From a virus, in IMG/VR virus record IMGVR_UViG_3300050190_000082, positions 1-64,000 of that record: DNA of 64,000 nucleotides. The stretch is one strand, 5' to 3'. Of this stretch, positions 1 through 64,000 are shown piece after piece (within the stretch, counting starts at the first letter, position 1; each line of letters opens with the position of its first letter). Under the pieces are notes generated by a model. That model saw nothing but the letters and a program-made list of their open reading frames with translations. It was not told where the DNA came from and searched no databases. Position numbers and translations under genes: made by a program.

Positions 1-1
1 A

Positions 2-169
2 ATAAAATTAATATCATATAATGATCTATTGAGTATTCTTAACTCTTTAACTGAACAAATTTTATTTGTTATAGGTTTTACTTATTTAATTCCTTTCTTT
101 ATACTCACAGGAGTTTATATAGTTATAAATTTCTGTATAACTCTAACTTATGATGGAAAACAGAATTAA
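2..169 (+). CDS. 3' end of a membrane protein (partial; possibly an Agr-type sensor or processing protein)
   Basis: Frame 2 is open from the window edge to TAA 167-169: ...TEQILFVIGFTYLIPFFILTGVYIVINFCITLTYDGKQN*. Strongly hydrophobic and directly upstream of the agrD-like gene. Not in the ORF track. Confidence 0.5.
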   Translation: MKLISYNDLLSILNSLTEQILFVIGFTYLIPFFILTGVYIVINFCITLTYDGKQN

Positions 170-230
170 AGTCTTTTATAATATACTTTATTTTGTTTAA
201 CATAATCAATAATTAAAGGAGGTGAAAATT

Positions 231-350
231 ATGAAAAACAAGTTATTCAAAGCAGTTATTTTAGGATTGGTTGTAATCACAGTAGTTGTAGCGGTAATGT
301 CTTCATGGGTAATCTGGCATCAACCAGAAACTCCAATTTGCATAGCATAG
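231..350 (+). CDS. agrD: AgrD-like cyclic lactone autoinducer peptide precursor (39 aa)
   Basis: SD AAAGGAGGTG at 216-224, then MKNKLFKAVILGLVVITVVVAVMSSWVIWHQPETPICIA*. Basic/hydrophobic leader, ring candidate S-W-V-I-W and an HQPExP tail typical of clostridial AgrD. Below the ORF-track cutoff. Confidence 0.85.
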   Translation: MKNKLFKAVILGLVVITVVVAVMSSWVIWHQPETPICIA

Positions 351-365
351 GCTATACATATCACA

Positions 366-395
366 GAGGGAGAGAGTATTTATTACTCCTCCCTC
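366..395 (+). terminator. Stem-loop after agrD-like gene
   Basis: GAGGGAG-agagta...tactc-CTCCCTC inverted repeat; no clear U-tract. Confidence 0.5.
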
Positions 396-424
396 AAAAC
401 ATAAATAATATTATTACAAAAAGC

Positions 425-453
425 TTGACATATTAATACAGATAAGATAATAT
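425..453 (+). promoter_or_regulatory. sigmaA-type promoter for HTH-MazF gene
   Basis: TTGACA-17bp-TAATAT. Confidence 0.55.
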
Positions 454-518
454 ATTACTTGTAGATAAGAAATTAACTAAATTATATTATACTTAATTTG
501 AAAGGCGGATGTATTAAT

Positions 519-1298
519 ATGTTCAATGCAAGAGGGAAATCAAATGAGGTAAAAGACTTTAAGAAGTTAGCAATCCTAGTTAAAAAAGCAATTGGGTATA
601 ACACTATCCCAGAATTTACAGATCTGGCAGGAATTCCAAACTCTACTAAACAAATAATTGATATTATTAATGGAAAAAGTGCTACATATCCAGAAGTTGG
701 GTTACTTCAAAAAATTGCTAATGGATCTCAACTTAGAGTCACATTTAATGAATTGAGAATTGCATGTGGATATAATTTAAATGACAGTGGAGTTGATCTA
801 AGAGGAGTAAACGTATTTAGAGGGTGGATATGTCGGTGTGACTATGGAAACGTCATAGACAGTGAGCAAGGTGGGATACGCCCCTCTCTCGTAATTCAGA
901 ACGACATGGGGAACTCACATGCACCAATAACAATGGTAATTCCTTTATCGAGCCGTTTAGGTAAAAATAATATGCCTACTCATATCAGAATTGGTCAAGA
1001 ATCTGGATTGCAATATGAATCAGAAATATTAGTAGAACAAATGAGAGTGGTATCAAAAAGTCGGTTAATGGTTGACGGTTTCATTCAGCCAATATGTGAG
1101 TGTCCCGAAGAAATTCTTAGAAGGGTCGAAATTGCAATTATGAAACAAACTGGGATGGTGGGTACAAGAGTAAACGAATCTGTTGTAGATAGATTTTTAG
1201 ATAAACTAAATGAATATGCTCATAAGGCAGAAGAAAGTTATAACAATCGTAATTATAATCAAAATACTAATCCACAAAGAGTAGCTTCATTTGCATAA
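519..1298 (+). CDS. XRE-type HTH fused to a PemK/MazF (EndoA-like) endoribonuclease domain
   Basis: C-terminal half has RG...SEQGGIRPSLVIQND.GN...PTH...ESEILVEQMR, matching Firmicute MazF. N-terminal half has an XRE-like helical pattern. Start probably ATG 519 after SD GAAAGGCGG (track start 498). Confidence 0.85.
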   Translation: MFNARGKSNEVKDFKKLAILVKKAIGYNTIPEFTDLAGIPNSTKQIIDIINGKSATYPEVGLLQKIANGSQLRVTFNELRIACGYNLNDSGVDLRGVNVFRGWICRCDYGNVIDSEQGGIRPSLVIQNDMGNSHAPITMVIPLSSRLGKNNMPTHIRIGQESGLQYESEILVEQMRVVSKSRLMVDGFIQPICECPEEILRRVEIAIMKQTGMVGTRVNESVVDRFLDKLNEYAHKAEESYNNRNYNQNTNPQRVASFA

Positions 1299-1348
1299 AC
1301 TAAGACAAAATAAATATTGGATGTGGCAATATGATTGTAGGAAATAAT

Positions 1349-1380
1349 TGAACCAGTAGAGACTGAAACATACTGGTTCA
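1349..1380 (+). terminator. Stem-loop after HTH-MazF gene
   Basis: TGAACCAGTA...TACTGGTTCA, 10-bp perfect arms. Confidence 0.5.
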
Positions 1381-1709
1381 TATAACCTCATATAATATCT
1401 TGCTTAATCTATACTAGTATACATAAAAGTTACAGTATATTAAAACCTTTGACAGCACATTCTATATCCCCACACCATCTACACATCAATGTCTGAGTCC
1501 TGTGATATAATAGAGGGTAATACATAAAATCAATGTGTCTCCACAAAGGACATTCGTCCTATTACCGCATGACTTTAGGCATATACTTATTTGTCAGAAA
1601 AGTATTATAATAAGATTAGTTAAATATAATATTTACAAAAAGCGAAAATAAAGTCGAAATTGAGTGGAATTATCCCTACGATATACAGTAAAATATCCTA
1701 AATATTTAC

Positions 1710-1738
1710 TTGCGTAATCACGGTCTGTATTATAAAAT
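1710..1738 (+). promoter_or_regulatory. sigmaA-type promoter
   Basis: TTGCGT-17bp-TAAAAT. Confidence 0.55.
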
Positions 1739-1753
1739 AAAATCAAGCAAAGA

Positions 1754-1765
1754 GAACATTTGTTC
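1754..1765. promoter_or_regulatory. LexA (SOS/Cheo) box
   Basis: GAAC-ATTT-GTTC matches the Firmicute GAAC-N4-GTTC core, just downstream of the promoter; degenerate second copy AAAT-ATAT-GTTC at 1776-1787. Confidence 0.65.
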
Positions 1766-1925
1766 TTACATAATCAAATATATGTTCTTTATATTTATTT
1801 AAGGAGGTGGTGACAATCACACTAGAGTATATTAAGTCTGTCTTATAATTATCTTAGAATCCCAAGTAGCACTATTCGTAGCAATTTTAGAAGAAATTAG
1901 AATAAAAAACAGGAGGAGATATTAG

Positions 1926-2345
1926 ATGAGTGCAACTGTAAATGACAGGTCTGTGTGGGTTATAAAGGATCAAGAGGGATGTTTCGCCCATAAGGGTAGT
2001 ATCTTCAAGGTTGAGAAGATTAAATGGGCTTACATGGGCTTCAGGACGTTCTCAGAGGATGCTAGGGGGTATGTTACTAAGGTTCAAGCAAAGAAAGCAT
2101 TGGCCGATTTAAATAATAAGAAAATATTATCCGAGTTTGAAGAATTGTCTTTTCATTTAGAAGAATGTAATTTGAGTAAAATTATTCATCAATACATAAA
2201 ATTCAAAAAGACAAAGAAAAACAATGTAGTTCTTATTGAGAAGGAAGTCAAAGGTATTATCAATAAGAACATTTTACTAAAGCCACTAACAGTTGCCTTT
2301 GGACTAGGATTGAATGCGAATAAAGTATTGACTGAATCAATTTAA
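1926..2345 (+). CDS. Hypothetical protein, probably SOS-inducible
   Basis: SD AGGAGGAG; monocistronic between the LexA-box promoter and a terminator. Confidence 0.7.
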   Translation: MSATVNDRSVWVIKDQEGCFAHKGSIFKVEKIKWAYMGFRTFSEDARGYVTKVQAKKALADLNNKKILSEFEELSFHLEECNLSKIIHQYIKFKKTKKNNVVLIEKEVKGIINKNILLKPLTVAFGLGLNANKVLTESI

Positions 2346-2365
2346 AATAATACTAAATAGATGCT

Positions 2366-2400
2366 AAAAGCTACTCACTTAAAATTGTGAGTAGCTTTTT
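2366..2400 (+). terminator. Rho-independent terminator
   Basis: AAAAGCTACTCAC / GTGAGTAGCTTTT followed by T-run. Confidence 0.85.
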
Positions 2401-2412
2401 ATTATTTTATAT

Positions 2413-2441
2413 TTGATTTTGCTGTATTTTTATGATATAAT
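2413..2441 (+). promoter_or_regulatory. sigmaA promoter with extended -10
   Basis: TTGATT-17bp-TATAAT with TG at -15/-14. Confidence 0.6.
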
Positions 2442-2492
2442 TATATTATAGTTATATATATAATTATAATATTTAAAAGGAGGATAGTAAGG

Positions 2493-4271
2493 ATGTTGAT
2501 AACCAAAACTGTAATAATTAAATGGAGTTCCAAAACTAATAAATGGTATAGAAATAAAGGGTATGTATTTACTAAATGGGGAGATGAGTTTGAAGTAAAT
2601 GTCGAGGATTTAACTGCTGGTTCTGGAATAGGCGTAAAAATAGAATGTGATGGGGAAGGGTGTACAACCCCTTTTCTTAAAAATATAAGATGGTGTGACT
2701 ATATAAAAAGTGGTCATAAAGGAGGTAAATATTATTGCCATAAATGTGCAGCAAATTTATTTGCCATTAAAAAGGGAGTAAAAACGAAACTGATGAATGG
2801 ATTGTCATTTTATCAATGGTGCTATAATAACCTATCTAAAGAAGAAGCTGATATAATATTATCTAGATGGGATTATAATAAGAATGTTGATAAAGACAAT
2901 AATATAATAACACCTAAAGATGTTAGCTTTAGCTCTGTAGGACCAGACAGAAAAGGCTACTGGTTTAAATGTTTAGATCACCCTGAACATAAGTCTGAGA
3001 GAAGAAGTATTAGCACTTATACAAGTGGCAAAAATGGGACTATTAATTGTAGTCAATGTAATACATTAGCAATGACTCATCCTGAATTTATAAAATATTT
3101 AGTAGATGAGAAAGATTTATACGAATATTCATCTGGGTCAAATAAAAGTATTATTCTAAAATGCCCCGAGTGTGGATTTGAAAAACCAATGCAAATTCCT
3201 AGATTATTAAATCAAGGGTTCGGATGTCCTAGATGTTCTGATGGGGTTAGTTATCCAGAAAAATTTATGTTTAATGTTTTGGAACAATTAAATGTAGATT
3301 TTAAAACACAATTAAATAAAACTGTATTTGATTGGTGCAATGGTTATAGATACGATTTCTATATCCCTATATTAAATTGCATAATAGAGACACACGGTAT
3401 CCAGCATTATGAGAGAAAACTAGATAAATGGATGTCATTACAAGAAACTCAGGAGAATGATAGATGTAAGGAGCGAATAGCTAAAGAAAATAGTATTGTT
3501 AATTATATAACGTTGGACTGTAGAGATTCCAAAATAGATTGGATTAAGAATAGCATAATGACCAGTAATTTGCCTTCTTTGTTAGGATTTAAAGAATTGG
3601 ACATAGATTGGCTAAAATGCCACGAATCTGCTTGTAATAGTTTAGTTAGGGTAGTTTGTGATTTGTGGAATAGTGGCATAAATAGTACACTTGAGGTAGC
3701 AAATAAATTAAAAATTAGCAGACCTACAGCTACAAGATATTTAAATAAAGGGGTCCAATTGGGGTGGTGTAATTATAACCCAGTTGAAGAGAGCGAAAAG
3801 AATCGTCTTAATAAAAAGCAATGTAAAGAAGTAATTTGTTTAAATACAAAAGAAAAATTTAATTCTTTAAAAGATGCCTGTGAAATGTATAATATTAAGA
3901 GTTCAAATATGACTTATTGTTGTAGCAATGATTATAAAGCTAAAACAGCAGGAATAGATCCTAATACAGGGAATGCTTTGGTGTGGATGTTTTACGATGA
4001 ATATGTATTAAAAAATAAAGTATTAGGTTGGTTTAATGATTATATGAATATATATGGTCATAATCATAAAGTAGTATGCTTAACTACTGGAGAAATATTT
4101 GAGTCTCAAACAGTTGCAGCAAAAGAATATAAACTAATAAATGGAGGTAATATAGGGTCTTGTTGTAATAAAAAAGCAAAGTCAGCAGGGAAGCATCCTG
4201 ATACGGGAGAACCACTAAGATGGATGCATTACGCAGAGTATGTAAGCAGTGAGATTAACCATATAATTTAA
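2493..4271 (+). CDS. Zinc-ribbon repeat / PD-(D/E)XK (Vsr-like) homing-type endonuclease with C-terminal NUMOD-like repeats
   Basis: Multiple CxxC motifs, SYPEK..RYDFY..IIETHGIQHY nuclease core, repeated VxCLxTxExF..SAG.HP.TG units; paralog of 56823..58670. Confidence 0.7.
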   Translation: MLITKTVIIKWSSKTNKWYRNKGYVFTKWGDEFEVNVEDLTAGSGIGVKIECDGEGCTTPFLKNIRWCDYIKSGHKGGKYYCHKCAANLFAIKKGVKTKLMNGLSFYQWCYNNLSKEEADIILSRWDYNKNVDKDNNIITPKDVSFSSVGPDRKGYWFKCLDHPEHKSERRSISTYTSGKNGTINCSQCNTLAMTHPEFIKYLVDEKDLYEYSSGSNKSIILKCPECGFEKPMQIPRLLNQGFGCPRCSDGVSYPEKFMFNVLEQLNVDFKTQLNKTVFDWCNGYRYDFYIPILNCIIETHGIQHYERKLDKWMSLQETQENDRCKERIAKENSIVNYITLDCRDSKIDWIKNSIMTSNLPSLLGFKELDIDWLKCHESACNSLVRVVCDLWNSGINSTLEVANKLKISRPTATRYLNKGVQLGWCNYNPVEESEKNRLNKKQCKEVICLNTKEKFNSLKDACEMYNIKSSNMTYCCSNDYKAKTAGIDPNTGNALVWMFYDEYVLKNKVLGWFNDYMNIYGHNHKVVCLTTGEIFESQTVAAKEYKLINGGNIGSCCNKKAKSAGKHPDTGEPLRWMHYAEYVSSEINHII

Positions 4272-4284
4272 TAATAATATTAGT

Positions 4285-4322
4285 AAACTATCTATACGAT
4301 CAAAAACGTATAGATAGTTTTA
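4285..4322 (+). terminator. Rho-independent terminator
   Basis: AAACTATCTATACG / CGTATAGATAGTTT, 14-bp arms. Confidence 0.8.
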
Positions 4323-4340
4323 TTATTTATGTATAATTGC

Positions 4341-4369
4341 TTGATTTTTAACATATAATATTGTATAAT
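4341..4369 (+). promoter_or_regulatory. sigmaA promoter for the repressor-like operon
   Basis: TTGATT-17bp-TATAAT. Confidence 0.6.
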
Positions 4370-4411
4370 TACAATTATATTAATGTTTATCATATGAAGG
4401 AGTGATATTTA

Positions 4412-5773
4412 ATGCTAAAAGAAAAATCAGTTGATCTCATTCAGGAACTTGATACGCTCATACAAAAGTACGCATCGAACGATAAGGTAAGGAATATAAT
4501 TGTTAACGAATTTACTAAAAGAAATATGAAGGGTAGCCTAGCTATTAGTATTCTTAATGAAAAAAGAGAATTATCTACACTAAATATTGATGAAGGGAAA
4601 GATTTAATTTTACTGTTTGTTTTTAATAAAGGGATGTTTTCTGCCTTAACTCATAAAGAAGATGATGAGTCACAACCATTAGGAGAAATAAGCGAAGGTT
4701 TAAAAATAACTCCTGAGAATTATTTTAATCCAATTGAGATTGAAAATATGAATGATTATAAGGAAGATAAAAAGTCAGATGCAAAGCGACAATATGTTTT
4801 CCATAATATGATTCAGGTTGCAGAGGGGTACTGGAAGGGAATTGTATCTGCTAAACAGTTAGCTACAATAGATGAGGGGAATGACATCATCTATTCATTT
4901 AAGACTCAGAGAGACCCCCACATTGATATCTATGGAATGAAAAGGATTCAACTTGATAAAAACAAAGTAGAAAAGATTGCAAATAGATTGCTTTCTGGGA
5001 CTCAATTTTCAGATGAGATAAAACTAAATCTGCTTCATGATGGTGAGGACCAAATATCCTATAATGATAAAAATGGAGATTTAACTATTATTTCAGGGAA
5101 TTTAAATATCTTTGATGGTTATCACAGAATGACTGCCAGTTCGATCTTTGTCACTAAATCGGAAAAGGCTATCTCCTTCAACTGGGGGCTAGTAATCACT
5201 AATTTCAGTGAGAAGAAAACTCAAGAATTTATGGTTCAAATCAATGAACAGAAACCTATGAGACAGGAACACATTAAGGCGTTAGATACCTCAAAATTGG
5301 GTAATATAGTGTCAGATGCAATTAGAGATATTGATACTAGTGAATTTGCACAAAATATTAAAGATTCTTCAGCAGAACTAAAGTTTTCAGGTCTGGTTCG
5401 CAAATCCCTACTGGCAACTAGTATAGAAGAATGCTACAAAGATAAATTAACTAACCGCCTTCAAGCAAAACCAATTGCAAGACATATTGCACAAGTTATG
5501 GATTATATTATAGGATTAAATCTTGAAGCGTTTATAGTCAATCCTGATCCAACTCACAGTTATATAGCACATAGTAATATGTTTGCAGGGTATGTTGCCT
5601 TGTCAGAAAGATTATATGATGTAAATGGTTGGGAAGATATATTGGAAGAAGTAATTGATAGAATTGATTTCAATGTAGAAAATGTATTTTGGAAAGATAT
5701 TGGGTTATTAGAAACTGATATGAAAAAATCAACGAGAAATAACCTTTACAAATTCTTTTATAAATTAGTATAA
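4412..5773 (+). CDS. DGQHR/ParB-Srx-like domain protein (SPbeta YopQ/SroE-like)
   Basis: QR motif and IFDGYHR motif, 453 aa, directly upstream of an integrase-like gene as in SPbeta yopQ-yopR. Confidence 0.6.
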   Translation: MLKEKSVDLIQELDTLIQKYASNDKVRNIIVNEFTKRNMKGSLAISILNEKRELSTLNIDEGKDLILLFVFNKGMFSALTHKEDDESQPLGEISEGLKITPENYFNPIEIENMNDYKEDKKSDAKRQYVFHNMIQVAEGYWKGIVSAKQLATIDEGNDIIYSFKTQRDPHIDIYGMKRIQLDKNKVEKIANRLLSGTQFSDEIKLNLLHDGEDQISYNDKNGDLTIISGNLNIFDGYHRMTASSIFVTKSEKAISFNWGLVITNFSEKKTQEFMVQINEQKPMRQEHIKALDTSKLGNIVSDAIRDIDTSEFAQNIKDSSAELKFSGLVRKSLLATSIEECYKDKLTNRLQAKPIARHIAQVMDYIIGLNLEAFIVNPDPTHSYIAHSNMFAGYVALSERLYDVNGWEDILEEVIDRIDFNVENVFWKDIGLLETDMKKSTRNNLYKFFYKLV

Positions 5774-5796
5774 TTAATTATAGGGGGTATTTTAAA

Positions 5797-6837
5797 ATGG
5801 TTGAACAAAATGAATTACAAAGTGAAGAAGTGTCTTTTGAAGTTGATGCAGAATATAAGGAAGAATTTTTAGAAAAACAATTGAAATCTACTAGAAGTTT
5901 TTATTCTTATGTTCTTAAAAAAGCAGATGAGTTTGAAGTGCAGTTGGGTTTAAAAATCTACGACTTTTCAACAGACGATAGAGATGAGTTGCTAAAAGTT
6001 CAATACAAAAACAAAAATGTTTGGGCATTCCAAACTGTTCTAAGCCCCTTGAGAACGTATGTAGATTTTTGTATTGGTAAGAGTTTAGTTAGGCATAATC
6101 AAAATAGATTCTCTACGATTCTTCCAGCAGATTATAACCAATATACTAATGATCAAGCGAAAGAAAACTCTTATATTACACAATCTGAAAATAGAGAATT
6201 CCAAAAAGGGTTAATAAATTATCAGGATAAATTAATTATTGAATTATTGGGATTAGGTGTTAGAGGCCGAACTGAAAAAGGAAATACTTTAGAGGAATTA
6301 ATCAACTTAAAAGTGAGCGATATTAATTATGAGGAGAAGCAAATATATCTAACAAGTAACGATGGCGAATTAAGATATTTGGAAGTTGATGATTATACTT
6401 TAGACCTAATTAAGAAAACAATTGACAGAGGATTTTATCTATTTGGTAATGGATTGAAAGGAAAGCCTAATGAAGATGGTGTATATGAAAAGACTGATAA
6501 AGGATTTATTATAAATGAGACAGAATATGTTTTCAGAACTCCTGGAAAGAAGAAATTTGGCAAAACAGATTATCAACTATTTGCTAATCGAGTTCAGAGG
6601 ATACAGGGATGGTTACAAAAACCATATTTAACTGTCAGTAATTTATACTTCTCGTCTATAATTTCATGGGCAAAAAAACTAAAAGAAGAAAAGGGCGAGC
6701 CATTAACTAGAGAAGATTATATTAGAATTAATGAGAAATTCCGATTTGGTGGATCAGTCTCAGAAAATCCAAAAGCAGGTGAGAAATATGTTTATAAAAC
6801 TCGTGAAATTGTTGAATCTTATTTAGATAAGGAGTAA
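5797..6837 (+). CDS. Tyrosine-recombinase-fold protein with degenerate active site (SPbeta YopR/MrpR/SroF-like repressor)
   Basis: Box I DKLIIELLGLGVRG...EELINLKVSDI is present; the HxxR region reads LTVSNLYFS instead. Confidence 0.65.
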   Translation: MVEQNELQSEEVSFEVDAEYKEEFLEKQLKSTRSFYSYVLKKADEFEVQLGLKIYDFSTDDRDELLKVQYKNKNVWAFQTVLSPLRTYVDFCIGKSLVRHNQNRFSTILPADYNQYTNDQAKENSYITQSENREFQKGLINYQDKLIIELLGLGVRGRTEKGNTLEELINLKVSDINYEEKQIYLTSNDGELRYLEVDDYTLDLIKKTIDRGFYLFGNGLKGKPNEDGVYEKTDKGFIINETEYVFRTPGKKKFGKTDYQLFANRVQRIQGWLQKPYLTVSNLYFSSIISWAKKLKEEKGEPLTREDYIRINEKFRFGGSVSENPKAGEKYVYKTREIVESYLDKE

Positions 6838-6840
6838 GTT

Positions 6841-7245
6841 ATGCAAAATACACTAATAGAGATGTGGAAAAAATATAACTTACTTGTGGAATTCAAATTA
6901 GGAATGAATAAAAAAGGATACTCTACAAGAGATTTGTATAGCATCCAAGTTCAAATTGTTTTATTAACAGAAATGATTCAGATTGAAAGTATGAACGTTT
7001 TAGGTAATTTATTGTTGAAAAAAAGTTATTTGAGATTGCTAAGATGTATTGATAGGGGCATTGAATATTTACCAGACATTGTAGATAATCCAGAAGGTTG
7101 GTGTTTAAATAAAATAGAGAATGATATAGAGTCATGGATAAATGAAGATACACTAATATTCACATGCAAAAATAATACAAATGTATTTAGTAAATTATCT
7201 AGGAATGATAACGGAAGAAAATATCAAGATGGCAAATGGCAATAG
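6841..7245 (+). CDS. Hypothetical protein
   Basis: SD AAGGAG; coupled to the upstream gene. Confidence 0.6.
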   Translation: MQNTLIEMWKKYNLLVEFKLGMNKKGYSTRDLYSIQVQIVLLTEMIQIESMNVLGNLLLKKSYLRLLRCIDRGIEYLPDIVDNPEGWCLNKIENDIESWINEDTLIFTCKNNTNVFSKLSRNDNGRKYQDGKWQ

Positions 7246-7259
7246 AGAGGAGTGAAATT

Positions 7260-7664
7260 ATGAATTTTGGAGAAAAAATTACTTCATATAAAGAACGATT
7301 AAATCATAAAAACTTTCAAGATTTCGGAAGGGCTGCTAATTGCTCAGGCGACTGGCTGAATAACGCATCGAAAATGGAAGAAATTAAAGTTGTTGATATG
7401 CATAATCTAATAAATTTATGTGATTATCTTGGCATCACGATCAACCAATTAGTTGTCAACGATGAATATCTCTTAGATAGTGATAATGTAACTAAAAATG
7501 TCAGTAATTCAGATGATATAGGAGCATTACTAAATCAAATAGTATCTTATTTGAGTAATAACGAGGACTGTAAGCTCGATGGAGTATTGATGAATGATAA
7601 AGCAAAGGAAGTTTGCAAAGATAGCTTAGGCGTAGTTAGAATATTAACAAAACAACATTTATAA
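7260..7664 (+). CDS. XRE-family HTH transcriptional regulator
   Basis: FGEKI..QDFGRAANCS..WL....LINLCDYLGITINQLV pattern; ATG 7260 after SD GAGGAGTG (track start 7236). Confidence 0.75.
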   Translation: MNFGEKITSYKERLNHKNFQDFGRAANCSGDWLNNASKMEEIKVVDMHNLINLCDYLGITINQLVVNDEYLLDSDNVTKNVSNSDDIGALLNQIVSYLSNNEDCKLDGVLMNDKAKEVCKDSLGVVRILTKQHL

Positions 7665-7676
7665 AAGGAGGGCAAT

Positions 7677-7871
7677 ATGTTGGATATCAATGAGGAAAGT
7701 GTGACAATTAAACGTTGTCACACAAATCATTGTCAAGTTTGCGGTAGAATGTATGAAGAAATTGAATTAGTATTTTTTATTCCCCTAGACAATAATCTTG
7801 TTTGTAGAAAGTGTGCTACAGAATCTGGATGTGAGTTTGAGCCAAGGATTTATGTTAAGGAACCAGATTAA
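7677..7871 (+). CDS. Small zinc-finger protein
   Basis: CQVC...CRKC; SD AGGAGG. Confidence 0.6.
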   Translation: MLDINEESVTIKRCHTNHCQVCGRMYEEIELVFFIPLDNNLVCRKCATESGCEFEPRIYVKEPD

Positions 7872-7892
7872 AATATTATTTATAATTTGTCC

Positions 7893-7921
7893 TTGACATT
7901 ATTTTCAAGTAATAGTATAAT
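7893..7921 (+). promoter_or_regulatory. Consensus sigmaA promoter
   Basis: TTGACA-17bp-TATAAT, with an extra TATAAT 6 bp upstream of -35. Confidence 0.8.
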
Positions 7922-8029
7922 TAGATATAATATATTTGAGGATGTGATGATTATGGAATAAGAAAAAGTGATGTATAAAACGTCACATACATAAGACCAA
8001 AATAATAATATAGAAATGAGTTAAGGCAA

Positions 8030-8632
8030 ATGAGGAAGTTTAAATCTACTACTGTTCGCAAATTTGGGGTGATTGTTCTAATATTCACTTTGTTACTAAG
8101 TCAGGGTGGTATGGTTCTAAAGAATCACATTATCCCAAAAAAGAAAATTATAAAAGCAATCAATTCTAATATACTTGCAAAATTCAGAAGCCAATACATA
8201 GTAATACCACACAAAAAAATTATTGATGAAAAAGTAAAAATCATTAATATTGAAATGGCTAGAAAACCAAAAGCAATGGTATTTGTTATAACGGCATATG
8301 ACCTTTCAGTTGCCTCGTGTGGTAAATCCACGAGTGACCCTGCATATGGTATATCTCGTGGTGGATATGACTTAACAGGAAAGACATGGAGAACAGCAAG
8401 GAGTATTTCTGTTGACACAAATATTATACCTTTAGGAACAAGAGTATTAATTAAATTCAAGGATAAGAAATATAGTAAGTATGAAGGAGTGTATGTCGCA
8501 AATGATACTGGATCTGCTATAAAGGGAAGAAAAATAGATTTATTTCTTGGCGACTTTGGCTCAGAAAAGCCAAGTAAATCAGCAATTAATTTTGGAAAGG
8601 TATTGGCAGATGTAACAATTTTAAAAAATTAA
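8030..8632 (+). CDS. 3D-domain (MltA-like) cell-wall protein with N-terminal membrane anchor
   Basis: ITAY..., SVDTNIIPLGT, ANDTGSAIKGRKIDLF motifs. Confidence 0.85.
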   Translation: MRKFKSTTVRKFGVIVLIFTLLLSQGGMVLKNHIIPKKKIIKAINSNILAKFRSQYIVIPHKKIIDEKVKIINIEMARKPKAMVFVITAYDLSVASCGKSTSDPAYGISRGGYDLTGKTWRTARSISVDTNIIPLGTRVLIKFKDKKYSKYEGVYVANDTGSAIKGRKIDLFLGDFGSEKPSKSAINFGKVLADVTILKN

Positions 8633-8660
8633 TTATATTGTAACTAATAAATAATATATA

Positions 8661-8855
8661 TTGAAAGGAAATGATAAATTAATGGGGAAACAAGATTGTG
8701 TAATTATTCCATTCGAAGGATTCAAGGAGAAAATTCGTGTTCAGAAACAACTTGATAGTGAAATGATAAAGAAATATGGCAAAAACAGATACAAACTAAG
8801 TATTTTAGATAACTGCGTTATGGCAATTTGCCCTTCAGACACCATTTATTTTTAG
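8661..8855 (+). CDS. Hypothetical protein
   Basis: ORF with SD GAAAGGA; true start probably the internal ATG. Confidence 0.55.
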   Translation: MKGNDKLMGKQDCVIIPFEGFKEKIRVQKQLDSEMIKKYGKNRYKLSILDNCVMAICPSDTIYF

Positions 8856-8904
8856 TAGTATTCCAATTAAATATAATATAATACATATAATATGAAGGAG
8901 TGTT

Positions 8905-9228
8905 TTGATGAAGGTTATTGAGAGTAAAGAAACGATAGTAATAGAAGACAAATTAATAGCAGTAGCATGCAATAAATGTGGAGAGATTGTGGATTTTGAG
9001 CAATCACAACCTTACCAAAGTTTTGACATAACTTTTGGGTATGGACCAGATGATAATAAAAATCTTAGATTTGAGATATGCGATGAGTGTATCAAAGATA
9101 TTGTAAAAGGTTTTAAAATAGAACCTGAAGTAACAGTTAATGATGTTTCAGACTGGGAGTGGCCTATAGAAGAAACAGAAAACTTCACTCCAAATTCCAT
9201 TAGGGAGGAGAATACATATGAAGATTAG
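8905..9228 (+). CDS. Hypothetical zinc-binding protein
   Basis: CNKC...CDEC; SD AAGGAG. Confidence 0.6.
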   Translation: MMKVIESKETIVIEDKLIAVACNKCGEIVDFEQSQPYQSFDITFGYGPDDNKNLRFEICDECIKDIVKGFKIEPEVTVNDVSDWEWPIEETENFTPNSIREENTYED

Positions 9229-9511
9229 AATTACAGCAAATCAATCACCAATAGCAGGGGATGGAAATATTAGTAGTTTCATCGGAGGAGTTTATGAAGC
9301 AACACCTCATTTAAGTGGTAATGGTTACATGGTAGTTAACTTTGGAAGGACTGGGAGCATGACCATTTATCCAAGCGAATATGAGATTATTGATATTCAA
9401 CAAGAAGTTAAAGAATTTGTTAGTAAATATTATGAATATAACGCGAGTGCAGAAGATGTTAGTAATTTTATCTTAGAAAATAGAATAGGACTCTTAAATC
9501 TTCTAAAATAA
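9218..9511 (+). CDS. Hypothetical protein
   Basis: SD GGAGGAG; overlaps the upstream stop. Confidence 0.6.
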   Translation: MKIRITANQSPIAGDGNISSFIGGVYEATPHLSGNGYMVVNFGRTGSMTIYPSEYEIIDIQQEVKEFVSKYYEYNASAEDVSNFILENRIGLLNLLK

Positions 9512-9552
9512 GCATTTAAAATCGGATTTTTAAAGGGTGAGAATTTCAAGCT

Positions 9553-9581
9553 CTGGAAGTGGCTTGTAGTAAGGGTTTCAG
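9553..9581. repeat. 29-bp 11-7-11 imperfect dyad, copy 1
   Basis: CTGGAAGTGGC-ttgtagt-AAGGGTTTCAG; related copies at 49614 and 52821. Confidence 0.6.
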
Positions 9582-9630
9582 AATCGCAAAATACCATATA
9601 ATGAGAAAATTTAATGAAAAGGAGTAGTTT

Positions 9631-10047
9631 ATGACTAAACAAGATTTATTTAATAAGATAAGACAACATGTAATCACTAACTATCAAAAAATTAATTCAT
9701 CTGATATGATTTTAGGAGAAGCATATTATAATCGAAGATGCCACCTAAATTCAGTACAAAAGGTTAAGGAGGGTTTTGCAACTAAAGTATTTCTATGCTT
9801 TGCAATTGATAGAGAAGATAATTCTCAATGTGTACATTTTATTAATCAAACTAATGATGGTAAATATGTTGATAATACTTGGGGTTGGCTATATGAGCAA
9901 AGTGATTATTATTTAATCAGAGAGATTGATAGTAGTGAATACAGTAAAATTTGGGATATACTTGAGAACGCTAAAAAGTCATTGTTTAACGCATATGCAA
10001 CATGTTTTGATAAATATATATTAAGGATTAAATATAATATTATTTGA
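9631..10047 (+). CDS. Hypothetical phage protein
   Basis: SD AAAGGAG; YNRRCHLNS..HFIN..DNTWGW motif; bounded by dyad sites. Confidence 0.65.
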   Translation: MTKQDLFNKIRQHVITNYQKINSSDMILGEAYYNRRCHLNSVQKVKEGFATKVFLCFAIDREDNSQCVHFINQTNDGKYVDNTWGWLYEQSDYYLIREIDSSEYSKIWDILENAKKSLFNAYATCFDKYILRIKYNII

Positions 10048-10083
10048 CAAATCAAATGAGGATTTGAATGGAAAGGAGAAAAT

Positions 10084-10347
10084 ATGGACAAATTTATTAA
10101 AATCTTAGATGTTACACTAAAACTGATAGGAACTACTTTAGGAATTGGACTATGTGCATTTGTAGGAGGGATGATATCTTTAATAGTATTTATGTTCTTT
10201 ACATTATTGTTCATGAATACCCAACCTACCTTAATTGTTATTCCTTTCCCTATTAAAATTTGTATTAGCATATTCTTTCTTATATTTTGGGTTGTTAGTT
10301 CCATTCAGTTTTTCATGGACAATAAAAGAAAGGGGGAAACAAGATGA
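10084..10347 (+). CDS. Small membrane protein
   Basis: Two hydrophobic segments; SD AAAGGAG. Confidence 0.6.
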   Translation: MDKFIKILDVTLKLIGTTLGIGLCAFVGGMISLIVFMFFTLLFMNTQPTLIVIPFPIKICISIFFLIFWVVSSIQFFMDNKRKGETR

Positions 10348-10583
10348 CCATATTTGTAAAGAGAGTAATTTATTGTAACGAATGTAGTTATGAAGTGCCT
10401 AACGATTACTACTTTGGAGCAAAAGATTGGATATTTACTAAAGATATAACAGAGGAAGGGTATCACTTTTGTAGTAATAAATGTTATGAATCTTTTATAG
10501 AAGATGAAAATAATGGTGAATTAATTTACATTAAGACATTAAATAGTAATGATGATGAATTTAGAAGAATAATGAATAAATAA
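10344..10583 (+). CDS. Small zinc-binding protein
   Basis: CNEC...HFCSNKC; ATGA overlap. Confidence 0.6.
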   Translation: MTIFVKRVIYCNECSYEVPNDYYFGAKDWIFTKDITEEGYHFCSNKCYESFIEDENNGELIYIKTLNSNDDEFRRIMNK

Positions 10584-10605
10584 CTGGAAATCCAAAATAA
10601 AATAT

Positions 10606-10851
10606 ATGATTTATTTAGAAAGGAGAAACAAATTGATTATATTACAAACTATTATGGGTTTTATTATTATTTATTTGATGTTTTGCCTTTATGCTTCAAT
10701 GTCTACTAAATTTAATATTGAAACTGCAAAAGGATTTGAGCATTTTTGTATAGTTGTTGGAGATTTTGTATTGGCAGGATTGAGTATTATCTTAGTTTTA
10801 TATCTCTCATACAAAATAGGAGAAATAATAGTATTCGTTTATAAACATTAA
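10606..10851 (+). CDS. Small membrane protein
   Basis: Two TM-like segments; true start probably the TTG after SD AAAGGAG. Confidence 0.55.
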   Translation: MIYLERRNKLIILQTIMGFIIIYLMFCLYASMSTKFNIETAKGFEHFCIVVGDFVLAGLSIILVLYLSYKIGEIIVFVYKH

Positions 10852-10878
10852 ATACTAAATAATGTTAGGAGGAATAAA

Positions 10879-11523
10879 ATGAAGAAACTTAAATTCATTA
10901 CTATTCTAATTGTGACTTTATTCATTGCAAATAAAGTTTACACAAATTCTCACAGTTCTCCCCAAATTACACCAACACAACAACAGAATTTAGAAAGTTA
11001 CAATAAAGAACAAAATAGAATCGCTGAATTAGCAAAGATGCAAGACCCAACAATCATAAGGACAGAATTAAAAAAGGTAGGAAAAGTAATCTCATTGCAG
11101 GGAAAATATAATTATTTTAGTAAAATCACTAATACAGATTCAATTTTTCATAAGTTTACATTAAGGGAAATAACATTAGATTTTCGGTATGAGTTTAATA
11201 TGGGCATGGATCTTCAATACATAAATATTACAAAAATAGACAATGGTGTTGTATACATAAATATCCCTAAGAGTCAAATTAAACTTCAAAGCGTTACAAT
11301 GTGCCCTGAGAGCCAGATTGTTACAGGGAATAAGATGTTTTTAGTATCACAATTTAGTCCTACAGATGTTCAAACTATCATTGAACAGAGTCAGAATAAT
11401 GTCATTGATAAAATTAGCAAAGATAATAAGTTAGTTGATACTGCTAAAGTTAATATGCAAGATGTAGTTGAAGGATTGGTGAAACGGTTGGGGTATAAAG
11501 AAGTTATCTTTAATCAAATTTAA
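10879..11523 (+). CDS. DUF4230-like membrane-anchored protein
   Basis: N-terminal anchor, GMDLQYI..VYINIPK pattern, C-terminal AK.N...LGYKEV. Confidence 0.6.
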   Translation: MKKLKFITILIVTLFIANKVYTNSHSSPQITPTQQQNLESYNKEQNRIAELAKMQDPTIIRTELKKVGKVISLQGKYNYFSKITNTDSIFHKFTLREITLDFRYEFNMGMDLQYINITKIDNGVVYINIPKSQIKLQSVTMCPESQIVTGNKMFLVSQFSPTDVQTIIEQSQNNVIDKISKDNKLVDTAKVNMQDVVEGLVKRLGYKEVIFNQI

Positions 11524-11698
11524 GGAGGGATAGGTAATTGGTGGCAATTGTTGAAAAGAGAGAAGAGATACAAGTTAAGGTATTGTTTGGCAGGGAAAAG
11601 TACATTTTGCTCAATCGTGAGGAACAATGGGAACTTGCCTTATCAGAAGGTTATACATTCAGTCCATTAAGAGGTAAATTTAGAAAGGCGGTAATAAT

Positions 11699-11890
11699 AT
11701 GATTGAAACAGGAGCTTATATTTATCAACAATACATAGATAAAATAGTTAAGAGATATGATGAGGATTTTATTGAAGGCGAAAAAGTGCAACAATACCTT
11801 GAAACTCTTGAAAGATGGGAAAATAAGGCTAAGAGATTGTCTTTAGTTAAAAAAGAGAAGTTAATATTTGCATTGGAAGAATTGAGTTAA
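11699..11890 (+). CDS. Hypothetical protein
   Basis: SD GAAAGGCGG. Confidence 0.55.
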   Translation: MIETGAYIYQQYIDKIVKRYDEDFIEGEKVQQYLETLERWENKAKRLSLVKKEKLIFALEELS

Positions 11891-11933
11891 CCAATTCAAA
11901 GAGTAATTTATTTGGAAGAAAGGGAATTATATT

Positions 11934-12152
11934 ATGATGTTTAGTACAAATACTCCATCACCGTTTACAGTTAAGGATTTAAAGAAACATTTAGAATATA
12001 TGGATGATAATATGATTATTCGCTTAGTTGGCACATTTGGAACAAATAAATTTTTAAGTCTTGTTGGTAGAGGGCATGATGAAGCGAGTTTCGCGTTTGA
12101 TGAAGAAGAATATTTTACAGGATGGGACTTTGAAAATAACTGTGAGAAATAG
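11934..12152 (+). CDS. Hypothetical protein
   Basis: Between dyad sites 11896 and 12160. Confidence 0.55.
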   Translation: MMFSTNTPSPFTVKDLKKHLEYMDDNMIIRLVGTFGTNKFLSLVGRGHDEASFAFDEEEYFTGWDFENNCEK

Positions 12153-12198
12153 AATCAAATCAAATACAAATTTAATAGGATAGAAAGGTGATATACAT

Positions 12199-12591
12199 AT
12201 GATTATCAATAAAAAAGTACAGTTAGTAACTGGTCAAGTGGAATATCAGACTATATGGGAACATGATTTTATGAGTGATGGAGAAACAGATTATGAGTAT
12301 AGAAAGTTTACTACAATTGGAGAATTACTAGAGTTAATAAGCGAGGAACAATTATGTGAGATTAAAAATGACTTAGACTGTGATCAAATAAGCGTTTCTG
12401 GAATTGTATTAAATGGCAGTGGCGATATGGCTAGATTTAGAGGAAGTATAGGAGAGAGAAAATTAGAAGGTTATATTACAGTTGATATTGACAACCAAGA
12501 CATAAATAAAAGGATTATTAATAATCTCGAAGCAATTAAAAAGATAGCTGAAAATACATTAAGTGAATATCCAATTGCTTATAGAGTTTAA
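12199..12591 (+). CDS. Hypothetical protein
   Basis: SD GAAAGGTG; between dyad sites. Confidence 0.6.
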   Translation: MIINKKVQLVTGQVEYQTIWEHDFMSDGETDYEYRKFTTIGELLELISEEQLCEIKNDLDCDQISVSGIVLNGSGDMARFRGSIGERKLEGYITVDIDNQDINKRIINNLEAIKKIAENTLSEYPIAYRV

Positions 12592-12848
12592 ATAATACCC
12601 AATAAATTCATTCTTTCAATCTAAGTGTAGAAAAGGAGAAATATATGATAGATGAAGAGTTTGTTATCACCCATTTAGAGAATAGAATTAAGGATCTAAT
12701 AAAACAGAAAAACATATTAATAGAAAACGAATTGCTTTCTACTAGAAATTATTGGTCAATTTCAGGAATTATTAGTGGTTTACAAGAGGCTTTAGATTTA
12801 CTAACCATATGAAAGACGAGTTTCAAAGGGAAAGGAAGGAAGAAAGAT

Positions 12849-13220
12849 ATGAGTTTAAATAATAAAAGTTGCAATATAAAAACAAAAGAATTAATCAATG
12901 GAGAAATTTTAGTATTAACTAATAGATATGGTGGGTCTGAATTTAGTATAGGTAGCCCTCATTTATTAATTAAAAAAGACAATAAATATGGAATAGGTGA
13001 AATATATTGTGGAAGCGAAGATAGTCCTCACCCATTAGAAACTAAATATAAGAGGGAATTTGAATGCAATTTATTGAGTAATTTTTATTGGTTTAATGAT
13101 CCTATACAATTTCTATGGTTAATGAAAATAGATCCTTATAAGTTGTCTAGTTTATTTGATTGGGATGAAGATTGTGATGTAGACGATTTTCAAGAAGAGG
13201 TTATTAAAAATTTTAAATAA
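12849..13220 (+). CDS. Hypothetical protein
   Basis: SD AAGGAAG. Confidence 0.6.
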   Translation: MSLNNKSCNIKTKELINGEILVLTNRYGGSEFSIGSPHLLIKKDNKYGIGEIYCGSEDSPHPLETKYKREFECNLLSNFYWFNDPIQFLWLMKIDPYKLSSLFDWDEDCDVDDFQEEVIKNFK

Positions 13221-13239
13221 ATAATAAAGGAGATTTTAA

Positions 13240-13833
13240 ATGAGTGTAGTAGTTGCGATTAAAGATAATGATAAAATATGGGTAGGGTGTGACAGTCAAG
13301 TTACTTCTGGAAATACAAAAGAAACATTAAAATTACAGAAGAAAATTTGGAGAGCTTCAGATGATGATCAATTAGTAATGGGAGTAGTTGGATATTTTAG
13401 AGATGCAAATATTTTGTCAACTACAGAAGGATTAATAGAAGAATTACCAAAGTTAAAAAATGAGGTTAACTTCAAATACATAGTTAGAAATGTAGTTCCT
13501 AAAATATTTTCTGAATTAGATGGTTTTGGAAGAATGAAATTATCTAATAATATCAAGTCTATCCAGTCCAATATAATACTTGCTTATAAAGATAACGCAT
13601 ATTGTATCGAAATGGATGGATGTGTAATGGAAATTGATGATATTTTAATTGATGGGTCTGGAGGTACATTAGGCTTAGGAGCCTGGAATGGGTTAAAGGA
13701 CAATAAAGAAATGAGTGTTAAGGATAAATTAGTTCAAGTGATTAAATCTGCTTGTGAGAGCAATTTATATGTCAATTACCCAATAATTATTATGAATACC
13801 AAAGATAAAGAAGTAGAAATAATCGAGAAGTAG
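13240..13833 (+). CDS. Ntn-hydrolase (HslV/proteasome-beta-like) peptidase
   Basis: M-SVVVAIKD..IWVGCDSQVT, K33-like KIW, and DGSGG motif. Confidence 0.65.
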   Translation: MSVVVAIKDNDKIWVGCDSQVTSGNTKETLKLQKKIWRASDDDQLVMGVVGYFRDANILSTTEGLIEELPKLKNEVNFKYIVRNVVPKIFSELDGFGRMKLSNNIKSIQSNIILAYKDNAYCIEMDGCVMEIDDILIDGSGGTLGLGAWNGLKDNKEMSVKDKLVQVIKSACESNLYVNYPIIIMNTKDKEVEIIEK

Positions 13834-13883
13834 TATAGTCACCAAATCAAAAATGCATTTCATATGGTAAAGGAGGAATAATT

Positions 13884-14051
13884 ATGATCACAGTTAGTTA
13901 TCTTGAATACTATAGTCAAGATGGTATAGAAAAATTCGTATTTTATACTTATAAAGAGTTCTTTCAATTTTGGAGTCACAATAGTAATCGAGGGAGCATT
14001 TCTTTGATTGGTCATACTGAGATGGAGATAAATAATCAATTCAAATTCTGA
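13884..14051 (+). CDS. Hypothetical protein (55 aa)
   Basis: SD AAGGAGG, ATG 13884; stop TGA lies in the spacer of dyad site 14041; not in track. Confidence 0.55.
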   Translation: MITVSYLEYYSQDGIEKFVFYTYKEFFQFWSHNSNRGSISLIGHTEMEINNQFKF

Positions 14052-14080
14052 TTTTAAGCTATTAAGGAAGGAGAATAATA

Positions 14081-14353
14081 ATGGCAATAGTAGAATATAA
14101 AAAAGATGTTCCATTGAAAGATAAGGTGAAAATAAAGCAAGGGGATTTTATCTATTGCAAAGCTAATGGAGGAGGATGTAGCTTTTGGGGTATATACGGA
14201 ATGGGATGTGGCGTAGTTTCTTTAGATGGAGCAGGAAGTAGTTATATTCCTAGTGGAGTTGATCTTTATTTAGGAGAGATTTATAATTATTGGCTAATAG
14301 AAAAGAGAATACCCTGTGACAAGGCTAGAATAACTATAGACGAGATAGAGTAG
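14081..14353 (+). CDS. Hypothetical protein
   Basis: SD AAGGAG. Confidence 0.6.
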   Translation: MAIVEYKKDVPLKDKVKIKQGDFIYCKANGGGCSFWGIYGMGCGVVSLDGAGSSYIPSGVDLYLGEIYNYWLIEKRIPCDKARITIDEIE

Positions 14354-14513
14354 AAAGGAAGGAGTAAATAAAATGGATCAATGTCCTAATTGCAAAGAAT
14401 ATTGGGTATCATGCCCCTGTTGCAAAGAAAGTTTTTGTCCAGATTGCGGAATGATTGAATCGGAAGCAGAAGAAAACGAGGAAAAGTAATTAACAAATAA
14501 TATATAATATAGT

Positions 14514-14542
14514 TTGACATGACTTCTTGTATATGGTAGAAT
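14514..14542 (+). promoter_or_regulatory. sigmaA promoter for ligase
   Basis: TTGACA-17bp-TAGAAT with TG; AATATATAATAT just upstream. Confidence 0.75.
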
Positions 14543-14589
14543 AAGATATAGCAAGAAGTCATATTTTATTAAGAAAGAAGGAGATACAT

Positions 14590-15873
14590 ATGGAAAAGGT
14601 ATTGGCAATCGTCCAACAAATTCAAAGCACTTCAGGGAGAAATGATAAGGAGTCAATTCTATCACAAAATAAGGACAATGAATTATTTAAAAGTGTAATG
14701 TATTTTATCTACAATCCATTTATCCTTACAGGTATTAGCAAAAAGAAGATTAGTAAGAAACTTAAACTTCCAACAGAACCTTCAACATTATCAATTATTG
14801 AGGTTATGGATTATCTTAAAACATATAATTCTGGTAGAGATGAAGATGTAACTTTAGTTCAACACTTTATTCATTCACAGCCTGAGGGATTAAGAGACTT
14901 TTATACTAAGATTGTTTCCAAGGATTTAAGTATAGGCTTAACAGAAGGGACATTAAATAAAGTATATGTCGACTTTATTCCTACATTCTCCGTTATGTTG
15001 GCTAAAAAATATGAAGATCATAAGAAGAAAATCAAAGGTGATTTTGTTATAACTGAGAAAATGGATGGGAATAGATGCGTAGTAATTAAGGATAATGGAG
15101 TTGTAAAATCTTTTACTAGGCAAGGAAAGCAGTATGAAGGACTTGAAGAAATTGAATCTGATATTGCAGATTTACTAGAGGACAATGTTGTTTTTGATGG
15201 AGAATTAATTGCGGATATGCAAGGTAGCACAATTGAAATCTATACAGAGACAACTAGTAAAGCAAGAAGTAAAGGTTCAAATAAAACAGGATTGATATAT
15301 CACATTTTTGATATGTTACCATTAGATGAATTTCAGGATGGAAAGTCTAAAACAAGTTGTGTTACACGTAAAAAATACTTATCTAGCGTGTTTGAGAATA
15401 ATAATTTGCCACATTGTAAAGAAGTTAAACCTCTATATATAGGAAGTAATTTATCAGAAGTAGAAAAGTGGATGAGTTGGGCTGGAGCTAATGAGCTAGA
15501 AGGAATCATGGTTAACTTAGATAAACCTTATATTTGCAAAAGAAGTGATTCAATTTTAAAAGTAAAAGTATTTAATGATGCTGATCTCAGGTGTTTAGAT
15601 GTTATTGAAGGGACTGGGAAAAATGTTGGGAAACTTGGTTCAATTACAATTCAATTCGAGCATGAAGGAAAAGCATATGAATGTAATTGTGGCTCAGGAT
15701 TCTCAGATGAGGAACGAGAAGCATACTGGAAGCAACCAGAATTGATAGTGGGTAAGATTGTGACAGTAGGTTATTTTGAAGTCTCTAAGAACGCTCAGGG
15801 AGATTATGGTTTACGTTTTCCAACTTGGAAGAGTATTATTAGACATGATAAAACTGAAATTAGTATGAATTAA
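14590..15873 (+). CDS. lig: ATP-dependent DNA ligase
   Basis: Motif I EKMDGNR, FDGEL, IFDML, EGIM, KVK, GSGF, LRFP. Confidence 0.95.
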   Translation: MEKVLAIVQQIQSTSGRNDKESILSQNKDNELFKSVMYFIYNPFILTGISKKKISKKLKLPTEPSTLSIIEVMDYLKTYNSGRDEDVTLVQHFIHSQPEGLRDFYTKIVSKDLSIGLTEGTLNKVYVDFIPTFSVMLAKKYEDHKKKIKGDFVITEKMDGNRCVVIKDNGVVKSFTRQGKQYEGLEEIESDIADLLEDNVVFDGELIADMQGSTIEIYTETTSKARSKGSNKTGLIYHIFDMLPLDEFQDGKSKTSCVTRKKYLSSVFENNNLPHCKEVKPLYIGSNLSEVEKWMSWAGANELEGIMVNLDKPYICKRSDSILKVKVFNDADLRCLDVIEGTGKNVGKLGSITIQFEHEGKAYECNCGSGFSDEEREAYWKQPELIVGKIVTVGYFEVSKNAQGDYGLRFPTWKSIIRHDKTEISMN

Positions 15874-15887
15874 GGAGGAGTAGATAT

Positions 15888-16721
15888 TTGAATTTAATTA
15901 TAGAAACAGTAGAGAAAAGCTGTACTAAATGCGGAGAAATGCATCCAGCAACAGAAGAATACTTTTACAAAAATAAAATAACCAACAAGAAAAATGGTGT
16001 GCATTATAGATTATCTTCATGGTGTAAGAAATGTAGTATTAAACTCACTCAGAAGAATTATGATTTAGAAAGACGCAAGGTATTAAACTATGGATATTAC
16101 CACAATAATGAAGAATATAGGCTGAGACAAATTGCATATGCACAAACACCAGAGTATAGAGAAGGGCAGTCTGAGTGGAGAAAGAAAAATCCTGATAAAT
16201 TAAGAGTATATGGGTTTAGACATAGAAACCATGATATTACTAATAAAGAGTGGCAATCATGTTTAGATGTGTTTGGAAACAAATGTGCTTACTGCGGATT
16301 ATTAGCAGAAAATCATGTCACGAAAAGAAATGGGAAGAACATAATCATGAAACTTCACAGAGATCACGTAGATGATGAAGGATACAATGACTTGAGAAAT
16401 GCCATTCCTGCTTGTCAAAGTTGTAATACCAGTAAGCACGATGCTAGTTTAGATAATTGGTATAAGACTAGAGACTTTTATACTGAGGACAGATATAATT
16501 TTATTATATGGTGGACAACTGAAGGGTTTAAGTATTACATAGAAGATAAACCTCTATACAGAATAATAAGGGAAAGAAATAAAGAGGATACAAAATATCA
16601 TTATAATTTATGGAGTGTTGATGAAATGAGAAATACATTAAATATAATTTCAACTAAAGTTTCCAAGAAAGAGTTGATGGAAGATATTGAAGAATATTTA
16701 AAAACTATAATCGTCAAATAA
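15888..16721 (+). CDS. HNH endonuclease
   Basis: CAYCG...DHV...N..PACQSCNTSK; paralog of 30201..30968. Confidence 0.85.
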   Translation: MNLIIETVEKSCTKCGEMHPATEEYFYKNKITNKKNGVHYRLSSWCKKCSIKLTQKNYDLERRKVLNYGYYHNNEEYRLRQIAYAQTPEYREGQSEWRKKNPDKLRVYGFRHRNHDITNKEWQSCLDVFGNKCAYCGLLAENHVTKRNGKNIIMKLHRDHVDDEGYNDLRNAIPACQSCNTSKHDASLDNWYKTRDFYTEDRYNFIIWWTTEGFKYYIEDKPLYRIIRERNKEDTKYHYNLWSVDEMRNTLNIISTKVSKKELMEDIEEYLKTIIVK

Positions 16722-16757
16722 ACTTATGGTTTTATTCTATTACACGAAAGGAGATAT

Positions 16758-17144
16758 ATGGAGAATATAATATGTCATTTATGTGCTGGAAGTCCAGAAA
16801 TAGAATTATACAAAATTAACTTATCAGAAGATGAAAAGAATTATTTAAACAAGACATACTCTCCTATTAAAGTAGATATTTGTATAGGTTTAGAAATAGA
16901 GTCTTTAATAAAAAATGGCATTAGAACATATGGTTGTTGCTGTGGACATGGAAAATATAAACCAGAATGTTTGGTAGATATTAGTTGTAAGGATAAATTA
17001 AATAATATGGATTACGAATTACATGAATTCAGTGAAGGACATAGTAAAAAAGGAGTTATGGAAATATATTTAAAAACTAATGTACAATGTGAATTAAGAA
17101 AAGTATTAAAGAATAAAGTTTTTAGATATTTAGAAAGGGTTTAA
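16758..17144 (+). CDS. Hypothetical protein (VDxCI...GIxTxxCCCGH family)
   Basis: VDICIGLEIESLIKNGIRTYGCCCGHG motif; bounded by dyad sites. Confidence 0.6.
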   Translation: MENIICHLCAGSPEIELYKINLSEDEKNYLNKTYSPIKVDICIGLEIESLIKNGIRTYGCCCGHGKYKPECLVDISCKDKLNNMDYELHEFSEGHSKKGVMEIYLKTNVQCELRKVLKNKVFRYLERV

Positions 17145-17176
17145 AAAGAACATTTGAAGGGATAGGAGGTAAGTAA

Positions 17177-17521
17177 ATGTTAGTAGAGATCCATAGAGGG
17201 TTAAAATTAAAAGGATATTCTATCGTGCCAAAATACAAGCATTGGTATAGTAAGGGTAAAAAAGAAAGATGTCAAATTTCACTCCGTAGTGGAATACATA
17301 CTATTTGCGATGAAAAAGACATTGAATCAAATGTTGATAAATCGCTTAAAGAAGCGATGAATGATATTGGTTGGGGCGAAAATTTTGAAGGATGGTCAGA
17401 ATATGAATGGACATATGATTTAAGAATTACTTATATTAAAGATTTAAAAATGAAAGAAATTATTGAAAAACTAACTGGTGAACAATTCAAAAATGAATTT
17501 GGATTTAATAAAGGAGAATGA
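17177..17521 (+). CDS. Hypothetical protein
   Basis: SD AGGAGGT; bounded by dyad sites. Confidence 0.6.
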   Translation: MLVEIHRGLKLKGYSIVPKYKHWYSKGKKERCQISLRSGIHTICDEKDIESNVDKSLKEAMNDIGWGENFEGWSEYEWTYDLRITYIKDLKMKEIIEKLTGEQFKNEFGFNKGE

Positions 17522-17584
17522 TAATGAAAGAATTTTGATTAAATCCAAGTAAATGATATATTTTAATCTATAGAAAGGAGATTT

Positions 17585-17779
17585 ATGAAATATACAGATA
17601 TAGTTTTTAGTTGTAGAAAATGTGGTCACTTACTGTTTGTTGGTAATAGTCAAATAAACCCAAAAGAATTAATTTCGATTACTAAAGATGATTGTATTGG
17701 ATGTGGAGAAGAGGGATATGAAAACTGGATTCTAGTTAGAGAAGGAAATTTTGATAAAGAATATGGAAAGGAGAAATAA
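17585..17779 (+). CDS. Small zinc-ribbon protein
   Basis: CRKC...CIGC. Confidence 0.6.
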   Translation: MKYTDIVFSCRKCGHLLFVGNSQINPKELISITKDDCIGCGEEGYENWILVREGNFDKEYGKEK

Positions 17780-17782
17780 TAT

Positions 17783-18109
17783 ATGATATGTTGTAGAAAG
17801 TGTGAGCATTACATAAAAGATGATCTAACTAGATTATCATTGTACCGTAAATTACGTCATGCTAGTGGCCATTGTATGGACTCTAATAATCCAGATTTTA
17901 ATGAATGGGCAAGGAATTTTGGTAGAGGAATTAAGAGATTGGATTCATACATAACTCCTAAGTGGTGTAGTAAAAGAAAGAATCCAAAAATAACAGCAGA
18001 TGATTATAGTGAGGAAGAAATTCATGAATTGGTTAAAGAAGAGTTAAACCATCGTAAGTTTCTTAGGTTTATGAAGCATATCAATATTAATGATATACAT
18101 TGGTATTAG
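17783..18109 (+). CDS. Hypothetical Cys-rich protein
   Basis: CRKC..C..TPKWC. Confidence 0.55.
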   Translation: MICCRKCEHYIKDDLTRLSLYRKLRHASGHCMDSNNPDFNEWARNFGRGIKRLDSYITPKWCSKRKNPKITADDYSEEEIHELVKEELNHRKFLRFMKHININDIHWY

Positions 18110-18299
18110 GATAAAACATGTCTTCAAAGAAAGGAGATTTAAATGAAAGTAAAAGCAAAATTTACAGGAGTTAATTTAACTAAAGACAAAGAATATAATG
18201 TTATTTTTGAATATGATACTGTATATGAATTGACTTGTGATGAAGGAAAAGTATTTTGCAGAGACAAAGCATTTTTTGAAATTGTAAAGGAGAAATAAA

Positions 18300-18875
18300 A
18301 TGGATACAAATAATGAATATAGAACAATGTGCATGGAATCACCTGAAATACAAACCAATTGGAATCCTTTAGTTGGAGATTTCATGCTTACTAAATCTTC
18401 ATATTGTGATGAAGGTAACAACAATTGTACAGAAAATAAACCATGTTCTCATTGTTTAGAGATGGGTAATGTATATGTTATATCAGGTAAATATGATTAT
18501 GATAAATCAGTTGGAGGTACTCATTGGTTCTTTGGTGGAGGAGCTTGTGTGAATGATGGAGGACATATTTGTAATGATACTCATTGTTCTATTATGTCAG
18601 AGAGTGGATTTTCAACAATACGTCCAAGTCCATTTAAATGTTCACCAGATGATATGTTGTGGATGCCTAGACAAGATCAAATTCAATCAATGTTTTTAAA
18701 TGGACTGACAAATCACTCCAAAACCAGACATTTTATAGAATGGTTAGACACCGAAGCTGAATACAATGCTTATACATATTCATTAGAAATGCTATGGTTA
18801 ATGTTTTATATGTGCGAGGTTCATAATAAACAGTGGAATCCAATGAGTAATATTAAGAAATGGGAGGATATTTAA
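18300..18875 (+). CDS. Hypothetical phage protein
   Basis: Y..MC...EIQ..W.P..GD and WMPRQDQIQ..EMLWL.F.M motifs. Confidence 0.65.
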   Translation: MDTNNEYRTMCMESPEIQTNWNPLVGDFMLTKSSYCDEGNNNCTENKPCSHCLEMGNVYVISGKYDYDKSVGGTHWFFGGGACVNDGGHICNDTHCSIMSESGFSTIRPSPFKCSPDDMLWMPRQDQIQSMFLNGLTNHSKTRHFIEWLDTEAEYNAYTYSLEMLWLMFYMCEVHNKQWNPMSNIKKWEDI

Positions 18876-18941
18876 GTATAATCCATTTACAAATGTGAAA
18901 TAATAATACTATTCCACAAATATAAAGAAGGTAGTATTATT

Positions 18942-19166
18942 ATGAAACGACTTCTAAATGGGTATGTTGAAACTTTCTATGTTCTAGGGAATAGAGCAGG
19001 TAATGCGTTTATAAATCACAGTAGTAGCAAAATTCTTATTACAGATCCTATGAAGTCTAGAAAATTTGAAAATCTTAAAGAAGCATTAGATTTTGCAGAA
19101 GAAAACAAAAATACCTATGAGCCTTTATTCCCACATCAAATTAAGGTTACAGTTGAGTTGATTTAG
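18942..19166 (+). CDS. Hypothetical protein
   Basis: SD GAAGGT; followed by a TAGTGC...GCACTA hairpin. Confidence 0.55.
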   Translation: MKRLLNGYVETFYVLGNRAGNAFINHSSSKILITDPMKSRKFENLKEALDFAEENKNTYEPLFPHQIKVTVELI

Positions 19167-19242
19167 TTTTAGACGTATAGTGCCATATAATATTGTTTGG
19201 TTTATATTGCACTATAAATACATAAAGAGAGGGAGTTAATAA

Positions 19243-19464
19243 ATGCCTAGAATAGTTACTATATTCAATCAAGAGATATCAGTCCCAGCGTGGCAACATT
19301 GTAATGACCAAGCGAGTGAAGGAACGAGAGGTAGTTACTATTGTAAGTTTTTAAAAGGTGAGAAAAATGAAAGAAGTTGTAGGTTATTTGAGAAAAGTTT
19401 ATTTGCTTCATATGAATGGGTTAATAAATGTGATGAGTGCTTAGAGAAGTCAAAATTAGACTAA
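19243..19464 (+). CDS. Hypothetical Cys-rich protein
   Basis: SD GAGGGAG. Confidence 0.55.
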   Translation: MPRIVTIFNQEISVPAWQHCNDQASEGTRGSYYCKFLKGEKNERSCRLFEKSLFASYEWVNKCDECLEKSKLD

Positions 19465-19529
19465 ATACATAATAGATTAAATTATGCATTTCTTGGCATT
19501 AAATAAAAAAAGAAAGAAGGAAAATTATA

Positions 19530-19877
19530 ATGTATAAAAAAGGTGTATCTTATCAATTTGATGTTAAAGGACTAGGAGAATTTAGGTTTATATTTTCAAG
19601 GAATTGTGATATTACTCCCGGTAAAGGAGGCAGGTATTATTTTGAATCATATTGGAATCCAGATAATTATGGATTAGTAGATTTCATTGTTGGTTATTAT
19701 GTTGATGATATTGAAGATGAAGTCAGACGATTGAAAGATGATTTGAGTTATTTTATTGACGGTGCTAGAACTTCTTGTCAATGTCGTATTGATTCTGGTC
19801 ATGATGATGAAGGAGTTTATGAAAGTATTCTTAATGATTATTTTGAGGAAGAATATGTTCCAACGGAGGATAAATAG
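19530..19877 (+). CDS. Hypothetical protein
   Basis: SD GAAGGA. Confidence 0.6.
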   Translation: MYKKGVSYQFDVKGLGEFRFIFSRNCDITPGKGGRYYFESYWNPDNYGLVDFIVGYYVDDIEDEVRRLKDDLSYFIDGARTSCQCRIDSGHDDEGVYESILNDYFEEEYVPTEDK

Positions 19878-20083
19878 TTATGCAATGCTTTACATGTAAA
19901 ACGGAAATGGTCTGTGTGGACGATGTAAATGAAATTAGTGTCAGAATGGATTTTGTAAAGTGTCTTAAATGCAATTCGGAAGCTGAAATTTATTATAGCA
20001 ACAATGCTGAGTACATAAAAGAAGTAGTATGGAGAAGGGATTAAAACTGATCTTTCATTTGTTTAAGAAAGGAAAGTGTAAAA

Positions 20084-20365
20084 ATGGAATTGGAATTTGT
20101 AAATGTTATTGATGTAATTCAACACGCAGTGGATAAAATATGCAAGCAAGAATATAAAAATGATAAAGATTGTCCACCTAGATTTATAGTAAGTCAATAT
20201 GATAAATCAAACGAGAAAGGAGAATTTATTGGACATGAAATTGTTTTAACTATTAAACATATGAATTCGAAGCGTACAAGAACTATTTTCCCTAAATTAG
20301 AATTTAAATATGGGTATGAACCATTAAAAGATGAAATGAAGTGGCTATATAATTCAACGATGTAA
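20084..20365 (+). CDS. Hypothetical protein
   Basis: Between dyad sites 20042 and 20370. Confidence 0.6.
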   Translation: MELEFVNVIDVIQHAVDKICKQEYKNDKDCPPRFIVSQYDKSNEKGEFIGHEIVLTIKHMNSKRTRTIFPKLEFKYGYEPLKDEMKWLYNSTM

Positions 20366-20556
20366 CACATCAAATTAACCTTTTAGCTGGTCAGGTGAAA
20401 GGAAGTACGAGATGAAATCATGTAAAACATGTAAATGGAGCAATCCAGATACAAAATTACCTTGTGGTTATTGTGATAATTTTTCAGAGTGGAAAGACGT
20501 TGAGGAATTCAAGAAACAAATGAAGAACTGATTTTATGCTATAGAAAGGAGAAATA

Positions 20557-20805
20557 ATGTTGAAATATGTAGGAGAGTTTACTGCTGAAGTAGAGAATTG
20601 TGGTCAATTGCCTTTTAATGAAACTAATACTGAATTAGATGATATTTTTACGGTAGTCAATATTCTCACTGATTTAACGTACAGGAGAATAGAAGAGGCT
20701 ATTATTGAACTGGAGAAAAGCGAAAAGCCAAACTTAGGATATATTGAGTTGTATAAAAATATGAGAACTTATAAACGTATTTTAGATGGGTTTGAGGGCA
20801 TTTAA
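20557..20805 (+). CDS. Hypothetical protein
   Basis: Between dyad sites 20521 and 20804; SD AAAGGAG. Confidence 0.6.
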   Translation: MLKYVGEFTAEVENCGQLPFNETNTELDDIFTVVNILTDLTYRRIEEAIIELEKSEKPNLGYIELYKNMRTYKRILDGFEGI

Positions 20806-21026
20806 AAAAGAGAATTTTATTGTAATATAATAAGAAAGAAGGAAAATAATAATGGTTAAGAAGTGGTTCCCAGTTGTTTTATATATAATTGTTGCGTCTA
20901 TTATTGATTCATATATCCCTGTCAATTGTCATTACACATTTGGATTTATGGCTGGTATTTTTGTTATACCTGTTACAATTACAAAATAAAGGAGGAGTTT
21001 TATTCTGATACAAAGGGAGTTGAAGT

Positions 21027-21215
21027 ATGAGTTACGAATGGGTATATGAAATACTCAAAGACATTGATGATAGAGACTTTAAAAATTGTAAAAAAGATTG
21101 CTATAAAACGAATTGTAAATATATTAAAGAGTGCAGTTCGTACCATTATAAACATAGAGAAGAATTTGCATTGCAAGATTTATTGGAAGAAATTAAAAAG
21201 GGAGATAATCAATGA
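21027..21215 (+). CDS. Hypothetical protein
   Basis: SD AAGGGAG. Confidence 0.5.
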   Translation: MSYEWVYEILKDIDDRDFKNCKKDCYKTNCKYIKECSSYHYKHREEFALQDLLEEIKKGDNQ

Positions 21216-21590
21216 TTAGGAAAAATCAAATACTTTGTAAATTATGTTCAAAGATATTTTTTAAATCAAATAAAGTTAAAGATGTTAATAATAGAGAATA
21301 TGAAATTTGCCCTTATTGTGGGTCTAAATGGATTTCATATCTTACGTTTCCTAATTAGCATCAAACATAATTTTCAAGGGAATAGAAAGAAGGAGTACGA
21401 TTATGGAGAATACATGGGATAATTTTCTACAGGAAATGAGAGAATGCGATATGGTTGAAGATGTAGATGATCCTAATGATAATTTATACGAACTTGAAGA
21501 AGTTCTGGAAAAGATTGAGTCATTGACCAGAAAGGCTCAAAAGCTTACTAAAAAAATACGGATTAAAAATAGAAAAAACTAAAATAAACC

Positions 21591-21619
21591 TTGCAATTTA
21601 TATACTAATGTAATATAAT
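21591..21619 (+). promoter_or_regulatory. sigmaA promoter for the MTase-helicase pair
   Basis: TTGCAA-17bp-TATAAT. Confidence 0.65.
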
Positions 21620-21648
21620 ATACTTACATTCACTAACATAGAAACGAG

Positions 21649-22980
21649 TTGATACATATGGCATATTCAGGCTATGCGGATTCCAAGCTCATGTACTATC
21701 CTACGGAATCTTTTGAAACACATCGCTTACTAGGTCTCCTTGGTAGAATAGATATTGATTACACAAAGAAAGGTTATCTAAAAGAATATGTCTTGTCTAA
21801 AGAAGAATACACAAAAATAGCTTGTAATGCACTAGACAACCAAGTCCCTATTGATTATTGTTATTACGATAGCTGGTTAAACGCAAAACAGTATGACAAT
21901 ATTAAGAAATACTGTGAATATACTATCGGGTTTGGAGATAAATTACCCATAGTAATCTCAGATTTGTGGGCTGGTGAAGGTAACTGGTTAGACAGTTTTA
22001 AGTCATTCATCCCCATAAAAAAGAATAGTAATGAATTTATTCTTGTTGCTAACGAATTAGAAGAGAATAGATATAATGTTATTAATAACAATCCTAATAT
22101 TAAAGACTCATATAATGAAGCATTTGAGGATCTTAAACAAATACCTAAGCAATCTATTTCTCTTATGCTTTTTAATCCTCCTTATGGCTCGACAAACGGT
22201 ACAAGGAATATCAAGTTCTACTTAAATATGCTACTTGAAAAACAATTTCTCTATAATCCAACAACATCAAAAGATTATAAATCTGCATATGTAGCATTTG
22301 TAATTCGCAAAGATGATTTTCTTGACTCCCTAGATTTATTATCTAAAAACTTTGATATTCTTAAAAATTCAATATACAAAACAAATCCAGAAGAATATGC
22401 TAAATTTAAGCAGTACATTTTTATTGCAAAACTAAAACGATTCCCCTATGACTTAACAAAAACAATGGATGCTATGGATTTTCAGAAGCAATATAATGAT
22501 GTAAAATCAATAATTGAATCTGAACCAGAATTCAATTTGAGAATGTACAATACATATCAACAAATAAATCTTCCATATATTGATTATGAAACTGCAAAAG
22601 AAAATAATAAATATATAGAAGAACCTGAAGTACATATTAGTAAAAATGATTCTATGTGGAAATGGATTAAAGGAATTACAGAATTAAAAGATTTAGGTGA
22701 AGAAAAGTTAGTTGTTCCTAAACCATTAAAATTAGGAGAAATAAGTAATCTCCTAGCATCAGGTAAAATTAATGGAGAAATATCATTAGACGGTAGAGGT
22801 AAACATATTGCAATTGGTGGTACTAAAAGTATTCAAAAGAAAGAAGTAACATCATATAAAGATGATAATGGGGATAAGATTACAGAAACTAAAATCATTA
22901 AGATGAGTCTGCCATATTTAAATATTTTATGTTCAGAGAATGGATTATTAACTATCAAGGAGTTAGGAGAGAGTGAATGA
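21649..22980 (+). CDS. SAM-dependent amino-DNA methyltransferase (DUF6094-like)
   Basis: YYPT, motif I DLWAGEG, NELE..R, motif IV LFNPPY. Confidence 0.8.
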   Translation: MIHMAYSGYADSKLMYYPTESFETHRLLGLLGRIDIDYTKKGYLKEYVLSKEEYTKIACNALDNQVPIDYCYYDSWLNAKQYDNIKKYCEYTIGFGDKLPIVISDLWAGEGNWLDSFKSFIPIKKNSNEFILVANELEENRYNVINNNPNIKDSYNEAFEDLKQIPKQSISLMLFNPPYGSTNGTRNIKFYLNMLLEKQFLYNPTTSKDYKSAYVAFVIRKDDFLDSLDLLSKNFDILKNSIYKTNPEEYAKFKQYIFIAKLKRFPYDLTKTMDAMDFQKQYNDVKSIIESEPEFNLRMYNTYQQINLPYIDYETAKENNKYIEEPEVHISKNDSMWKWIKGITELKDLGEEKLVVPKPLKLGEISNLLASGKINGEISLDGRGKHIAIGGTKSIQKKEVTSYKDDNGDKITETKIIKMSLPYLNILCSENGLLTIKELGESE

Positions 22981-25514
22981 TACCATACCTAAGAACAACT
23001 GATAAAAACACGATTAATTGCAATTCTGATCTTGTGATTCTTGATAGTACAGAAGTGATATTAATTAGCTTATGTGATTTGAATATCAAGAACAGAAAAA
23101 TATGTGCTGATTTAATATCACATTCCTATCAAGTTTCACTAAGGGACAGAGAAGATATATTCTTTGAGCAGACATTATATGGTCATGAAAATCATTATAG
23201 ATATAAATCTGACAGAATGGATAATGATTTAACTCATACAATTATTTACAATACTAAAATTAATGATTATTGTATCAACTGGGGAAATGAAGACAAGAAT
23301 GTAATTATCACAAAATATCTTAGGAATATTCACTATTTACCCGTCAAAAGTGAAGTCGTTAGTATGATTCTTGATAAAGATGAAGATAGTAAGTATTATA
23401 GTTGTGTAAGCGAATGCACAGTCCATACTAATAATCCCTTGTATGCTGAATTGAAAGTTTATAAAATAAATGTTACTTACTTTAGAGAGAAACTAAATGC
23501 TCTAACATTAGAAGGATATCAAGATGATTTTGATTGGTCGCAGATAGAGGATATCGAGAATTACATATTCACATTTCTTGAGCCAATTAAAGAGCGATTG
23601 AAACAGACTGTAAAAATATTGTATGATCCAAACAATATCAATCAGAAAATGTTTGAAGGTAAAATGAAACCATATGATGGTCAAGTGCCAATTATTCAAT
23701 CTGCATTGGAAGTATTAAAAAGGAGTAGATTTGTATATTTAGCTGCTGAGATGGGAGTTGGGAAAACATTAATTGCAACTAAGGCAAACCATTGTCATTT
23801 ATATCAAAACAAGAAAAACTATGTAGCATTGATTGTAGCTCCTGCTATTACATTAACTCAATGGGAAGAAGAAATTAAGAATAGCATCTCTGATAAAGTG
23901 GATATTCACATAATCAAAAAGACATCTGAATTTATTAAAATTTACAATAAGAGCAAGATGAATTTTGATAAACCTACATACTTTCTTGTTGGGAAAGAAA
24001 CATTTAAACTTGATGCAAAAAGAGTATCTGGTGTAAATATTAAAACTAGGGAAATTAAGTATAAAAAAGAAGTACAAAAATATAGTTGGAATAGTATAGA
24101 AGAAGTCAAGGAGAAAATTACTATTGCATGTTGTCCTGACTGTGGTAAACCACTACAGAATGAATTAAGAAAAAAGGAAGATGTATTCTTTACTGAAGAA
24201 GATTTTAATGGCAATCCTAAGAAAAGTAATTATAAATGTGGACAATGTGGTGCTGTATTATGGCAGAGTGTTTATGATAAAACAAAGAAAACTAGTCTGA
24301 TTCATTTTATAAAGACTAAGAATTTACATTTTGATTCTGTAATTAATGATGAGATTCACGAATCTAATTCAAGTAATTCAATTATTGGGAATGCAACTAG
24401 AACATTGTTTAATTATGCTAAGAAGATAATTCTACTCTCAGGGACAAGTAATTCAGGATATAGTTCATCCTTCCACTCACTTTTTATGGGTTTAATGCCC
24501 AATAAACTTAAAGCAAATAATGTTTTAGATATTCAACAATTCATTAAAACTTATGGAACGTTAATGGCAGTTAGTAAAAAGAAAGATGGAGAATATTATC
24601 GTTCAGGTCGTAGTGAAATTAAGGATAGTGAATTTAAAGAGATTGAAGGAATTAATCCTATTGTCTTTGCAAAGTATCTTGTTGAGAATTACATATTTGC
24701 CACACTAGAAGACTTAGGAAAGGATCTGCCGGACTTAAATGAGTATTACGTCCCAATACATCAAAGCAATCAAATGGAAGGATTAGAAAGGCAATTATGG
24801 AATGATATTAAGTCTGCTAATGCTTTTAATGCCAAGATGTATGAAGATTCAATTGTAAAACATTATGTTAATAATCCATTCAAATGGGATGCTATACCGA
24901 TTGAAAAAGATGGATGTACTTATTCAGTTCAACCAGGATGTATAGATGATGTTATTTTACCTAAAGAACAGAAGTTATTAGGTATAATATTGCAAGAAGT
25001 TTCTGAAGGCAGAAAATGTTGTGTCTATGTTGATTTCAATAATGGTGGAGAATATATGCAAGGTAATACTATTTCTAAGAGGATTGAACTATTGCTGAAT
25101 AAAAATGGGATTAAAACATTTACATTGAAAACTTCGGTTGCTACATATGATAGAAAAGAATTATTAGAGAAAAAGAAAGATGATTTTCAAGTGCTGATAA
25201 CAAATGCAATTCTTGTAAAAGTAGGTATTAACCTTGTTTTTATTCCAACCTATATAAATTATATGCCTAGCTATCATGTTAATATTGTTAGTCAATCAAA
25301 TCGAAGAGGATATAGGGCCAACAGTACCTTGGAAAATAGGATTTATCATTTGTATTATGAAAATAGTTGTGAAAATCCCATCGTTAAGAGATACCAGAGG
25401 AAATTAGCTGAGTCTCAAGCTGTAGAAGGTAAATTTAATGTTTGTATTGAAGACGATGATAGTATTAGAACTGCCAGTAAGCTAGGAAAAAGAATAAGTG
25501 AAGAAGTTATATAA
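22977..25514 (+). CDS. SNF2/SF2 DEAD-like helicase
   Basis: AEMGVGKT, DEIHE, LSGT, GINL, QSNRRGYR; internal CxxC pairs; ATGA-coupled to the MTase. Confidence 0.85.
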   Translation: MIPYLRTTDKNTINCNSDLVILDSTEVILISLCDLNIKNRKICADLISHSYQVSLRDREDIFFEQTLYGHENHYRYKSDRMDNDLTHTIIYNTKINDYCINWGNEDKNVIITKYLRNIHYLPVKSEVVSMILDKDEDSKYYSCVSECTVHTNNPLYAELKVYKINVTYFREKLNALTLEGYQDDFDWSQIEDIENYIFTFLEPIKERLKQTVKILYDPNNINQKMFEGKMKPYDGQVPIIQSALEVLKRSRFVYLAAEMGVGKTLIATKANHCHLYQNKKNYVALIVAPAITLTQWEEEIKNSISDKVDIHIIKKTSEFIKIYNKSKMNFDKPTYFLVGKETFKLDAKRVSGVNIKTREIKYKKEVQKYSWNSIEEVKEKITIACCPDCGKPLQNELRKKEDVFFTEEDFNGNPKKSNYKCGQCGAVLWQSVYDKTKKTSLIHFIKTKNLHFDSVINDEIHESNSSNSIIGNATRTLFNYAKKIILLSGTSNSGYSSSFHSLFMGLMPNKLKANNVLDIQQFIKTYGTLMAVSKKKDGEYYRSGRSEIKDSEFKEIEGINPIVFAKYLVENYIFATLEDLGKDLPDLNEYYVPIHQSNQMEGLERQLWNDIKSANAFNAKMYEDSIVKHYVNNPFKWDAIPIEKDGCTYSVQPGCIDDVILPKEQKLLGIILQEVSEGRKCCVYVDFNNGGEYMQGNTISKRIELLLNKNGIKTFTLKTSVATYDRKELLEKKKDDFQVLITNAILVKVGINLVFIPTYINYMPSYHVNIVSQSNRRGYRANSTLENRIYHLYYENSCENPIVKRYQRKLAESQAVEGKFNVCIEDDDSIRTASKLGKRISEEVI

Positions 25515-25531
25515 CTAATATATAATTTATG

Positions 25532-25560
25532 TTGACTTTGTATCTTATCCGTTATATAAT
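25532..25560 (+). promoter_or_regulatory. sigmaA promoter heading array 2
   Basis: TTGACT-17bp-TATAAT; TAATATATAATTT upstream; first dyad site about 20 bp downstream. Confidence 0.75.
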
Positions 25561-25608
25561 GTTATTATACATAAGAGACATTAAAAGATTGCTTTTAAAG
25601 GACTGGAG

Positions 25609-25920
25609 GTGAGACAAATTAAGAAAATTAGCTTAATAATCATGACTGTCATATTATCAGTAACTTTAACAGGCTGTGGAGCAGACATTGCAAATAACCC
25701 AAAAAAGTTTAAAATCATTGATGTTTCAGCAAATGACTATGGTGTTGTATTACTGTTGCTTGATGAAACAAATAATCGCTTAACTAAACAGACAGTATAT
25801 GATAATTATAAATTTGATGTAGATTTCAAAATTACAAATAAGGAGGAATTGATTGGAAAATATCTTTATAGTGATGCTTACTCAAGTTTTAAACAAGATA
25901 CAGTAATCAAATCTAAATAA
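25609..25920 (+). CDS. Lipoprotein
   Basis: Signal peptide with lipobox LTGC. Confidence 0.7.
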   Translation: MRQIKKISLIIMTVILSVTLTGCGADIANNPKKFKIIDVSANDYGVVLLLLDETNNRLTKQTVYDNYKFDVDFKITNKEELIGKYLYSDAYSSFKQDTVIKSK

Positions 25921-25965
25921 AAAGTCAAATTTATAGTATTACCAAAATATAATAAAAGAGGGGGA

Positions 25966-26616
25966 TTGAAAATGTTCTACGATGAAGACGATAGAGAACC
26001 ATATTACAACCCAGAAGATTTTCTAGAGGAATATGAAGTAAATCTAAGAGATATTATCACCAAAGCAGTTAATGATAAAATTAAAAATACAATTGAAAAA
26101 CTACAATTAGCAGAAGATGAAAATAAGAGACTTGGTAAAGAGGTTGGAGAATTAAAACGTAATGTTTACAACACTGAAAGATTACATAAAGAACAACTGG
26201 ATAAAGCATTAAAAGAGAAAGAGTTAGAAGTCCAGAGGAATTTAAGTTGTGGTTTTACTCCTCATGATAAAGCTTGGTATATAGAATCAAAAGCAAAACA
26301 GACAAAATGCGAACAATGTAATGGAAATTATAATGTAGAAGTTGAAGTATTAGGTAAAAAGACAAAGGTAAGTTGCCCACATTGTTCTTATGGTAATCTA
26401 ACAACTTATACATATTCTGTAAAACAAGATACCGTATCTTCCATTTATTATAATTATCATAGAGAAGACAGAAATAAAAACTATGGAATTGTTCTAAACG
26501 TAGATAAGATATATTTGGATAGATATGATGGTTCTAAAGACCTAAAGAATTTATATAAGACTTTAGAAGAAGCTCAGACAGAATGTGATATTAAGAATAC
26601 AAAGGTAGTAGAATAA
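25966..26616 (+). CDS. Hypothetical coiled-coil/zinc-finger protein
   Basis: CEQCNG...CPHC.YG. Confidence 0.65.
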   Translation: MKMFYDEDDREPYYNPEDFLEEYEVNLRDIITKAVNDKIKNTIEKLQLAEDENKRLGKEVGELKRNVYNTERLHKEQLDKALKEKELEVQRNLSCGFTPHDKAWYIESKAKQTKCEQCNGNYNVEVEVLGKKTKVSCPHCSYGNLTTYTYSVKQDTVSSIYYNYHREDRNKNYGIVLNVDKIYLDRYDGSKDLKNLYKTLEEAQTECDIKNTKVVE

Positions 26617-26646
26617 AAAATTGGTTTCAATTGCTTTGAAAGGAGA

Positions 26647-27324
26647 ATGAATTTGCCACCAGAGTTTGGAATTAGTAATACATATGTCACAGTAAAAGAT
26701 GGAAACGGAAACATTGTTATGGAAGGTACTATGGGAGATATGAAAACTCAAGAAATAAATATTGAGAAAGAGGGCAAAAGTAATATGCAAGATTTTAATA
26801 CCATATCGCGAGGGGATTTTAAAAGTGGCAAGTGTGTTGTTAATTGTAAAACTGAAGCATTAGCAGATGAATTTTTAGCATTATGCGAAGGAAATGGTTT
26901 TAAATGGTGTTCAGGAGAGAGATTATCTGGTTTAAATATGTGGAATAAATATGGTGCAGGTACATGCTATGCCAATTGTTATTCTGATGGTGCATCATAT
27001 GGAATGGAATTTTGCAACACAGATTATTTTAAAAACAATTCAATACCAATTGTAGAATTCACAGGATTTGAAACAAAACCAACTGATAAAGAAATTATTA
27101 AGAATGCTACTCTTACATTAAATGTTTCTCCTCCAACAGAAACAACTAAAGAATCCATAGAAGTAATTTATCATCGTAGTGAGACAATTGTATTGATTAA
27201 AACAGGTGGAAAACATTATAGAGGCGTTTCAAGATGTCATGTTGAAGATACATATAATAAAGAAGTGGGGTTTGGTATTGCATTGGAAAGAGCAAGAGAA
27301 AAACAGAAGGAAGGGAGATATTAA
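26647..27324 (+). CDS. Hypothetical phage protein
   Basis: VVNCKT..G.KW.SG domain plus C-terminal G.S.C..ED.Y..E.G..IA..RA domain. Confidence 0.6.
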   Translation: MNLPPEFGISNTYVTVKDGNGNIVMEGTMGDMKTQEINIEKEGKSNMQDFNTISRGDFKSGKCVVNCKTEALADEFLALCEGNGFKWCSGERLSGLNMWNKYGAGTCYANCYSDGASYGMEFCNTDYFKNNSIPIVEFTGFETKPTDKEIIKNATLTLNVSPPTETTKESIEVIYHRSETIVLIKTGGKHYRGVSRCHVEDTYNKEVGFGIALERAREKQKEGRY

Positions 27325-27610
27325 TATGACAACAGTGCAGTATAAAAAAGGACAAGAATTATTGGAATTAATTAAAATTACAGAGGGGTCATTAAATAGT
27401 CTTAAAGAAATTAAACCAAGAGAAAGATTGGACGGTAAATTTTATGAAGATAATTATTATAATCTTTATGTTGGTAAATATAGTGATGGCTCTTCCAAAG
27501 GAGGTAAACCTTTAAGTAGATATTATGGCAATGAAAGATTATTAGCGGTCATAATTCGAGAATTAGAGGTACAATTAAAAGAATTTAAGGATTTATTCGA
27601 CAAACTTTAA
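27206..27610 (+). CDS. Hypothetical protein
   Basis: True start probably the internal MTTVQY after SD AAGGGAG. Confidence 0.55.
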   Translation: MENIIEAFQDVMLKIHIIKKWGLVLHWKEQEKNRRKGDINMTTVQYKKGQELLELIKITEGSLNSLKEIKPRERLDGKFYEDNYYNLYVGKYSDGSSKGGKPLSRYYGNERLLAVIIRELEVQLKEFKDLFDKL

Positions 27611-27656
27611 AAGTTTCATTTTAACTAGTTAAATAAAAATAATAAGGAGATGTATT

Positions 27657-28070
27657 ATGAGTTGGGATTATAATTATAAATATGCCAAAGTAGAGGATTT
27701 AATGGGCAAGACTTTATCAAGCATTGAAAATAACGATAACGAGGAATTAATATTCCATACAAGTGACGGTAATACATATAAAATGTATCATAATCAAGAT
27801 TGTTGCGAGTGTGTCACTATTGAGGATATTTGTGGAGAGTTGGATGATTTAATAGGAAGCCCCCTTCTCATGGCAGAGGATGTATCTGATACGTCACAGC
27901 CACCAGAGGAAGAAGAAACAGATGATAATTATTTTGATGAAAGCTCTACTTGGACATTCTACAAATTTGCAACGATTAAAGGATATGTAACCATTCGTTG
28001 GTTTGGATCTTCAAATGGTTATTATTCTGAAGGTGTGGATTTTGAAATTTTAAGTAATGGAGGAGAGTAA
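27657..28070 (+). CDS. Conserved phage hypothetical protein
   Basis: [26 protein letters not shown] motif. Confidence 0.7.
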
Positions 28071-28497
28071 AATGAAGGTAGTAATTAATAAATGCTTTGG
28101 TGGATTTGGCTTATCTCTCAAAGGGCAAAAAAGATTAGGGGAATTGCAAGGGAAAGATATTTACTTTTATGAACAAACAAAATATGGTTTCGATGATGGA
28201 GTAGAAGAATATCAGAAAATTGTAGACTTAGATGATGACGGTACATTTTTTCATGCAGTAACAAAAGATTGTGGAGAACATATATCAAATGAAGAACTCA
28301 ATGAACTTTATTATAGTAATCATAACATTGAGAGAAATGATAAAAACCTAATTAAAGTTGTCGAAGAATTAGGTGAAGAGGCAAATGGTATGTGTGCAAA
28401 TTTAAAGGTTATAGAAATACCTGATGGTATTGAATGGGAAATTGATGATTATGACGGTATGGAGTCTGTTAAAGAATCACATAGGTCTTGGGGATAA
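28057..28497 (+). CDS. Conserved phage hypothetical protein
   Basis: [15 protein letters not shown]...[18 protein letters not shown] motif. Confidence 0.7.
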
Positions 28498-28560
28498 TTA
28501 TTAGAATAAAACTATTCTTTTAATTCGTTAGATATAATATATAATAAAGGAGAAATTTAA

Positions 28561-29862
28561 TTGGAATTAATTTATAAAACTGAAAAAGGGAAACTAATTC
28601 ATGGGGATAATATTGAAGTCATGAATAAACTCAAAGATAATTCAGTACATAGTTGCATATCAGATTTTCCTTATGACTTATCTTTCATGGGTAAGAAGTG
28701 GGACACGACAGGTAATTTTTACGAATGGTGCAAAGAAAGGGCAGTCCCATTGTTTAGAATCATTAAGCCGGGTGGATATGTTTGTATCTTTGGTCATCCA
28801 AAAACAAATCATAGAATGAAGTCAGCTTTTGAAGATGCAGGGTTTAATATCGTAGAAGAAATTGATTGGGTTTATGGAACTGGATTCCCTAAGAATCAGG
28901 ATATAGGTAAATTATTTGATAAGAATGCAGGTGTTGATCGAAAAGTTGTTGGAATTGATGAAACAAAATTAAGACCAAACAGAAAATCAGAAATTGAAGG
29001 AGCAGATAGAGTTTTAGCAGGAGGTTTTAAATCAGATAATGGAGCTTCAATAACTGAACCATCAACAGAACAAGCAAAAGCGTGGAATGGATGGAAAACA
29101 GCAGGATTAAAACCAGCACATGAACCTATCGCAGTATTCCAAAAGCCACTTGAAGGAACATACATAAATAATATTAGTACATATGGCGTAGGTGGTATGA
29201 ATATTGATGCTTGTAGAGTTCCAACTTCACAAGCAGACAAGGATACAATAAATGCTAAATCTTCAAAAAAACCTACAACAAACTACTCAGATAAAGATGA
29301 TAAAATTTATGGTGCTTACGCAGAAGATAAATCAATGCCAGCAAATGAAATAGGCAGATTCCCTTCTAATATGATTTTTGATTCATCTATGGGAGAGGTG
29401 TTAGATAATCAGAGTGGGGAAAGAGCATGTGGTAGCGGAAATGGTAATGCAAAAGTAGGAGAAAGTTCAAATGGTGTAATTGCACCTTTGAGAAGAGGAA
29501 CACTAACTCCAAGGAATGATACAGGAGGTGCAAGTAGATTCTTTTTAAATATAAATGCAGATGATTTTGTCCCATTCTTGTATTGTGCAAAACCAACTAA
29601 AAAAGAAAAAGGAGAAGGTAATACTCATGTAACAGTTAAACCTAAATCATTAATTAAATGGCTTATAAAATTAGTTACCCCTATTGGTGGCAGAACAATT
29701 GATATTACAGCAGGAAGTGGAACTCATGGTGTTGCTTGCGAGGAATTAAATAGGGATGAAGATTATAATCTAAAATGGGTTGATTTAGAAATGACGAACA
29801 CAGAAAAAGATCCTTATTGTAATATTGCAATGAATAGAATTAAAGAAGCAATTAATACATAA
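28561..29862 (+). CDS. N4C/N6A DNA methyltransferase (beta class), orphan
   Basis: Motif IV SDFPY, W.YGTGFPK, LKPAHEPI, H.TVKP, motif I DITAGSGT. Confidence 0.9.
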   Translation: MELIYKTEKGKLIHGDNIEVMNKLKDNSVHSCISDFPYDLSFMGKKWDTTGNFYEWCKERAVPLFRIIKPGGYVCIFGHPKTNHRMKSAFEDAGFNIVEEIDWVYGTGFPKNQDIGKLFDKNAGVDRKVVGIDETKLRPNRKSEIEGADRVLAGGFKSDNGASITEPSTEQAKAWNGWKTAGLKPAHEPIAVFQKPLEGTYINNISTYGVGGMNIDACRVPTSQADKDTINAKSSKKPTTNYSDKDDKIYGAYAEDKSMPANEIGRFPSNMIFDSSMGEVLDNQSGERACGSGNGNAKVGESSNGVIAPLRRGTLTPRNDTGGASRFFLNINADDFVPFLYCAKPTKKEKGEGNTHVTVKPKSLIKWLIKLVTPIGGRTIDITAGSGTHGVACEELNRDEDYNLKWVDLEMTNTEKDPYCNIAMNRIKEAINT

Positions 29863-29890
29863 ATTACAAGTTATTCATAAAATCTACCTT

Positions 29891-29960
29891 CCAAATGCTC
29901 CCGAATACTCCTATATGCTCCGTTTTCCTAGCTCATAAAACCGTTCAAATGATTATTTTA
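29891..29960 (+). repeat. Three phased 10-bp direct repeats plus dyad site, copy 1
   Basis: ccaaatgctc-ccgaatactc-ctatatgctc, then 24 bp, then site 29945; homologous to 31909-31978. Confidence 0.65.
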
Positions 29961-29977
29961 TTCTATTAGAAAGGAGA

Positions 29978-30175
29978 GTGATGAAAATGAAAGTAATGTA
30001 CAATGGCAAACTTGTTAATGCAAAAAGATTCAAAGATTTAACTGAAGACCAAGTTAGGTATTCCACTGCAAATTATGATGCTTGGGAGGGAGAAGAAATA
30101 TTTGTAGAACCATCCGAAGGATTAACTGAATGGATTTATATGTATGACCATGAAGTAGAAATAATTTCAGAATAA
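29978..30175 (+). CDS. Hypothetical protein
   Basis: SD AAAGGAG. Confidence 0.55.
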   Translation: MMKMKVMYNGKLVNAKRFKDLTEDQVRYSTANYDAWEGEEIFVEPSEGLTEWIYMYDHEVEIISE

Positions 30176-30200
30176 ATTTAAGATAAGTAAGGAGTAAATT

Positions 30201-30968
30201 TTGACAAGGGAAGAAAGAAAACAATATAATTATAATCTAACTCACAAGATTATTGATGGAATATTACATAAGAAATGCAACCATCATTTTGAACATTTCC
30301 CTGAAGAGGATGATTGGTTCCCATGTACAGATAAGTATTTCTACAATAATACTACTAAAAGCATTAATACAGATGGTTTACATCCAGAATGTAGACTTTG
30401 TACAATAAAGAAGAGTGAGAAATGGAAAAGAGAACAGAGCGATGATTACAATAAGGAAAAGAAAAGGAAACTCAGAGCATTAGGCAAAGAGAATATCCGT
30501 ACTAATAAAAATGGGATTAAAGAGTCGGAGAAGGCAATTCGTGAGGTAAGACAAAAGAATGGTAAACAATTAGCATGGCAAAGAGCAAATGCTGATAAAT
30601 TCAAAGGATATCGAGAGAAGAGAGAGTTAACCAAAAAGCATGTTATCTCTACAAGGGAGTGGTTAAATTGCAAAAGTTATTTTAATAATTGCTGTGCTTA
30701 TTGCGGATTAAAATTAGAAGATCACTTCATAACTAGATTAGGTATTGTAAAGAATAGTGATTTTCACAAAGACCATGTAGATGATAAAGGAGCAAACGAC
30801 TTGAGTAATTGTTTACCTGCATGTAGGTCTTGCAACAGTTCTAAACACACTTCTAGTCTTGATGAATGGTACAATGAAAATAACTCAGCATATACAGAAT
30901 TAAGATATAATAAATTACATAAATGGTTAAGCGAAGATTATCGAGAGTTTATAAAAAGGGTGCTTTAA
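30201..30968 (+). CDS. HNH endonuclease
   Basis: CAYCG...DHVDD.G.NDL.N..PACRSCNSSK; paralog of 15888. Confidence 0.85.
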   Translation: MTREERKQYNYNLTHKIIDGILHKKCNHHFEHFPEEDDWFPCTDKYFYNNTTKSINTDGLHPECRLCTIKKSEKWKREQSDDYNKEKKRKLRALGKENIRTNKNGIKESEKAIREVRQKNGKQLAWQRANADKFKGYREKRELTKKHVISTREWLNCKSYFNNCCAYCGLKLEDHFITRLGIVKNSDFHKDHVDDKGANDLSNCLPACRSCNSSKHTSSLDEWYNENNSAYTELRYNKLHKWLSEDYREFIKRVL

Positions 30969-31012
30969 ATAAGAAGTTTTAATCTATAAATAATAGGAAG
31001 GAGGATAATGAT

Positions 31013-31429
31013 GTGATTAATAAATACTTTAAAAGGATTAATAAAGACGGAAAGGTACGAGGTTATTTGAACATGGAATTTTCCGATATAAAATATTCTG
31101 ATGATTTTATAAATGAAAATAATGATTATGTTGAAATTTGTAATGAAGAATATAACGAGATAAAGAAATTCCATATAAATATAAAACAGTCTAAAAATAA
31201 AGGAGTTAAAAATTTGAATAAAAAATCAATACTCTTAGACAATGGTAAATATGAAGTTATCTTTGATCAAACTGATGATGGTAAGTGTGAATTCCATGCT
31301 CTAAGATATGGTAAAGAATGGAGAAGTCTTACAGGAGATAATTTAGTATTGTGCATGTTCCAGAGGATTCAAAATTTAGAAGAGAGATTAAAAGATAATG
31401 GATTTGGAGTGAAACCAACAAATATATAA
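31013..31429 (+). CDS. Hypothetical protein (possible internal second start)
   Basis: Internal SD AAGGAG plus in-frame TTG near 31214. Confidence 0.55.
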   Translation: MINKYFKRINKDGKVRGYLNMEFSDIKYSDDFINENNDYVEICNEEYNEIKKFHINIKQSKNKGVKNLNKKSILLDNGKYEVIFDQTDDGKCEFHALRYGKEWRSLTGDNLVLCMFQRIQNLEERLKDNGFGVKPTNI

Positions 31430-31469
31430 GTATTAATCATTTAGAAATAAAAGAAAGAAGGAAATAAAA

Positions 31470-31889
31470 ATGCAAGAAAAAGATTTAAATATTACAGAAG
31501 TTAGAGGGGCAAAAGCAAACATATCTGATTTAAAGGTTTTTGGTAATGGAGATACTTTCGCTTTATTATGTAAAGCAAGCTCACAAGATCAAGGTTGGAT
31601 GAAAAGCACAAAGGTATGTAATTTGTTTAATGGTTGTATTGTTCAAGTTAGCACACAGCAAAAGAATCCAGACGGTAGTTATGTTGTTGCGGAGGCTTTA
31701 ACATTTGTCCCTGACGTAAATATGCGTGGAGAAAAAGATAATAGGTATTTTTCTGAAACAGTAGAAAGTCAAAATAGAAGGATTAAGGGGAATGAACAGG
31801 TAGTTACACAGAATATATCTGTAAATCTGGATAATATAAATGTAAATGATTTTATTGAGGAATTAAGTAGTTTGAGTAAAATAAAATGA
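31470..31889 (+). CDS. Conserved phage hypothetical protein
   Basis: GNGDTF.LLCKASS..QGWMKSTK..GC.VQV.TQQ..AEALTFVP motif. Confidence 0.7.
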   Translation: MQEKDLNITEVRGAKANISDLKVFGNGDTFALLCKASSQDQGWMKSTKVCNLFNGCIVQVSTQQKNPDGSYVVAEALTFVPDVNMRGEKDNRYFSETVESQNRRIKGNEQVVTQNISVNLDNINVNDFIEELSSLSKIK

Positions 31890-31908
31890 AATCAGATAAA
31901 ATAACCTC

Positions 31909-31978
31909 TCTCATACTTCCATATGCTCGTTAATGCTTCCATTTACTAACACATAAACCAATTAAAAGTCCATTTTTA
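31909..31978 (+). repeat. Three phased 10-bp direct repeats plus dyad site, copy 2
   Basis: tctcatactt-ccatatgctc-gttaatgctt, then 24 bp, then site 31963. Confidence 0.65.
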
Positions 31979-32184
31979 ATTGAATTAGAAAGGAAGAATA
32001 TATATGCAAAAAGTAAGATTTTTACAAGACTTTGGTGCATTTGCGAAGGATTCATTTCGAGTAATTCTAGGAGAAGACGAATTATTTTATCAAGTGCAAA
32101 CCGATTTACATAGCTGTCTATCGACATTATTTCATAAAAGCAACAATGGTGTGATATTTCAGGTGGTAGAAAGGAGTTAACTAT

Positions 32185-32373
32185 ATGAATGCTAAAGACT
32201 TAAAAATTGGTGACATTATAGATGCTTATATAGAAGACGAAAAGACACAGAGAGTTATGATAATTGAAGTTGGGGAAGAATTAGTCTATGGGATTAGTAG
32301 TGATAATGAGGAATTTGCTATTGAGCCACGAAGTGAAGTTGAGAGAGTTATAGTTAATATTAATGATCTTTAA
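32185..32373 (+). CDS. Hypothetical protein
   Basis: SD AAAGGAG. Confidence 0.55.
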   Translation: MNAKDLKIGDIIDAYIEDEKTQRVMIIEVGEELVYGISSDNEEFAIEPRSEVERVIVNINDL

Positions 32374-32400
32374 CTAATGTTTGGATGATATATAATATAT

Positions 32401-32429
32401 TTGACTTATGTATAAACAAGTAGTATAAT
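32401..32429 (+). promoter_or_regulatory. sigmaA promoter of the replication operon
   Basis: TTGACT-17bp-TATAAT; GATATATAATAT immediately upstream. Confidence 0.8.
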
Positions 32430-32593
32430 GGGCATATGGAGTTAGGAAATAAATATTTAAAGAAAGGAAGTTTTGGTATTAAGAATACAGGAAACTGTTG
32501 GAGACCAGTCAAGTTGAATAAATCACCCCCTCAATATTTTTAGCCTACACTAATTATAAATAATAAAAATATTGAAAGAAGGAATTAATACAT

Positions 32594-33781
32594 ATGAGCA
32601 AGAAAGAAGATAAAAAACCACTAAAAAAGGGTCAATCATTATTTCAACTAATCGGAGAAGCTAAGATTACAGATTTCACATTCAAGATGGATGAGAGTTC
32701 TAAGAAGTCAGATTGGATTTACAATGTACTAAATCTTGGTGTTGATTGTGGAGCAGGGAATGTAGTTTACGCAGACTTAATGGGTGGATTTGGATCTGAG
32801 AGAGATAACATCCTTTATGTACATGGAAAGAAAGAAAATGATAAGGGTAAACATGTTGATGACTATGATAATAGATACACAATTGCATGGGAAGATCGGT
32901 TTGATGAAGAGATTCTTGAAACTATCGGAAATCAATGTTTCTTAACTATTGGACTTGAGAAAGATGATAAAGGCAAGACATTTGCTAAGAAATTCTTATC
33001 TCCATATGATGCAATTGAATATGTTAAAGAGCATCTTGAAAATGGAATGGTTATCAATGTTAAAGGTGTTTTTAAATACACTACATATAATGACTCTATT
33101 CAAGTCAAAAAAGAAATTAATAGTATCTTCTTATCAAAGGTAGATGATGTTTCTAAGTATAAAGCAACATTTACACAAGCTATTCTTCTTGATAAAGATA
33201 GTGTTGGTAAATTGGATAAGGAGAAAGCAATCTATCCTATTTATGCAAGAGTTGTTGACTACACAAAAGAATATAATGGTAAAGAAGTAAAGCAAAATAT
33301 TACATTCAGTAAAACATTCGAATTAGAAGTAGATAAAGAGAAACCTGAGAATACTAAAAAGTTTATTGATAAGGTGTTAAAGGTTAAAAAAGATATCACA
33401 GAAGTTACTATTGAAGGGGATATTGTTGAGGGTCAATCCTTAGTAAATATTACCGAAGCTGATATTCCAGAAGATATCATGGAACTTATTGAAATGGGAG
33501 CTTATACTATGGAAGAAGCAGTAGACAAACTTGCTGTAGGTGGAAGTAAAGAGAAGAAAATGGTAATTCGTAAACCTGCTATTAAGATGGTCGGAAAGGA
33601 AGATGAAAAGAAACCAGTAATTCTTAAAACAGAAGGCGCATACACAGAGGATGATTTATTCTTTGACTTTATGATTGTTGCTGATGAGGAAGAAGAGGAA
33701 GAAGAAACACCTGAAAATACTGAGGAAGAAACAAAAGATGAAGATGACTTATCATGGATGGACGCACTAGACGAAGAGTAG
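32594..33781 (+). CDS. Putative single-stranded DNA-binding protein
   Basis: Beta-rich, very acidic C-terminal tail ending DDLSWMDALDEE; first gene of the replisome operon. Confidence 0.55.
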   Translation: MSKKEDKKPLKKGQSLFQLIGEAKITDFTFKMDESSKKSDWIYNVLNLGVDCGAGNVVYADLMGGFGSERDNILYVHGKKENDKGKHVDDYDNRYTIAWEDRFDEEILETIGNQCFLTIGLEKDDKGKTFAKKFLSPYDAIEYVKEHLENGMVINVKGVFKYTTYNDSIQVKKEINSIFLSKVDDVSKYKATFTQAILLDKDSVGKLDKEKAIYPIYARVVDYTKEYNGKEVKQNITFSKTFELEVDKEKPENTKKFIDKVLKVKKDITEVTIEGDIVEGQSLVNITEADIPEDIMELIEMGAYTMEEAVDKLAVGGSKEKKMVIRKPAIKMVGKEDEKKPVILKTEGAYTEDDLFFDFMIVADEEEEEEETPENTEEETKDEDDLSWMDALDEE

Positions 33782-33790
33782 GATTTAAAT

Positions 33791-33821
33791 ACTTTGGAGA
33801 GGGATATACCTTCTCCAAAGT
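33791..33821 (+). terminator. Intergenic stem-loop
   Basis: ACTTTGGAGA..TCTCCAAAGT. Confidence 0.55.
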
Positions 33822-33856
33822 GATATATAATATAATAATTGAAAGAAGGAATTTAA

Positions 33857-34993
33857 TTGTCAGGAAGAAAATTCGGTAAGAAAAATGTAATCAAGGTAGA
33901 CCCTTTAGCTTATAATTTAGGACTCATTGGAGAAAGTGGTATTGGTAAAACTACTCTCGCAAAAGAAGTATGTGAAAAACTTGTTGGTGAAAATGGTTAT
34001 ATGATTTTTAATATCGGAAAAGAGGATGGTATTGATGCCATCGCAGGAGCTATTTATGAAGACATTCCAGATTGGGATGCTTTTGAAGAAGTTACAGACG
34101 ATATTTTAGAGAATAAACTTACAGATTATAAGGATTTAAAAGTTATTATCTATGATACATTAGATGAATTATTCGAAATCGCTGAACCTGAAGTAATTCG
34201 TTTACATAATCGTGAAAATCCAGAAAAACCAACTCAATCAATTAAGGCTACTTTTGGTGGATATATGGCAGGAGAAGATAAGGCTGCTGAGATTATCCTA
34301 ACTAGAATGTGGGAACTTAAAAAGATTGGAGTTAGTATGTTTATCATTGGTCACACAAAAAAGAGGACAATGACAGACGTTGCTACAGGACTTGAATATG
34401 ATATGTTGACTACTAATATGTCACATAGGTATTTTAGTGCATTAAAGACAAAATTACATGTACTAGGAGTAGGTTCTATTGATAGGGAAATTACACAAAC
34501 TAAAACAGGAAGAAAAGTAGGTAAGGGCAAAGATAAAAAGGACGAAATCAAAGGGTCTATTGAAAATGAAACAAGGAAGATTACATTCAGAGATGATAAT
34601 TTCAACATAGATTCTAAATCAAGATTTTCTGAAATCGTTGATTCAATTGCTTTTAGTGCAGATGAATTTATCAGGGCAGTAGAAGAAGCTATTAAAATTG
34701 AGCATGATAAACAATCAGGTACTAAATCAATCGAAGATACTAAGGTAGAACAAGCAGAAGAAAAAGAAAAGATTGATGAAAAGAATGCAACTGAGAAGAA
34801 AGAGGAATTTGAATCAAAAGAAGTAGATCAACTTATTGCAATGATTACTAGTTTTGTTAAGGCTAACAAGACTAATCCACAATTATTAAAACCATTGCTC
34901 CTAAAAAGCAAAGAGTTAGGATATGTGAATCCTACAAAAGTAGATAACTTGAAAGATGCAAATATCTTATTCGATTTAATTGACGGTAAATAA
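33857..34993 (+). CDS. AAA_24/Sak4-like ATPase (recombination/annealing)
   Basis: Walker A GESGIGKTT, Walker B IIYDT, IIGH motif. Confidence 0.75.
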   Translation: MSGRKFGKKNVIKVDPLAYNLGLIGESGIGKTTLAKEVCEKLVGENGYMIFNIGKEDGIDAIAGAIYEDIPDWDAFEEVTDDILENKLTDYKDLKVIIYDTLDELFEIAEPEVIRLHNRENPEKPTQSIKATFGGYMAGEDKAAEIILTRMWELKKIGVSMFIIGHTKKRTMTDVATGLEYDMLTTNMSHRYFSALKTKLHVLGVGSIDREITQTKTGRKVGKGKDKKDEIKGSIENETRKITFRDDNFNIDSKSRFSEIVDSIAFSADEFIRAVEEAIKIEHDKQSGTKSIEDTKVEQAEEKEKIDEKNATEKKEEFESKEVDQLIAMITSFVKANKTNPQLLKPLLLKSKELGYVNPTKVDNLKDANILFDLIDGK

Positions 34994-35049
34994 ATTATAG
35001 TTATTAGGGAGGGAGTATATTCCTCCCTAAACTTTACAGAGGTGATAGT

Positions 35050-35502
35050 ATGTCTAAACCAAGGAAAGACCAAGACTGGTGCGACCTTTATGAATATGTA
35101 AAAAAGGAAATTATGGGATATTCTGAAGACTTAAAATTACCTAGCTATATGATATTGAGGTTAAAAGGTCTTAGTGAAGGTAAATTTCTTGCTAATAAAA
35201 AGGTTACACCTATGGCTAGTTATGATTTTACGACAATTTTATACACATTTAAAGCATATAGACAAAACATTATAGGTGGATTTAGAGCAAATAATACGAA
35301 ATTTACAGGAGAACAACACAAATTCAATTATGCTTTAGTTATTATCGAAAGCAATATTAATGATATGGTTATTAGATTGAAAAACGCAAAGTCAGCAAAG
35401 GACAAAGCAAAAAATATAGAGATGGATAATATCTTTCATGAAGGTGCTGAATACAAAACAAAGACTAAAGAAACCAGCAATGCATTAAAGGATCTATGGT
35501 AA
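35050..35502 (+). CDS. Hypothetical replication protein (possible helicase loader)
   Basis: W..LYEYVK.EI.GY..RL.GL..GK motif; position before dnaB. Confidence 0.55.
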   Translation: MSKPRKDQDWCDLYEYVKKEIMGYSEDLKLPSYMILRLKGLSEGKFLANKKVTPMASYDFTTILYTFKAYRQNIIGGFRANNTKFTGEQHKFNYALVIIESNINDMVIRLKNAKSAKDKAKNIEMDNIFHEGAEYKTKTKETSNALKDLW

Positions 35503-35509
35503 AAGGTAG

Positions 35510-37030
35510 GTGACAACTATTACAGAAAGTAAGACGAAGACTACAAAGAAACTTACAGCATTTGAAGAAGAAACGATAAAAACTACTAAAGTGATTATGA
35601 CTTATAAACTAGCATGTGAAGCCAATATTGTTTCAATATGTTGGTCAATGCCAGAAATGTATTATACATATGATAAATTAAACAATAAATTATTTAATAG
35701 TAATTGTTGGAAGGTCTACTTTCAAATAGGTTATGACATCGTAATTAAGGAAAAGAAGCAAGTGCTTGATGATATTACTGTTGGGTTGTATCTTGAAAAG
35801 CATTTAAAACTCAAAGAGCAGTATGAAAAATACAAAGGTTATGAGACAATTGATAACGCAAAAGCATATGTAAAGACGGATAATATGGATGGATATATCA
35901 ATGAACTTTATAAATGGAATGCTGTGTTAGATTTATTGAAGAGAAAGTTTGCAATTTCCGATAGAATTAAAGACTTTGTGGATATGACATCGGAAGAAAT
36001 ATATGATGAATTTGAAGCAGTATTAAATCATGTGTTTGTTAATGTAGAGGGTAATGACTTCACCTATGACATTGCAGATGGTCTAGATGAGTTAATTGAG
36101 GAATTAGATCAAGGAACTGCAATAGGACTTCCATTACATAATGCACCAATTTTAAACAAAGAAATAGGCGGTAATCTTGAAGGGAATATTACTTTAGTTG
36201 GAGGTCTTAGTGGGGCAGGAAAGACAGCTATGAGTAGGACATTAATTATTCCAAGCATTATAGAGCATAAAGAAAAAATCGTAATCATGATAAACGAGGA
36301 AGGCAAAAAGAAATGGCAGAGGGAAATGCTAGTTTACATAGCCAATAATGTTTTTAAAGAAGATTTACAAAAATATGTTGTAAGAGACGGTAAATACAAA
36401 AAGGAAACCAAGGAATTATTACAAAAATGTTCTGAGTGGTTAAGACAATACAAAAATAATATTATTCTAAAACCATTCACTCAATATACTACTGCTAAAG
36501 CAATTAAGACAATTAAAAAATACTCCAGTATGGGTGTTAAATACTTTATTCTTGACACTTATAAAGCAGATGCAAACACTTCAAGTACAGAGGCATTTTG
36601 GTTCAGTATGCAACAGAATATGGTTGAGATAAACGATGTTATCAAAGCAGAAGCAAAAAATGTACATATTTGGATTACATTTCAGTTAAGTAAGGGTAGT
36701 TCTAAGCAGAGATATTATGATCAAGATAATATTGGTATGGCTAAAAATATTGTAGACGTGGCTTCAACTTGTCTTATGATTAGAAAGATATTTGATGATG
36801 AGTTAGAAGGTGGCAAAAGAGAGTTAGACGTTTACAAAAAAGAAAAAAGGCAAGGTAATATAGAATCACAAATACCTGTAAAATTAAAGAAAGGTAAGAA
36901 TTATCAGTTGATATTCATCGTTAAGAATCGTGAAGGTAGTACAAATGATTATCAGATAGTCGTGGAGCACGACCTTTCAAGAAATACATATAAAGAAATC
37001 GGTTATACTGTTGTCCCAGTAGACTTCTAG
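35510..37030 (+). CDS. dnaB: Replicative DnaB-like helicase
   Basis: GGLSGAGKT, INEE, ILDTYK, FQL, KNREG. Confidence 0.85.
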   Translation: MTTITESKTKTTKKLTAFEEETIKTTKVIMTYKLACEANIVSICWSMPEMYYTYDKLNNKLFNSNCWKVYFQIGYDIVIKEKKQVLDDITVGLYLEKHLKLKEQYEKYKGYETIDNAKAYVKTDNMDGYINELYKWNAVLDLLKRKFAISDRIKDFVDMTSEEIYDEFEAVLNHVFVNVEGNDFTYDIADGLDELIEELDQGTAIGLPLHNAPILNKEIGGNLEGNITLVGGLSGAGKTAMSRTLIIPSIIEHKEKIVIMINEEGKKKWQREMLVYIANNVFKEDLQKYVVRDGKYKKETKELLQKCSEWLRQYKNNIILKPFTQYTTAKAIKTIKKYSSMGVKYFILDTYKADANTSSTEAFWFSMQQNMVEINDVIKAEAKNVHIWITFQLSKGSSKQRYYDQDNIGMAKNIVDVASTCLMIRKIFDDELEGGKRELDVYKKEKRQGNIESQIPVKLKKGKNYQLIFIVKNREGSTNDYQIVVEHDLSRNTYKEIGYTVVPVDF

Positions 37031-37051
37031 AGAAAGGAGATTTATAAATAT

Positions 37052-37840
37052 ATGAAAAGAGTAAAAGATTTGACTGGTAATGTCTATGGGAAACTAACCG
37101 TAATTAAATTATCTCATATCAATAAAAAATATGAAAAATGTTGGACTGTTCAATGTGACTGCGAAGATAAAACAGAGTTTAGTTTAAGAGGAAGTAGTTT
37201 AACAAGTGGAAGAACTAAATCTTGTGGATGTTTAACTAGGAAAGCTACGTCAGAAAGACAATTAAAATTAAATATATATGATCTTACAGGGGAATATGGA
37301 ATTGGATATACCACAAAAGGGGAAGAATTTTACTTCGATTTAGAAGACTATGATAAAATTAAAGAATATTGTTGGTATATTGATAAGACAGGATATGTAA
37401 GAACAAATAGGGTTACTCCTAATTTAAAATTTCATACGCTTATATTAAATGAAAGATTAGTTGATCATATTGATGGGATAACAAATAATAATAGAAAATA
37501 CAATTTGAGATCAGCTAATGAAATGCAAAATGCACAAAATGCTCGATTGCGAACAGATAATACCTCTGGGGTAAAAGGTGTTAAATGGTTTAAACCAACT
37601 TCAATATGGATGGCACAAATTAATTATAATAATACAAGATATCACTTAGGTTATTTTGAATTTATTGAAGATGCAAAAAAAGTTAGGGAAATATCTGAGT
37701 TATATTTATTTGCTGAATATTCAAGGAGGTATAAAGAACTAAATATAATATATAAAGATATTAATCTTGACGATTTTGTAAAAAAATATATTCCTAAGAT
37801 ATATAACTTAAAAAAAGATAAAATTGATGTAGCGTTATGA
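37052..37840 (+). CDS. HNH-AP2 homing endonuclease
   Basis: DLTG..YGKL..CDC..SCGC, VDHIDG..NN...NLR, NTSGVKGV.W..W.AQI AP2 domain. Confidence 0.85.
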   Translation: MKRVKDLTGNVYGKLTVIKLSHINKKYEKCWTVQCDCEDKTEFSLRGSSLTSGRTKSCGCLTRKATSERQLKLNIYDLTGEYGIGYTTKGEEFYFDLEDYDKIKEYCWYIDKTGYVRTNRVTPNLKFHTLILNERLVDHIDGITNNNRKYNLRSANEMQNAQNARLRTDNTSGVKGVKWFKPTSIWMAQINYNNTRYHLGYFEFIEDAKKVREISELYLFAEYSRRYKELNIIYKDINLDDFVKKYIPKIYNLKKDKIDVAL

Positions 37841-38919
37841 CTATTATTGAAATCAAAAATCACATATTAGAAAATGAAAAAATTGAATTTATTCTCAAAG
37901 AGATAAAATGTCATGATATTAAATATCATAAAAAGGGATATTATACTTTCTCAAATTCAGATGGTGACAATAAAAATGCAGTAATTTTATACAATGATGA
38001 GAGTCTTAAATGTATTAATTACACAAGAAATATGAATGATAATAAATGTTCGGATTTGATCACTTTGGTCGGTTTTAATATGAATTTATCCTTTATAGAT
38101 TCTTTAAAATTCTTACATAAAATTTTGAAATTAGATTTCAAATTCCAAACAAAAAATATAGAAATAAATAAAAAAGATCCTTTAGAAATATTTAAGAAAA
38201 TAAAGAGAAAAAGACATACAATAAGTGAAGATATTGAAATATATGACGATAGTATTATTAAGGAATACATACAACTACCTCATATAGATTGGATACGTGA
38301 GGATGGCATTATGCCATTTACTTGCAACAAATTTAAGATAGGTTATAGTGCTGATAGAAAGAGAATAATTATTCCTCATCGGTGGTGGTGTGGTGATGAA
38401 AATGATTTCGTTGGCATTATGGGAAGGACTACAATTAAGGAATGGAAATTGCTTGACATACCTAAATATTTACCACTCAAAGCGTTCCCTAAAAGTATGA
38501 ACATATATGGTCTGCAAGAAAACTATCAGACAATACAAGAAGCAGGATATTGTGTCGTTTACGAAGCTGAAAAATCGACACTCAAGCGTCATAGCAGGAA
38601 TGATGGCACTGGAGTTGCAGTATGTTGTCATGACGTTTCTGATGAGCAAGTAAAGATACTGATTGGGTTAAATGTTGACGTAGTTATTGCTTTTGACAAG
38701 GGTATTTCAATAGAGCATATAAGAAGTACGTGTGATCGTTTTTATGGAGTCAGGACTGTTTATTACATATTTGATAAATATGACATACTTGAGGACAAAA
38801 TGAGTCCTGCGGATGCTACTAACAAAATTTTTAACTATCTGTTAAAATATAAAACACTATATGATGAGAAAGAAAGAAGGAAACATTTAGAATGGCTAGA
38901 AAAACTGGAGAAGAATTAG
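37837..38919 (+). CDS. dnaG: DNA primase (TOPRIM)
   Basis: RIIIPH, GIMGR, YGL, VYEAEKS, IAFDKG. Confidence 0.8.
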   Translation: MTIIEIKNHILENEKIEFILKEIKCHDIKYHKKGYYTFSNSDGDNKNAVILYNDESLKCINYTRNMNDNKCSDLITLVGFNMNLSFIDSLKFLHKILKLDFKFQTKNIEINKKDPLEIFKKIKRKRHTISEDIEIYDDSIIKEYIQLPHIDWIREDGIMPFTCNKFKIGYSADRKRIIIPHRWWCGDENDFVGIMGRTTIKEWKLLDIPKYLPLKAFPKSMNIYGLQENYQTIQEAGYCVVYEAEKSTLKRHSRNDGTGVAVCCHDVSDEQVKILIGLNVDVVIAFDKGISIEHIRSTCDRFYGVRTVYYIFDKYDILEDKMSPADATNKIFNYLLKYKTLYDEKERRKHLEWLEKLEKN

Positions 38920-40034
38920 AAGCGATTAAGAAGAAACTTAATGTCAGTAAACTTTGGAGTTGGAGTAGATACAATAACTACAAAAACAGTTCCTATGAAT
39001 ATTACCTTAAATACATAGCAAAAGTTAAAGAAGACAGAGATGATGCGATTTATGGTGTCAGTGGGAACGCGTGTCATACTATTTTAGAGAACTTTTATTC
39101 TAAGCAAATTAAGTATGATGATATGTTACAAGCATATGAAGACGCATTATTTACATTCAATTCAGGTGAATTGAAATATGATAGAACAAATGAAGAAAAG
39201 AATAATAATATAGCAAAAAAATATGAAAGTTCTATTAGACATTTCTTCAGTAATCATGATATAATAAATAAGAAAGTAGAGATAGAAAAATTCATTACAA
39301 TAAAGATTAACAAATTTGTTTTCCAGGGATATATTGACTTTATACATAAAGAAGATGGTTGTTTTATTATCACAGACTGGAAAACATCTAGTATTTACAC
39401 TGGAAAGAAGATTAATAAGGAGAAAGGACAGTTAGTTCTATATGCAGAAGGAATTAAACAACTAGGAGTCCCTTTAGAAAAGATAAAGATTAGATGGGAT
39501 TTTCTTAAATATGTGACGGTAGAGGTTTTACAAGCTAACGGTAAAATTACTGAGAGGAATATTGCTAGAAATATAATTGGTACTAGTCTGGTTTCAAATG
39601 CTAAGATGTGGTTAAAGAAAGAGAAATGTTACTCTGAAGAAGAAATTGATTCATATTTAGAATTATTGTCTATGACAAATGATTTATCTTGTCTTCCAGA
39701 CAATGTACAGTCTAAATATAAAGTTAAAGATTGCTTTGTATATATTCCTTTTACACAAGATGAAATTGACAATTTGAAAGCAGATATCGTTGATACTATC
39801 GTTGAAATTAGTAAAAAAGAGAGTGAATACCTTAAAACAAAGGATGAAAACGTATGGTGGGAGGAAATTAGTGATGCAGAATCATACTTCTTTGCAAACC
39901 TAAGTGGGTATAGTAGTTTCTTACATAAGCCCTATGCGGAATATTTAAATAAAAGAATGTCATTTAATAATTCTCAAGATAGTAAGGTAGATGATGAGGA
40001 TGACTTAAAATGGCTAGAAGGATTACTAGATTAG
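38892..40034 (+). CDS. PD-(D/E)XK (RecB/Cas4-like) nuclease
   Basis: SWSR, G..CH..LE, E..., GYID, DWKTS, QL.LY. Confidence 0.85.
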   Translation: MARKTGEELEAIKKKLNVSKLWSWSRYNNYKNSSYEYYLKYIAKVKEDRDDAIYGVSGNACHTILENFYSKQIKYDDMLQAYEDALFTFNSGELKYDRTNEEKNNNIAKKYESSIRHFFSNHDIINKKVEIEKFITIKINKFVFQGYIDFIHKEDGCFIITDWKTSSIYTGKKINKEKGQLVLYAEGIKQLGVPLEKIKIRWDFLKYVTVEVLQANGKITERNIARNIIGTSLVSNAKMWLKKEKCYSEEEIDSYLELLSMTNDLSCLPDNVQSKYKVKDCFVYIPFTQDEIDNLKADIVDTIVEISKKESEYLKTKDENVWWEEISDAESYFFANLSGYSSFLHKPYAEYLNKRMSFNNSQDSKVDDEDDLKWLEGLLD

Positions 40035-40045
40035 GAGGACTTATT

Positions 40046-43000
40046 TTGGATAATTTTACAGTTTATCACCTTCATGACGATACAAGTAATTGCAATGGTT
40101 ATGCAGATTCATGCTCTAATTATAAGGAATATATAAAATTGGCTAAAAAACAGAGCATGAAGTCAATTGCATTCTCCAATCACGGAGGAATGTACGATTG
40201 GATGAAGAAAAAACAGGATTGTGATAAAGCAGGGATTAAATATATACATGGTATTGAAGCGTATCTATGTACTAAATTTGAATCAGATGAAAGAGGATAC
40301 CATATTGGATTATATGCTAAAAACTATGAAGGGGTATTGGAGTTAAATTCATTAAATTCTAAATCTACATCCAAAGGCAAACTAGATGATAAAACTGATA
40401 GACGTATGTATTATAATCCTAGAATATCTCTTGAAGAATTAATGAATACAAGCGAGAATATTATTGTTACAACTGCTTGTTTAGCTTCGATCTTATGGAG
40501 AAAAAAAAATGACGAGGATGATTATGTACTGACGTTCCTTGAATGGATGTCTAAGAATAGTCATAGATGTTTTTTAGAGATCCAATATCACATTCATATA
40601 CAACAAGTTGAATATAATATGTTATTATGGAATTGGAGCAAACAATATAATATACCTCTAATTGCAGGTACGGATACACATTCATCTTCAAAATACAAAG
40701 CTGAATGCAGAAAAATTCTTCAAATATCAAAGGATAGTTTTTATGGAGATGAAGATGCGTTTGATTTAACGTGGAAGACCTTCGATGAATTAGTTGAATG
40801 TTTTAAAACCCAAAATGCATTACCAGAAGATGTGTGGATGTGTGCTATAGAAAATACAAACAAACTCGCTGATATGGTAGAGGAGTTTAAATTAGATAAA
40901 TCATTCAAATACCCTAATCTATATGGTGATAATGCAATAGATGTTTGGAAGAAATCTATTGGAAAGAAACTACAATATAAAGTTGTCAATAAAATAATTG
41001 ATGTTAAACGTATTGGGGAGTATAAATTAAAGATAAAAGAAGAATTCTCTGCTATGAAGAAACAAAACATGGAAAGTTTCATGATGTTTATGGCAGAGCT
41101 GGTTGATTATTGTAATAAAAATGATATTCCGTATGGTTTTTGTCGTGGTTCTGTTGGTGGTAGTGAAATTGCCTTTATTACAGATATTACTGATGTAGAT
41201 CCTCTAAGGTGGAATACTGTATTCTCAAGGTTCTGTAATGCAGAAAGGGTTTCTCTTGCGGATATTGACATAGATTTTGCGCCAGAAGACCGTGTAAAAG
41301 TTTATGAATTTATCATCAATAGATTTACACCTGAGAAAACCGCATATATATCATCGTTTTTAACATTGAAAGATAGAGGAACTATTGACGCATTAGCTAA
41401 AGGTTTAAAATATGAAGACTTAGATGAAGTAATGGGTATTAAAAATCAATTTGATAAGCTGTTTGATGAGTATTCTAAGATTATTCAAGAGGAGGTTAAC
41501 TTAGAAGAATTAGAAGAGGTGGATTCTAAGTCTGTTGACTTTGACTATCACGATGTTTATTGTAACAGAATAAGAAATATTAAGTCTTTAACTAGAGCAA
41601 ATAATTTAAAGAAGGAATTTCAAAATCTTAAAGATAGTAATAAGGATTTATTTTATTACTTTGATGGATTAAAAGGAACTATTATTGCAAAGGGCACTCA
41701 CCCAGCAGGTATTATTGGATCGCCTATTACACTTGCCGATAACTTAGGTGTTTATTACAAGAATGGAGATGAGTCTCAACCTGTATCAATATGTGCTATG
41801 AAAGCAGTAGACTCAGTGAACTTTGTTAAATTTGATATTCTAGGACTAAAAGCTGTTGGTATTATGAAAGATATATACAAATATATTAATTCTAATTATC
41901 TAAAAGCTCATGAAATTGATTGGAACGATAATAATGTTTGGGACAATATGGTTACATCAAGTGTTGGAGTCTTCCAATTTGAAGGTGATTATGCTTACTC
42001 GTTACTTAAAGACTTCAAACCGCGCTTTATTAATGATATGTCTTTGGTAAACGCTGCACTGCGTCCATCTGGAAAATCGTACAGGGATAGACTGATTAGA
42101 AAAGAACTTAATGTAAATCCTTCAGAACAATTAGATACTTTATTGCAAGATAATTATGGTTATCTGGTTTATCAGGAAGACACTATTAAATTCTTAACTG
42201 ATATTTGTGGTTTTAGTGGGTCTTTAGCAGACACTACAAGAAGAGCAATTGGAAAAAAAGATATTGTCTTACTTACTGAGCAACTACCAAAGATACTTGA
42301 AGGATATTGTAATAAGTCTAATAAACCAAGAGAAGAAGCAGAAGAAGAGGTAAAACAATTCCTTCAAATCATTGATGATAGTTCGGAATATCAATTTGGA
42401 TATAATCATTCCACGGGTTACAGTATGAATGGGTACGCAGAGACTAGACTAAGAACCTACTACCCTTTAGAATTTGTTACAGCATACTTAAATAGATCAG
42501 AAAACACTGAGGATACCAATAGAGGTATAGCACTTGCACAACAATTAAATATTAAGATTAATCCTATTTCATTTGGAAAATCAGTTGCAGAATATACATA
42601 TGATAAAAAAGAAAACAGTATCTACAAAGGTATTGCATCAATTAAATTTCTTAATGAACAAGTCCCAACTGAATTATATGCTTTAGCACAACAAAAGGAT
42701 TATGTAGATTTTATTGATTTACTGAGCGATATAAAAACCACTTGTGTAAATACTAGACAACTTAAAATTCTAACAGGATTGAATTTCTTTAGAAAGTTTG
42801 GTAAAAATAAAAAACTTCTACACATTATAGAATTATTTGACAAACTTGCTTCATGTAAACAAATTAACTTCAAGAATATTTCCAAACTTAATATTAATGA
42901 AAAAATGTTGCAAAAATATAGTAATAAAACAACGGAAACATTGTACAAAGAACTAGATATGATGGGATATATCAGAGAAGTAATTCAAACTTTTGAAGAT

Positions 43001-43342
43001 AAGCCATTATCAATCAAAGAACAGGTAAAATTTGAGATGGAGTTCCTAGAATACACAGAATACATAAATGAAAGTGCAGGAGAAGGATTTTATATTATCA
43101 CCAAATTTGAAACATACAAAGATAAAACTAAACCATATATAACTATGAGACAAGTAAAAACAGGGATAGATATGAAGACAAAAATTAAAGATGGTAAGAT
43201 TTATGTAGAAAATCCATTCAAACTGTATGATGTTTTAAAAGTAAACTCGTTTAAGACGCAATACAAAACTAAGAACGTAGGGGGTAAATGGATGAAATCA
43301 AATGAACTAGAAGAAATCCTTGTAGGTTATGAAGTATATTAA
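40046..43342 (+). CDS. dnaE: DNA polymerase III alpha subunit
   Basis: PHP domain HLH..., RGSVGGS, FSRF, DIDIDF, HPAG, KFDILGL, YQE, GYNHST; TTG 40046 after SD AGGAGG (track start 40010). Confidence 0.95.
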   Translation: MDNFTVYHLHDDTSNCNGYADSCSNYKEYIKLAKKQSMKSIAFSNHGGMYDWMKKKQDCDKAGIKYIHGIEAYLCTKFESDERGYHIGLYAKNYEGVLELNSLNSKSTSKGKLDDKTDRRMYYNPRISLEELMNTSENIIVTTACLASILWRKKNDEDDYVLTFLEWMSKNSHRCFLEIQYHIHIQQVEYNMLLWNWSKQYNIPLIAGTDTHSSSKYKAECRKILQISKDSFYGDEDAFDLTWKTFDELVECFKTQNALPEDVWMCAIENTNKLADMVEEFKLDKSFKYPNLYGDNAIDVWKKSIGKKLQYKVVNKIIDVKRIGEYKLKIKEEFSAMKKQNMESFMMFMAELVDYCNKNDIPYGFCRGSVGGSEIAFITDITDVDPLRWNTVFSRFCNAERVSLADIDIDFAPEDRVKVYEFIINRFTPEKTAYISSFLTLKDRGTIDALAKGLKYEDLDEVMGIKNQFDKLFDEYSKIIQEEVNLEELEEVDSKSVDFDYHDVYCNRIRNIKSLTRANNLKKEFQNLKDSNKDLFYYFDGLKGTIIAKGTHPAGIIGSPITLADNLGVYYKNGDESQPVSICAMKAVDSVNFVKFDILGLKAVGIMKDIYKYINSNYLKAHEIDWNDNNVWDNMVTSSVGVFQFEGDYAYSLLKDFKPRFINDMSLVNAALRPSGKSYRDRLIRKELNVNPSEQLDTLLQDNYGYLVYQEDTIKFLTDICGFSGSLADTTRRAIGKKDIVLLTEQLPKILEGYCNKSNKPREEAEEEVKQFLQIIDDSSEYQFGYNHSTGYSMNGYAETRLRTYYPLEFVTAYLNRSENTEDTNRGIALAQQLNIKINPISFGKSVAEYTYDKKENSIYKGIASIKFLNEQVPTELYALAQQKDYVDFIDLLSDIKTTCVNTRQLKILTGLNFFRKFGKNKKLLHIIELFDKLASCKQINFKNISKLNINEKMLQKYSNKTTETLYKELDMMGYIREVIQTFEDKPLSIKEQVKFEMEFLEYTEYINESAGEGFYIITKFETYKDKTKPYITMRQVKTGIDMKTKIKDGKIYVENPFKLYDVLKVNSFKTQYKTKNVGGKWMKSNELEEILVGYEVY

Positions 43343-43370
43343 ATATGTATATTAGAAAGTAGGCGAAACA

Positions 43371-45626
43371 TTGAAAGATAAAAATATAGTGGAGTTTCAA
43401 GGTACTGTAGTGGCTAACCCATACAATACTGAAGATTTCAAAATATATGGGTTAAATGTTGATTACATTAAGTTCCCTAATATTAAGACGAATAAATATG
43501 GCAATGTGAGTCTTATTGGTAATCTACCAGACCTTGAAGATGGTGTTGAGTTTAGTATAAAAGCGGAAGAAACAAACGGTAAGAATGGAATCTCTTATAA
43601 GTTTATTAATATCAAACGAGATAGGCCCAAAACAGAAGCATCAACTAGATTATTCTTACAAAGTATATTAGATAGTAATAGTCATGTTGATGAAGTTATG
43701 CGTGAATATCCAGACATTATTGATAGAGTTATTAATAATCGTCTGGATGATATTGATTTAAAGAAGTTATATAATATTGGCGAATTTCGTTTTGAAGTTA
43801 TTAAACGTAAAATCATTGAAAACTTTGCACTTGCAGAACTCGTTAGTGAGTTTAAAGGATTCATAGAATTCAAAGTATTAAAGATTCTTTATGATAAATA
43901 TGGTTGTATTGAGAAGATATTAGAAAAATTACAAGATAACCCATATATGTGCTTGTGCGGTCTGTCAAGGATTGCTTTTAAAACAGCAGATAAGATACTC
44001 CTAGAGTTTAATAAAGAGTGCATTAACATGAAAGAGAAAGGAGAAAAACCACCTATTGATTTCACTTTTGATCTAGTAACTTCGAGTCAAAGACAGAAAT
44101 CAGCTATTATGTTTTTACTAGGAGAGAATGAGAATGATGGCAATACTAAGATTGATATAAAAACACTTAGAAAACAATCTGAGGCAATAGCTAATAAATG
44201 TATTGAACACTTTGTTGATATTATTAAAAATGATGAGGACATACACTTTGACAAAGATACTCATACTGTTGCATTAGAAGAAACATATGAAACTGAAGAG
44301 TATATTGCTAATAAAATTTTACAAGGTTTGAAGGTAGAGAATAAATGGGATATAGACACGGAGAAATACAAAGTCAATTCTGAAGTAACCCTTACAGATC
44401 AACAGTATCAAGTTCTTCCTATGGTATGTAATTCAAATATATGTATTCTAAATGGTTTCGCCGGATCAGGCAAAAGTCAAACAACTAAATCAATTATAGA
44501 TATGTTAAAAGCTAATAATAAATCATTTATCTTATTAGCTCCTACAGGAAGGGCTGCTAAGGTACTCTCTGAGTTCACGAATGAACCTGCATCTACAATA
44601 CATCGTGGATTAGCTTATATACCTCCAGAATGGGGTTACAATGAAAAATATCCATTGCATTACGATGTAGCATTGGTAGATGAATTTTCTATGTGTGATG
44701 TATTCCTTATGAAACATTTACTTGAAGCAATTAACTTTGATAAAACAAAATTATTAATGATTGGAGATAGTTCACAAATTCCTTCTGTTGGAGCAGGAAA
44801 CGCTTTTTTTGACTTAATAAACTCAAAGTTAATTCCAATTGTTTCACTCACACAGATATTCAGATATGGAGAAGGAGGAGTTCTAACAGTAGCAACAAAA
44901 ACAAGAAATAGTGAAAAGTTTTTATGTGACTCACAAAAACCACAAATATTTGGAGAAGACAAAGGATATGTATTTATACCAACACAACAAGAAAAACTTA
45001 TAAACAATGTAACTAGTTTGTATAAAAAACTATTAGGTTCAGGTACTTTAAAAGAGGATATAATGATATTATCTTCTTATAATGTAGGTGAATATGGTAC
45101 TATTAATATAAATAAACACCTTCAACCTATATCTAATCCCAATGTTCTAAGGGGTGGAATAAATATTCAACTTGGAGATACTAAATTTTATGAAAATGAT
45201 CTAGTAATACAAACTATGAATAATTATAAAGCGAAAAAGTATGATGATGGATGGGCAGATGAAGAAGAAAAAATATTCATTGCAAATGGAGAAATAGGTA
45301 AAATAGTCAAGATAGAGTATGGCAAAGTAATTATACAGTTCGATGAGTTAGTTATTTATACTAAAAGTGATTTGTTAAATGTCAAATTATCATATAGTAT
45401 TAGCACTTTTAAGGCTCAAGGGGGTCAAGCAAAAATAGTCATTCTTATCACTCCTAAAGCACATACATTTATGCTTAATAGTAATTTAATCTACGTAGGT
45501 CAAACTAGATCAAAACAAAAAGTATTTCACTTTGGAGAAATAGAAACAGTTAATAGAGCAATCAAAAAGAAAGCTGACTTCAACAGAAAAACATACCTAA
45601 AAGAATTAGTTACAAATAATATATAA
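43371..45626 (+). CDS. recD2: RecD2-like SF1B helicase
   Basis: HhH N-terminus, GFAGSGKS, APTGRAA, VDEFSM, GD..QIPSVGAG, KAQG. Confidence 0.9.
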   Translation: MKDKNIVEFQGTVVANPYNTEDFKIYGLNVDYIKFPNIKTNKYGNVSLIGNLPDLEDGVEFSIKAEETNGKNGISYKFINIKRDRPKTEASTRLFLQSILDSNSHVDEVMREYPDIIDRVINNRLDDIDLKKLYNIGEFRFEVIKRKIIENFALAELVSEFKGFIEFKVLKILYDKYGCIEKILEKLQDNPYMCLCGLSRIAFKTADKILLEFNKECINMKEKGEKPPIDFTFDLVTSSQRQKSAIMFLLGENENDGNTKIDIKTLRKQSEAIANKCIEHFVDIIKNDEDIHFDKDTHTVALEETYETEEYIANKILQGLKVENKWDIDTEKYKVNSEVTLTDQQYQVLPMVCNSNICILNGFAGSGKSQTTKSIIDMLKANNKSFILLAPTGRAAKVLSEFTNEPASTIHRGLAYIPPEWGYNEKYPLHYDVALVDEFSMCDVFLMKHLLEAINFDKTKLLMIGDSSQIPSVGAGNAFFDLINSKLIPIVSLTQIFRYGEGGVLTVATKTRNSEKFLCDSQKPQIFGEDKGYVFIPTQQEKLINNVTSLYKKLLGSGTLKEDIMILSSYNVGEYGTININKHLQPISNPNVLRGGINIQLGDTKFYENDLVIQTMNNYKAKKYDDGWADEEEKIFIANGEIGKIVKIEYGKVIIQFDELVIYTKSDLLNVKLSYSISTFKAQGGQAKIVILITPKAHTFMLNSNLIYVGQTRSKQKVFHFGEIETVNRAIKKKADFNRKTYLKELVTNNI

Positions 45627-45631
45627 TATAT

Positions 45632-45660
45632 TTGACTTATTATATCCAACATGCTACAAT
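45632..45660 (+). promoter_or_regulatory. sigmaA promoter for nucleotide-metabolism genes
   Basis: TTGACT-17bp-TACAAT with TG; AATAATATATAATAT upstream. Confidence 0.75.
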
Positions 45661-45907
45661 AGTATACATAAGGATTCCATCCACAAAAACAAATTCTAAA
45701 CGAAAAGAGGTGGATTATCATGTGAATTTACATATTCTCAAATTATACATAAAGGTGGTGATAATGTGATATATGACCGTGAATGGCAAGAGTGTAGTAA
45801 AGAGGAGTACAATTTTCGGGATAGAATCAATTTTCGGTATGAAGTATGCGAAGCAAATGATGAAGTTACATATTTTAAGAGGAAAGTTAAAGTAATTACA
45901 TTCTACA

Positions 45908-46150
45908 ATGATAAGGAGCGTGGAGAATAAGTTGGCCGACCTGTCCATGTGTAAGAATATCAATAATAACTGTCCTAAAGCAAATTCTTGTCATAGATTC
46001 TTAGCAGAGAAAAGTGAAGAACAGATATTTATGAAATTCCATAATATATGCAAGGAATCAAACAATTACAAGTGGTATTGGGAAGAGAAACAAGAGATAA
46101 CTGTAAAAGTAGAAGAACCAATTATTAAGGAAGAAAGTGATACTAATTAA
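45908..46150 (+). CDS. Small Cys-rich hypothetical protein
   Basis: DLSMC...CP...CHRF motif; true start probably the TTG after AAGGAG. Confidence 0.55.
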   Translation: MIRSVENKLADLSMCKNINNNCPKANSCHRFLAEKSEEQIFMKFHNICKESNNYKWYWEEKQEITVKVEEPIIKEESDTN

Positions 46151-46325
46151 GATTATGGTTGAGTGTATCCATGAATGTGAAGGGTATATTTTAGGAGAAA
46201 AATATAAAATGATCAGTTGTTCAGGACAATATATTGAGGTTGAAAATTCTACAGGTTTTAGAGAGATTATGTCAGATAAATATTTTAGTGGTGCAGGTAA
46301 AAGATTGAGTAAAAATAATAAATAA
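46137..46325 (+). CDS. Hypothetical protein
   Basis: ORF within the operon. Confidence 0.5.
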   Translation: MILIKIMVECIHECEGYILGEKYKMISCSGQYIEVENSTGFREIMSDKYFSGAGKRLSKNNK

Positions 46326-46347
46326 TATAAAAGAATGGAGATAATAC

Positions 46348-48570
46348 ATGAATAATGTTACAAAAAGAGATGGCAGAATTATCACATTTAATAAGGATAA
46401 GATCACTAACGCAATTAAATTAGCAATGGTTAGGACAGAAAAGGGTATTGATGAAGCATTAGCTGTTGAAATATCAGAAAAAGTAAATAAAATGGACAAA
46501 AAAGAGATGAATGTTGAAGAAATTCAAGATTTAGTAGAACTTAAACTAATGGCAAGCTCAAGGAAAGATGTAGCAAAGGAGTTTATTACATATAGAAATA
46601 AAAGAAGTGAAGTAAGACAAAAAAATACAGAGTTAAATAAGAAGATTGAGAAAATTTTACTCTGTAATAATATTCAAAACTCTAATGCAAATGTTGATGA
46701 ATATTCTTTTGGTGGAAGAAAGTTTGAAAGTGCAGGATTATTACATAAAGATTTTGCAATGAATAATTTACTTAGAAGTGATGTTGCTGAAGCGTTTAAG
46801 GAAAATAGGATTTACATCCATGACTTTGATTCTTATGATATTGGAATGCATAATTGTTTATATATTGATATGGGTAAACTATTAAATGATGGATTTACAA
46901 CTAGAAATGGTGATGTAAGAGGAGCAAATTCAATCGGTAGTGCCATGCAATTAGTAGCAGTTATTTTTCAATGTCAATCGCAGATCCAGTTCGGGGGTGT
47001 AGGTAGTATTCACTTAGATATTGACCTAGCTCCTTTTGTAGCTAAATCTTTTAAAAAATTATTCTGCAAAGGATTGTTTTACTTCGATAGTATTAAAGAC
47101 CCAAAGGAATATATTGTTGCTAGTGAATTAGAAGTTAAATTAGATAATGTAAAATATTTGCAATATAAGTTTCCTAAAGCAACAAATTATGCTTTATTAG
47201 AATTAGATAAAGATGGGTTACAATCTGCTCAAGCAATGTTTCATAATCTAAACACTCTAGAATCTCGTCCAGGTTCACAATTACCTTTTACATCAGTTAA
47301 CTATGGTAGGGATATTACAACAGAAGGAAGGATGGTTTCTGAGTGGCTGTTGAAGGCTAGTATTGATGGTATTGGTAAATATCACACCACAAGTATTTTC
47401 CCTATCAGTATTTTTCAATATAAGAAAGGGACTAATGATGTTGTAGGGACTCCTAATTATGATATAAAAAGATTAGCAATTAAATCAATGTGTAAGAGGA
47501 TTTATCCTAACTGGGTTAATGGTGATTTCAGTAGCAATATTGAAGATGAAAATGATCCAAATACCTTCATGAGTACAATGGGTTGCCGAACTTCCATAGG
47601 GGATGATGTTCATGGATTAGGGTTTTCTAAACTTGGAAGAGGAAATATTTCACCTGTCACAATTGATTTGCCAAAGTTAGGGATTAAACATGGTATTTGT
47701 TTAGGTAATGAATTAGATTTAAAAGGATTCTGGGAAGAATTAGATGAAGTATTAAAACTTACTGTGCAAGCACTAGTCGATAGGTTTTATCATATCTGTA
47801 ATCAATCGGTTAAGTCTGCACCATTCATGTACAAAAATGGAACAGTCGCAGATTCAGAAAGTGCTTTGAAAAATGGTGTATATGAGTCAATGAAACATGG
47901 GACTAATGCAATAGGATATATCGGAGTTGCAGAAATGTGTCAAGCAATGTTTGGAAAGAATCATGCCGAATCTGAAGAAGTAAAGGAATTTGCATTAGAA
48001 GTAATTGTACATATGTGGGAACACGCAAAACAGGCTAATATTGATCACAATTTAAACTTTAGCCTTTATGCAACCCCAGCAGAAAACCTTTGTAAAACAA
48101 TGATGGTAGGACTTAAAGAGGAATTTGGTGTCATTCCTAATGTCACAGAAAAGGATTATCTTACAAATTCTCATCATGTTCCAGTATGGCAGGAAATTTC
48201 AATCTTTGATAAGTTAAAAGTAGAAGCTCCATTCTGTAAATATCCTACTGGTGGTTGCATTACATATGTTGAGTTAGATAGTTCAATTATTCATAATGAA
48301 GAAGCAGTAGAAAAGATTATTGACTATGCAATGGCATTAGATATTCCTTATATGGCATTTAACTTTCCAATTGATTCTTGCTTAGATTGTGGATACCAAA
48401 GTGAATTTAATAATGCTTGCCCTATTTGTATGAGTGAGAATATCCAACAACTACGAAGGGTTACAGGATATCTAAGCACAGACTTTAGAAACTTTAATGA
48501 AGGGAAGAAGCAAGAAATAAATGATAGGGTAAAGCATTCATTGTTTACAGACTTTACAAAAGGTGAATAA
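46348..48570 (+). CDS. nrdD: Anaerobic (class III) ribonucleotide reductase
   Basis: ATP cone VTKRDG, HNC, MGCR, TPAE, TNS.H, CxxC..CPxC, RRVTGY. Confidence 0.97.
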   Translation: MNNVTKRDGRIITFNKDKITNAIKLAMVRTEKGIDEALAVEISEKVNKMDKKEMNVEEIQDLVELKLMASSRKDVAKEFITYRNKRSEVRQKNTELNKKIEKILLCNNIQNSNANVDEYSFGGRKFESAGLLHKDFAMNNLLRSDVAEAFKENRIYIHDFDSYDIGMHNCLYIDMGKLLNDGFTTRNGDVRGANSIGSAMQLVAVIFQCQSQIQFGGVGSIHLDIDLAPFVAKSFKKLFCKGLFYFDSIKDPKEYIVASELEVKLDNVKYLQYKFPKATNYALLELDKDGLQSAQAMFHNLNTLESRPGSQLPFTSVNYGRDITTEGRMVSEWLLKASIDGIGKYHTTSIFPISIFQYKKGTNDVVGTPNYDIKRLAIKSMCKRIYPNWVNGDFSSNIEDENDPNTFMSTMGCRTSIGDDVHGLGFSKLGRGNISPVTIDLPKLGIKHGICLGNELDLKGFWEELDEVLKLTVQALVDRFYHICNQSVKSAPFMYKNGTVADSESALKNGVYESMKHGTNAIGYIGVAEMCQAMFGKNHAESEEVKEFALEVIVHMWEHAKQANIDHNLNFSLYATPAENLCKTMMVGLKEEFGVIPNVTEKDYLTNSHHVPVWQEISIFDKLKVEAPFCKYPTGGCITYVELDSSIIHNEEAVEKIIDYAMALDIPYMAFNFPIDSCLDCGYQSEFNNACPICMSENIQQLRRVTGYLSTDFRNFNEGKKQEINDRVKHSLFTDFTKGE

Positions 48571-49077
48571 ATGCATATAAGTGGACTTGTAAATGAAAGT
48601 TTAGTGGATGGAATAGGGATTAGGACAACCATTTTCATTAGTGGTTGTCGCCACTTCTGTAAAGGATGTCAGAATCCAGAGACACATAATTTTAAGAGAG
48701 GAGTTGAATTTGACGAAGAATTACAATGGAAAGTAATAGACGATATAAGGAATAATCCTCTTATCCAAGGTATTACATTATCGGGTGGAGACCCTATGTT
48801 CTCTGCAAAAGAATTAGTAGAGTTTGTTGAATTTGCTAAAAGTGAACTTAATAATATAAACATATGGTGCTACACTGGATTCACATATGAAATGATTAGA
48901 AGTGGCAATGACGTAGATATGATTGATTTACTTAAACTATGTAATGTTTTGGTTGATGGAAAATTTATATTAGAACAAAAAGATATTACATTATCATTTA
49001 GAGGTAGTGGGAATCAAAGAATTATTGATGTTAAAGAAAGTTTAAAGCAAGGTATTGTTATTAAGTTAATGGATTAA
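48571..49077 (+). CDS. nrdG: Anaerobic RNR activating enzyme (radical SAM)
   Basis: DG.GIR, CRHFCKGC, SGGDP, FRGS.NQRIID. Confidence 0.95.
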   Translation: MHISGLVNESLVDGIGIRTTIFISGCRHFCKGCQNPETHNFKRGVEFDEELQWKVIDDIRNNPLIQGITLSGGDPMFSAKELVEFVEFAKSELNNINIWCYTGFTYEMIRSGNDVDMIDLLKLCNVLVDGKFILEQKDITLSFRGSGNQRIIDVKESLKQGIVIKLMD

Positions 49078-49101
49078 ATATAATAAAAGGAGTTTAGATA
49101 A

Positions 49102-49530
49102 ATGAACATTAAAATTAAATACTTCAGTAATGAAATCGAGAAAGTATCAAAAATTACTAATGGTGATTGGATTGATTTACGTTCTGCAATCAATCGTGTT
49201 ATTCCAAAAGGAGAATTTGCTTTAATTCCTCTAGGTGTTGGTATGATACTTCCTGAAGGATATGAGGCTCATATTGTTCCACGCTCAAGTACATATAAAA
49301 ACTTTGGAGTTATTCAAACTAATCATATGGGAGTAGTAGATGAATCATACAAAGGAGACCGAGATCAGTGGTTTTTCCCTGCATTTGCACTAAGAGATAC
49401 TGTAATTAAACTAAATGATAGGATTTGTCAGTTTAGGATTGAAAAGAAAATGCCAGAAGTAGAGTTTGAAGAAGTAGAATCTCTTGAAGATGTAAATCGT
49501 GGTGGATTTGGGAGTACAGGGGAAAATTAA
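49102..49530 (+). CDS. dut: Trimeric dUTPase
   Basis: [30 protein letters not shown]. Confidence 0.95.
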
Positions 49531-49613
49531 GATCAATATTCCTTTAAAAGTAATATTTTAATGGAAAAGAAATTAGGGCTTTATAATTTAAGTATAAAAT
49601 CAGATATAAAGCC

Positions 49614-49642
49614 CTACAACCGTTGGTGCATAAGGGTTTCAG
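49614..49642. repeat. 29-bp 11-7-11 imperfect dyad, copy 2
   Basis: CTACAACCGTT-ggtgcat-AAGGGTTTCAG. Confidence 0.6.
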
Positions 49643-49971
49643 AGGTTGATTATTAAAATATCCTAAAACACTAGCAAAATGGCTATTTTAAGGTAAATAC
49701 CCATAATAGATTAAAACTTATCTTTTATTCTATAGTAAATCCAACAACAGGAAGGAGGTGACAGAAAAGAAAGGAGAAGAACATAATGGACATATTAATT
49801 AAGTGGTTAACAAAACAAATAAACATTCCTAAAAATTTACATAATGAAAACACCTATATGTGGAGTAAAGGATATAGAAAAGCTTGCTCAGATATTTTAG
49901 AGTTTATAAATAAAATTGAAAATAAGTAAGTTCAAATTTTAAAAGAAATTTTAAAGGCAATTAAGAAAGGA

Positions 49972-50205
49972 ATGATAAAAATGAAATTACTCTGTGTTAA
50001 TACAGTAATTATGTCGGTAAGTGGAGAACAGTCATTTACCAAAGGGAAAGAATATAAAAGTTATAAATCTACTCGTAAGGTTGATTATGATATTGAAAAA
50101 GTTATCTGTGCAAAGAATGATCATGGAGAAAGTCATATTATTAAAAATGAACAAAATTCTAGTTTAGATGATTTCTATTATCATAATTTTAAGGAGATAA
50201 AGTAA
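49972..50205 (+). CDS. Hypothetical protein
   Basis: C...V.M...FTKGKEY...ND.G..H.I motif. Confidence 0.6.
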   Translation: MIKMKLLCVNTVIMSVSGEQSFTKGKEYKSYKSTRKVDYDIEKVICAKNDHGESHIIKNEQNSSLDDFYYHNFKEIK

Positions 50206-50490
50206 TAATCTTGGAAATAGAAAGGATGTATTAATATAGAAGATAGACTGGTTACGTTCACAGAGGCTCTATTCGCAAAGAAACTTGGGTTTAAAATTTA
50301 CGGTGTCACTGATAAGGGAACGCCAACAAATTGGAATCCAGAAACTCAAAATATGGTTTCTTGGTACGCAGTAGAAAAAGGCAAATGGTATATCAAAGGT
50401 GGTGAATAATAAAAAAGTATTAGGTAAGTATAAATCTAGCTTAGAATAAATAACCATTCAAACCGAAATTTTATTTGGGGGAAGGAGGAC

Positions 50491-50533
50491 GGACAGAAAA
50501 GACCGTGGTGTTCAAATACGGTCTTTTCTGTCC
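50491..50533. terminator. Perfect 16-bp inverted repeat (terminator or structured RNA)
   Basis: GGACAGAAAAGACCGT-11 nt-ACGGTCTTTTCTGTCC. Confidence 0.65.
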
Positions 50534-50652
50534 AAAACAGGATAATCTATTTCAGATGTCTTACTTGATAGCGATATTAGTATATCCTATTTAGAACTTT
50601 ATATACAAAGGTAAACAGAACATTTATAAAAAAATATAAGGGAGGAGTAAAA

Positions 50653-50847
50653 ATGATAATAAATAAAATGTTTACAGAGGAACAATATCAAACCTATGCA
50701 AATTTTTTAAATAAAATGGGGCAGGAGAGTCTCCTAGATTATTCTACATATGATGAATCTGAAAACTGGCTAAAAGAAAGTAATATTACTATTGCTATTC
50801 AAAATGCAATGGATGAAAGATTTTCAGTAGAGAATATAGAGCAATAA
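50653..50847 (+). CDS. Hypothetical protein
   Basis: SD GGAGGAG. Confidence 0.55.
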   Translation: MIINKMFTEEQYQTYANFLNKMGQESLLDYSTYDESENWLKESNITIAIQNAMDERFSVENIEQ

Positions 50848-50929
50848 TTCCCTAATATTTGAAAAGAAATGCTAAATTATGTGCCTGAATAAAAAACACA
50901 TTTTATCGTATAGAAAGGAGTAGATAAAA

Positions 50930-51028
50930 ATTACTTTATTTGACACTTTTTGTTTTTGGTTAATTTTGTCTTCTATATATGGGTTACTACTTGCCGTTGG
51001 TATTAAAATGAAAAAGAGAAGTATATGA
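50930..51028 (+). CDS. Small membrane peptide with probable ATT start (32 aa)
   Basis: SD AGAAAGGAG at 50912-50920, in-frame TAG at 50921, ATT at 50930; ITLFDTFCFWLILSSIYGLLLAVGIKMKKRSI*; ATGA overlap with the next gene. Confidence 0.5.
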   Translation: MTLFDTFCFWLILSSIYGLLLAVGIKMKKRSI

Positions 51029-51342
51029 TAAATAATTATAAAGTAATTACCCTATGTGGGAGTACAAAGTTTAAAGATGAATTCCTAAAAGCACAAAAAG
51101 AATTAACTCTTCAAGGAAATATTGTTATCTCAGTAGGATTATTTGGTCATGCTGATGGAGATTATAAAACAGTTCTTACAGAAGAAATAAAAGTAATGTT
51201 AGATGATATGCACAAAAGAAAAATAGATATGGCAGATGAGATTTATGTAATTAATAAGAATGGATATGTAGGCAGTAATGCAAAAAGTGAAATAGAATAT
51301 GCAGAACATACAGGTAAAGTGATTAAATACTTGGAGGAGTAA
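51025..51342 (+). CDS. Rossmann-like phage protein (nucleoside deoxyribosyltransferase-like fold suspected)
   Basis: VITLCGSTKF..LT..GNIV..H.RKID.AD.IYVIN..GY.G....EI.YA. Confidence 0.6.
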   Translation: MINNYKVITLCGSTKFKDEFLKAQKELTLQGNIVISVGLFGHADGDYKTVLTEEIKVMLDDMHKRKIDMADEIYVINKNGYVGSNAKSEIEYAEHTGKVIKYLEE

Positions 51343-51548
51343 ATAAATGATTATTATCAGTGGAACAAAAGAAGAATTATTAAAATTTACAGGTGAATTT
51401 ATTCCATCTGAATGTCCTAGAGATACAAAAACCATGAGTAAAGAAAAATGTTATATTTATCAAAATTGTGAAGAATGTGCATTAGATAACGAGAAAAGAT
51501 TCATTTATAAAATTATAGAGTAGGAGGAAATATATTGGATTTATCACA

Positions 51549-51749
51549 GTGGTTAGTAGTTATTTATTTTGTTCCTTTATTATATCAATAATATATTTTA
51601 CAATGCTTAAAGTTGAAGATTTGTTTAAAGTTGAGAAATCATACTCCAAAGATAAACATTCATATTTAAAATGTATTGGTCTTTCCTTTATCCCCATCTT
51701 AAATATAGCAATCGCTTTGAAACTTAGTTGGAAACAAATTGTAGGTTAA
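51549..51749 (+). CDS. Small membrane protein
   Basis: Hydrophobic segments with FIPILN. Confidence 0.5.
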   Translation: MVSSYLFCSFIISIIYFTMLKVEDLFKVEKSYSKDKHSYLKCIGLSFIPILNIAIALKLSWKQIVG

Positions 51750-51773
51750 ATTTTAAATTGAGGAGATTAAAAT

Positions 51774-52118
51774 ATGAAAATTTATATTGATCACAATAAG
51801 AAAATTGACCATTCACCCTGCTATGATTGTGAAACGGGAGGAGGTAGCATAAGTAGTGGAAGAGATGAAAAAGGGGAATATACTGAAACAACTACTTGTC
51901 ATGATGATTGCATAAAACTTAAATCATATTATATGAATATCAAAGAAGATTCAAGTATATATTGTAATACCTTACATATCCCTAAACGATATAAAATTGA
52001 TTTTGATAAGGTTACTAATTTAGAAGATATCTTACTAATATTAAAATCACTAAATATTACAATATCTGAGGAGTCAATCATAGGAATTGAACACTTAGTT
52101 AAAGAAATTACATATTGA
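51774..52118 (+). CDS. Hypothetical protein
   Basis: SD GAGGAG. Confidence 0.55.
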   Translation: MKIYIDHNKKIDHSPCYDCETGGGSISSGRDEKGEYTETTTCHDDCIKLKSYYMNIKEDSSIYCNTLHIPKRYKIDFDKVTNLEDILLILKSLNITISEESIIGIEHLVKEITY

Positions 52119-52306
52119 AAGGAGTAAAAAATGAGCTGGTTGAAGAAATTATTCTGTCGTCATGATTTTATTTGGGACGGGAAACATGTACATTTTATTC
52201 TTGAAGGAACAAAAACATATTACGTATGTACCAAATGTGGAAAAGAAAAGCAAGTTTGGTTAGGTAAAACTGGCAAAAAGTAAATAAAATATTAGGAGGA
52301 ATACAT

Positions 52307-52795
52307 ATGAATATAGAATTTTTAACAGGTAAAATGCTAGGTAAAGAAATTAAGATAGAAACATTTGATAAGGATGGTAATCTTGGCATACTTATTGATA
52401 ATTTAAAGGTTGATTCTGTAGAAATCATTAAAACAATGTGGGCAGGGTACAATATAAAAGTCAATGAAAATATCAACCTCTATTTTGATTCGTTAGAACC
52501 ATGTGATTATAATGACTTGGAATATAATAAGCACTGTCTTTGCCTATTTAGGGATGATGTTGAATTAGTAAACGTCTATTTACCAGAAGGAGACAGTTGG
52601 AATGAGATGAATCCTACTATTCAAGAGATGGCAGACGAAATTAATACTAAAATAATAGATACTAAAATTAACTTATGCAATTTTTGCATCTTCTGTCCAG
52701 CAGAATGTTTAGCAAAAGAAGAAGATGTTAAATATGGTGATGGTTATGGACTAGATAATATTTATAAATGTAAGACGTATGTCGAGGCTTGGTAA
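52307..52795 (+). CDS. Hypothetical protein
   Basis: SD AGGAGG; C-terminal Cys cluster. Confidence 0.6.
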   Translation: MNIEFLTGKMLGKEIKIETFDKDGNLGILIDNLKVDSVEIIKTMWAGYNIKVNENINLYFDSLEPCDYNDLEYNKHCLCLFRDDVELVNVYLPEGDSWNEMNPTIQEMADEINTKIIDTKINLCNFCIFCPAECLAKEEDVKYGDGYGLDNIYKCKTYVEAW

Positions 52796-52820
52796 TAGAA
52801 ATTAATGAAAATTTATGATT

Positions 52821-52849
52821 CTACAAGTCGCTGATAGCAAGGGTTTGAG
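52821..52849. repeat. 29-bp 11-7-11 imperfect dyad, copy 3
   Basis: CTACAAGTCGC-tgatagc-AAGGGTTTGAG. Confidence 0.55.
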
Positions 52850-52957
52850 AACTGTATAGGCACATATTCATAGTAAGGTTGAGTTTAAATATGATGAGGG
52901 TAGAATTATGTCAGATGATATTTTAAAAGGCTTAGAGCAAGCATTTAGGAGGATAAA

Positions 52958-53203
52958 ATGAATAAAAGACAAAATAAAAAGAAGATTAAATATGTCATAG
53001 ACAATATCCAAAAAGTTAATCTTGATGAAGGTGAATTCTTGGTTTTTCAATATGATAAGGAAAAATATCGTTTCCAAGACATTGCCGAGATGGCAGAATA
53101 TATTAAAAAAGGTCTTACTACTAAAGTTATTTTTCTACCAAGTGATTTTAAAATGAAGAAGGTAAAAGATAGGACTGAGGTTGCAGGATTTTTACAGTAT
53201 TGA
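52958..53203 (+). CDS. Hypothetical protein
   Basis: SD AGGAGG. Confidence 0.6.
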   Translation: MNKRQNKKKIKYVIDNIQKVNLDEGEFLVFQYDKEKYRFQDIAEMAEYIKKGLTTKVIFLPSDFKMKKVKDRTEVAGFLQY

Positions 53204-53215
53204 GAAAGATAAATC

Positions 53216-53244
53216 TTGACTTTACAAGTAATAAATAATATAAT
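53216..53244 (+). promoter_or_regulatory. sigmaA promoter
   Basis: TTGACT-17bp-TATAAT. Confidence 0.75.
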
Positions 53245-53285
53245 ATATGTATACATATTAATGAATTTGGGAAGGAGGTTGAGTT

Positions 53286-53777
53286 GTGGGAAAGAGTTTA
53301 TTGAGTAAAACGAGTAAACCAAAGAAAGTAAATAAATATTCAGAAGTTAGCACAACTAAAAATGAATATAAGTTCAATTTGAAAGATAAGGTTGTTTATT
53401 TAGGTTTGGTTGACGAATATAAAGGGTTAGAGTGCATTATCATTAAAAAGAGTAGGAGGAAGATAATAGAGTATTATAAGGTGAAATTTGAGGATGGTGA
53501 AGAATTAGGAGATGTTGCAGGTGGCTTCCTAAGAACCAAAGAAGAATATGAGGATTTATTATTAGATCAAGAAAATAATAGCAATGAAGAAGATAGTACA
53601 AGTAATATGTCTGATGTAGAACTAAAGATTATTGAGTCTGGTTTAATTGCTATGAAGAACAAAAAATCCTGTATGTGCCAAATTTTATTTTATCAAAGAA
53701 GTTGTGAACAATGCCATTATGAAAATGTGTGTATATACTGGAAAAAAGGGATGTATGACAAGGTTAAATTTGACTAG
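53286..53777 (+). CDS. Hypothetical protein (SH3-like plus Cys cluster)
   Basis: SD AAGGAGG; KF.LKDKV...YKVKFEDG. Confidence 0.6.
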   Translation: MGKSLLSKTSKPKKVNKYSEVSTTKNEYKFNLKDKVVYLGLVDEYKGLECIIIKKSRRKIIEYYKVKFEDGEELGDVAGGFLRTKEEYEDLLLDQENNSNEEDSTSNMSDVELKIIESGLIAMKNKKSCMCQILFYQRSCEQCHYENVCIYWKKGMYDKVKFD

Positions 53778-53795
53778 AAGGGAGATATAATATAA

Positions 53796-54440
53796 TTGTC
53801 TATTAAACGCCCGTGTAGTGTTGAAAACTGTGTGTTACCTATAAAAGCTATGGGATATTGCGTCAAGCATTACACACAAATGAAAAGGCATGGAAAAATC
53901 TTAGAATATACAAGATTTGATAGTAATCAAATAATTATATTGGAAGATTTTATTGAAATAATTATTTTTCACAAAGACAAAAAATATACTGCAATAGTAT
54001 CAATGGATAAATTAGAATTAATCAAAAACCACAAGTGGAGGGTATATAAAAATTATGTACTAACAACTATTAATAATAAAAATATATATCTACATAGATT
54101 GTTGTTGAATATAGTAGACCCAAATGTAAAAGTTGATCACATTAATCATAATGGTTTAGATAATCTCAATGAGAATATAAGAGTATGTACTCAACGTGAA
54201 AATTTAATGAACACTTCAAAAAGAAAAGAAAACACATCAACTGTGATTGGGGTTGTATGGGATAAAGAAAGAAACAAGTGGAGGTCGCAAATGAGAATTA
54301 ATGGTAAGGTAACTAATTTAGGAAGATACGATAAATTTAAAGACGCTGTAAAAATAAGATTAGAAGCAGAAATAAAATATTTTCAGGAATTTGCACCACA
54401 AAAAAATTTATTTGAAGAATATGGAGTTGGTAATAAATGA
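53796..54440 (+). CDS. HNH-AP2 homing endonuclease
   Basis: CSV..C...GYC.KHY, LHR..VDHINHNGLDN..NIR, GV.W.K.R.KW AP2 domain. Confidence 0.85.
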   Translation: MSIKRPCSVENCVLPIKAMGYCVKHYTQMKRHGKILEYTRFDSNQIIILEDFIEIIIFHKDKKYTAIVSMDKLELIKNHKWRVYKNYVLTTINNKNIYLHRLLLNIVDPNVKVDHINHNGLDNLNENIRVCTQRENLMNTSKRKENTSTVIGVVWDKERNKWRSQMRINGKVTNLGRYDKFKDAVKIRLEAEIKYFQEFAPQKNLFEEYGVGNK

Positions 54441-55057
54441 TTAAGACTGAAAATATCTCAGTTATGAATTTTGAAAATGCCTTTCGTGGTATGCGCAATC
54501 CTCTTGCGAGTTGGGAACAGTCAGATAGTTATTGGGATGATTATGATAGGGAATATATCATAGGAGAAAAAGATTTAGCACTTGCGTTAAAACTCATTAA
54601 AGCAGGTTCAGACCACTCAAAATTCATGCGTCAGATATTAATATCTATGGACATTACCGCACCTCTGTATTGGTTTAAAGAGTTTGATACTTATAAGGTG
54701 AGTACAGTAGCTAACTCAACAAGTACAATGCACACACTACATAAAACAAAAATTACTCCTGAATTATTTTCCGTAGAAGGATTAGACGAAAGAAATTTTA
54801 TTCACTTTGATGATTATTGTTATTATTTAGAACTTCTAAGATGCCAATATCTCGAAACAAAAGATAAGGATATATGGATTCAGTTGATTCAAATGTTACC
54901 TTCTTCATTCAACCAAACTAGAACAGTAACATTTAATTATGCAGTAGCAAGTAATATTTATCCTTCTAGAGAGTTTCATAAACTTAGTGAGTGGCGTGAT
55001 TTTTGTAAGGTTATTAATTCATTACCATATAGTAATTTAATTACAGGAAAGGAGTAA
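54437..55057 (+). CDS. thyX: Flavin-dependent thymidylate synthase-like protein (divergent)
   Basis: GSDHSKF, APLYW..EFDTYK..NSTSTMH, LP.S..Q.R, HKL.EW; context with dNMP kinase. Confidence 0.6.
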   Translation: MIKTENISVMNFENAFRGMRNPLASWEQSDSYWDDYDREYIIGEKDLALALKLIKAGSDHSKFMRQILISMDITAPLYWFKEFDTYKVSTVANSTSTMHTLHKTKITPELFSVEGLDERNFIHFDDYCYYLELLRCQYLETKDKDIWIQLIQMLPSSFNQTRTVTFNYAVASNIYPSREFHKLSEWRDFCKVINSLPYSNLITGKE

Positions 55058-55060
55058 ATA

Positions 55061-55612
55061 ATGAATAAAGTTAAAATTATAGGATTCTCGGCTAAAGCCC
55101 GTCATGGTAAAGACTCAAGTTGCTTAATACTAAAAAGAAAACTAGAAGAACAAGGCAATAAAGTATTAATCCTAGCTAACGCAAATTATGTAAAATATCT
55201 TGTTGCTACTTATTTTGGAGGGACATATGAAAGGACTCCAGAGAATCGCACTTTATGGCAAAAGTTTGGGACTGAAAAAGTTAGGACTATACAACCTGAT
55301 TTTTGGGTAAATACTCTTATTGACTTTGCAAAGGTATTTGGTCAAGACTACGATTATTTTTTATTGAGTGATTGTAGATTTTCTAATGAATTTGAAAAGT
55401 GGATGATTAAAGGGTTTGATGTTACTACTGTCAGAGTTGAAAGATTAGGATTTGAAAATGATTTAACTCCTGAACAAAGATCACATATTTCAGAAACAGC
55501 ATTAGATAATTACAACTTCGATTATTACATAAAAGCAGAAAATGGATTAAATAAGTTAGAGATTGAGATTGATAAATTTATTATCTGGATGAAGGAGAGT
55601 GCTGATTATTAA
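55061..55612 (+). CDS. Deoxynucleoside monophosphate kinase
   Basis: SAKARHGKD P-loop, R.L.Q.FGTE, DCRF.NE, H.SE. Confidence 0.85.
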   Translation: MNKVKIIGFSAKARHGKDSSCLILKRKLEEQGNKVLILANANYVKYLVATYFGGTYERTPENRTLWQKFGTEKVRTIQPDFWVNTLIDFAKVFGQDYDYFLLSDCRFSNEFEKWMIKGFDVTTVRVERLGFENDLTPEQRSHISETALDNYNFDYYIKAENGLNKLEIEIDKFIIWMKESADY

Positions 55613-56192
55613 GCCAAAATTGTTTCTTGATTTTGATAATACAATTGTAAACGCTACTCAAAAATTCTGCTCTTGCTACAATGAAATATATAAACATCAT
55701 CCTGATTTTGTTTATGCAGAATGGAAACTAGTAGACAAATGGAGTTTTTGTGATCAATGCCCCTTAGTAACTAGTGTTGAAGACATATTTAAAATGAGAA
55801 TGTTCTTTGATGATTTACCTTTTATCAATGAGAATACATATGAAGTCTTAAAAGAAGTTAATGAGAAATATCAAATCATATTAGTTTCAATCGGTAGTCA
55901 TGGTAATATAGCTTTAAAATCAAATTGGGTTCATGAGTATTTACCATTTATTAAGGAGTGTATATTTCTTGTTAATGATGGTTGCACAATGGATAAAAGT
56001 CTAGTAGATATGAGCATAAGAGATAATGAATATCACCCAATATTTATAGATGATGTTGTTTCAAATCTTGATAGTTCTAATGCTAAATATAAGGTGGCGT
56101 TTGGAGATATTCATGAATGGAACAGGAATTGGGATGGAGATAGGTGCATGAACTGGACTGAGATTGGTAATTTGCTATTAAAAGATAGGTAA
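55599..56192 (+). CDS. HAD-family 5'(3')-deoxyribonucleotidase
   Basis: LDFDNTI, K..W, FIDD, WN motifs. Confidence 0.8.
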   Translation: MLIIKPKLFLDFDNTIVNATQKFCSCYNEIYKHHPDFVYAEWKLVDKWSFCDQCPLVTSVEDIFKMRMFFDDLPFINENTYEVLKEVNEKYQIILVSIGSHGNIALKSNWVHEYLPFIKECIFLVNDGCTMDKSLVDMSIRDNEYHPIFIDDVVSNLDSSNAKYKVAFGDIHEWNRNWDGDRCMNWTEIGNLLLKDR

Positions 56193-56233
56193 ACCAAATA
56201 TAATAATAATATAATAATAAAGGAGATTAAAAT

Positions 56234-56674
56234 ATGACAGTAGTGGATTATAATATTTCTCCATGCAAAAAATGTGAACGATTTGCTTCATCGTGTGATT
56301 TCCCTTGTCAACAATATTCTGATGCTGAATTAGAGCAGGATTTAGCAAAAAAGAATAGAGATATTGAATTAAGTTATGAGATAGAGAAAGAGACTGTTAA
56401 AGTTAATAACGATACAGATATTGAGAATTTTCTTGATTATTCTGTAGAAGATATAGAATGGTTTCAGATATTAAATGGCAAAAGAACATTTAATGAATTA
56501 TTTGATAAAAAAGCATTGTTAGAAATGATGTGGAAAAAGCATGAGAAATATTGTGAAGACAATGGTTTATGTCCTGAATGTAGAGGATTTATGGAGAAAT
56601 ATCCCTCTTATGAAGATGTTCGTGGAGCAAAAGGGTTAGTGGAGTATGAATATAAGTGTAGTAAGGGATGTTAG
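56234..56674 (+). CDS. Hypothetical zinc-binding protein
   Basis: Cys clusters at both ends. Confidence 0.55.
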   Translation: MTVVDYNISPCKKCERFASSCDFPCQQYSDAELEQDLAKKNRDIELSYEIEKETVKVNNDTDIENFLDYSVEDIEWFQILNGKRTFNELFDKKALLEMMWKKHEKYCEDNGLCPECRGFMEKYPSYEDVRGAKGLVEYEYKCSKGC

Positions 56675-56690
56675 GACAGTAAGTATTTGT

Positions 56691-56728
56691 AATAGACTTT
56701 ATGCTCAATATAGAGTGTGAAGTCTATT
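56691..56728 (+). terminator. Stem-loop
   Basis: AATAGACTT..ATGCTC / GAGTGT..AAGTCTATT. Confidence 0.5.
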
Positions 56729-56748
56729 AAACTATATATAATATTAAC

Positions 56749-56777
56749 TTGACTTTAGTATGGATTAGTAGTATAAT
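56749..56777 (+). promoter_or_regulatory. sigmaA promoter
   Basis: TTGACT-17bp-TATAAT; TATATATAATAT upstream. Confidence 0.75.
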
Positions 56778-56822
56778 ATAGGTAGTGGTAAGTATGTTTA
56801 TTTCGAGGGAGGTTTAGAATTT

Positions 56823-58670
56823 ATGTTGATTACTAAAGAAGTTGAAGTGGGATTAAAATCACAAACCATAAAATGGTATGAAGATAAAGGTTATGAGATA
56901 CCAAGAAGGATAGATAAGTATGGGAAGAACCGTGTTAAAAAGGGAACAAAAATTAAAGTGAAAGTAGAGGATCTAACTGATAGTTCAGATGTGCCAGTTA
57001 ATGTTCAATGCGATGGTTGCGGAGAATTATTAGAAGATATAAGATGGCATTCCTATAAAAAATGTGTAAAACAAGATGGTAAATATTATTGCCTTAAATG
57101 TGCAATGAGATTATATGGTTCGGTAAATCTAAAGAAAACCTTATTAGAGAAGAGTATATCTTTCTACCAATGGTGTTATACTAATCTTTCTAAAGAATTA
57201 GCAGATTATATATTATTGAGATGGGATTATGATTTAAACATTGATGAATATGGTAAAAATATAAGCCCTGAAGATGTTTGTATTTGTTCTTCTCTTTCTA
57301 AGGGAAAGGGATATTGGTTTAAATGTTTAGATCATCCTGAACATGATTCTGAACAGAAAAGTATCATAGATTTTACAAGAAGACAAAAAACAAGTCTTAA
57401 TTGTATTCAATGTAACATGATAGTAGTAACTCACCCTGAATTGGTAAAATATTTAGTAAATAAAGAGGACGCATATAAATACTCCATAGGATCAAATGTC
57501 AAAATACCAATGAAATGCCCTAATTGTGGATTTGAAAAAATGATGTCCCTTAATACCTTATTTAGAGGATTTGGCTGTTCGAGGTGCTCTGATGGCGTGA
57601 GTTATCCTGAGAAGTTTTTATTTTCAATGTTGGAGCAGTTAGATGTAATTTTCAAGGTTCAGTTAAGTAGTAAAACCTTTGAATGGTGCAAAACTTATAA
57701 ATATGACAATTATATAGATAATATGAGTTGTATAATAGAAACTCATGGAATCCAACACTATGAAGAAATCAAGGGGAGTTGGAAGATGACTTTAGCTGAA
57801 ATACAAGAAAATGATAAATCTAAAGAAAAGATCGCTAAAGAAAACGGAATAATGAGTTATATAATTTTGGATTGTAAGCACTCAAATACTAAATGGATTA
57901 AGAATAGTATAATAGAAAGTGATTTACCGAGGGTATTAGGGTTTAAAGAAGATGATGTAAATTGGCTTGAATGCCATGAATTAGCTTGCTCAAGTTTAGT
58001 TAAAATAGCGTGTGAACTCTGGAATAGTGAAATTAAAAACACAACATATATAGCAGATAAATTAAAAGTAGATAAACATACAATTGTAAAATATTTAAAG
58101 CAAGGCGTTGAATTAGGTTGGTGTGATTACGATCCAGATGAAGAAAAAAAGAAAAGAAGTATTTCAATGAAAGAATTAAACTCTAGAAAAATGATTTGTT
58201 TAACGACTAAAGAAGTATTTGATTCTCAAACAGAAGCTGAGCAAAAATATTCTATAATAAATATATCTGCATGTTTTGGCAAAGGAAGACAAAAATCAGC
58301 AGGAAGACATCCTGAAACGGGTGAGAAATTAGTATGGATGTTCTATGATGAATATTTAGTTAAATCACAAATTATAGGGTGGTGTGAAGAATATATAAAC
58401 AGTCACAATGGTAAAATAATCTGTCTGACTACAAATGAAATCTTTAATCAGCAATCTGAAGCATGTAATAAATACAACATATCTCCTTCGTGCATATCTA
58501 TGTGTTGTAGCAATAAATACAAGTCAGCAGGCAAACATCCAGATACAGGAGAATTATTGAAGTGGATGAATTATGGTGAATACATTAAAGCTCAAAAATC
58601 AGATTTACCTCCTGTGGATAACTTTCAAAGCACAACCAATAATAATAGTAAGATAAACCATTTTGTATAA
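56823..58670 (+). CDS. Zinc-ribbon / PD-(D/E)XK homing-type endonuclease, paralog of 2493..4271
   Basis: Shared blocks KGYWFKCLDHPEH, CSDGVSYPEKF, IIETHGIQHYE, SAGKHPDTGE. Confidence 0.7.
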   Translation: MLITKEVEVGLKSQTIKWYEDKGYEIPRRIDKYGKNRVKKGTKIKVKVEDLTDSSDVPVNVQCDGCGELLEDIRWHSYKKCVKQDGKYYCLKCAMRLYGSVNLKKTLLEKSISFYQWCYTNLSKELADYILLRWDYDLNIDEYGKNISPEDVCICSSLSKGKGYWFKCLDHPEHDSEQKSIIDFTRRQKTSLNCIQCNMIVVTHPELVKYLVNKEDAYKYSIGSNVKIPMKCPNCGFEKMMSLNTLFRGFGCSRCSDGVSYPEKFLFSMLEQLDVIFKVQLSSKTFEWCKTYKYDNYIDNMSCIIETHGIQHYEEIKGSWKMTLAEIQENDKSKEKIAKENGIMSYIILDCKHSNTKWIKNSIIESDLPRVLGFKEDDVNWLECHELACSSLVKIACELWNSEIKNTTYIADKLKVDKHTIVKYLKQGVELGWCDYDPDEEKKKRSISMKELNSRKMICLTTKEVFDSQTEAEQKYSIINISACFGKGRQKSAGRHPETGEKLVWMFYDEYLVKSQIIGWCEEYINSHNGKIICLTTNEIFNQQSEACNKYNISPSCISMCCSNKYKSAGKHPDTGELLKWMNYGEYIKAQKSDLPPVDNFQSTTNNNSKINHFV

Positions 58671-58785
58671 GTGTCTTTTGTATGTCTAAATTCTAGACTA
58701 CCCCTGTCTAAATTCTAGACTAGTCTAAATTATTGACTAGTCTTTTCTGTGGATAAGTAGCACTTACCTAGTCTAGAATTTAGAC
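58613..58785. other. Plasmid-type replication origin: iterons and DnaA boxes
   Basis: TGTCTAAATTCTAGACTA at 58683 and 58705 (22-bp period), variant at 58722, inverted copy at 58769-58785; perfect DnaA boxes TGTGGATAA at 58613 and 58748. Confidence 0.75.
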
Positions 58786-58796
58786 TACTTGACATT

Positions 58797-59189
58797 TCAG
58801 ACTTTCCTCTCTTCCATCATAATTTCAAATAGTTTTTCTCCACTTATAATTCCCTCTTTTACCATCTTTTCAATTTCTTCAGTCTCCTCACTACATAGAA
58901 AATAGAGTTTTTTAATCTTACCCAGACTACCTGATTTAGAAGTCCATATATAACCATTGTCATCGAGCCACTTCATACCCGATATGACACTCTGTTTTGA
59001 TAAGCCTGTACTAGAAATGAGTTGAGAGATGCTTATATAATCTCCAGTCTTCCCCCAGCCCCAAGTTTTTCTGATCATGAGTAAATAACATTTCAATGCT
59101 GACAAATTACTTATTCTAGGAATTAACTCATCAAATACAATATTTGGAACTTCCATAAAGTTTTTCTGTGGTCTAGGTAATCTAAACAT
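58797..59189 (-). CDS. Replication initiator, lambda-O-like N-terminal winged-helix
   Basis: F..VPN..FDE...K.YL..IRKTWGW.K..D.IS.SQL...TGLS..SV motif. Confidence 0.75.
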   Translation of the reverse strand: MFRLPRPQKNFMEVPNIVFDELIPRISNLSALKCYLLMIRKTWGWGKTGDYISISQLISSTGLSKQSVISGMKWLDDNGYIWTSKSGSLGKIKKLYFLCSEETEEIEKMVKEGIISGEKLFEIMMEERKV

Positions 59190-59276
59190 ATTTCTTTCCC
59201 TCTTTCTAACATTTTGCTTTTAAAGGCAATAGCAATGCTAGTAGACAAGAAGCTAAATTTCTGATAAAATAACATT

Positions 59277-59352
59277 ATAGAAATTCATCTCGTCTTCTAA
59301 TGCCATCTGCAAGTGTCAAGTTTTGCCGACACAACGCTTGCAGATGGTTTTT
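59277..59352 (+). ncRNA. Putative antisense copy-control RNA 1
   Basis: Promoter TAGACA(59242)-17-TAAAAT; terminator CCATCTGCAAG...CTTGCAGATGG-TTTTT; antisense to the rep leader. Confidence 0.5.
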
Positions 59353-59497
59353 GCATATACTTTATTAAATTTTGGACAAATTAAAAAGTTAGTAGCAAAA
59401 TGTATTTCTACACGCAACTACTAACTTTGACAAAACTTACTAAATTATTATCTAGATATAGACTTGATTTTATCTCTATATATAGTATAATCATTCT

Positions 59498-59580
59498 TAT
59501 AAGAAGTCCAAGCATTTGTTGTTGAAGAACATTTGCTAGATCAAAACCACTAAGTCCTTGCAAGACTAGTGGTTTTACTT
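59498..59580 (+). ncRNA. Putative small RNA 2 in the rep upstream region
   Basis: Promoter TTGATT(59464)-16-TATAAT; terminator AAAACCACTA...TAGTGGTTTT. Confidence 0.4.
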
Positions 59581-59729
59581 ATTTTATTGGGTTGATAATA
59601 TATATTCTACATCTCGACACTATTCTCCTTCAATAGAAGAAATGATTCACTAAATATTAGTATACCTTATTTTCCCCCTTGTGGATAGACTTATATAGAA
59701 ACTTTATACACAGGCATATTACGAGAAAT

Positions 59730-59773
59730 AAGCCCAGTCGATCATACTATATGTATGCTTTCGACTGGGCCTT
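59730..59773 (-). terminator. Terminator after the parA-partner operon
   Basis: GCCCAGTCGA..TCGACTGGGC arms. Confidence 0.7.
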
Positions 59774-59785
59774 TGCATTTTATCA

Positions 59786-60259
59786 CTACTTCCCTGCTTT
59801 GTTTTCCTTAAAATCTATATCTTCCATAAAACTATTTAACATAAATCTAACAAATGCACTTTCATTTTCAAATTTCTTACTCATTTCTTGTACAAATGTC
59901 TTTTGTTTTTTTGTAACATTTGCAACTAATCTTGACGAAAATTTTTCATTCTTAATCGGTATCTGTACACTATATTTCATAGGTGTTTGAATAGTATTTA
60001 TTGGGGTTTCTAGTGTAGTAGTTAGTGCACTACTCTGTTCACTTGTTAAGGTATTACTTGGTATACTATCTTTGTCTGTATTAAAGACATTTTCCTTGAC
60101 GCTACTTTGTTGTGTTACATTTACACTTTCATCCTTACTATCTTGGATAGTCTCACGTACAACATCTTTAATAGTATCTACTTCTGTATCTAATACAATG
60201 ATCTGTTCAGTATCCTTCTTTTTACCAAATCCTACTCCCTGAACAAGTTTCTTACTCAT
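59786..60259 (-). CDS. Putative type Ib centromere-binding protein (C-terminal ribbon-helix-helix)
   Basis: Coupled to parA; low-complexity N-terminus, C-terminal RLVANVT..NESAFVRFML RHH-like pattern. Confidence 0.6.
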   Translation of the reverse strand: MSKKLVQGVGFGKKKDTEQIIVLDTEVDTIKDVVRETIQDSKDESVNVTQQSSVKENVFNTDKDSIPSNTLTSEQSSALTTTLETPINTIQTPMKYSVQIPIKNEKFSSRLVANVTKKQKTFVQEMSKKFENESAFVRFMLNSFMEDIDFKENKAGK

Positions 60260-61041
60260 AATGCTAAAACCTCCTCTGTAAAGCTTATATAGTCCATTAC
60301 AGCATCATTAGTAGGTGAATATATAATTGGTGGTTGTCCAACATATTGAGCTTCACCTATCCTTACACTTCTTCTGATTGCAGTTTTAAAAACATGAATA
60401 TTTCTTTGCTCACAAAACTTCTGAATCTCTTGTGAAACATTACTTGATAGATTTGTTCTTGCTTGAAATATTGTCATTAAAACCCCAAGAATATTTACAT
60501 TAGGATTATAATCATCCTTAACTATTTTCACAGTCTTTAATAAATCATTCAATCCAGATAATGCAAATTGTTCTGGAGGTGTAGGTATTATTATTCCATC
60601 AGTAGCCGACAAACAATTAATCGTAAGCCAACCCAACGAAGGAGGACAGTCAATAATTATAAAATCATAATTGTCTTTAATATCAGCAATAGCATTTTTC
60701 AACCAATGGGCAGGAGTATACTCTTCCCTATTGTGTTCAACTAACATATCAAAATTAGCTAAAGACAAATTGCTTGGTATTAGATCAACTTGATAATCCG
60801 TTTTTATAATTACATCTTTAATAGAATACTTGTCTACAAATACATCATAGATTGTTTTCTCTATGTCTTCAGGCTTGATCCCTATTGAAAGTGAGATATT
60901 TCCTTGAGGGTCAAAATCTATGATGAGAACCTTTTTCTTTTTCTTTGCTAAAGCTGTTGCTAGACAAACAACAGTTGTACTTTTACCGACTCCACCTTTC
61001 TGTAAACTCACGCATATGGTATTAGTCTTTACATTGCCCAT
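60256..61041 (-). CDS. parA: ParA/Soj Walker-type partition ATPase
   Basis: QKGGVGKST, DFDPQGN, DCPPSLG; ATG 61041 after SD AAGGAG (track start 61056). Confidence 0.95.
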   Translation of the reverse strand: MGNVKTNTICVSLQKGGVGKSTTVVCLATALAKKKKKVLIIDFDPQGNISLSIGIKPEDIEKTIYDVFVDKYSIKDVIIKTDYQVDLIPSNLSLANFDMLVEHNREEYTPAHWLKNAIADIKDNYDFIIIDCPPSLGWLTINCLSATDGIIIPTPPEQFALSGLNDLLKTVKIVKDDYNPNVNILGVLMTIFQARTNLSSNVSQEIQKFCEQRNIHVFKTAIRRSVRIGEAQYVGQPPIIYSPTNDAVMDYISFTEEVLAL

Positions 61042-61181
61042 AATAATCTCCTTCATACTATTAAATATAGTGTTAAATGCTTGCCATTAGTTAGTGCACT
61101 GTGTAGTGTACTGTTTAAACAATTGCTTATTATGCTGATTATACCATAGAGTAGTCATAAATTAAATACCCTTGCATATAT

Positions 61182-61203
61182 AAGTGTTAAACAAGTGTTA
61201 AAC
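61182..61203 (+). repeat. Tandem 11-bp direct repeat (candidate parC/operator)
   Basis: AAGTGTTAAAC x2; related AGTGTTAAAT near 61069. Confidence 0.5.
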
Positions 61204-61224
61204 AAAACTAGGGAGGGATTATCC

Positions 61225-62121
61225 ATGTTGTTTTTTGATTGCGGTAATTCATACATTAAAGCAAGAAATTCTATAGGGAGGGAATTAATAAATTTATCTG
61301 TGGTAGGAAAAATTCAAGACACCTTCACAGAAAAAGAACTATTCCAAATAGACAATAAATACATTGGTGAAGATGCAATTTTGCATGGTTATGCACAAGA
61401 TTATTCATTAGATGAGATCAAAACAGAACAATCCACATTTAAAACTCTCACAAAATATGCTTTATGCAAGTACAAAGATGAAACTAAAATAGTTTTCTTA
61501 TTCCCTTTTGAATCATATTTTACAGAAAAGAAGCAAATAATAGAAATGTTCTCACGAAATATGGATATTGAATATAAAATCGGCAATACAACTTATACTC
61601 ATAGATTTAGACCTACTTTAATCAAAAGTCTCCCTCAAGGGTATTCTGCTGGAATGGATTATTTTCTTGATGACAAAGGCAAAATTAAAGAAGAAATCCC
61701 GAATATAACTCTAATAATTGATATAGGAATGGGTACTTGTAATCTGATTTATTTACTCAGGGGAGAAATAGTTAGAGAAATGAGTCATACAACTAAAAAT
61801 GGAATGCATCAGATTTACAAAAGAGCATTAAATGGTAGAAAGATTTATGAAGTTGACTTGTACAATGGTTATGATTCAGTAGCACCTTTGTATGATGACT
61901 TAGCAACATTAATAAAATCGGATATATCAACTTATTATGAAATTAAAAAAATAGATAAAATAGTTGTTGTAGGTGGAGGTGGAACTGCTATTTATAATTT
62001 CTTACCTTGGACGAATAAAGTCTCACATAAAGGGCAAATGACAAATATTAGAGGAGCTGAAAAGGTGGTGAAAAATTTATCATGGGGGAATTTAGAGCAT
62101 TCAGGGATGATAATGTCTTAA
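61225..62121 (+). CDS. parM: ParM/StbA actin-like ATPase
   Basis: DCGNSYIK, PQG, IDIGMGT, VGGGG; ATG 61225 after SD GGGAGGG (track start 61195). Confidence 0.85.
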   Translation: MLFFDCGNSYIKARNSIGRELINLSVVGKIQDTFTEKELFQIDNKYIGEDAILHGYAQDYSLDEIKTEQSTFKTLTKYALCKYKDETKIVFLFPFESYFTEKKQIIEMFSRNMDIEYKIGNTTYTHRFRPTLIKSLPQGYSAGMDYFLDDKGKIKEEIPNITLIIDIGMGTCNLIYLLRGEIVREMSHTTKNGMHQIYKRALNGRKIYEVDLYNGYDSVAPLYDDLATLIKSDISTYYEIKKIDKIVVVGGGGTAIYNFLPWTNKVSHKGQMTNIRGAEKVVKNLSWGNLEHSGMIMS

Positions 62122-62312
62122 AACCTTTATTAGATGCAATTCCTAAGAAAAAAATGAGTAAAGTAATTAGGAGAGCATTATATGATTATTTTTTCAAAGG
62201 GAAAGATATAGTTATGGCAGAGGATGAAGATAGTTATATAGAAGAAATTAAACAAGTTGAAATTAAAATAGAACCTGTGAGAGAGATTAAATTTGATATG
62301 TTTGAAGATTAG
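62082..62312 (+). CDS. ParR-like RHH adaptor
   Basis: Small, overlaps the parM end; ..LDAIPK..MS.VIRRALYDYF; acidic tail. Confidence 0.6.
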   Translation: MGEFRAFRDDNVLKPLLDAIPKKKMSKVIRRALYDYFFKGKDIVMAEDEDSYIEEIKQVEIKIEPVREIKFDMFED

Positions 62313-62337
62313 TCCTGATTTCTCAGGGCTTTTTCTT
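62311..62337 (+). terminator. Rho-independent terminator
   Basis: AGTCCTGA-tttc-TCAGGGCT followed by T-run. Confidence 0.7.
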
Positions 62338-62612
62338 TTACCCTTTTACCAATACCCAAGATTATGTGCCATTGCAATTGCTAAGAAACTATATGAAATT
62401 GTGAGTATAGCTATTATTGTGAGATTGTTTTTGGTGTTTGCAGTCATTTGTTTATTCTCCTACTATTTTATTATTGATATTATTATGTCCTTTATTTTTG
62501 TATATATTGAGTTATTCTATTGGAATAAATTGGGGTGAATAATACAGGAATATGTACAATCTGCACTCTAATACTATTAACCATAGCCACAAACTAGTAA
62601 AGGGGTGAAAAC

Positions 62613-62846
62613 ATGATTACCGATAAACTCAACAAATCAGAGATCAAAGTTTTAGAAGTTTTAAAGGAGCATTTTACAGATACCGATTCTGCTACTAAAA
62701 TTTCAGTCTTAGCTGATATGACAGGATTAAGTTATTATTCCATTCGGAACATAGTGAAATCTCTTTATATCGCTGGTTTATGTTCTAAGGGCAGAAGGGA
62801 CGGAAATGGTGAAACATATTATTATGTTGATCAGAAATTAGTTTAA
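62613..62846 (+). CDS. Small winged-helix DNA-binding protein
   Basis: L...E..VL..ISVLADMTGLSYYSIR..V.SL...GL. Confidence 0.7.
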   Translation: MITDKLNKSEIKVLEVLKEHFTDTDSATKISVLADMTGLSYYSIRNIVKSLYIAGLCSKGRRDGNGETYYYVDQKLV

Positions 62847-62858
62847 GGAGTTGATGTT

Positions 62859-63068
62859 ATGACTGATTTTATCAAGCCAGAATGTAAAATCATATGTAAT
62901 GAAGGGAAAGATGTCTATTATCTCATTAAAACTGTTGTGAAAAGTTTAAAGGAAGCAGGGTTTAAGGACAGAGCAAAAGATTTTGCAAGTAAAGTGGATA
63001 GTATGGAATATGACGATATTTTGAAATTGTGTTTAGAAAATGTTGAGTTTTGTTTTGTATATAGGTAG
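62859..63068 (+). CDS. Hypothetical protein
   Basis: SD AAGGAG. Confidence 0.6.
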   Translation: MTDFIKPECKIICNEGKDVYYLIKTVVKSLKEAGFKDRAKDFASKVDSMEYDDILKLCLENVEFCFVYR

Positions 63069-63103
63069 GGGGATTTGGGATTAAATTTAAGGAGGAATTA
63101 TTA

Positions 63104-63370
63104 ATGAATTTAACATTTAGAATTATAGATTATGGTTATAAATTTTCATTGCCAAACACTTTTACAATTACTGATAGGGAATATTGGGGTGAGGTATCAT
63201 TTGATTATGAACCAACAAAAAGAGATGTTATTGAAGCATTAGTAGATAAAGGATTTTTTAAACCAAGAATAAATCAAGACCAAATTGAAGTTATTGATTG
63301 CAATGATGGATATGAATTGTTTGATAATCATTTGGATGGATTACCTTATTGCAAATTAGAAATTGTTTAA
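63104..63370 (+). CDS. Hypothetical protein
   Basis: SD AAGGAGG. Confidence 0.6.
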   Translation: MNLTFRIIDYGYKFSLPNTFTITDREYWGEVSFDYEPTKRDVIEALVDKGFFKPRINQDQIEVIDCNDGYELFDNHLDGLPYCKLEIV

Positions 63371-63653
63371 GGAGGAATTGATAATGGAAGCAGTTTTCAC
63401 AAGATTTGACAATGAGGACAATTGGGTTCAGGGTGAATGTGGTGGATTTAGTTTTGATGCAAAATTGTACAATAATCCTTCAAGATTTGGTATTGATGGT
63501 GGGAGAATCAGTAAGTTATGTATTCAAAATCAGTATGGAATGATGGCTAACTGGGATAGAGGATGGGATATTGAACCGAGTGAGGAGTTTATGGAAGAAT
63601 ATGAAGCTATTGTAGATTTGTTGGAGAATAGTGATGTTAGGGATTTTGGGTAG
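63363..63653 (+). CDS. Conserved hypothetical protein
   Basis: W..G...F.AK.Y..PS.FGI.GGRISKL...WDRGWD..P motif. Confidence 0.65.
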   Translation: MFKEELIMEAVFTRFDNEDNWVQGECGGFSFDAKLYNNPSRFGIDGGRISKLCIQNQYGMMANWDRGWDIEPSEEFMEEYEAIVDLLENSDVRDFG

Positions 63654-64000
63654 GATTTGGGTTAGTGGTTGATTATTAAAATTAAGGAGGATGATTGAAA
63701 TGAGTAAACGTTTTTGGGGATGGTCATTTCTAATAACTTCGAGTTTAGCTGTAGTTTGTGTAGTTATTGAGATCAGTAAATTTTTCTAATTAATGAAGGA
63801 GGATGATTTTTATTATGAAGAAAACAATTGTATATTCGCTAGGTGTTATTTCAGTAATCGAATTTGGAAGGTTTTTAATGGTTTCATCTAATGTATGGTT
63901 AGGGTGTGTTGGAATTGTTGTTTCACTAACTGGAATAGGGTTGACTGGATTATTCATTTACAAAAGGACACCAATATTGATAAATGAATTTAAAAGACTA

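Follow-up and report, generated by a model that had tools for sequence, protein, structure and literature searches.

Besides arbitrium, phages may have a second way of communicating with one another, and the gene cassette described here is a strong candidate for it. It is carried by a large, uncultured phage of the Clostridium type with a genome of roughly 150–180 kb. The window, that is, the whole stretch of 64,000 nucleotides which we analyzed, opens inside a membrane-protein gene, its first letter being base 1 of a virus contig of 153.8 kb. The beginning of the window would hold the right-hand half of a conserved Agr-type cassette without a kinase, located directly upstream of yopQ/yopR (sroE/sroF) at the position which arbitrium has in SPbeta-family phages. 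Taken together with the mode of action proposed below, we give this reading an even chance of being correct. Of the peptide communication systems described in phages, arbitrium is to our knowledge still the main one and occurs in phages of the Bacillus group only; we found no paper in the literature describing the present cassette. An earlier note on this DNA had suggested an Agr-based counterpart of arbitrium. All the elements which it listed were recovered at or near the places it gave. It had overlooked that the sequence is cut inside a cassette, as well as AgrB, DUF5317, the membrane protein TM264, a second small MazF and the absence of AgrC and AgrA.

The repressor module lies downstream of the cassette. 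The gene at 4412–5773 (plus strand) encodes a DndB/DGQHR-like protein according to profiles and matches yopQ of SPBc2 (tblastn 3e-11, 81% coverage) and the phi3T homologue (9e-10). The gene at 5797–6837 (plus strand) encodes an integrase-fold protein of the YopR/MrpR/SroF master repressor type. It scores 40.7 bits with MrpR_N_CB (PF22822, cut-off 27) and aligns with SPBc2 YopR both in BLASTP (5e-10) and in hhalign (99% probability, E 6e-18, 302 columns). Sequence comparison shows both to be homologous over their full length to YopQ and YopR/MrpR (SroE/SroF) of SPbeta, which bears out the suspicion of SroE/SroF-like repressors in the earlier note. Downstream follows orf134 (6841–7245, plus strand), a conserved 134-aa gene of no known family with 52–62% identity in the relatives having one. 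The XRE gene already named in the note is found at 7236–7664 (plus strand). Its product is XRE/Cro-like with a weak match to HTH_26 (E 0.011; 3.7e-4 for the homologue in the related phage L005). Upstream of the yopQ homologue a homing-endonuclease-like gene (2493–4271, plus strand; phrog_4538 at 3.7e-73, phrog_559 HNH) is an optional insertion, present at the same spot in some relatives only.

The same neighborhood is found in about 11 distinct related phages, in the order mazF, DUF5317, TM264, agrD, HTH-mazF, LexA-box gene, yopQ, yopR, with agrB on either side. Thus peptide, MazF fusion and LexA-box gene keep their position in phages with 39–68% YopR identity, one of these records being rated 100% complete, and the linkage supposed in the note is real. 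At least two relatives (the P0002 contig and L019) have MazF without the Agr genes. YopK of SPBc2, used as AimR query, had no match at E ≤ 1 either in this record from its base 1 or in four related phages, one of them rated 100% complete; the search had limited sensitivity to a very distant AimR. TPR/RRNPP families were likewise absent from the scanned open reading frames and from the gene tables of the relatives. The statement that the window contains no AimR/RRNPP gene therefore extends to the record and to these four phages.

The agrD gene (231–350, plus strand) encodes a precursor of 39 aa, from which a cyclic pentapeptide with the ring SWVIW, a Ser-lactone, is predicted to be made. Described before only as AgrD-like, the precursor reaches 28.8 bits with the NCBIfam AgrD model TIGR04223 (cut-off 19); the homologue in L005 has 23.9 bits. 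A strong Shine–Dalgarno sequence, AAGGAGG, lies 7 nt upstream of the gene. The ring and cleavage motif SWVIW/HQPETP (the slash marks the cleavage site) aligns with CLWFT/HQPEEP of chromosomal clostridial peptides. Homologous peptides with variable rings are encoded at the same place in 13 relatives, and every cassette has an AgrD in which the flanks [HNY]QPxTP are conserved and the 5-residue ring is hypervariable. In most phage alleles the ring Cys is replaced by Ser. An inverted repeat 3′ of agrD (366–395, plus strand) is probably a terminator; hairpin and T-run are kept in type-1 relatives. The Pfam models for AgrD (PF05931) and AgrB (PF04647) have no match in this record, and AgrB is absent from it, the record beginning inside the cassette. 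AgrB is present in the cassettes of the relatives (PF04647 at 6.8e-29 in L005) and keeps the His..Cys spacing. For an AgrC-type histidine kinase/ATPase (HATPase_c_5) and for AgrA (LytTR) there was no match in this record and, for HATPase_c_5 and LytTR, none above cut-off in four related phage records.

Because the contig starts inside the cassette, it lacks most of TM264 (four fifths) and the whole of AgrB, DUF5317 and the small MazF. For this phage the latter three are inferred from the relatives, and the agrB gene probably lies in the missing 5′ part of the contig. We searched for contigs overlapping the first bases of the window to recover this part and found none; the other contig end is non-coding and without AgrB. 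What is left of the TM264 gene (2–169, plus strand) encodes the last 55 aa of a membrane protein with seven helices and is 36% identical to residues 206–260 of a 264-aa protein of L005 (tblastn). The full-length family could be aligned, and the predicted model consists of seven long helices (pLDDT 75). With a profile of the family there was a real match in only one of 148 Clostridiaceae genomes, and this match is a phage contig; judged from this profile TM264 is phage-specific. Two further weak matches in frames of about 310 aa were discarded, and the one inspected (L054) resembles an unrelated transporter. No similarity of TM264 to AgrC could be detected, nor to solved or predicted folds outside its own family. 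Foldseek against the PDB gave nothing at E ≤ 0.001, a fold search of the atlas led only to the cluster of TM264 itself, which is mostly viral, and a word-indexed protein search returned family members only. An atlas feature search produced the lead "sensory transduction protein kinase" (0.92), which we do not count as evidence.

Six contigs from different samples, in which YopQ and YopR are identical, form two haplotypes. Their differences are confined to AgrD (79% identity), TM264 (67%), DUF5317, where they are mild, and a patch of seven residues within positions 5–58 of the HTH domain of the fusion. The AgrD ring is SWLFT in one haplotype and SWLWS in the other. AgrB (99.5%), the small MazF, the MazF domain, orf139, YopQ and YopR are all 99–100% identical. 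The changes in TM264 cluster in helices 3–6 and in the outer loops 4 and 6. Both haplotypes go back to a single replacement and do not count as independent replicates. Since AgrD, TM264 and the HTH patch co-vary in otherwise identical phages, the comparison points to TM264 as the specificity partner of the peptide. Elsewhere, phages whose repressor modules are near-identical have exchanged the cassette as a whole (L007/L018 and L014/L015), and four phages carry orphan TM264 paralogues without a peptide gene.

The gene at 519–1298 (plus strand) encodes an XRE-type HTH fused to a MazF/PemK endoribonuclease domain with a C-terminal tail of about 50 aa. The frame is open from a TTG at 498, and the start at ATG 519 agrees with the relatives. 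Residues 108–216 match PemK_toxin (E 2.8e-21), and the model of this domain resembles B. subtilis MazF (TM 0.89) and solved MazFs (Z 15.8). The N-terminal domain resembles XRE HTH folds (Z 9.6), and its profile relatives carry HTH_3. The HTH–MazF fusion which the earlier note had read from the letters is thus confirmed. R128 is invariant and S152, which aligns with a Thr of Bacillus MazF, is at least 90% conserved; from the B. subtilis MazF structure we take the residues at the Arg and Thr positions to be catalytic. The MazF domain is apparently intact. With its fold and 33–34% identity to Bacillus and Staphylococcus MazF it is akin to the toxin of MazEF systems, but it has an N-terminal XRE HTH and a conserved tail, ending in ..FA, and no MazE-type gene is nearby. 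Antitoxins of the MazE, AbrB or RHH families were found neither among the 10 open reading frames of 2–7871 nor in the gene tables of the relatives. A promoter-like site (TTGACA-17-TAATAT; 425–453, plus strand) precedes the fusion gene and its TTGACATATTA element is invariant in five relatives. A search of viral_contigs with peptide patterns of the fusion gave no close relative. The fusion also matched Phage_integrase weakly (E 1e-3 to 0.012), which was taken as chance.

Neither a TM264 paralogue nor AgrB has left a relic in the gap at 1299–1925. Alignment with the related phage L008 reveals a conserved non-coding block at 1463–1660 with a palindrome, AGGACATTCGTCCT, and an extended −10 element (TGTGATATAAT). 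It is 85% identical to positions 7643–7833 of L008, whereas the neighboring proteins are only 37–41% identical. The block has no Rfam match and a fold z-score of −1.7; over positions 1–9000 Rfam gave chance matches only. A 38-aa open reading frame at 1535–1651 was rejected because the frame is closed in L008. The Cheo-type LexA box GAACATTTGTTC at 1754–1765 is the sole match in the 64-kb window, which with 0.34 expected is not significant alone. In all 12 relatives with an orf139 homologue, however, a box with at most one mismatch precedes that gene, and where readable the box lies between the −35 and −10 elements. The LexA-box gene of the earlier note is orf139 (1926–2345, plus strand), followed by a terminator at 2366–2399. 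It belongs to no known family (no match among Pfam, NCBIfam and PHROG), and 12 loci have a homologue with about 28–50% identity in front of yopQ. Sar, an antirepressor under LexA control, inactivates SroF (bioRxiv 10.1101/2025.11.27.690993). By analogy alone, orf139 is a candidate SOS-induced antirepressor, although it is apparently not a homologue of Sar and lies upstream of the repressor, Sar lying downstream.

The locus resembles arbitrium in several respects. A phage-specific, hypervariable gene for a secreted peptide is located directly upstream of homologous yopQ/yopR (sroE/sroF) genes, and the arrangement yopK-yopL ... yopQ-yopR of SPBc2 corresponds to 231–6837 of the window and to the relatives. 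As in SPbeta and phi3T, a separate gene under control of an SOS box is found beside the repressor. MazF is a further link, as arbitrium acts through MazF, the activity of which promotes lysogeny (PMC10769878). In contrast to arbitrium, an intracellular HTH–TPR receptor of the AimR/RRNPP kind was not found, the peptide is of the AgrD type to be cyclized by AgrB and not a linear hexapeptide which matures from a pro-peptide, AimP, and is imported by Opp, MazF is phage-encoded and fused to an HTH and not a host protein, and the host is clostridial and not Bacillus. The other parallel is the agr operon of clostridia, which in C. perfringens has the order CPE1563-CPE1562-agrB-agrD (PMC2706048). The order DUF5317, small membrane protein, agrB, agrD is also present in a Clostridium MAG and five other Clostridiaceae genomes. 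Since agrBD follows DUF5317 and a small membrane protein in these chromosomes too, the cassette is by its gene content derived from a host-type agr operon. Ring and HQPE(E/T)P motif are shared as well. TM264 has the position of the chromosomal small membrane protein, whose role may be biosynthetic. Unlike the latter, it is longer, phage-only, hypervariable and has seven helices, and the phage cassette is interleaved with two MazF genes; unlike agrBDCA, it lacks the AgrC kinase and AgrA. Another phage with agrB and agrD, phiCDHM1, is reportedly a small myovirus which has an agrC homologue too, and its agr genes are said not to be linked to an SPbeta-type repressor module or to MazF.

We suggest that the system works in these following steps. 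AgrB, encoded in the relatives, would cyclize AgrD and thereby yield a secreted 5-residue lactone or thiolactone with a ring differing between phages. TM264 would be the cognate partner and, as the co-variation suggests, most likely the receptor. The signal could then be passed to the XRE-HTH::MazF fusion, perhaps also to the small MazF, and the altered transcription and/or RNA cleavage could bias the phage to lysogeny in parallel to arbitrium. Independently, DNA damage would remove LexA from the box in the orf139 promoter, and orf139 might act as antirepressor of the YopR-like repressor as Sar does. That the cassette controls lysis versus lysogeny we infer from its position, the co-variation and the analogy with arbitrium. 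The phages themselves are presumably temperate; an integrase above cut-off was not found in the 92%-complete record. Tentatively, and with more doubt than conviction, we also consider that TM264 might represent a novel type of 7-helix receptor which, without a kinase, senses cyclic Agr peptides and signals directly to XRE-HTH::MazF. This would be a phosphorylation-free two-protein route by which an extracellular peptide acts on RNA cleavage and transcription.

Three other explanations have to be weighed. The cassette could be a host-manipulation moron, a four-gene agr copy of host type whose AIP acts on a VirS- or AgrC-like host sensor and alters host physiology. The MazFs would then be unrelated toxin or abortive-infection/superinfection-exclusion genes, and the proximity to the repressor would reflect an accessory region expressed in lysogeny. 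The layout of the chromosomal operons, which matches CPE1563-CPE1562-agrB-agrD (PMC2706048), the absence of kinase and regulator from the phage and the relatives with MazF alone agree with this, and so do the agr genes reported, with no role assigned to them, on the C. difficile phage phiCDHM1 (PMC3901668). However, TM264 is phage-specific and co-varies with the ring in otherwise identical phages, a peptide made for one host sensor is expected to be constrained and not hypervariable, and the cassette stays beside yopQ/yopR even at 39% repressor identity. We thus consider a moron unlikely.

It is rather improbable, in our view, that the phages do communicate but a host histidine kinase receives the signal. 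TM264 and DUF5317 would then serve in peptide maturation, export or self-protection, with the MazFs downstream or independent. DUF5317 is indeed common to phage cassettes and chromosomal agr operons, and TM264 weakly aligns with the small membrane protein preceding agrB (hhalign E 1.6e-3, probability 16%; PE and IPS motifs in common). Yet it is TM264 that differs between the haplotypes and not AgrB, the known specificity-bearing processing enzyme, and the orphan paralogues without a peptide gene of their own suit receptors more than maturation factors. Bacteriocin–immunity pairs typically consist of a linked, co-diversifying small secreted peptide and a multi-pass membrane protein, and linkage and co-variation of this kind are what AgrD and TM264 display in the haplotypes. 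The AgrD-like product might accordingly act as an antagonist in a competition of lysogens, with TM264 as the protein that confers immunity to it and with the MazFs separate. But the peptide is above the AgrD family cut-off and accompanied by an AgrB with His..Cys spacing, bacteriocin and immunity families are unmatched, and fold matches to bacteriocin–immunity complexes are at chance level, so that we regard a toxin as highly improbable.

If the communication system proposed here is real, viral communication would have arisen at least twice around the same repressor chassis. The second system would combine Agr chemistry with a phage-only membrane partner and phage-borne MazF RNases, and it would operate in anaerobic Clostridia. 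The haplotypes SWLFT and SWLWS are ready natural material for a specificity swap. A function would also be at hand for kinase-less agr loci and for two unexplained genes of clostridial agr operons. On the more tentative reading of TM264 as a kinase-less receptor, the phages would possess a private, allele-coded "language" for the choice between lysis and lysogeny, and the orphan TM264 paralogues would let some of them listen to other phage lineages.

The genes at 4412-5773 and 5797-6837 had been proposed as counterparts of the SPbeta repressor genes, and both assignments hold: the first matches yopQ of SPBc2 and its phi3T homologue, and the second passes the cut-off of the Pfam domain MrpR_N_CB and aligns over 302 columns with SPBc2 YopR (hhalign probability 99%). 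In the protein collection 79 relatives of the YopR-like protein were found, almost all with both MrpR domains, and we surveyed their contigs and IMG/VR loci for synteny. The gene order is small mazF, homing endonuclease, agrB, DUF5317, TM264 (a phage membrane protein of about 264 residues), agrD and a gene fusing an XRE-type HTH to MazF, followed by agrB, a second TM264 paralogue, orf139, homing endonuclease, yopQ, yopR, orf134 and an XRE gene, whereby the endonuclease, agrB at either position and the second TM264 are not found in all loci. In the subgroup of related phages nearest to the window (L005, L015, L016, L021) agrB precedes DUF5317; in the others it follows the fusion. agrD lies between TM264 and the fusion in every cassette. 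The linkage of agrD and mazF beside yopQ/yopR, which the earlier note had suggested, is thus conserved among the relatives but not universal, as contig P0002 and locus L019 keep MazF without Agr genes. The cassette is missing from distant relatives whose YopR identity is 31%; one of them, L027, still carries MazF just upstream of yopQ.

Of the cassette, the window includes the right-hand part only, because frame 2-169 encodes the C-terminus of TM264 and stays open up to base 1 of the contig. As the window comprises bases 1-64,000 of an IMG/VR virus record of 153,759 bp (rated linear, 92% complete), the locus abuts the contig end. AgrB, DUF5317 and small MazF were searched for in this record and not found, which is most simply explained by the truncation. 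The opposite end does not continue the gene cut at base 1 and is a non-coding, strand-asymmetric stretch of about 1.5 kb. This stretch (contig 152,300-153,759, L002 12300-13760) is free of open reading frames, with a G/T-rich block followed by an A/C/T-rich block of short words (ACTAA, ATACTA), and may serve as a terminus, packaging or origin region. The GC content is about 30% and the plus strand carries almost all genes. The record gave no match to a large serine recombinase domain, and its sole integrase-like match, a 370-aa frame (contig 114,891-115,394, L069), scores 24.1 bits, below the Pfam cut-off of 27.1.

The AgrD-like peptide is encoded at 231-350 behind the Shine-Dalgarno sequence AAGGAGG; the 39-aa product reaches 28.8 bits on the NCBIfam AgrD family TIGR04223 (cut-off 19). 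In alignment with chromosomal clostridial AgrD (CLWFT|HQPEEP), its motif SWVIW|HQPETP has Ser at the ring-forming position. The AgrD peptides of the cassettes share a conserved leader and post-ring motif, [HNY]QPxTPxC, and differ in the five ring residues (SWVIW, SAIIW, SMVVW, SAFLW, CFAVW, SMFFS, SWLFT, SWLWS, SWLGA, SWFWL and others), the same pattern as in agr specificity groups and AimP variants. A conserved hairpin lies 3′ to agrD, and a separate conserved TTGACA promoter precedes the fusion.

The fusion at 519-1298 (frame open from 498) is indeed an HTH-MazF protein, in which residues 108-216 form a PemK/MazF domain (E = 2.8e-21) behind an XRE HTH domain. Its AlphaFold model (pLDDT 77) superimposes on MazF of B. 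subtilis, B. anthracis and S. aureus with TM scores of 0.87-0.91 at 32-35% identity. For model residues 12-95 the VIA list shows XRE-family HTH domains throughout, led by 2ofy (Z 9.6) and C.AhdI (Z 8.4) and followed by SinR, ImmR, ComR and HipB. A profile of the N-domain matched 821 proteins in a library of 1.84 billion, and in several of these the matched part carries Pfam HTH_3. All fusions keep the catalytic Arg, and Ser or Thr stands at the Thr position of Bacillus MazF. Most fusions end, after a long helix, in a conserved ..(V/A)x(F/Y)A motif (window 1250-1298), perhaps a degron or docking tail; L015 and L021 lack this motif, and in L009 and L023 it is replaced. A MazE-type gene was not found among the scanned ORFs.

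The box GAACATTTGTTC at 1754-1765 is the sole GAAC-N4-GTTC in the window, by itself not significant (0.34 expected). The claim of a LexA-box gene is nevertheless upheld by the relatives, since a box with no more than one mismatch lies 35-242 nt upstream of the orf139 homologue in all 12 that have one, visibly between -35 and -10 in L003, L005 and L014. Just past this promoter, about 100 nt before the real Shine-Dalgarno sequence and ATG of orf139 (1926-2345), is a AAGGAGGT(A/G) motif kept in most relatives (window 1790-1925 and matching leaders in L003-L021), which may be a tiny ORF or leader element; in L003 a frame is open from the motif onward. Upstream, a non-coding block of about 200 nt (1463-1660) is 85% identical to L008 7643-7833, whereas the flanking proteins share only 37-41%. 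Within it are the palindrome AGGACATTCGTCCT, a pair of ATCAATGT(G)TCT repeats and an extended -10. Rfam gave no match and the fold z-score is -1.7; the block could be a recombination-exchanged operator/promoter module or a small RNA.

A strong terminator (2366-2399) follows orf139. Between orf139 and yopQ, a gene at 2493-4271 encodes a 592-aa homing-endonuclease-like protein (phrog_4538, HNH, treble-clef zinc fingers), followed by a terminator at 4285-4320 and a promoter-like site 5′ of yopQ at 4341-4369. Such a gene occupies this place also in L007, L011, L017, L018 and L021 but not in L003, L005, L008, L014, L015 and L016; since copies occupy other cassette sites, it is a mobile insertion. 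Downstream of orf134 (6841-7245) and the XRE gene (7236-7664), a 64-aa protein with two CxxC pairs (7677-7871) has 93% identity with the homologue in L008, against about 45-55% for neighbouring genes, which indicates mosaic exchange.

Six contigs from different samples fall into two haplotypes with identical YopQ and YopR. Between them small MazF, AgrB, orf139, endonuclease, YopQ, YopR, orf134 and XRE are 99-100% identical, but TM264 only 67%, AgrD 79% (ring SWLFT versus SWLWS) and DUF5317 about 82-90%. The fusions differ in seven residues, all within HTH positions 5-58. Nucleotide identity is 58-77% over TM264 and agrD and returns to 100% from about fusion codon 75 on. Substitutions in TM264 concentrate in helices 3-6 together with the outer loops 4 and 6, with helices 1-2 and the cytoplasmic tail conserved. 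This co-variation, although one replacement event seen in several samples, ties peptide specificity to TM264 and not to AgrB. Whole cassettes are also exchanged between phages with near-identical repressor modules: L007 and L018 have unrelated cassettes in flanks 97-98% identical at the DNA level, and in L014 and L015 YopQ is 91% identical with cassette proteins at 23-35%.

The predicted TM264 model has seven long helices, and our reading of the positive-inside rule places its N-terminus outside and its C-terminus inside. Neither by fold nor by sequence does TM264 match anything beyond its own, mostly viral, family, and it occurs in 1 of 148 Clostridiaceae genomes, on a phage contig of a Clostridium sp. 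MAG. Four phages carry a further paralogue without adjacent peptide gene just downstream of the fusion or agrB (L003 6921-7784, L015 6995-7807, L016 7088-7888, L021 5171-5992); the window has none. Their closest relative is the TM264 of another cassette type (L007/L013, 43-48% identity), and with type-1 TM264 genes they share 22-28% (32% with L003's own), which would fit an orphan receptor. DUF5317 is common, matching in 56 of 149 Clostridiaceae genomes. In the Clostridium sp. MAG and five other genomes it heads a chromosomal operon continuing with a membrane protein of about 160 aa, agrB and agrD, the layout of CPE1563-CPE1562-agrB-agrD in C. perfringens (PMC2706048); we infer that DUF5317 is the CPE1563 equivalent. 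TM264 aligns weakly with the 160-aa protein (hhalign E = 1.6e-3, probability 16%), with PE and IPS motifs in common. From this operon and alignment the phage cassette looks like a host-type agr operon with an enlarged, hypervariable membrane protein and two added MazF genes.

The position of the cassette parallels that of yopK(aimR)-yopL(aimP) in SPbeta, which precede yopQ-yopR by a few genes. The earlier note had seen no AimR-like gene within the window; a search of this record and of four related ones, one of them rated 100% complete, likewise gave no SPbeta AimR relative, nor any AgrC-type ATPase or LytTR domain above cut-off. Arbitrium of phi3T controls inhibitors of host MazF, whose activity favours lysogeny (PMC10769878), and the small LexA-box-controlled antirepressor Sar inactivates SroF (bioRxiv 10.1101/2025.11.27.690993). 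The SPbeta-like layout and these two precedents therefore lead us to favour a phage communication module, to which we give about an even chance. AgrB would make a cyclic peptide from AgrD, TM264 would be its cognate sensor, the fusion, with or without small MazF, would be the output and orf139 a separate SOS input. Each of these functional steps is our reading of the observed gene identities, synteny, co-variation and conserved box.

Alternatively, the genes could be a moron manipulating the host, with the MazF toxins unrelated to it, which we consider unlikely. The peptide might also be received by a host kinase, TM264 being a maturation or export factor, a reading that we regard as rather improbable. 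A peptide-immunity pair appears still less probable.

A full-text literature search returned papers on arbitrium/MazF, Sar, MrpR and phiCDHM1 and no description of the cassette. New for a putative phage communication module are the co-variation of two haplotypes, the parallel with chromosomal DUF5317-TM-agrBD operons, the support from fold comparison for the XRE domain and the survey of the LexA box over the relatives.

What the first reader, a model, noticed from the sequence alone, without database searches (positions are those of the whole stretch)
9517..52888. Integron-like gene-cassette arrays delimited by about 35 dyad sites, T(A/C)AAA-N6-TTT(T/C)A
Seen: in three accessory regions (9.5-21.4, 25.6-32.0 and 49.5-50.9 kb) most junctions between short ORFs carry 5-bp inverted arms around an always 6-bp, sequence-variable spacer. 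Each site lies at or just after the stop codon and shortly before the next SD. The stop codon often forms the left arm (12810, 16719, 17142, 20042, 20987, 26614, 27608, 30966) or lies in the spacer (14041, 20521). I found none at junctions of the 32.6-49.5 kb replication operon, the control locus or the partition region. Units are co-oriented, mostly promoterless, and hold zero, one or a few genes; array 2 begins with a site about 20 bp after a strong promoter. Known: arms flanking a 6-8 bp overlap is tyrosine-recombinase core geometry, and Tn916-type integrases recombine sites with non-identical 6-bp overlaps. Inference: a phage system that captures, excises and shuffles small gene cassettes. 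The arms are too short and AT-rich to be terminators.
Basis: partly seen in the sequence, partly recalled or inferred. Interest (0 to 1): 0.92.

Follow-up and report, generated by a model that had tools for sequence, protein, structure and literature searches.

The report
Junction palindrome of SPbeta-like phages
About 30 junctions between small early genes of this 154-kb clostridial SPbeta-like phage hold a real palindromic DNA site with a strict 6-base spacer, which Bacillus phage SPbeta also has; gene-swap boundaries cluster at it, but it does not behave like an integron site and its binding protein is unknown.

Summary
TNAAA-N6-TTTNA is N6-specific: 17 plus-strand copies in the window against 0-5 at other spacers. 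It sits in 25-120 nt junctions of the early small-gene arrays and is absent from the replication operon.

It is the core of an 11-6-11 dyad. The flanks are mirror-symmetric, without covariation or RNA folding, so it looks like a docking site for a paired protein on double-stranded DNA.

The phage is organised like Bacillus phage SPbeta. SPbeta has the same site: 34 strict copies at N6 against 0-3 at other spacers. So do 20 metagenomic relatives, Perkons, Geobacillus E3 and Tsamsa.

Mosaic block ends cluster at the sites, about 10-fold in the SPbeta group and 5- to 17-fold here. Blocks overlap by one whole site, spacer included.

It is not integron-like. There is no adjacent integrase and no attC-type structure. 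Breaks fall at site edges, stop codons and SDs, not in N6. Most exchanges between homologous DNA avoid the sites.

A conserved YomM-type tyrosine recombinase (52% identical to SPbeta YomM, HxxK variant) and an HU-like protein are candidate binders; neither was tested.

The scan found this motif before on other DNA (e1-5390111, e1-5323321), with the same reading.

The parts
9517..9532 (.). junction dyad site, exact
   Evidence: followed by a structured-leader-like repeat
10052..10067 (.). junction dyad site, exact (TNAAA-N6-TTTNA)
12160..12175 (.). junction dyad site, exact
12810..12825 (.). junction dyad site, exact; stop codon TGA is the left arm
   Evidence: shared with L023 through the site
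13847..13862 (.). junction dyad site, exact; the same spacer occurs in L022 and L023
14041..14056 (.). junction dyad site, exact; stop codon inside the spacer
17142..17157 (.). junction dyad site, exact; stop codon is the left arm
20042..20057 (.). junction dyad site, exact; stop codon is the left arm
20370..20385 (.). junction dyad site, exact
21361..21376 (.). junction dyad site, exact
25582..25597 (.). junction dyad site, exact; 20 nt after the -10 box of a sigma-A-type promoter that heads array 2
26614..26629 (.). junction dyad site, exact; stop codon is the left arm
27608..27623 (.). junction dyad site, exact; stop codon is the left arm
28507..28522 (.). junction dyad site, exact; upstream of the DNA methylase gene
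29945..29960 (.). junction dyad site, exact; preceded by a conserved ~70-nt element
31963..31978 (.). junction dyad site, exact, with arms extended to 9 bp; preceded by the second ~70-nt element
49545..49560 (.). junction dyad site, exact; just after the replication/nrd operon
49712..49727 (.). junction dyad site, exact
50458..50473 (.). junction dyad site, exact
50890..50905 (.). junction dyad site, exact; an SD follows but no called ORF
10598..10613 (.). junction site with one mismatch
12603..12618 (.). junction site with one mismatch
16719..16734 (.). junction site with one mismatch; stop codon is the left arm
17550..17565 (.). junction site with one mismatch
20804..20819 (.). junction site with one mismatch
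20987..21002 (.). junction site with one mismatch; stop codon is the left arm
25918..25933 (.). junction site with one mismatch; stop codon is the left arm
30966..30981 (.). junction site with one mismatch; stop codon is the left arm
5797..6837 (+). MrpR/YopR-like gene (tyrosine-recombinase-fold master-repressor family). Its known SPbeta operator (SPBRE) differs from the junction site
4412..5773 (+). 453-aa gene directly upstream of the MrpR-like gene, in the position YopQ holds in SPbeta (position only; no family match)

Best explanation
The sites are copies of a 26-28 bp dyad-symmetric element. It has 11-bp arms with inner core TNAAA / TTTNA and a free 6-bp spacer. The element acts on double-stranded DNA as the docking site of a symmetric protein dimer.

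Selection keeps it at the loose junctions between small early accessory genes of SPbeta-like phages. Because each copy is a short stretch shared by otherwise unrelated neighbourhoods, it also serves as the joint (a 'linker') where non-homologous gene modules become joined. I infer that this happens by short-homology recombination within one site copy, through the phage annealing protein or the host machinery. I do not think a dedicated cassette integrase does it.

Shown: the site, its spacing, its symmetry, its placement, its conservation from Bacillus to clostridial phages, and the clustering of mosaic boundaries at it.

Inferred: that a protein dimer binds it, and what the binding does. My guess is punctuation or blocking of early-operon transcription, or DNA architecture.

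The binder is unknown. Two proteins conserved in this phage and in SPbeta are candidates: the YomM-type tyrosine-recombinase-fold protein and the HU/TF1-like protein.
For: - N6-specific enrichment in the window, the genome and 20 relatives.
- The flanks are mirror-symmetric in consensus out to -6/+21, but one site's two flanks are no more complementary than flanks of different sites. The spacer is not palindromic, and a 24-nt RNA folds at only -1.4 kcal/mol on average. This points to half-site recognition on duplex DNA, not a hairpin or a single-strand signal.
- The same element occurs in Bacillus phage SPbeta: 34 strict copies at N6 against 0-3 at other spacers, with TCTAGA-type outer arms on both sides. 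It is also enriched in Perkons, Geobacillus E3 and Tsamsa.
- Mosaic boundaries in the SPbeta group: 49 of 169 block ends lie at exact sites, whose windows cover about 2.8% of the DNA. Block starts fall at -6..-1 (27 of 28) and ends mostly at +14..+22. Control spacers give 1 and 3.
- Mosaic boundaries in the clostridial family: 20 of 310 block ends overall, and 8 of 40 for blocks of at least 92% identity, against 1.2% of the DNA. A 99.7% identical 5.1-kb block of L014/L015 ends at a site on each side.
- Against a dedicated recombinase: within homologous DNA, only 24 of 81 divergence switches have a site in their interval. My rough expectation is 14. Many boundaries lie at stop codons or SDs.
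Against: - No binding protein has been identified, and binding itself is untested.
- No regulatory effect has been shown, and RNA data were not available.
- The boundary pattern is very precise: a whole site is retained, and cassettes are replaced exactly between sites. That is neater than microhomology events are expected to be.
- A highly conserved recombinase-fold protein with catalytic-type residues exists in all these phages.
- The Staphylococcus SPbeta-like phage has a YomM homologue but shows no enrichment of this core, so conservation is not universal.
Confidence: 0.5

Rival explanations
1. The sites are catalytic substrates of the conserved YomM-type tyrosine recombinase. They would be lox/dif-like 11-6-11 sites, each with its own spacer, so that only copies with the same spacer (allelic copies in another genome, or in a terminal redundancy) recombine. 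The result would be programmed exchange of modules, or circularisation.
For: - The 11-6-11 geometry equals that of dif (own knowledge).
- Blocks overlap by one whole site including its spacer, and the same site copy is joined to different upstream and downstream genes.
- The YomM homologue at G000 114855-115838 (minus strand) is 52% identical to SPbeta YomM.
- In 22 aligned members of that family, R191/R192, K222, H293, H320 and Y330 are invariant.
- The model matches full-length XerA, Cre, Tn1549 Int and XerH.
- Spacers differ between sites within a genome.
Against: - The second catalytic arginine is an invariant lysine (HxxK), and Pfam scores are below the cut-off.
- Most exchange points between homologous DNA are not at sites.
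- Many boundaries lie at stops or SDs.
- The gene sits in the late structural operon, far from the arrays.
- The Staphylococcus SPbeta-like phage has the protein but not the enriched core.
- No link between protein and site was tested.
Confidence: 0.2
2. The arrays are integron-like, as the first reader framed them. A recombinase would capture, excise and reshuffle promoterless cassettes by crossing over in the N6 spacer, tolerating non-identical spacers as Tn916 does.
For: - Gene order of small-gene families differs widely among relatives.
- Adjacency across site-bearing junctions is the least conserved: 6%, against 15% for site-less junctions of similar length.
- Boundaries cluster at sites.
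Against: - Boundaries lie at site edges, not in N6, and hybrid spacers are rare. Block ends fall at +5 or +9 in 5 of 21 cases and starts at +12 in 1 of 28.
- Each site keeps its spacer and its position.
- Moved units such as families 4-5 are not bounded by sites.
- Homologous genes carry different site copies.
- No integrase is adjacent, there is no serine recombinase, and no YopP homologue.
- There is no attC-type structure.
Confidence: 0.05
3. The sites are operators or 'stoperators' of the MrpR-like master repressor encoded at 5797-6837. They would silence the early arrays in the prophage or plasmid state.
For: - An MrpR-family gene is present.
- MrpR has a recombinase fold and binds a repeated element in SPbeta (PMC10516654).
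- The dyad with a 6-bp spacer suits such a fold.
Against: - ChAP-seq of MrpR gave ten peaks, all at SPBRE.
- The shared element I derived from those ten upstream regions is an AT-rich 15-mer unlike the junction site.
- The window has a separate promoter-linked repeat that fits an SPBRE role better.
Confidence: 0.08
4. The element is an RNA-level signal in the polycistronic early mRNA: a processing site, or a translation enhancer or repressor site upstream of each SD.
For: - All sites lie in transcribed junctions, co-oriented with the genes.
- In the clostridial family the SD follows 8-15 nt after the site.
Against: - Reverse-complement symmetry of core and flanks has no meaning on a single strand unless it pairs. 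The arms show no covariation and fold at about -1.4 kcal/mol.
- In SPbeta the distance to the SD varies from 1 to 34 nt, while the left arm is often the stop codon.
- No Rfam family matches.
Confidence: 0.07

Closest known systems
PeSL cassettes of T4-type phages (Arbiol et al. 2010, PMC2839356; Comeau et al. 2014, PMC4122927)
   Same: Both are short conserved intergenic motifs that flank small non-essential ORFs in hyperplastic early regions. In both, insertions, deletions and replacements between close relatives end at the motif.
   Different: PeSLs are a sigma-70 promoter plus a terminator stem-loop with a shown function. They recombine as ~50-nt homologies and give mini-circles. The present site is a 16-28 bp dyad with a free spacer, has no promoter or hairpin, and its function is unknown.
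Xer-dif and Cre-lox core sites (own knowledge; structures matched)
   Same: Both have inverted arms of 11-13 bp around a 6-8 bp spacer. The spacer sequence is free but must match between partners, and lox variants with different spacers do not cross-react.
   Different: Those systems use one or two sites per replicon, with a proven enzyme. Here there are 20-70 sites per genome, each with its own spacer, and no proven enzyme. The candidate has HxxK in place of HxxR.
SPBRE boxes bound by MrpR (YopR) of SPbeta (PMC10516654)
   Same: Both are repeated intergenic elements of the same phage group. The binder of SPBRE has a tyrosine-recombinase fold without catalysis, and a homologue is encoded in the window.
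   Different: SPBRE is a different 15-bp sequence at about ten promoters. The junction site is not among the ChAP-seq peaks.
Integron attC / attI arrays (own knowledge)
   Same: Both are co-oriented, mostly promoterless small genes separated by recurrent sites downstream of a promoter.
   Different: attC sites are 55-140 nt imperfect palindromes that fold on one strand and cross over at one fixed point, with intI next to attI. None of this is seen here.
Stoperators of mycobacteriophage L5 and linker/boundary sequences of lambdoid phages (own knowledge)
   Same: Both are many dispersed short sites in short intergenic gaps of operons. Conserved boundary sequences have been proposed as joints of modular exchange.
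   Different: Stoperators are asymmetric 13-mers with a known repressor. Lambdoid boundary sequences are not a single spaced dyad.

Membership tests
Integron (attC cassette array) | Tyrosine integrase gene (intI) next to the array, with attI and a Pc promoter | tested here: not met
   No PF00589 hit above the cut-off in the window. The weak hits are the MrpR-like gene and a MazF-like gene. The only recombinase-fold enzyme candidate lies about 50-105 kb from the arrays (114.9-115.8 kb) in the late operon.
Integron (attC cassette array) | attC sites: long imperfect palindromes that fold as single strands | tested here: not met
   The arms do not covary, and a 24-nt fold averages -1.4 kcal/mol.
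Integron (attC cassette array) | Cassette boundaries at one fixed crossover point inside the site; the same cassette occurs at different array positions with its own site | tested here: not met
   Boundaries lie at the outer edges of a whole shared site or at stops/SDs. Homologous genes carry different site copies.
Tyrosine-recombinase core site (dif/lox type) | Two inverted binding arms of about 11-13 bp around a 6-8 bp spacer | tested here: met
   Mirror-symmetric consensus to -6/+21 around a strict 6-bp spacer in both phage groups.
Tyrosine-recombinase core site (dif/lox type) | A cognate recombinase with the R-K-H-R-H/W-Y catalytic set | tested here: inconclusive
   The YomM-type protein has the full two-domain fold and invariant R, K, H, H and Y, but an invariant K at the second Arg position. 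No link to the site was tested.
Tyrosine-recombinase core site (dif/lox type) | Strand exchange at the spacer borders between sites with the same spacer | not testable with these tools
   Sequence comparison only shows that exchanged blocks overlap by one identical site. Homologous recombination would give the same pattern.
SPBRE / MrpR operator | Match to the 15-bp element shared by the ten ChAP-seq targets | tested here: not met
   The element derived from the ten SPbeta upstream regions is unlike the junction dyad.
PeSL-type mobile regulatory cassette | Early promoter plus terminator stem-loop in the motif | tested here: not met
   No -35/-10 pair and no stable hairpin within the site.
PeSL-type mobile regulatory cassette | Indel and replacement boundaries between close relatives fall at the motif | tested here: met
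ParB/KorB/Noc-type dispersed palindromes | A phage-encoded ParB_N-domain protein as binder | tested here: not met
   No PF02195 match in G000 or in SPbeta.

The most novel reading that the evidence does not exclude
Each junction site is a lox-like substrate, with a private spacer, for the conserved YomM-family recombinase (HxxK variant). The many mutually incompatible sites would allow only allelic exchange between co-resident SPbeta-like genomes. Alternatively, they would allow circularisation of permuted headful genomes through whichever site lies in the terminal redundancy. Either way it would be a programmed module-exchange system, distinct from integrons, across large Firmicute phages.
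Probability: 0.15. Interest if true: 0.85.

Novelty: new variant of a known kind. Interest (0 to 1): 0.62.

Why it matters
SPbeta is a long-standing model phage. Its early small-gene arrays hold anti-defence genes (Gad1 and Gad2 are annotated in these regions of SPbetaL phages).

A strictly spaced dyad punctuates these arrays from Bacillus to clostridial phages and marks where modules are swapped. The SPbeta papers I could read do not mention it.

Finding its binder would answer one of two questions. It would either explain how these phages control or insulate dozens of accessory genes, or reveal a recombination system that speeds the turnover of counter-defence genes. Both can be tested directly in B. 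subtilis.

Tried and rejected
- Hairpin or terminator reading: rejected, with no covariation at the variable arm letters and negligible folding energy.
- Promoter reading: rejected. The sites contain no -10/-35 pair, the distance to the SD is too short for a start site in between, and no sigma-70 region-2 gene is found.
- MrpR operator: rejected on the SPBRE sequence and the published ChAP-seq.
- ParB/KorB-type binder: no ParB_N domain in G000 or SPbeta.
- YopP-type integrase: no homologue in G000. Serine recombinase: none.
- Known RNA families and tRNAs in the window: none.
- Nucleotide search of the arrays against the phage collection: no near match.
- My first gene-family breakpoint survey in the divergent clostridial relatives showed no concentration in the site. 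Only blast-block ends of recent events and the much closer SPbeta group gave a clear signal.
- A co-occurrence test of the YomM homologue against motif enrichment was not clean. The Staphylococcus SPbeta-like phage has the protein without the enriched core, and LIBA6276 is only weakly enriched.

Full report
**What the window is.** The window is the first 64 kb of a 153,759-bp IMG/VR virus record (about 92% complete, 30% G+C).
- Genes run on the + strand to about 70 kb and on the - strand beyond.
- It encodes a DnaE-type polymerase, a RecD-like helicase, NrdD, a DnaB-like helicase, an SNF2 helicase, a DNA ligase and a methylase.
- The nearest named phages by DnaE are Clostridioides phages LIBA6276 and LIBA2945, at 57%.
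- The layout parallels Bacillus phage SPbeta. It has an MrpR/YopR-like gene (5797-6837) behind a 453-aa gene in the position of YopQ. It also has long arrays of small early ORFs, a replication operon with a PolIII-alpha gene, and 3D-domain, methylase and nrd genes.

**The observation.**
- It is strictly N6-specific: 17 on the + strand against 0-5 at spacers 0-12, and 24 against 2-10 genome-wide.
- The second and fifteenth letters are free and do not covary.
- With TNAAA-N6-TTTNA, copies outside coding sequence number 30 at N6, against 5-10 elsewhere. N7 is inflated by overlap.
- An unseeded enumeration of inverted 4-mer dyads in the junctions recovers it at the top.
- Junction by junction, sites occupy gaps of about 25-120 nt in 9.5-32 kb and 49.5-51 kb, at or just after the stop codon.
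- Sites are absent from tight junctions and from the junctions of the 32.6-49.5 kb replication operon.
- I count 20 exact junction sites (19, plus 14041, which overlaps a stop codon) and about 9 convincing one-mismatch ones.

**What the site looks like.** In 52 distinct exact sites from this phage and its relatives, the flanks prefer mirror-image letters out to six positions on each side. That gives an 11-6-11 dyad.
- The two flanks of one site are no more complementary than flanks taken from different sites.
- The spacer has no inner symmetry.
- A 24-nt RNA around the site folds at -1.4 kcal/mol on average.

This is what half-site recognition by a symmetric dimer on duplex DNA gives. It argues against a hairpin and against a single-strand RNA signal.

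**Relatives.** The SNF2 helicase and the ligase recovered 20 non-redundant related loci from viral metagenomes.
- In their 316 junctions of 25-90 nt, exact sites number 53 at N6, against 1-10 at other spacers apart from the overlapping N7.
- Gene order of the small-gene families is heavily shuffled. Many families lie on either side of the helicase in different genomes.
- Adjacency is conserved in 57% of tight junctions, 15% of site-less mid-length junctions and 6% of site-bearing ones.

**SPbeta has the same site.** In SPbeta the strict TAAAA-N6-TTTTA occurs 34 times, against 0-3 at spacers 2-11. Most copies lie at junctions of the yop-yot early genes, with TCTAGA-like outer arms mirrored on both sides.
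- In at least nine cases the left arm is the TAA stop codon of the upstream gene.
- The distance to the next SD varies from 1 to 34 nt.
- Whole-record counts for N6 / N4 / N9 are 71/19/14 in Perkons, 71/37/46 in Geobacillus E3, 51/20/17 in Tsamsa, 66/53/37 in LIBA6276 and 36/37/24 in the Staphylococcus SPbeta-like phage.
- The SPbeta papers I read do not mention the site.

**Breakpoints.** I compared SPbeta, Goe11, Goe13, SPbetaL8 and phi3T over the 83-100 kb region.
- 49 of 169 distinct block ends lie at exact sites, whose windows cover about 2.8% of the DNA. Controls with N4 and N9 give 1 and 3.
- Blocks start at -6..-1 (27 of 28) and end mostly at +14..+22. Neighbouring blocks therefore overlap by one whole site, spacer included.
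- One site copy is found joined to different upstream and different downstream genes.
- A 3,213-bp stretch identical between SPbeta and phi3T is bounded by a site at each end.
- In the clostridial family, a 99.7% identical 5.1-kb block of L014 and L015 likewise ends at a site on each side.
- There, 20 of 310 block ends, and 8 of 40 for blocks of at least 92% identity, lie at exact sites covering 1.2% of the DNA.

Against this:
- Most boundaries in the divergent clostridial relatives fall right at the stop codon of a shared upstream gene, or at the SD of a shared downstream gene.
- Homologous genes in new contexts carry different site copies.
- Moved units such as families 4-5 are not site-bounded.
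- Within homologous SPbeta-group DNA, only 24 of 81 switches of divergence level have a site in their interval. My rough expectation is 14.

The sites are therefore joints between non-homologous modules, not the dominant crossover points.

**Candidate proteins.**
- The window's MrpR-like protein belongs to the family of the SPbeta master repressor. That repressor has a recombinase fold without catalysis and binds SPBRE at ten promoters (PMC10516654).
- The element I derived from those ten regions is unlike the junction site. A separate promoter-linked repeat in the window is the likelier SPBRE counterpart.
- G000 114855-115838 (minus strand) encodes a protein 52% identical to SPbeta YomM (E 8e-109).
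- The YomM-type family has at least 354 members. In 22 aligned members, R191/R192, K222, H293, K296, H320 and Y330 are invariant. That is the catalytic set, with Lys in place of the second Arg.
- The model (pLDDT 81) matches full-length XerA, Tn1549 Int, Cre and XerH.
- The same family occurs in the SPbeta group, E3, Perkons and the staphylococcal SPbeta-like phages, and more distantly in Tsamsa-like phages.
- An HU/TF1-type gene lies at 141280-141549, as yonN does in SPbeta.
- No ParB_N protein, serine recombinase, YopP homologue or sigma-70 region-2 gene is present.

**Reading.** The best-supported account is a protein-docking dyad kept at loose accessory-gene junctions. It doubles as the shared linker at which modules are joined.
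- The integron-like reading fails its defining tests.
- The lox-like reading, with YomM acting on same-spacer sites, fits the geometry and the overlap-by-one-site pattern. It remains open at about one in five.
- Earlier notes of this scan on two other genomes reached the same reading. I reached it independently here, and I add the 11-6-11 symmetry, the breakpoint statistics and the YomM-family residue pattern.

Noticed in passing
window 7898-7939, 8844-8885, 14500-14560, 25520-25570, 32363-32429, 56736-56777: A recurrent AT-rich repeat (ATATAATATA-type) lies directly upstream of, or over, the -35 box of strong sigma-A-type promoters. It is a better candidate than the junction dyad for the operator of the MrpR-like repressor (the SPBRE counterpart).
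   Followed up: partly
window 498-1298 (+): A 266-aa ORF with a PemK/MazF toxin domain (E 3e-21) sits at the head of the control locus. This is notable because SPbeta-type arbitrium control works through host MazEF.
   Followed up: no
window 2493-4271 and 56823-58670 (+): Two paralogous genes of 592 and 615 aa (about 72% nucleotide identity over several stretches, offset 54,354 nt) carry a DUF4379 treble-clef zinc finger and internal repeats.
   Followed up: no
window 9533-9600; G000 about 88.8 kb and 82.6 kb (minus strand): A conserved leader-like sequence (TTTCAA..CTCTG.AAGTGGCTTGTAG) directly follows dyad sites in three places. Earlier notes on this genome call related leaders int-alpA-like. 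No Rfam family reached its threshold in the window.
   Followed up: partly
window 29880-29944 and 31900-31962; G000 about 71165-71208: Homologous ~60-70-nt elements (ATGCT.CC..TT.C.TA.. type) stand directly upstream of three dyad sites. The first is conserved in relative L023 at 85%.
   Followed up: partly
G000 114855-115838 (minus strand), outside the window: The YomM-type tyrosine-recombinase family has HxxK in place of HxxR in all 22 aligned members, yet is very well conserved (52% between a Bacillus and a clostridial phage). Its function is unknown.
   Followed up: partly
window 50890-50925: A dyad site followed by a perfect SD but no ORF with a standard start codon. It may be an empty or decayed cassette slot.
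   Followed up: no
L025/L026 (SPbeta 86-127 kb): In SPbeta the TAA stop codon of at least nine genes (yoqG, yoqS, yoqY, yorT, mtbP, yorZ, yosC, yosF, yosR) is the first three letters of the site. The TCTAGA outer arm adds a TAG in a second frame.
   Followed up: partly
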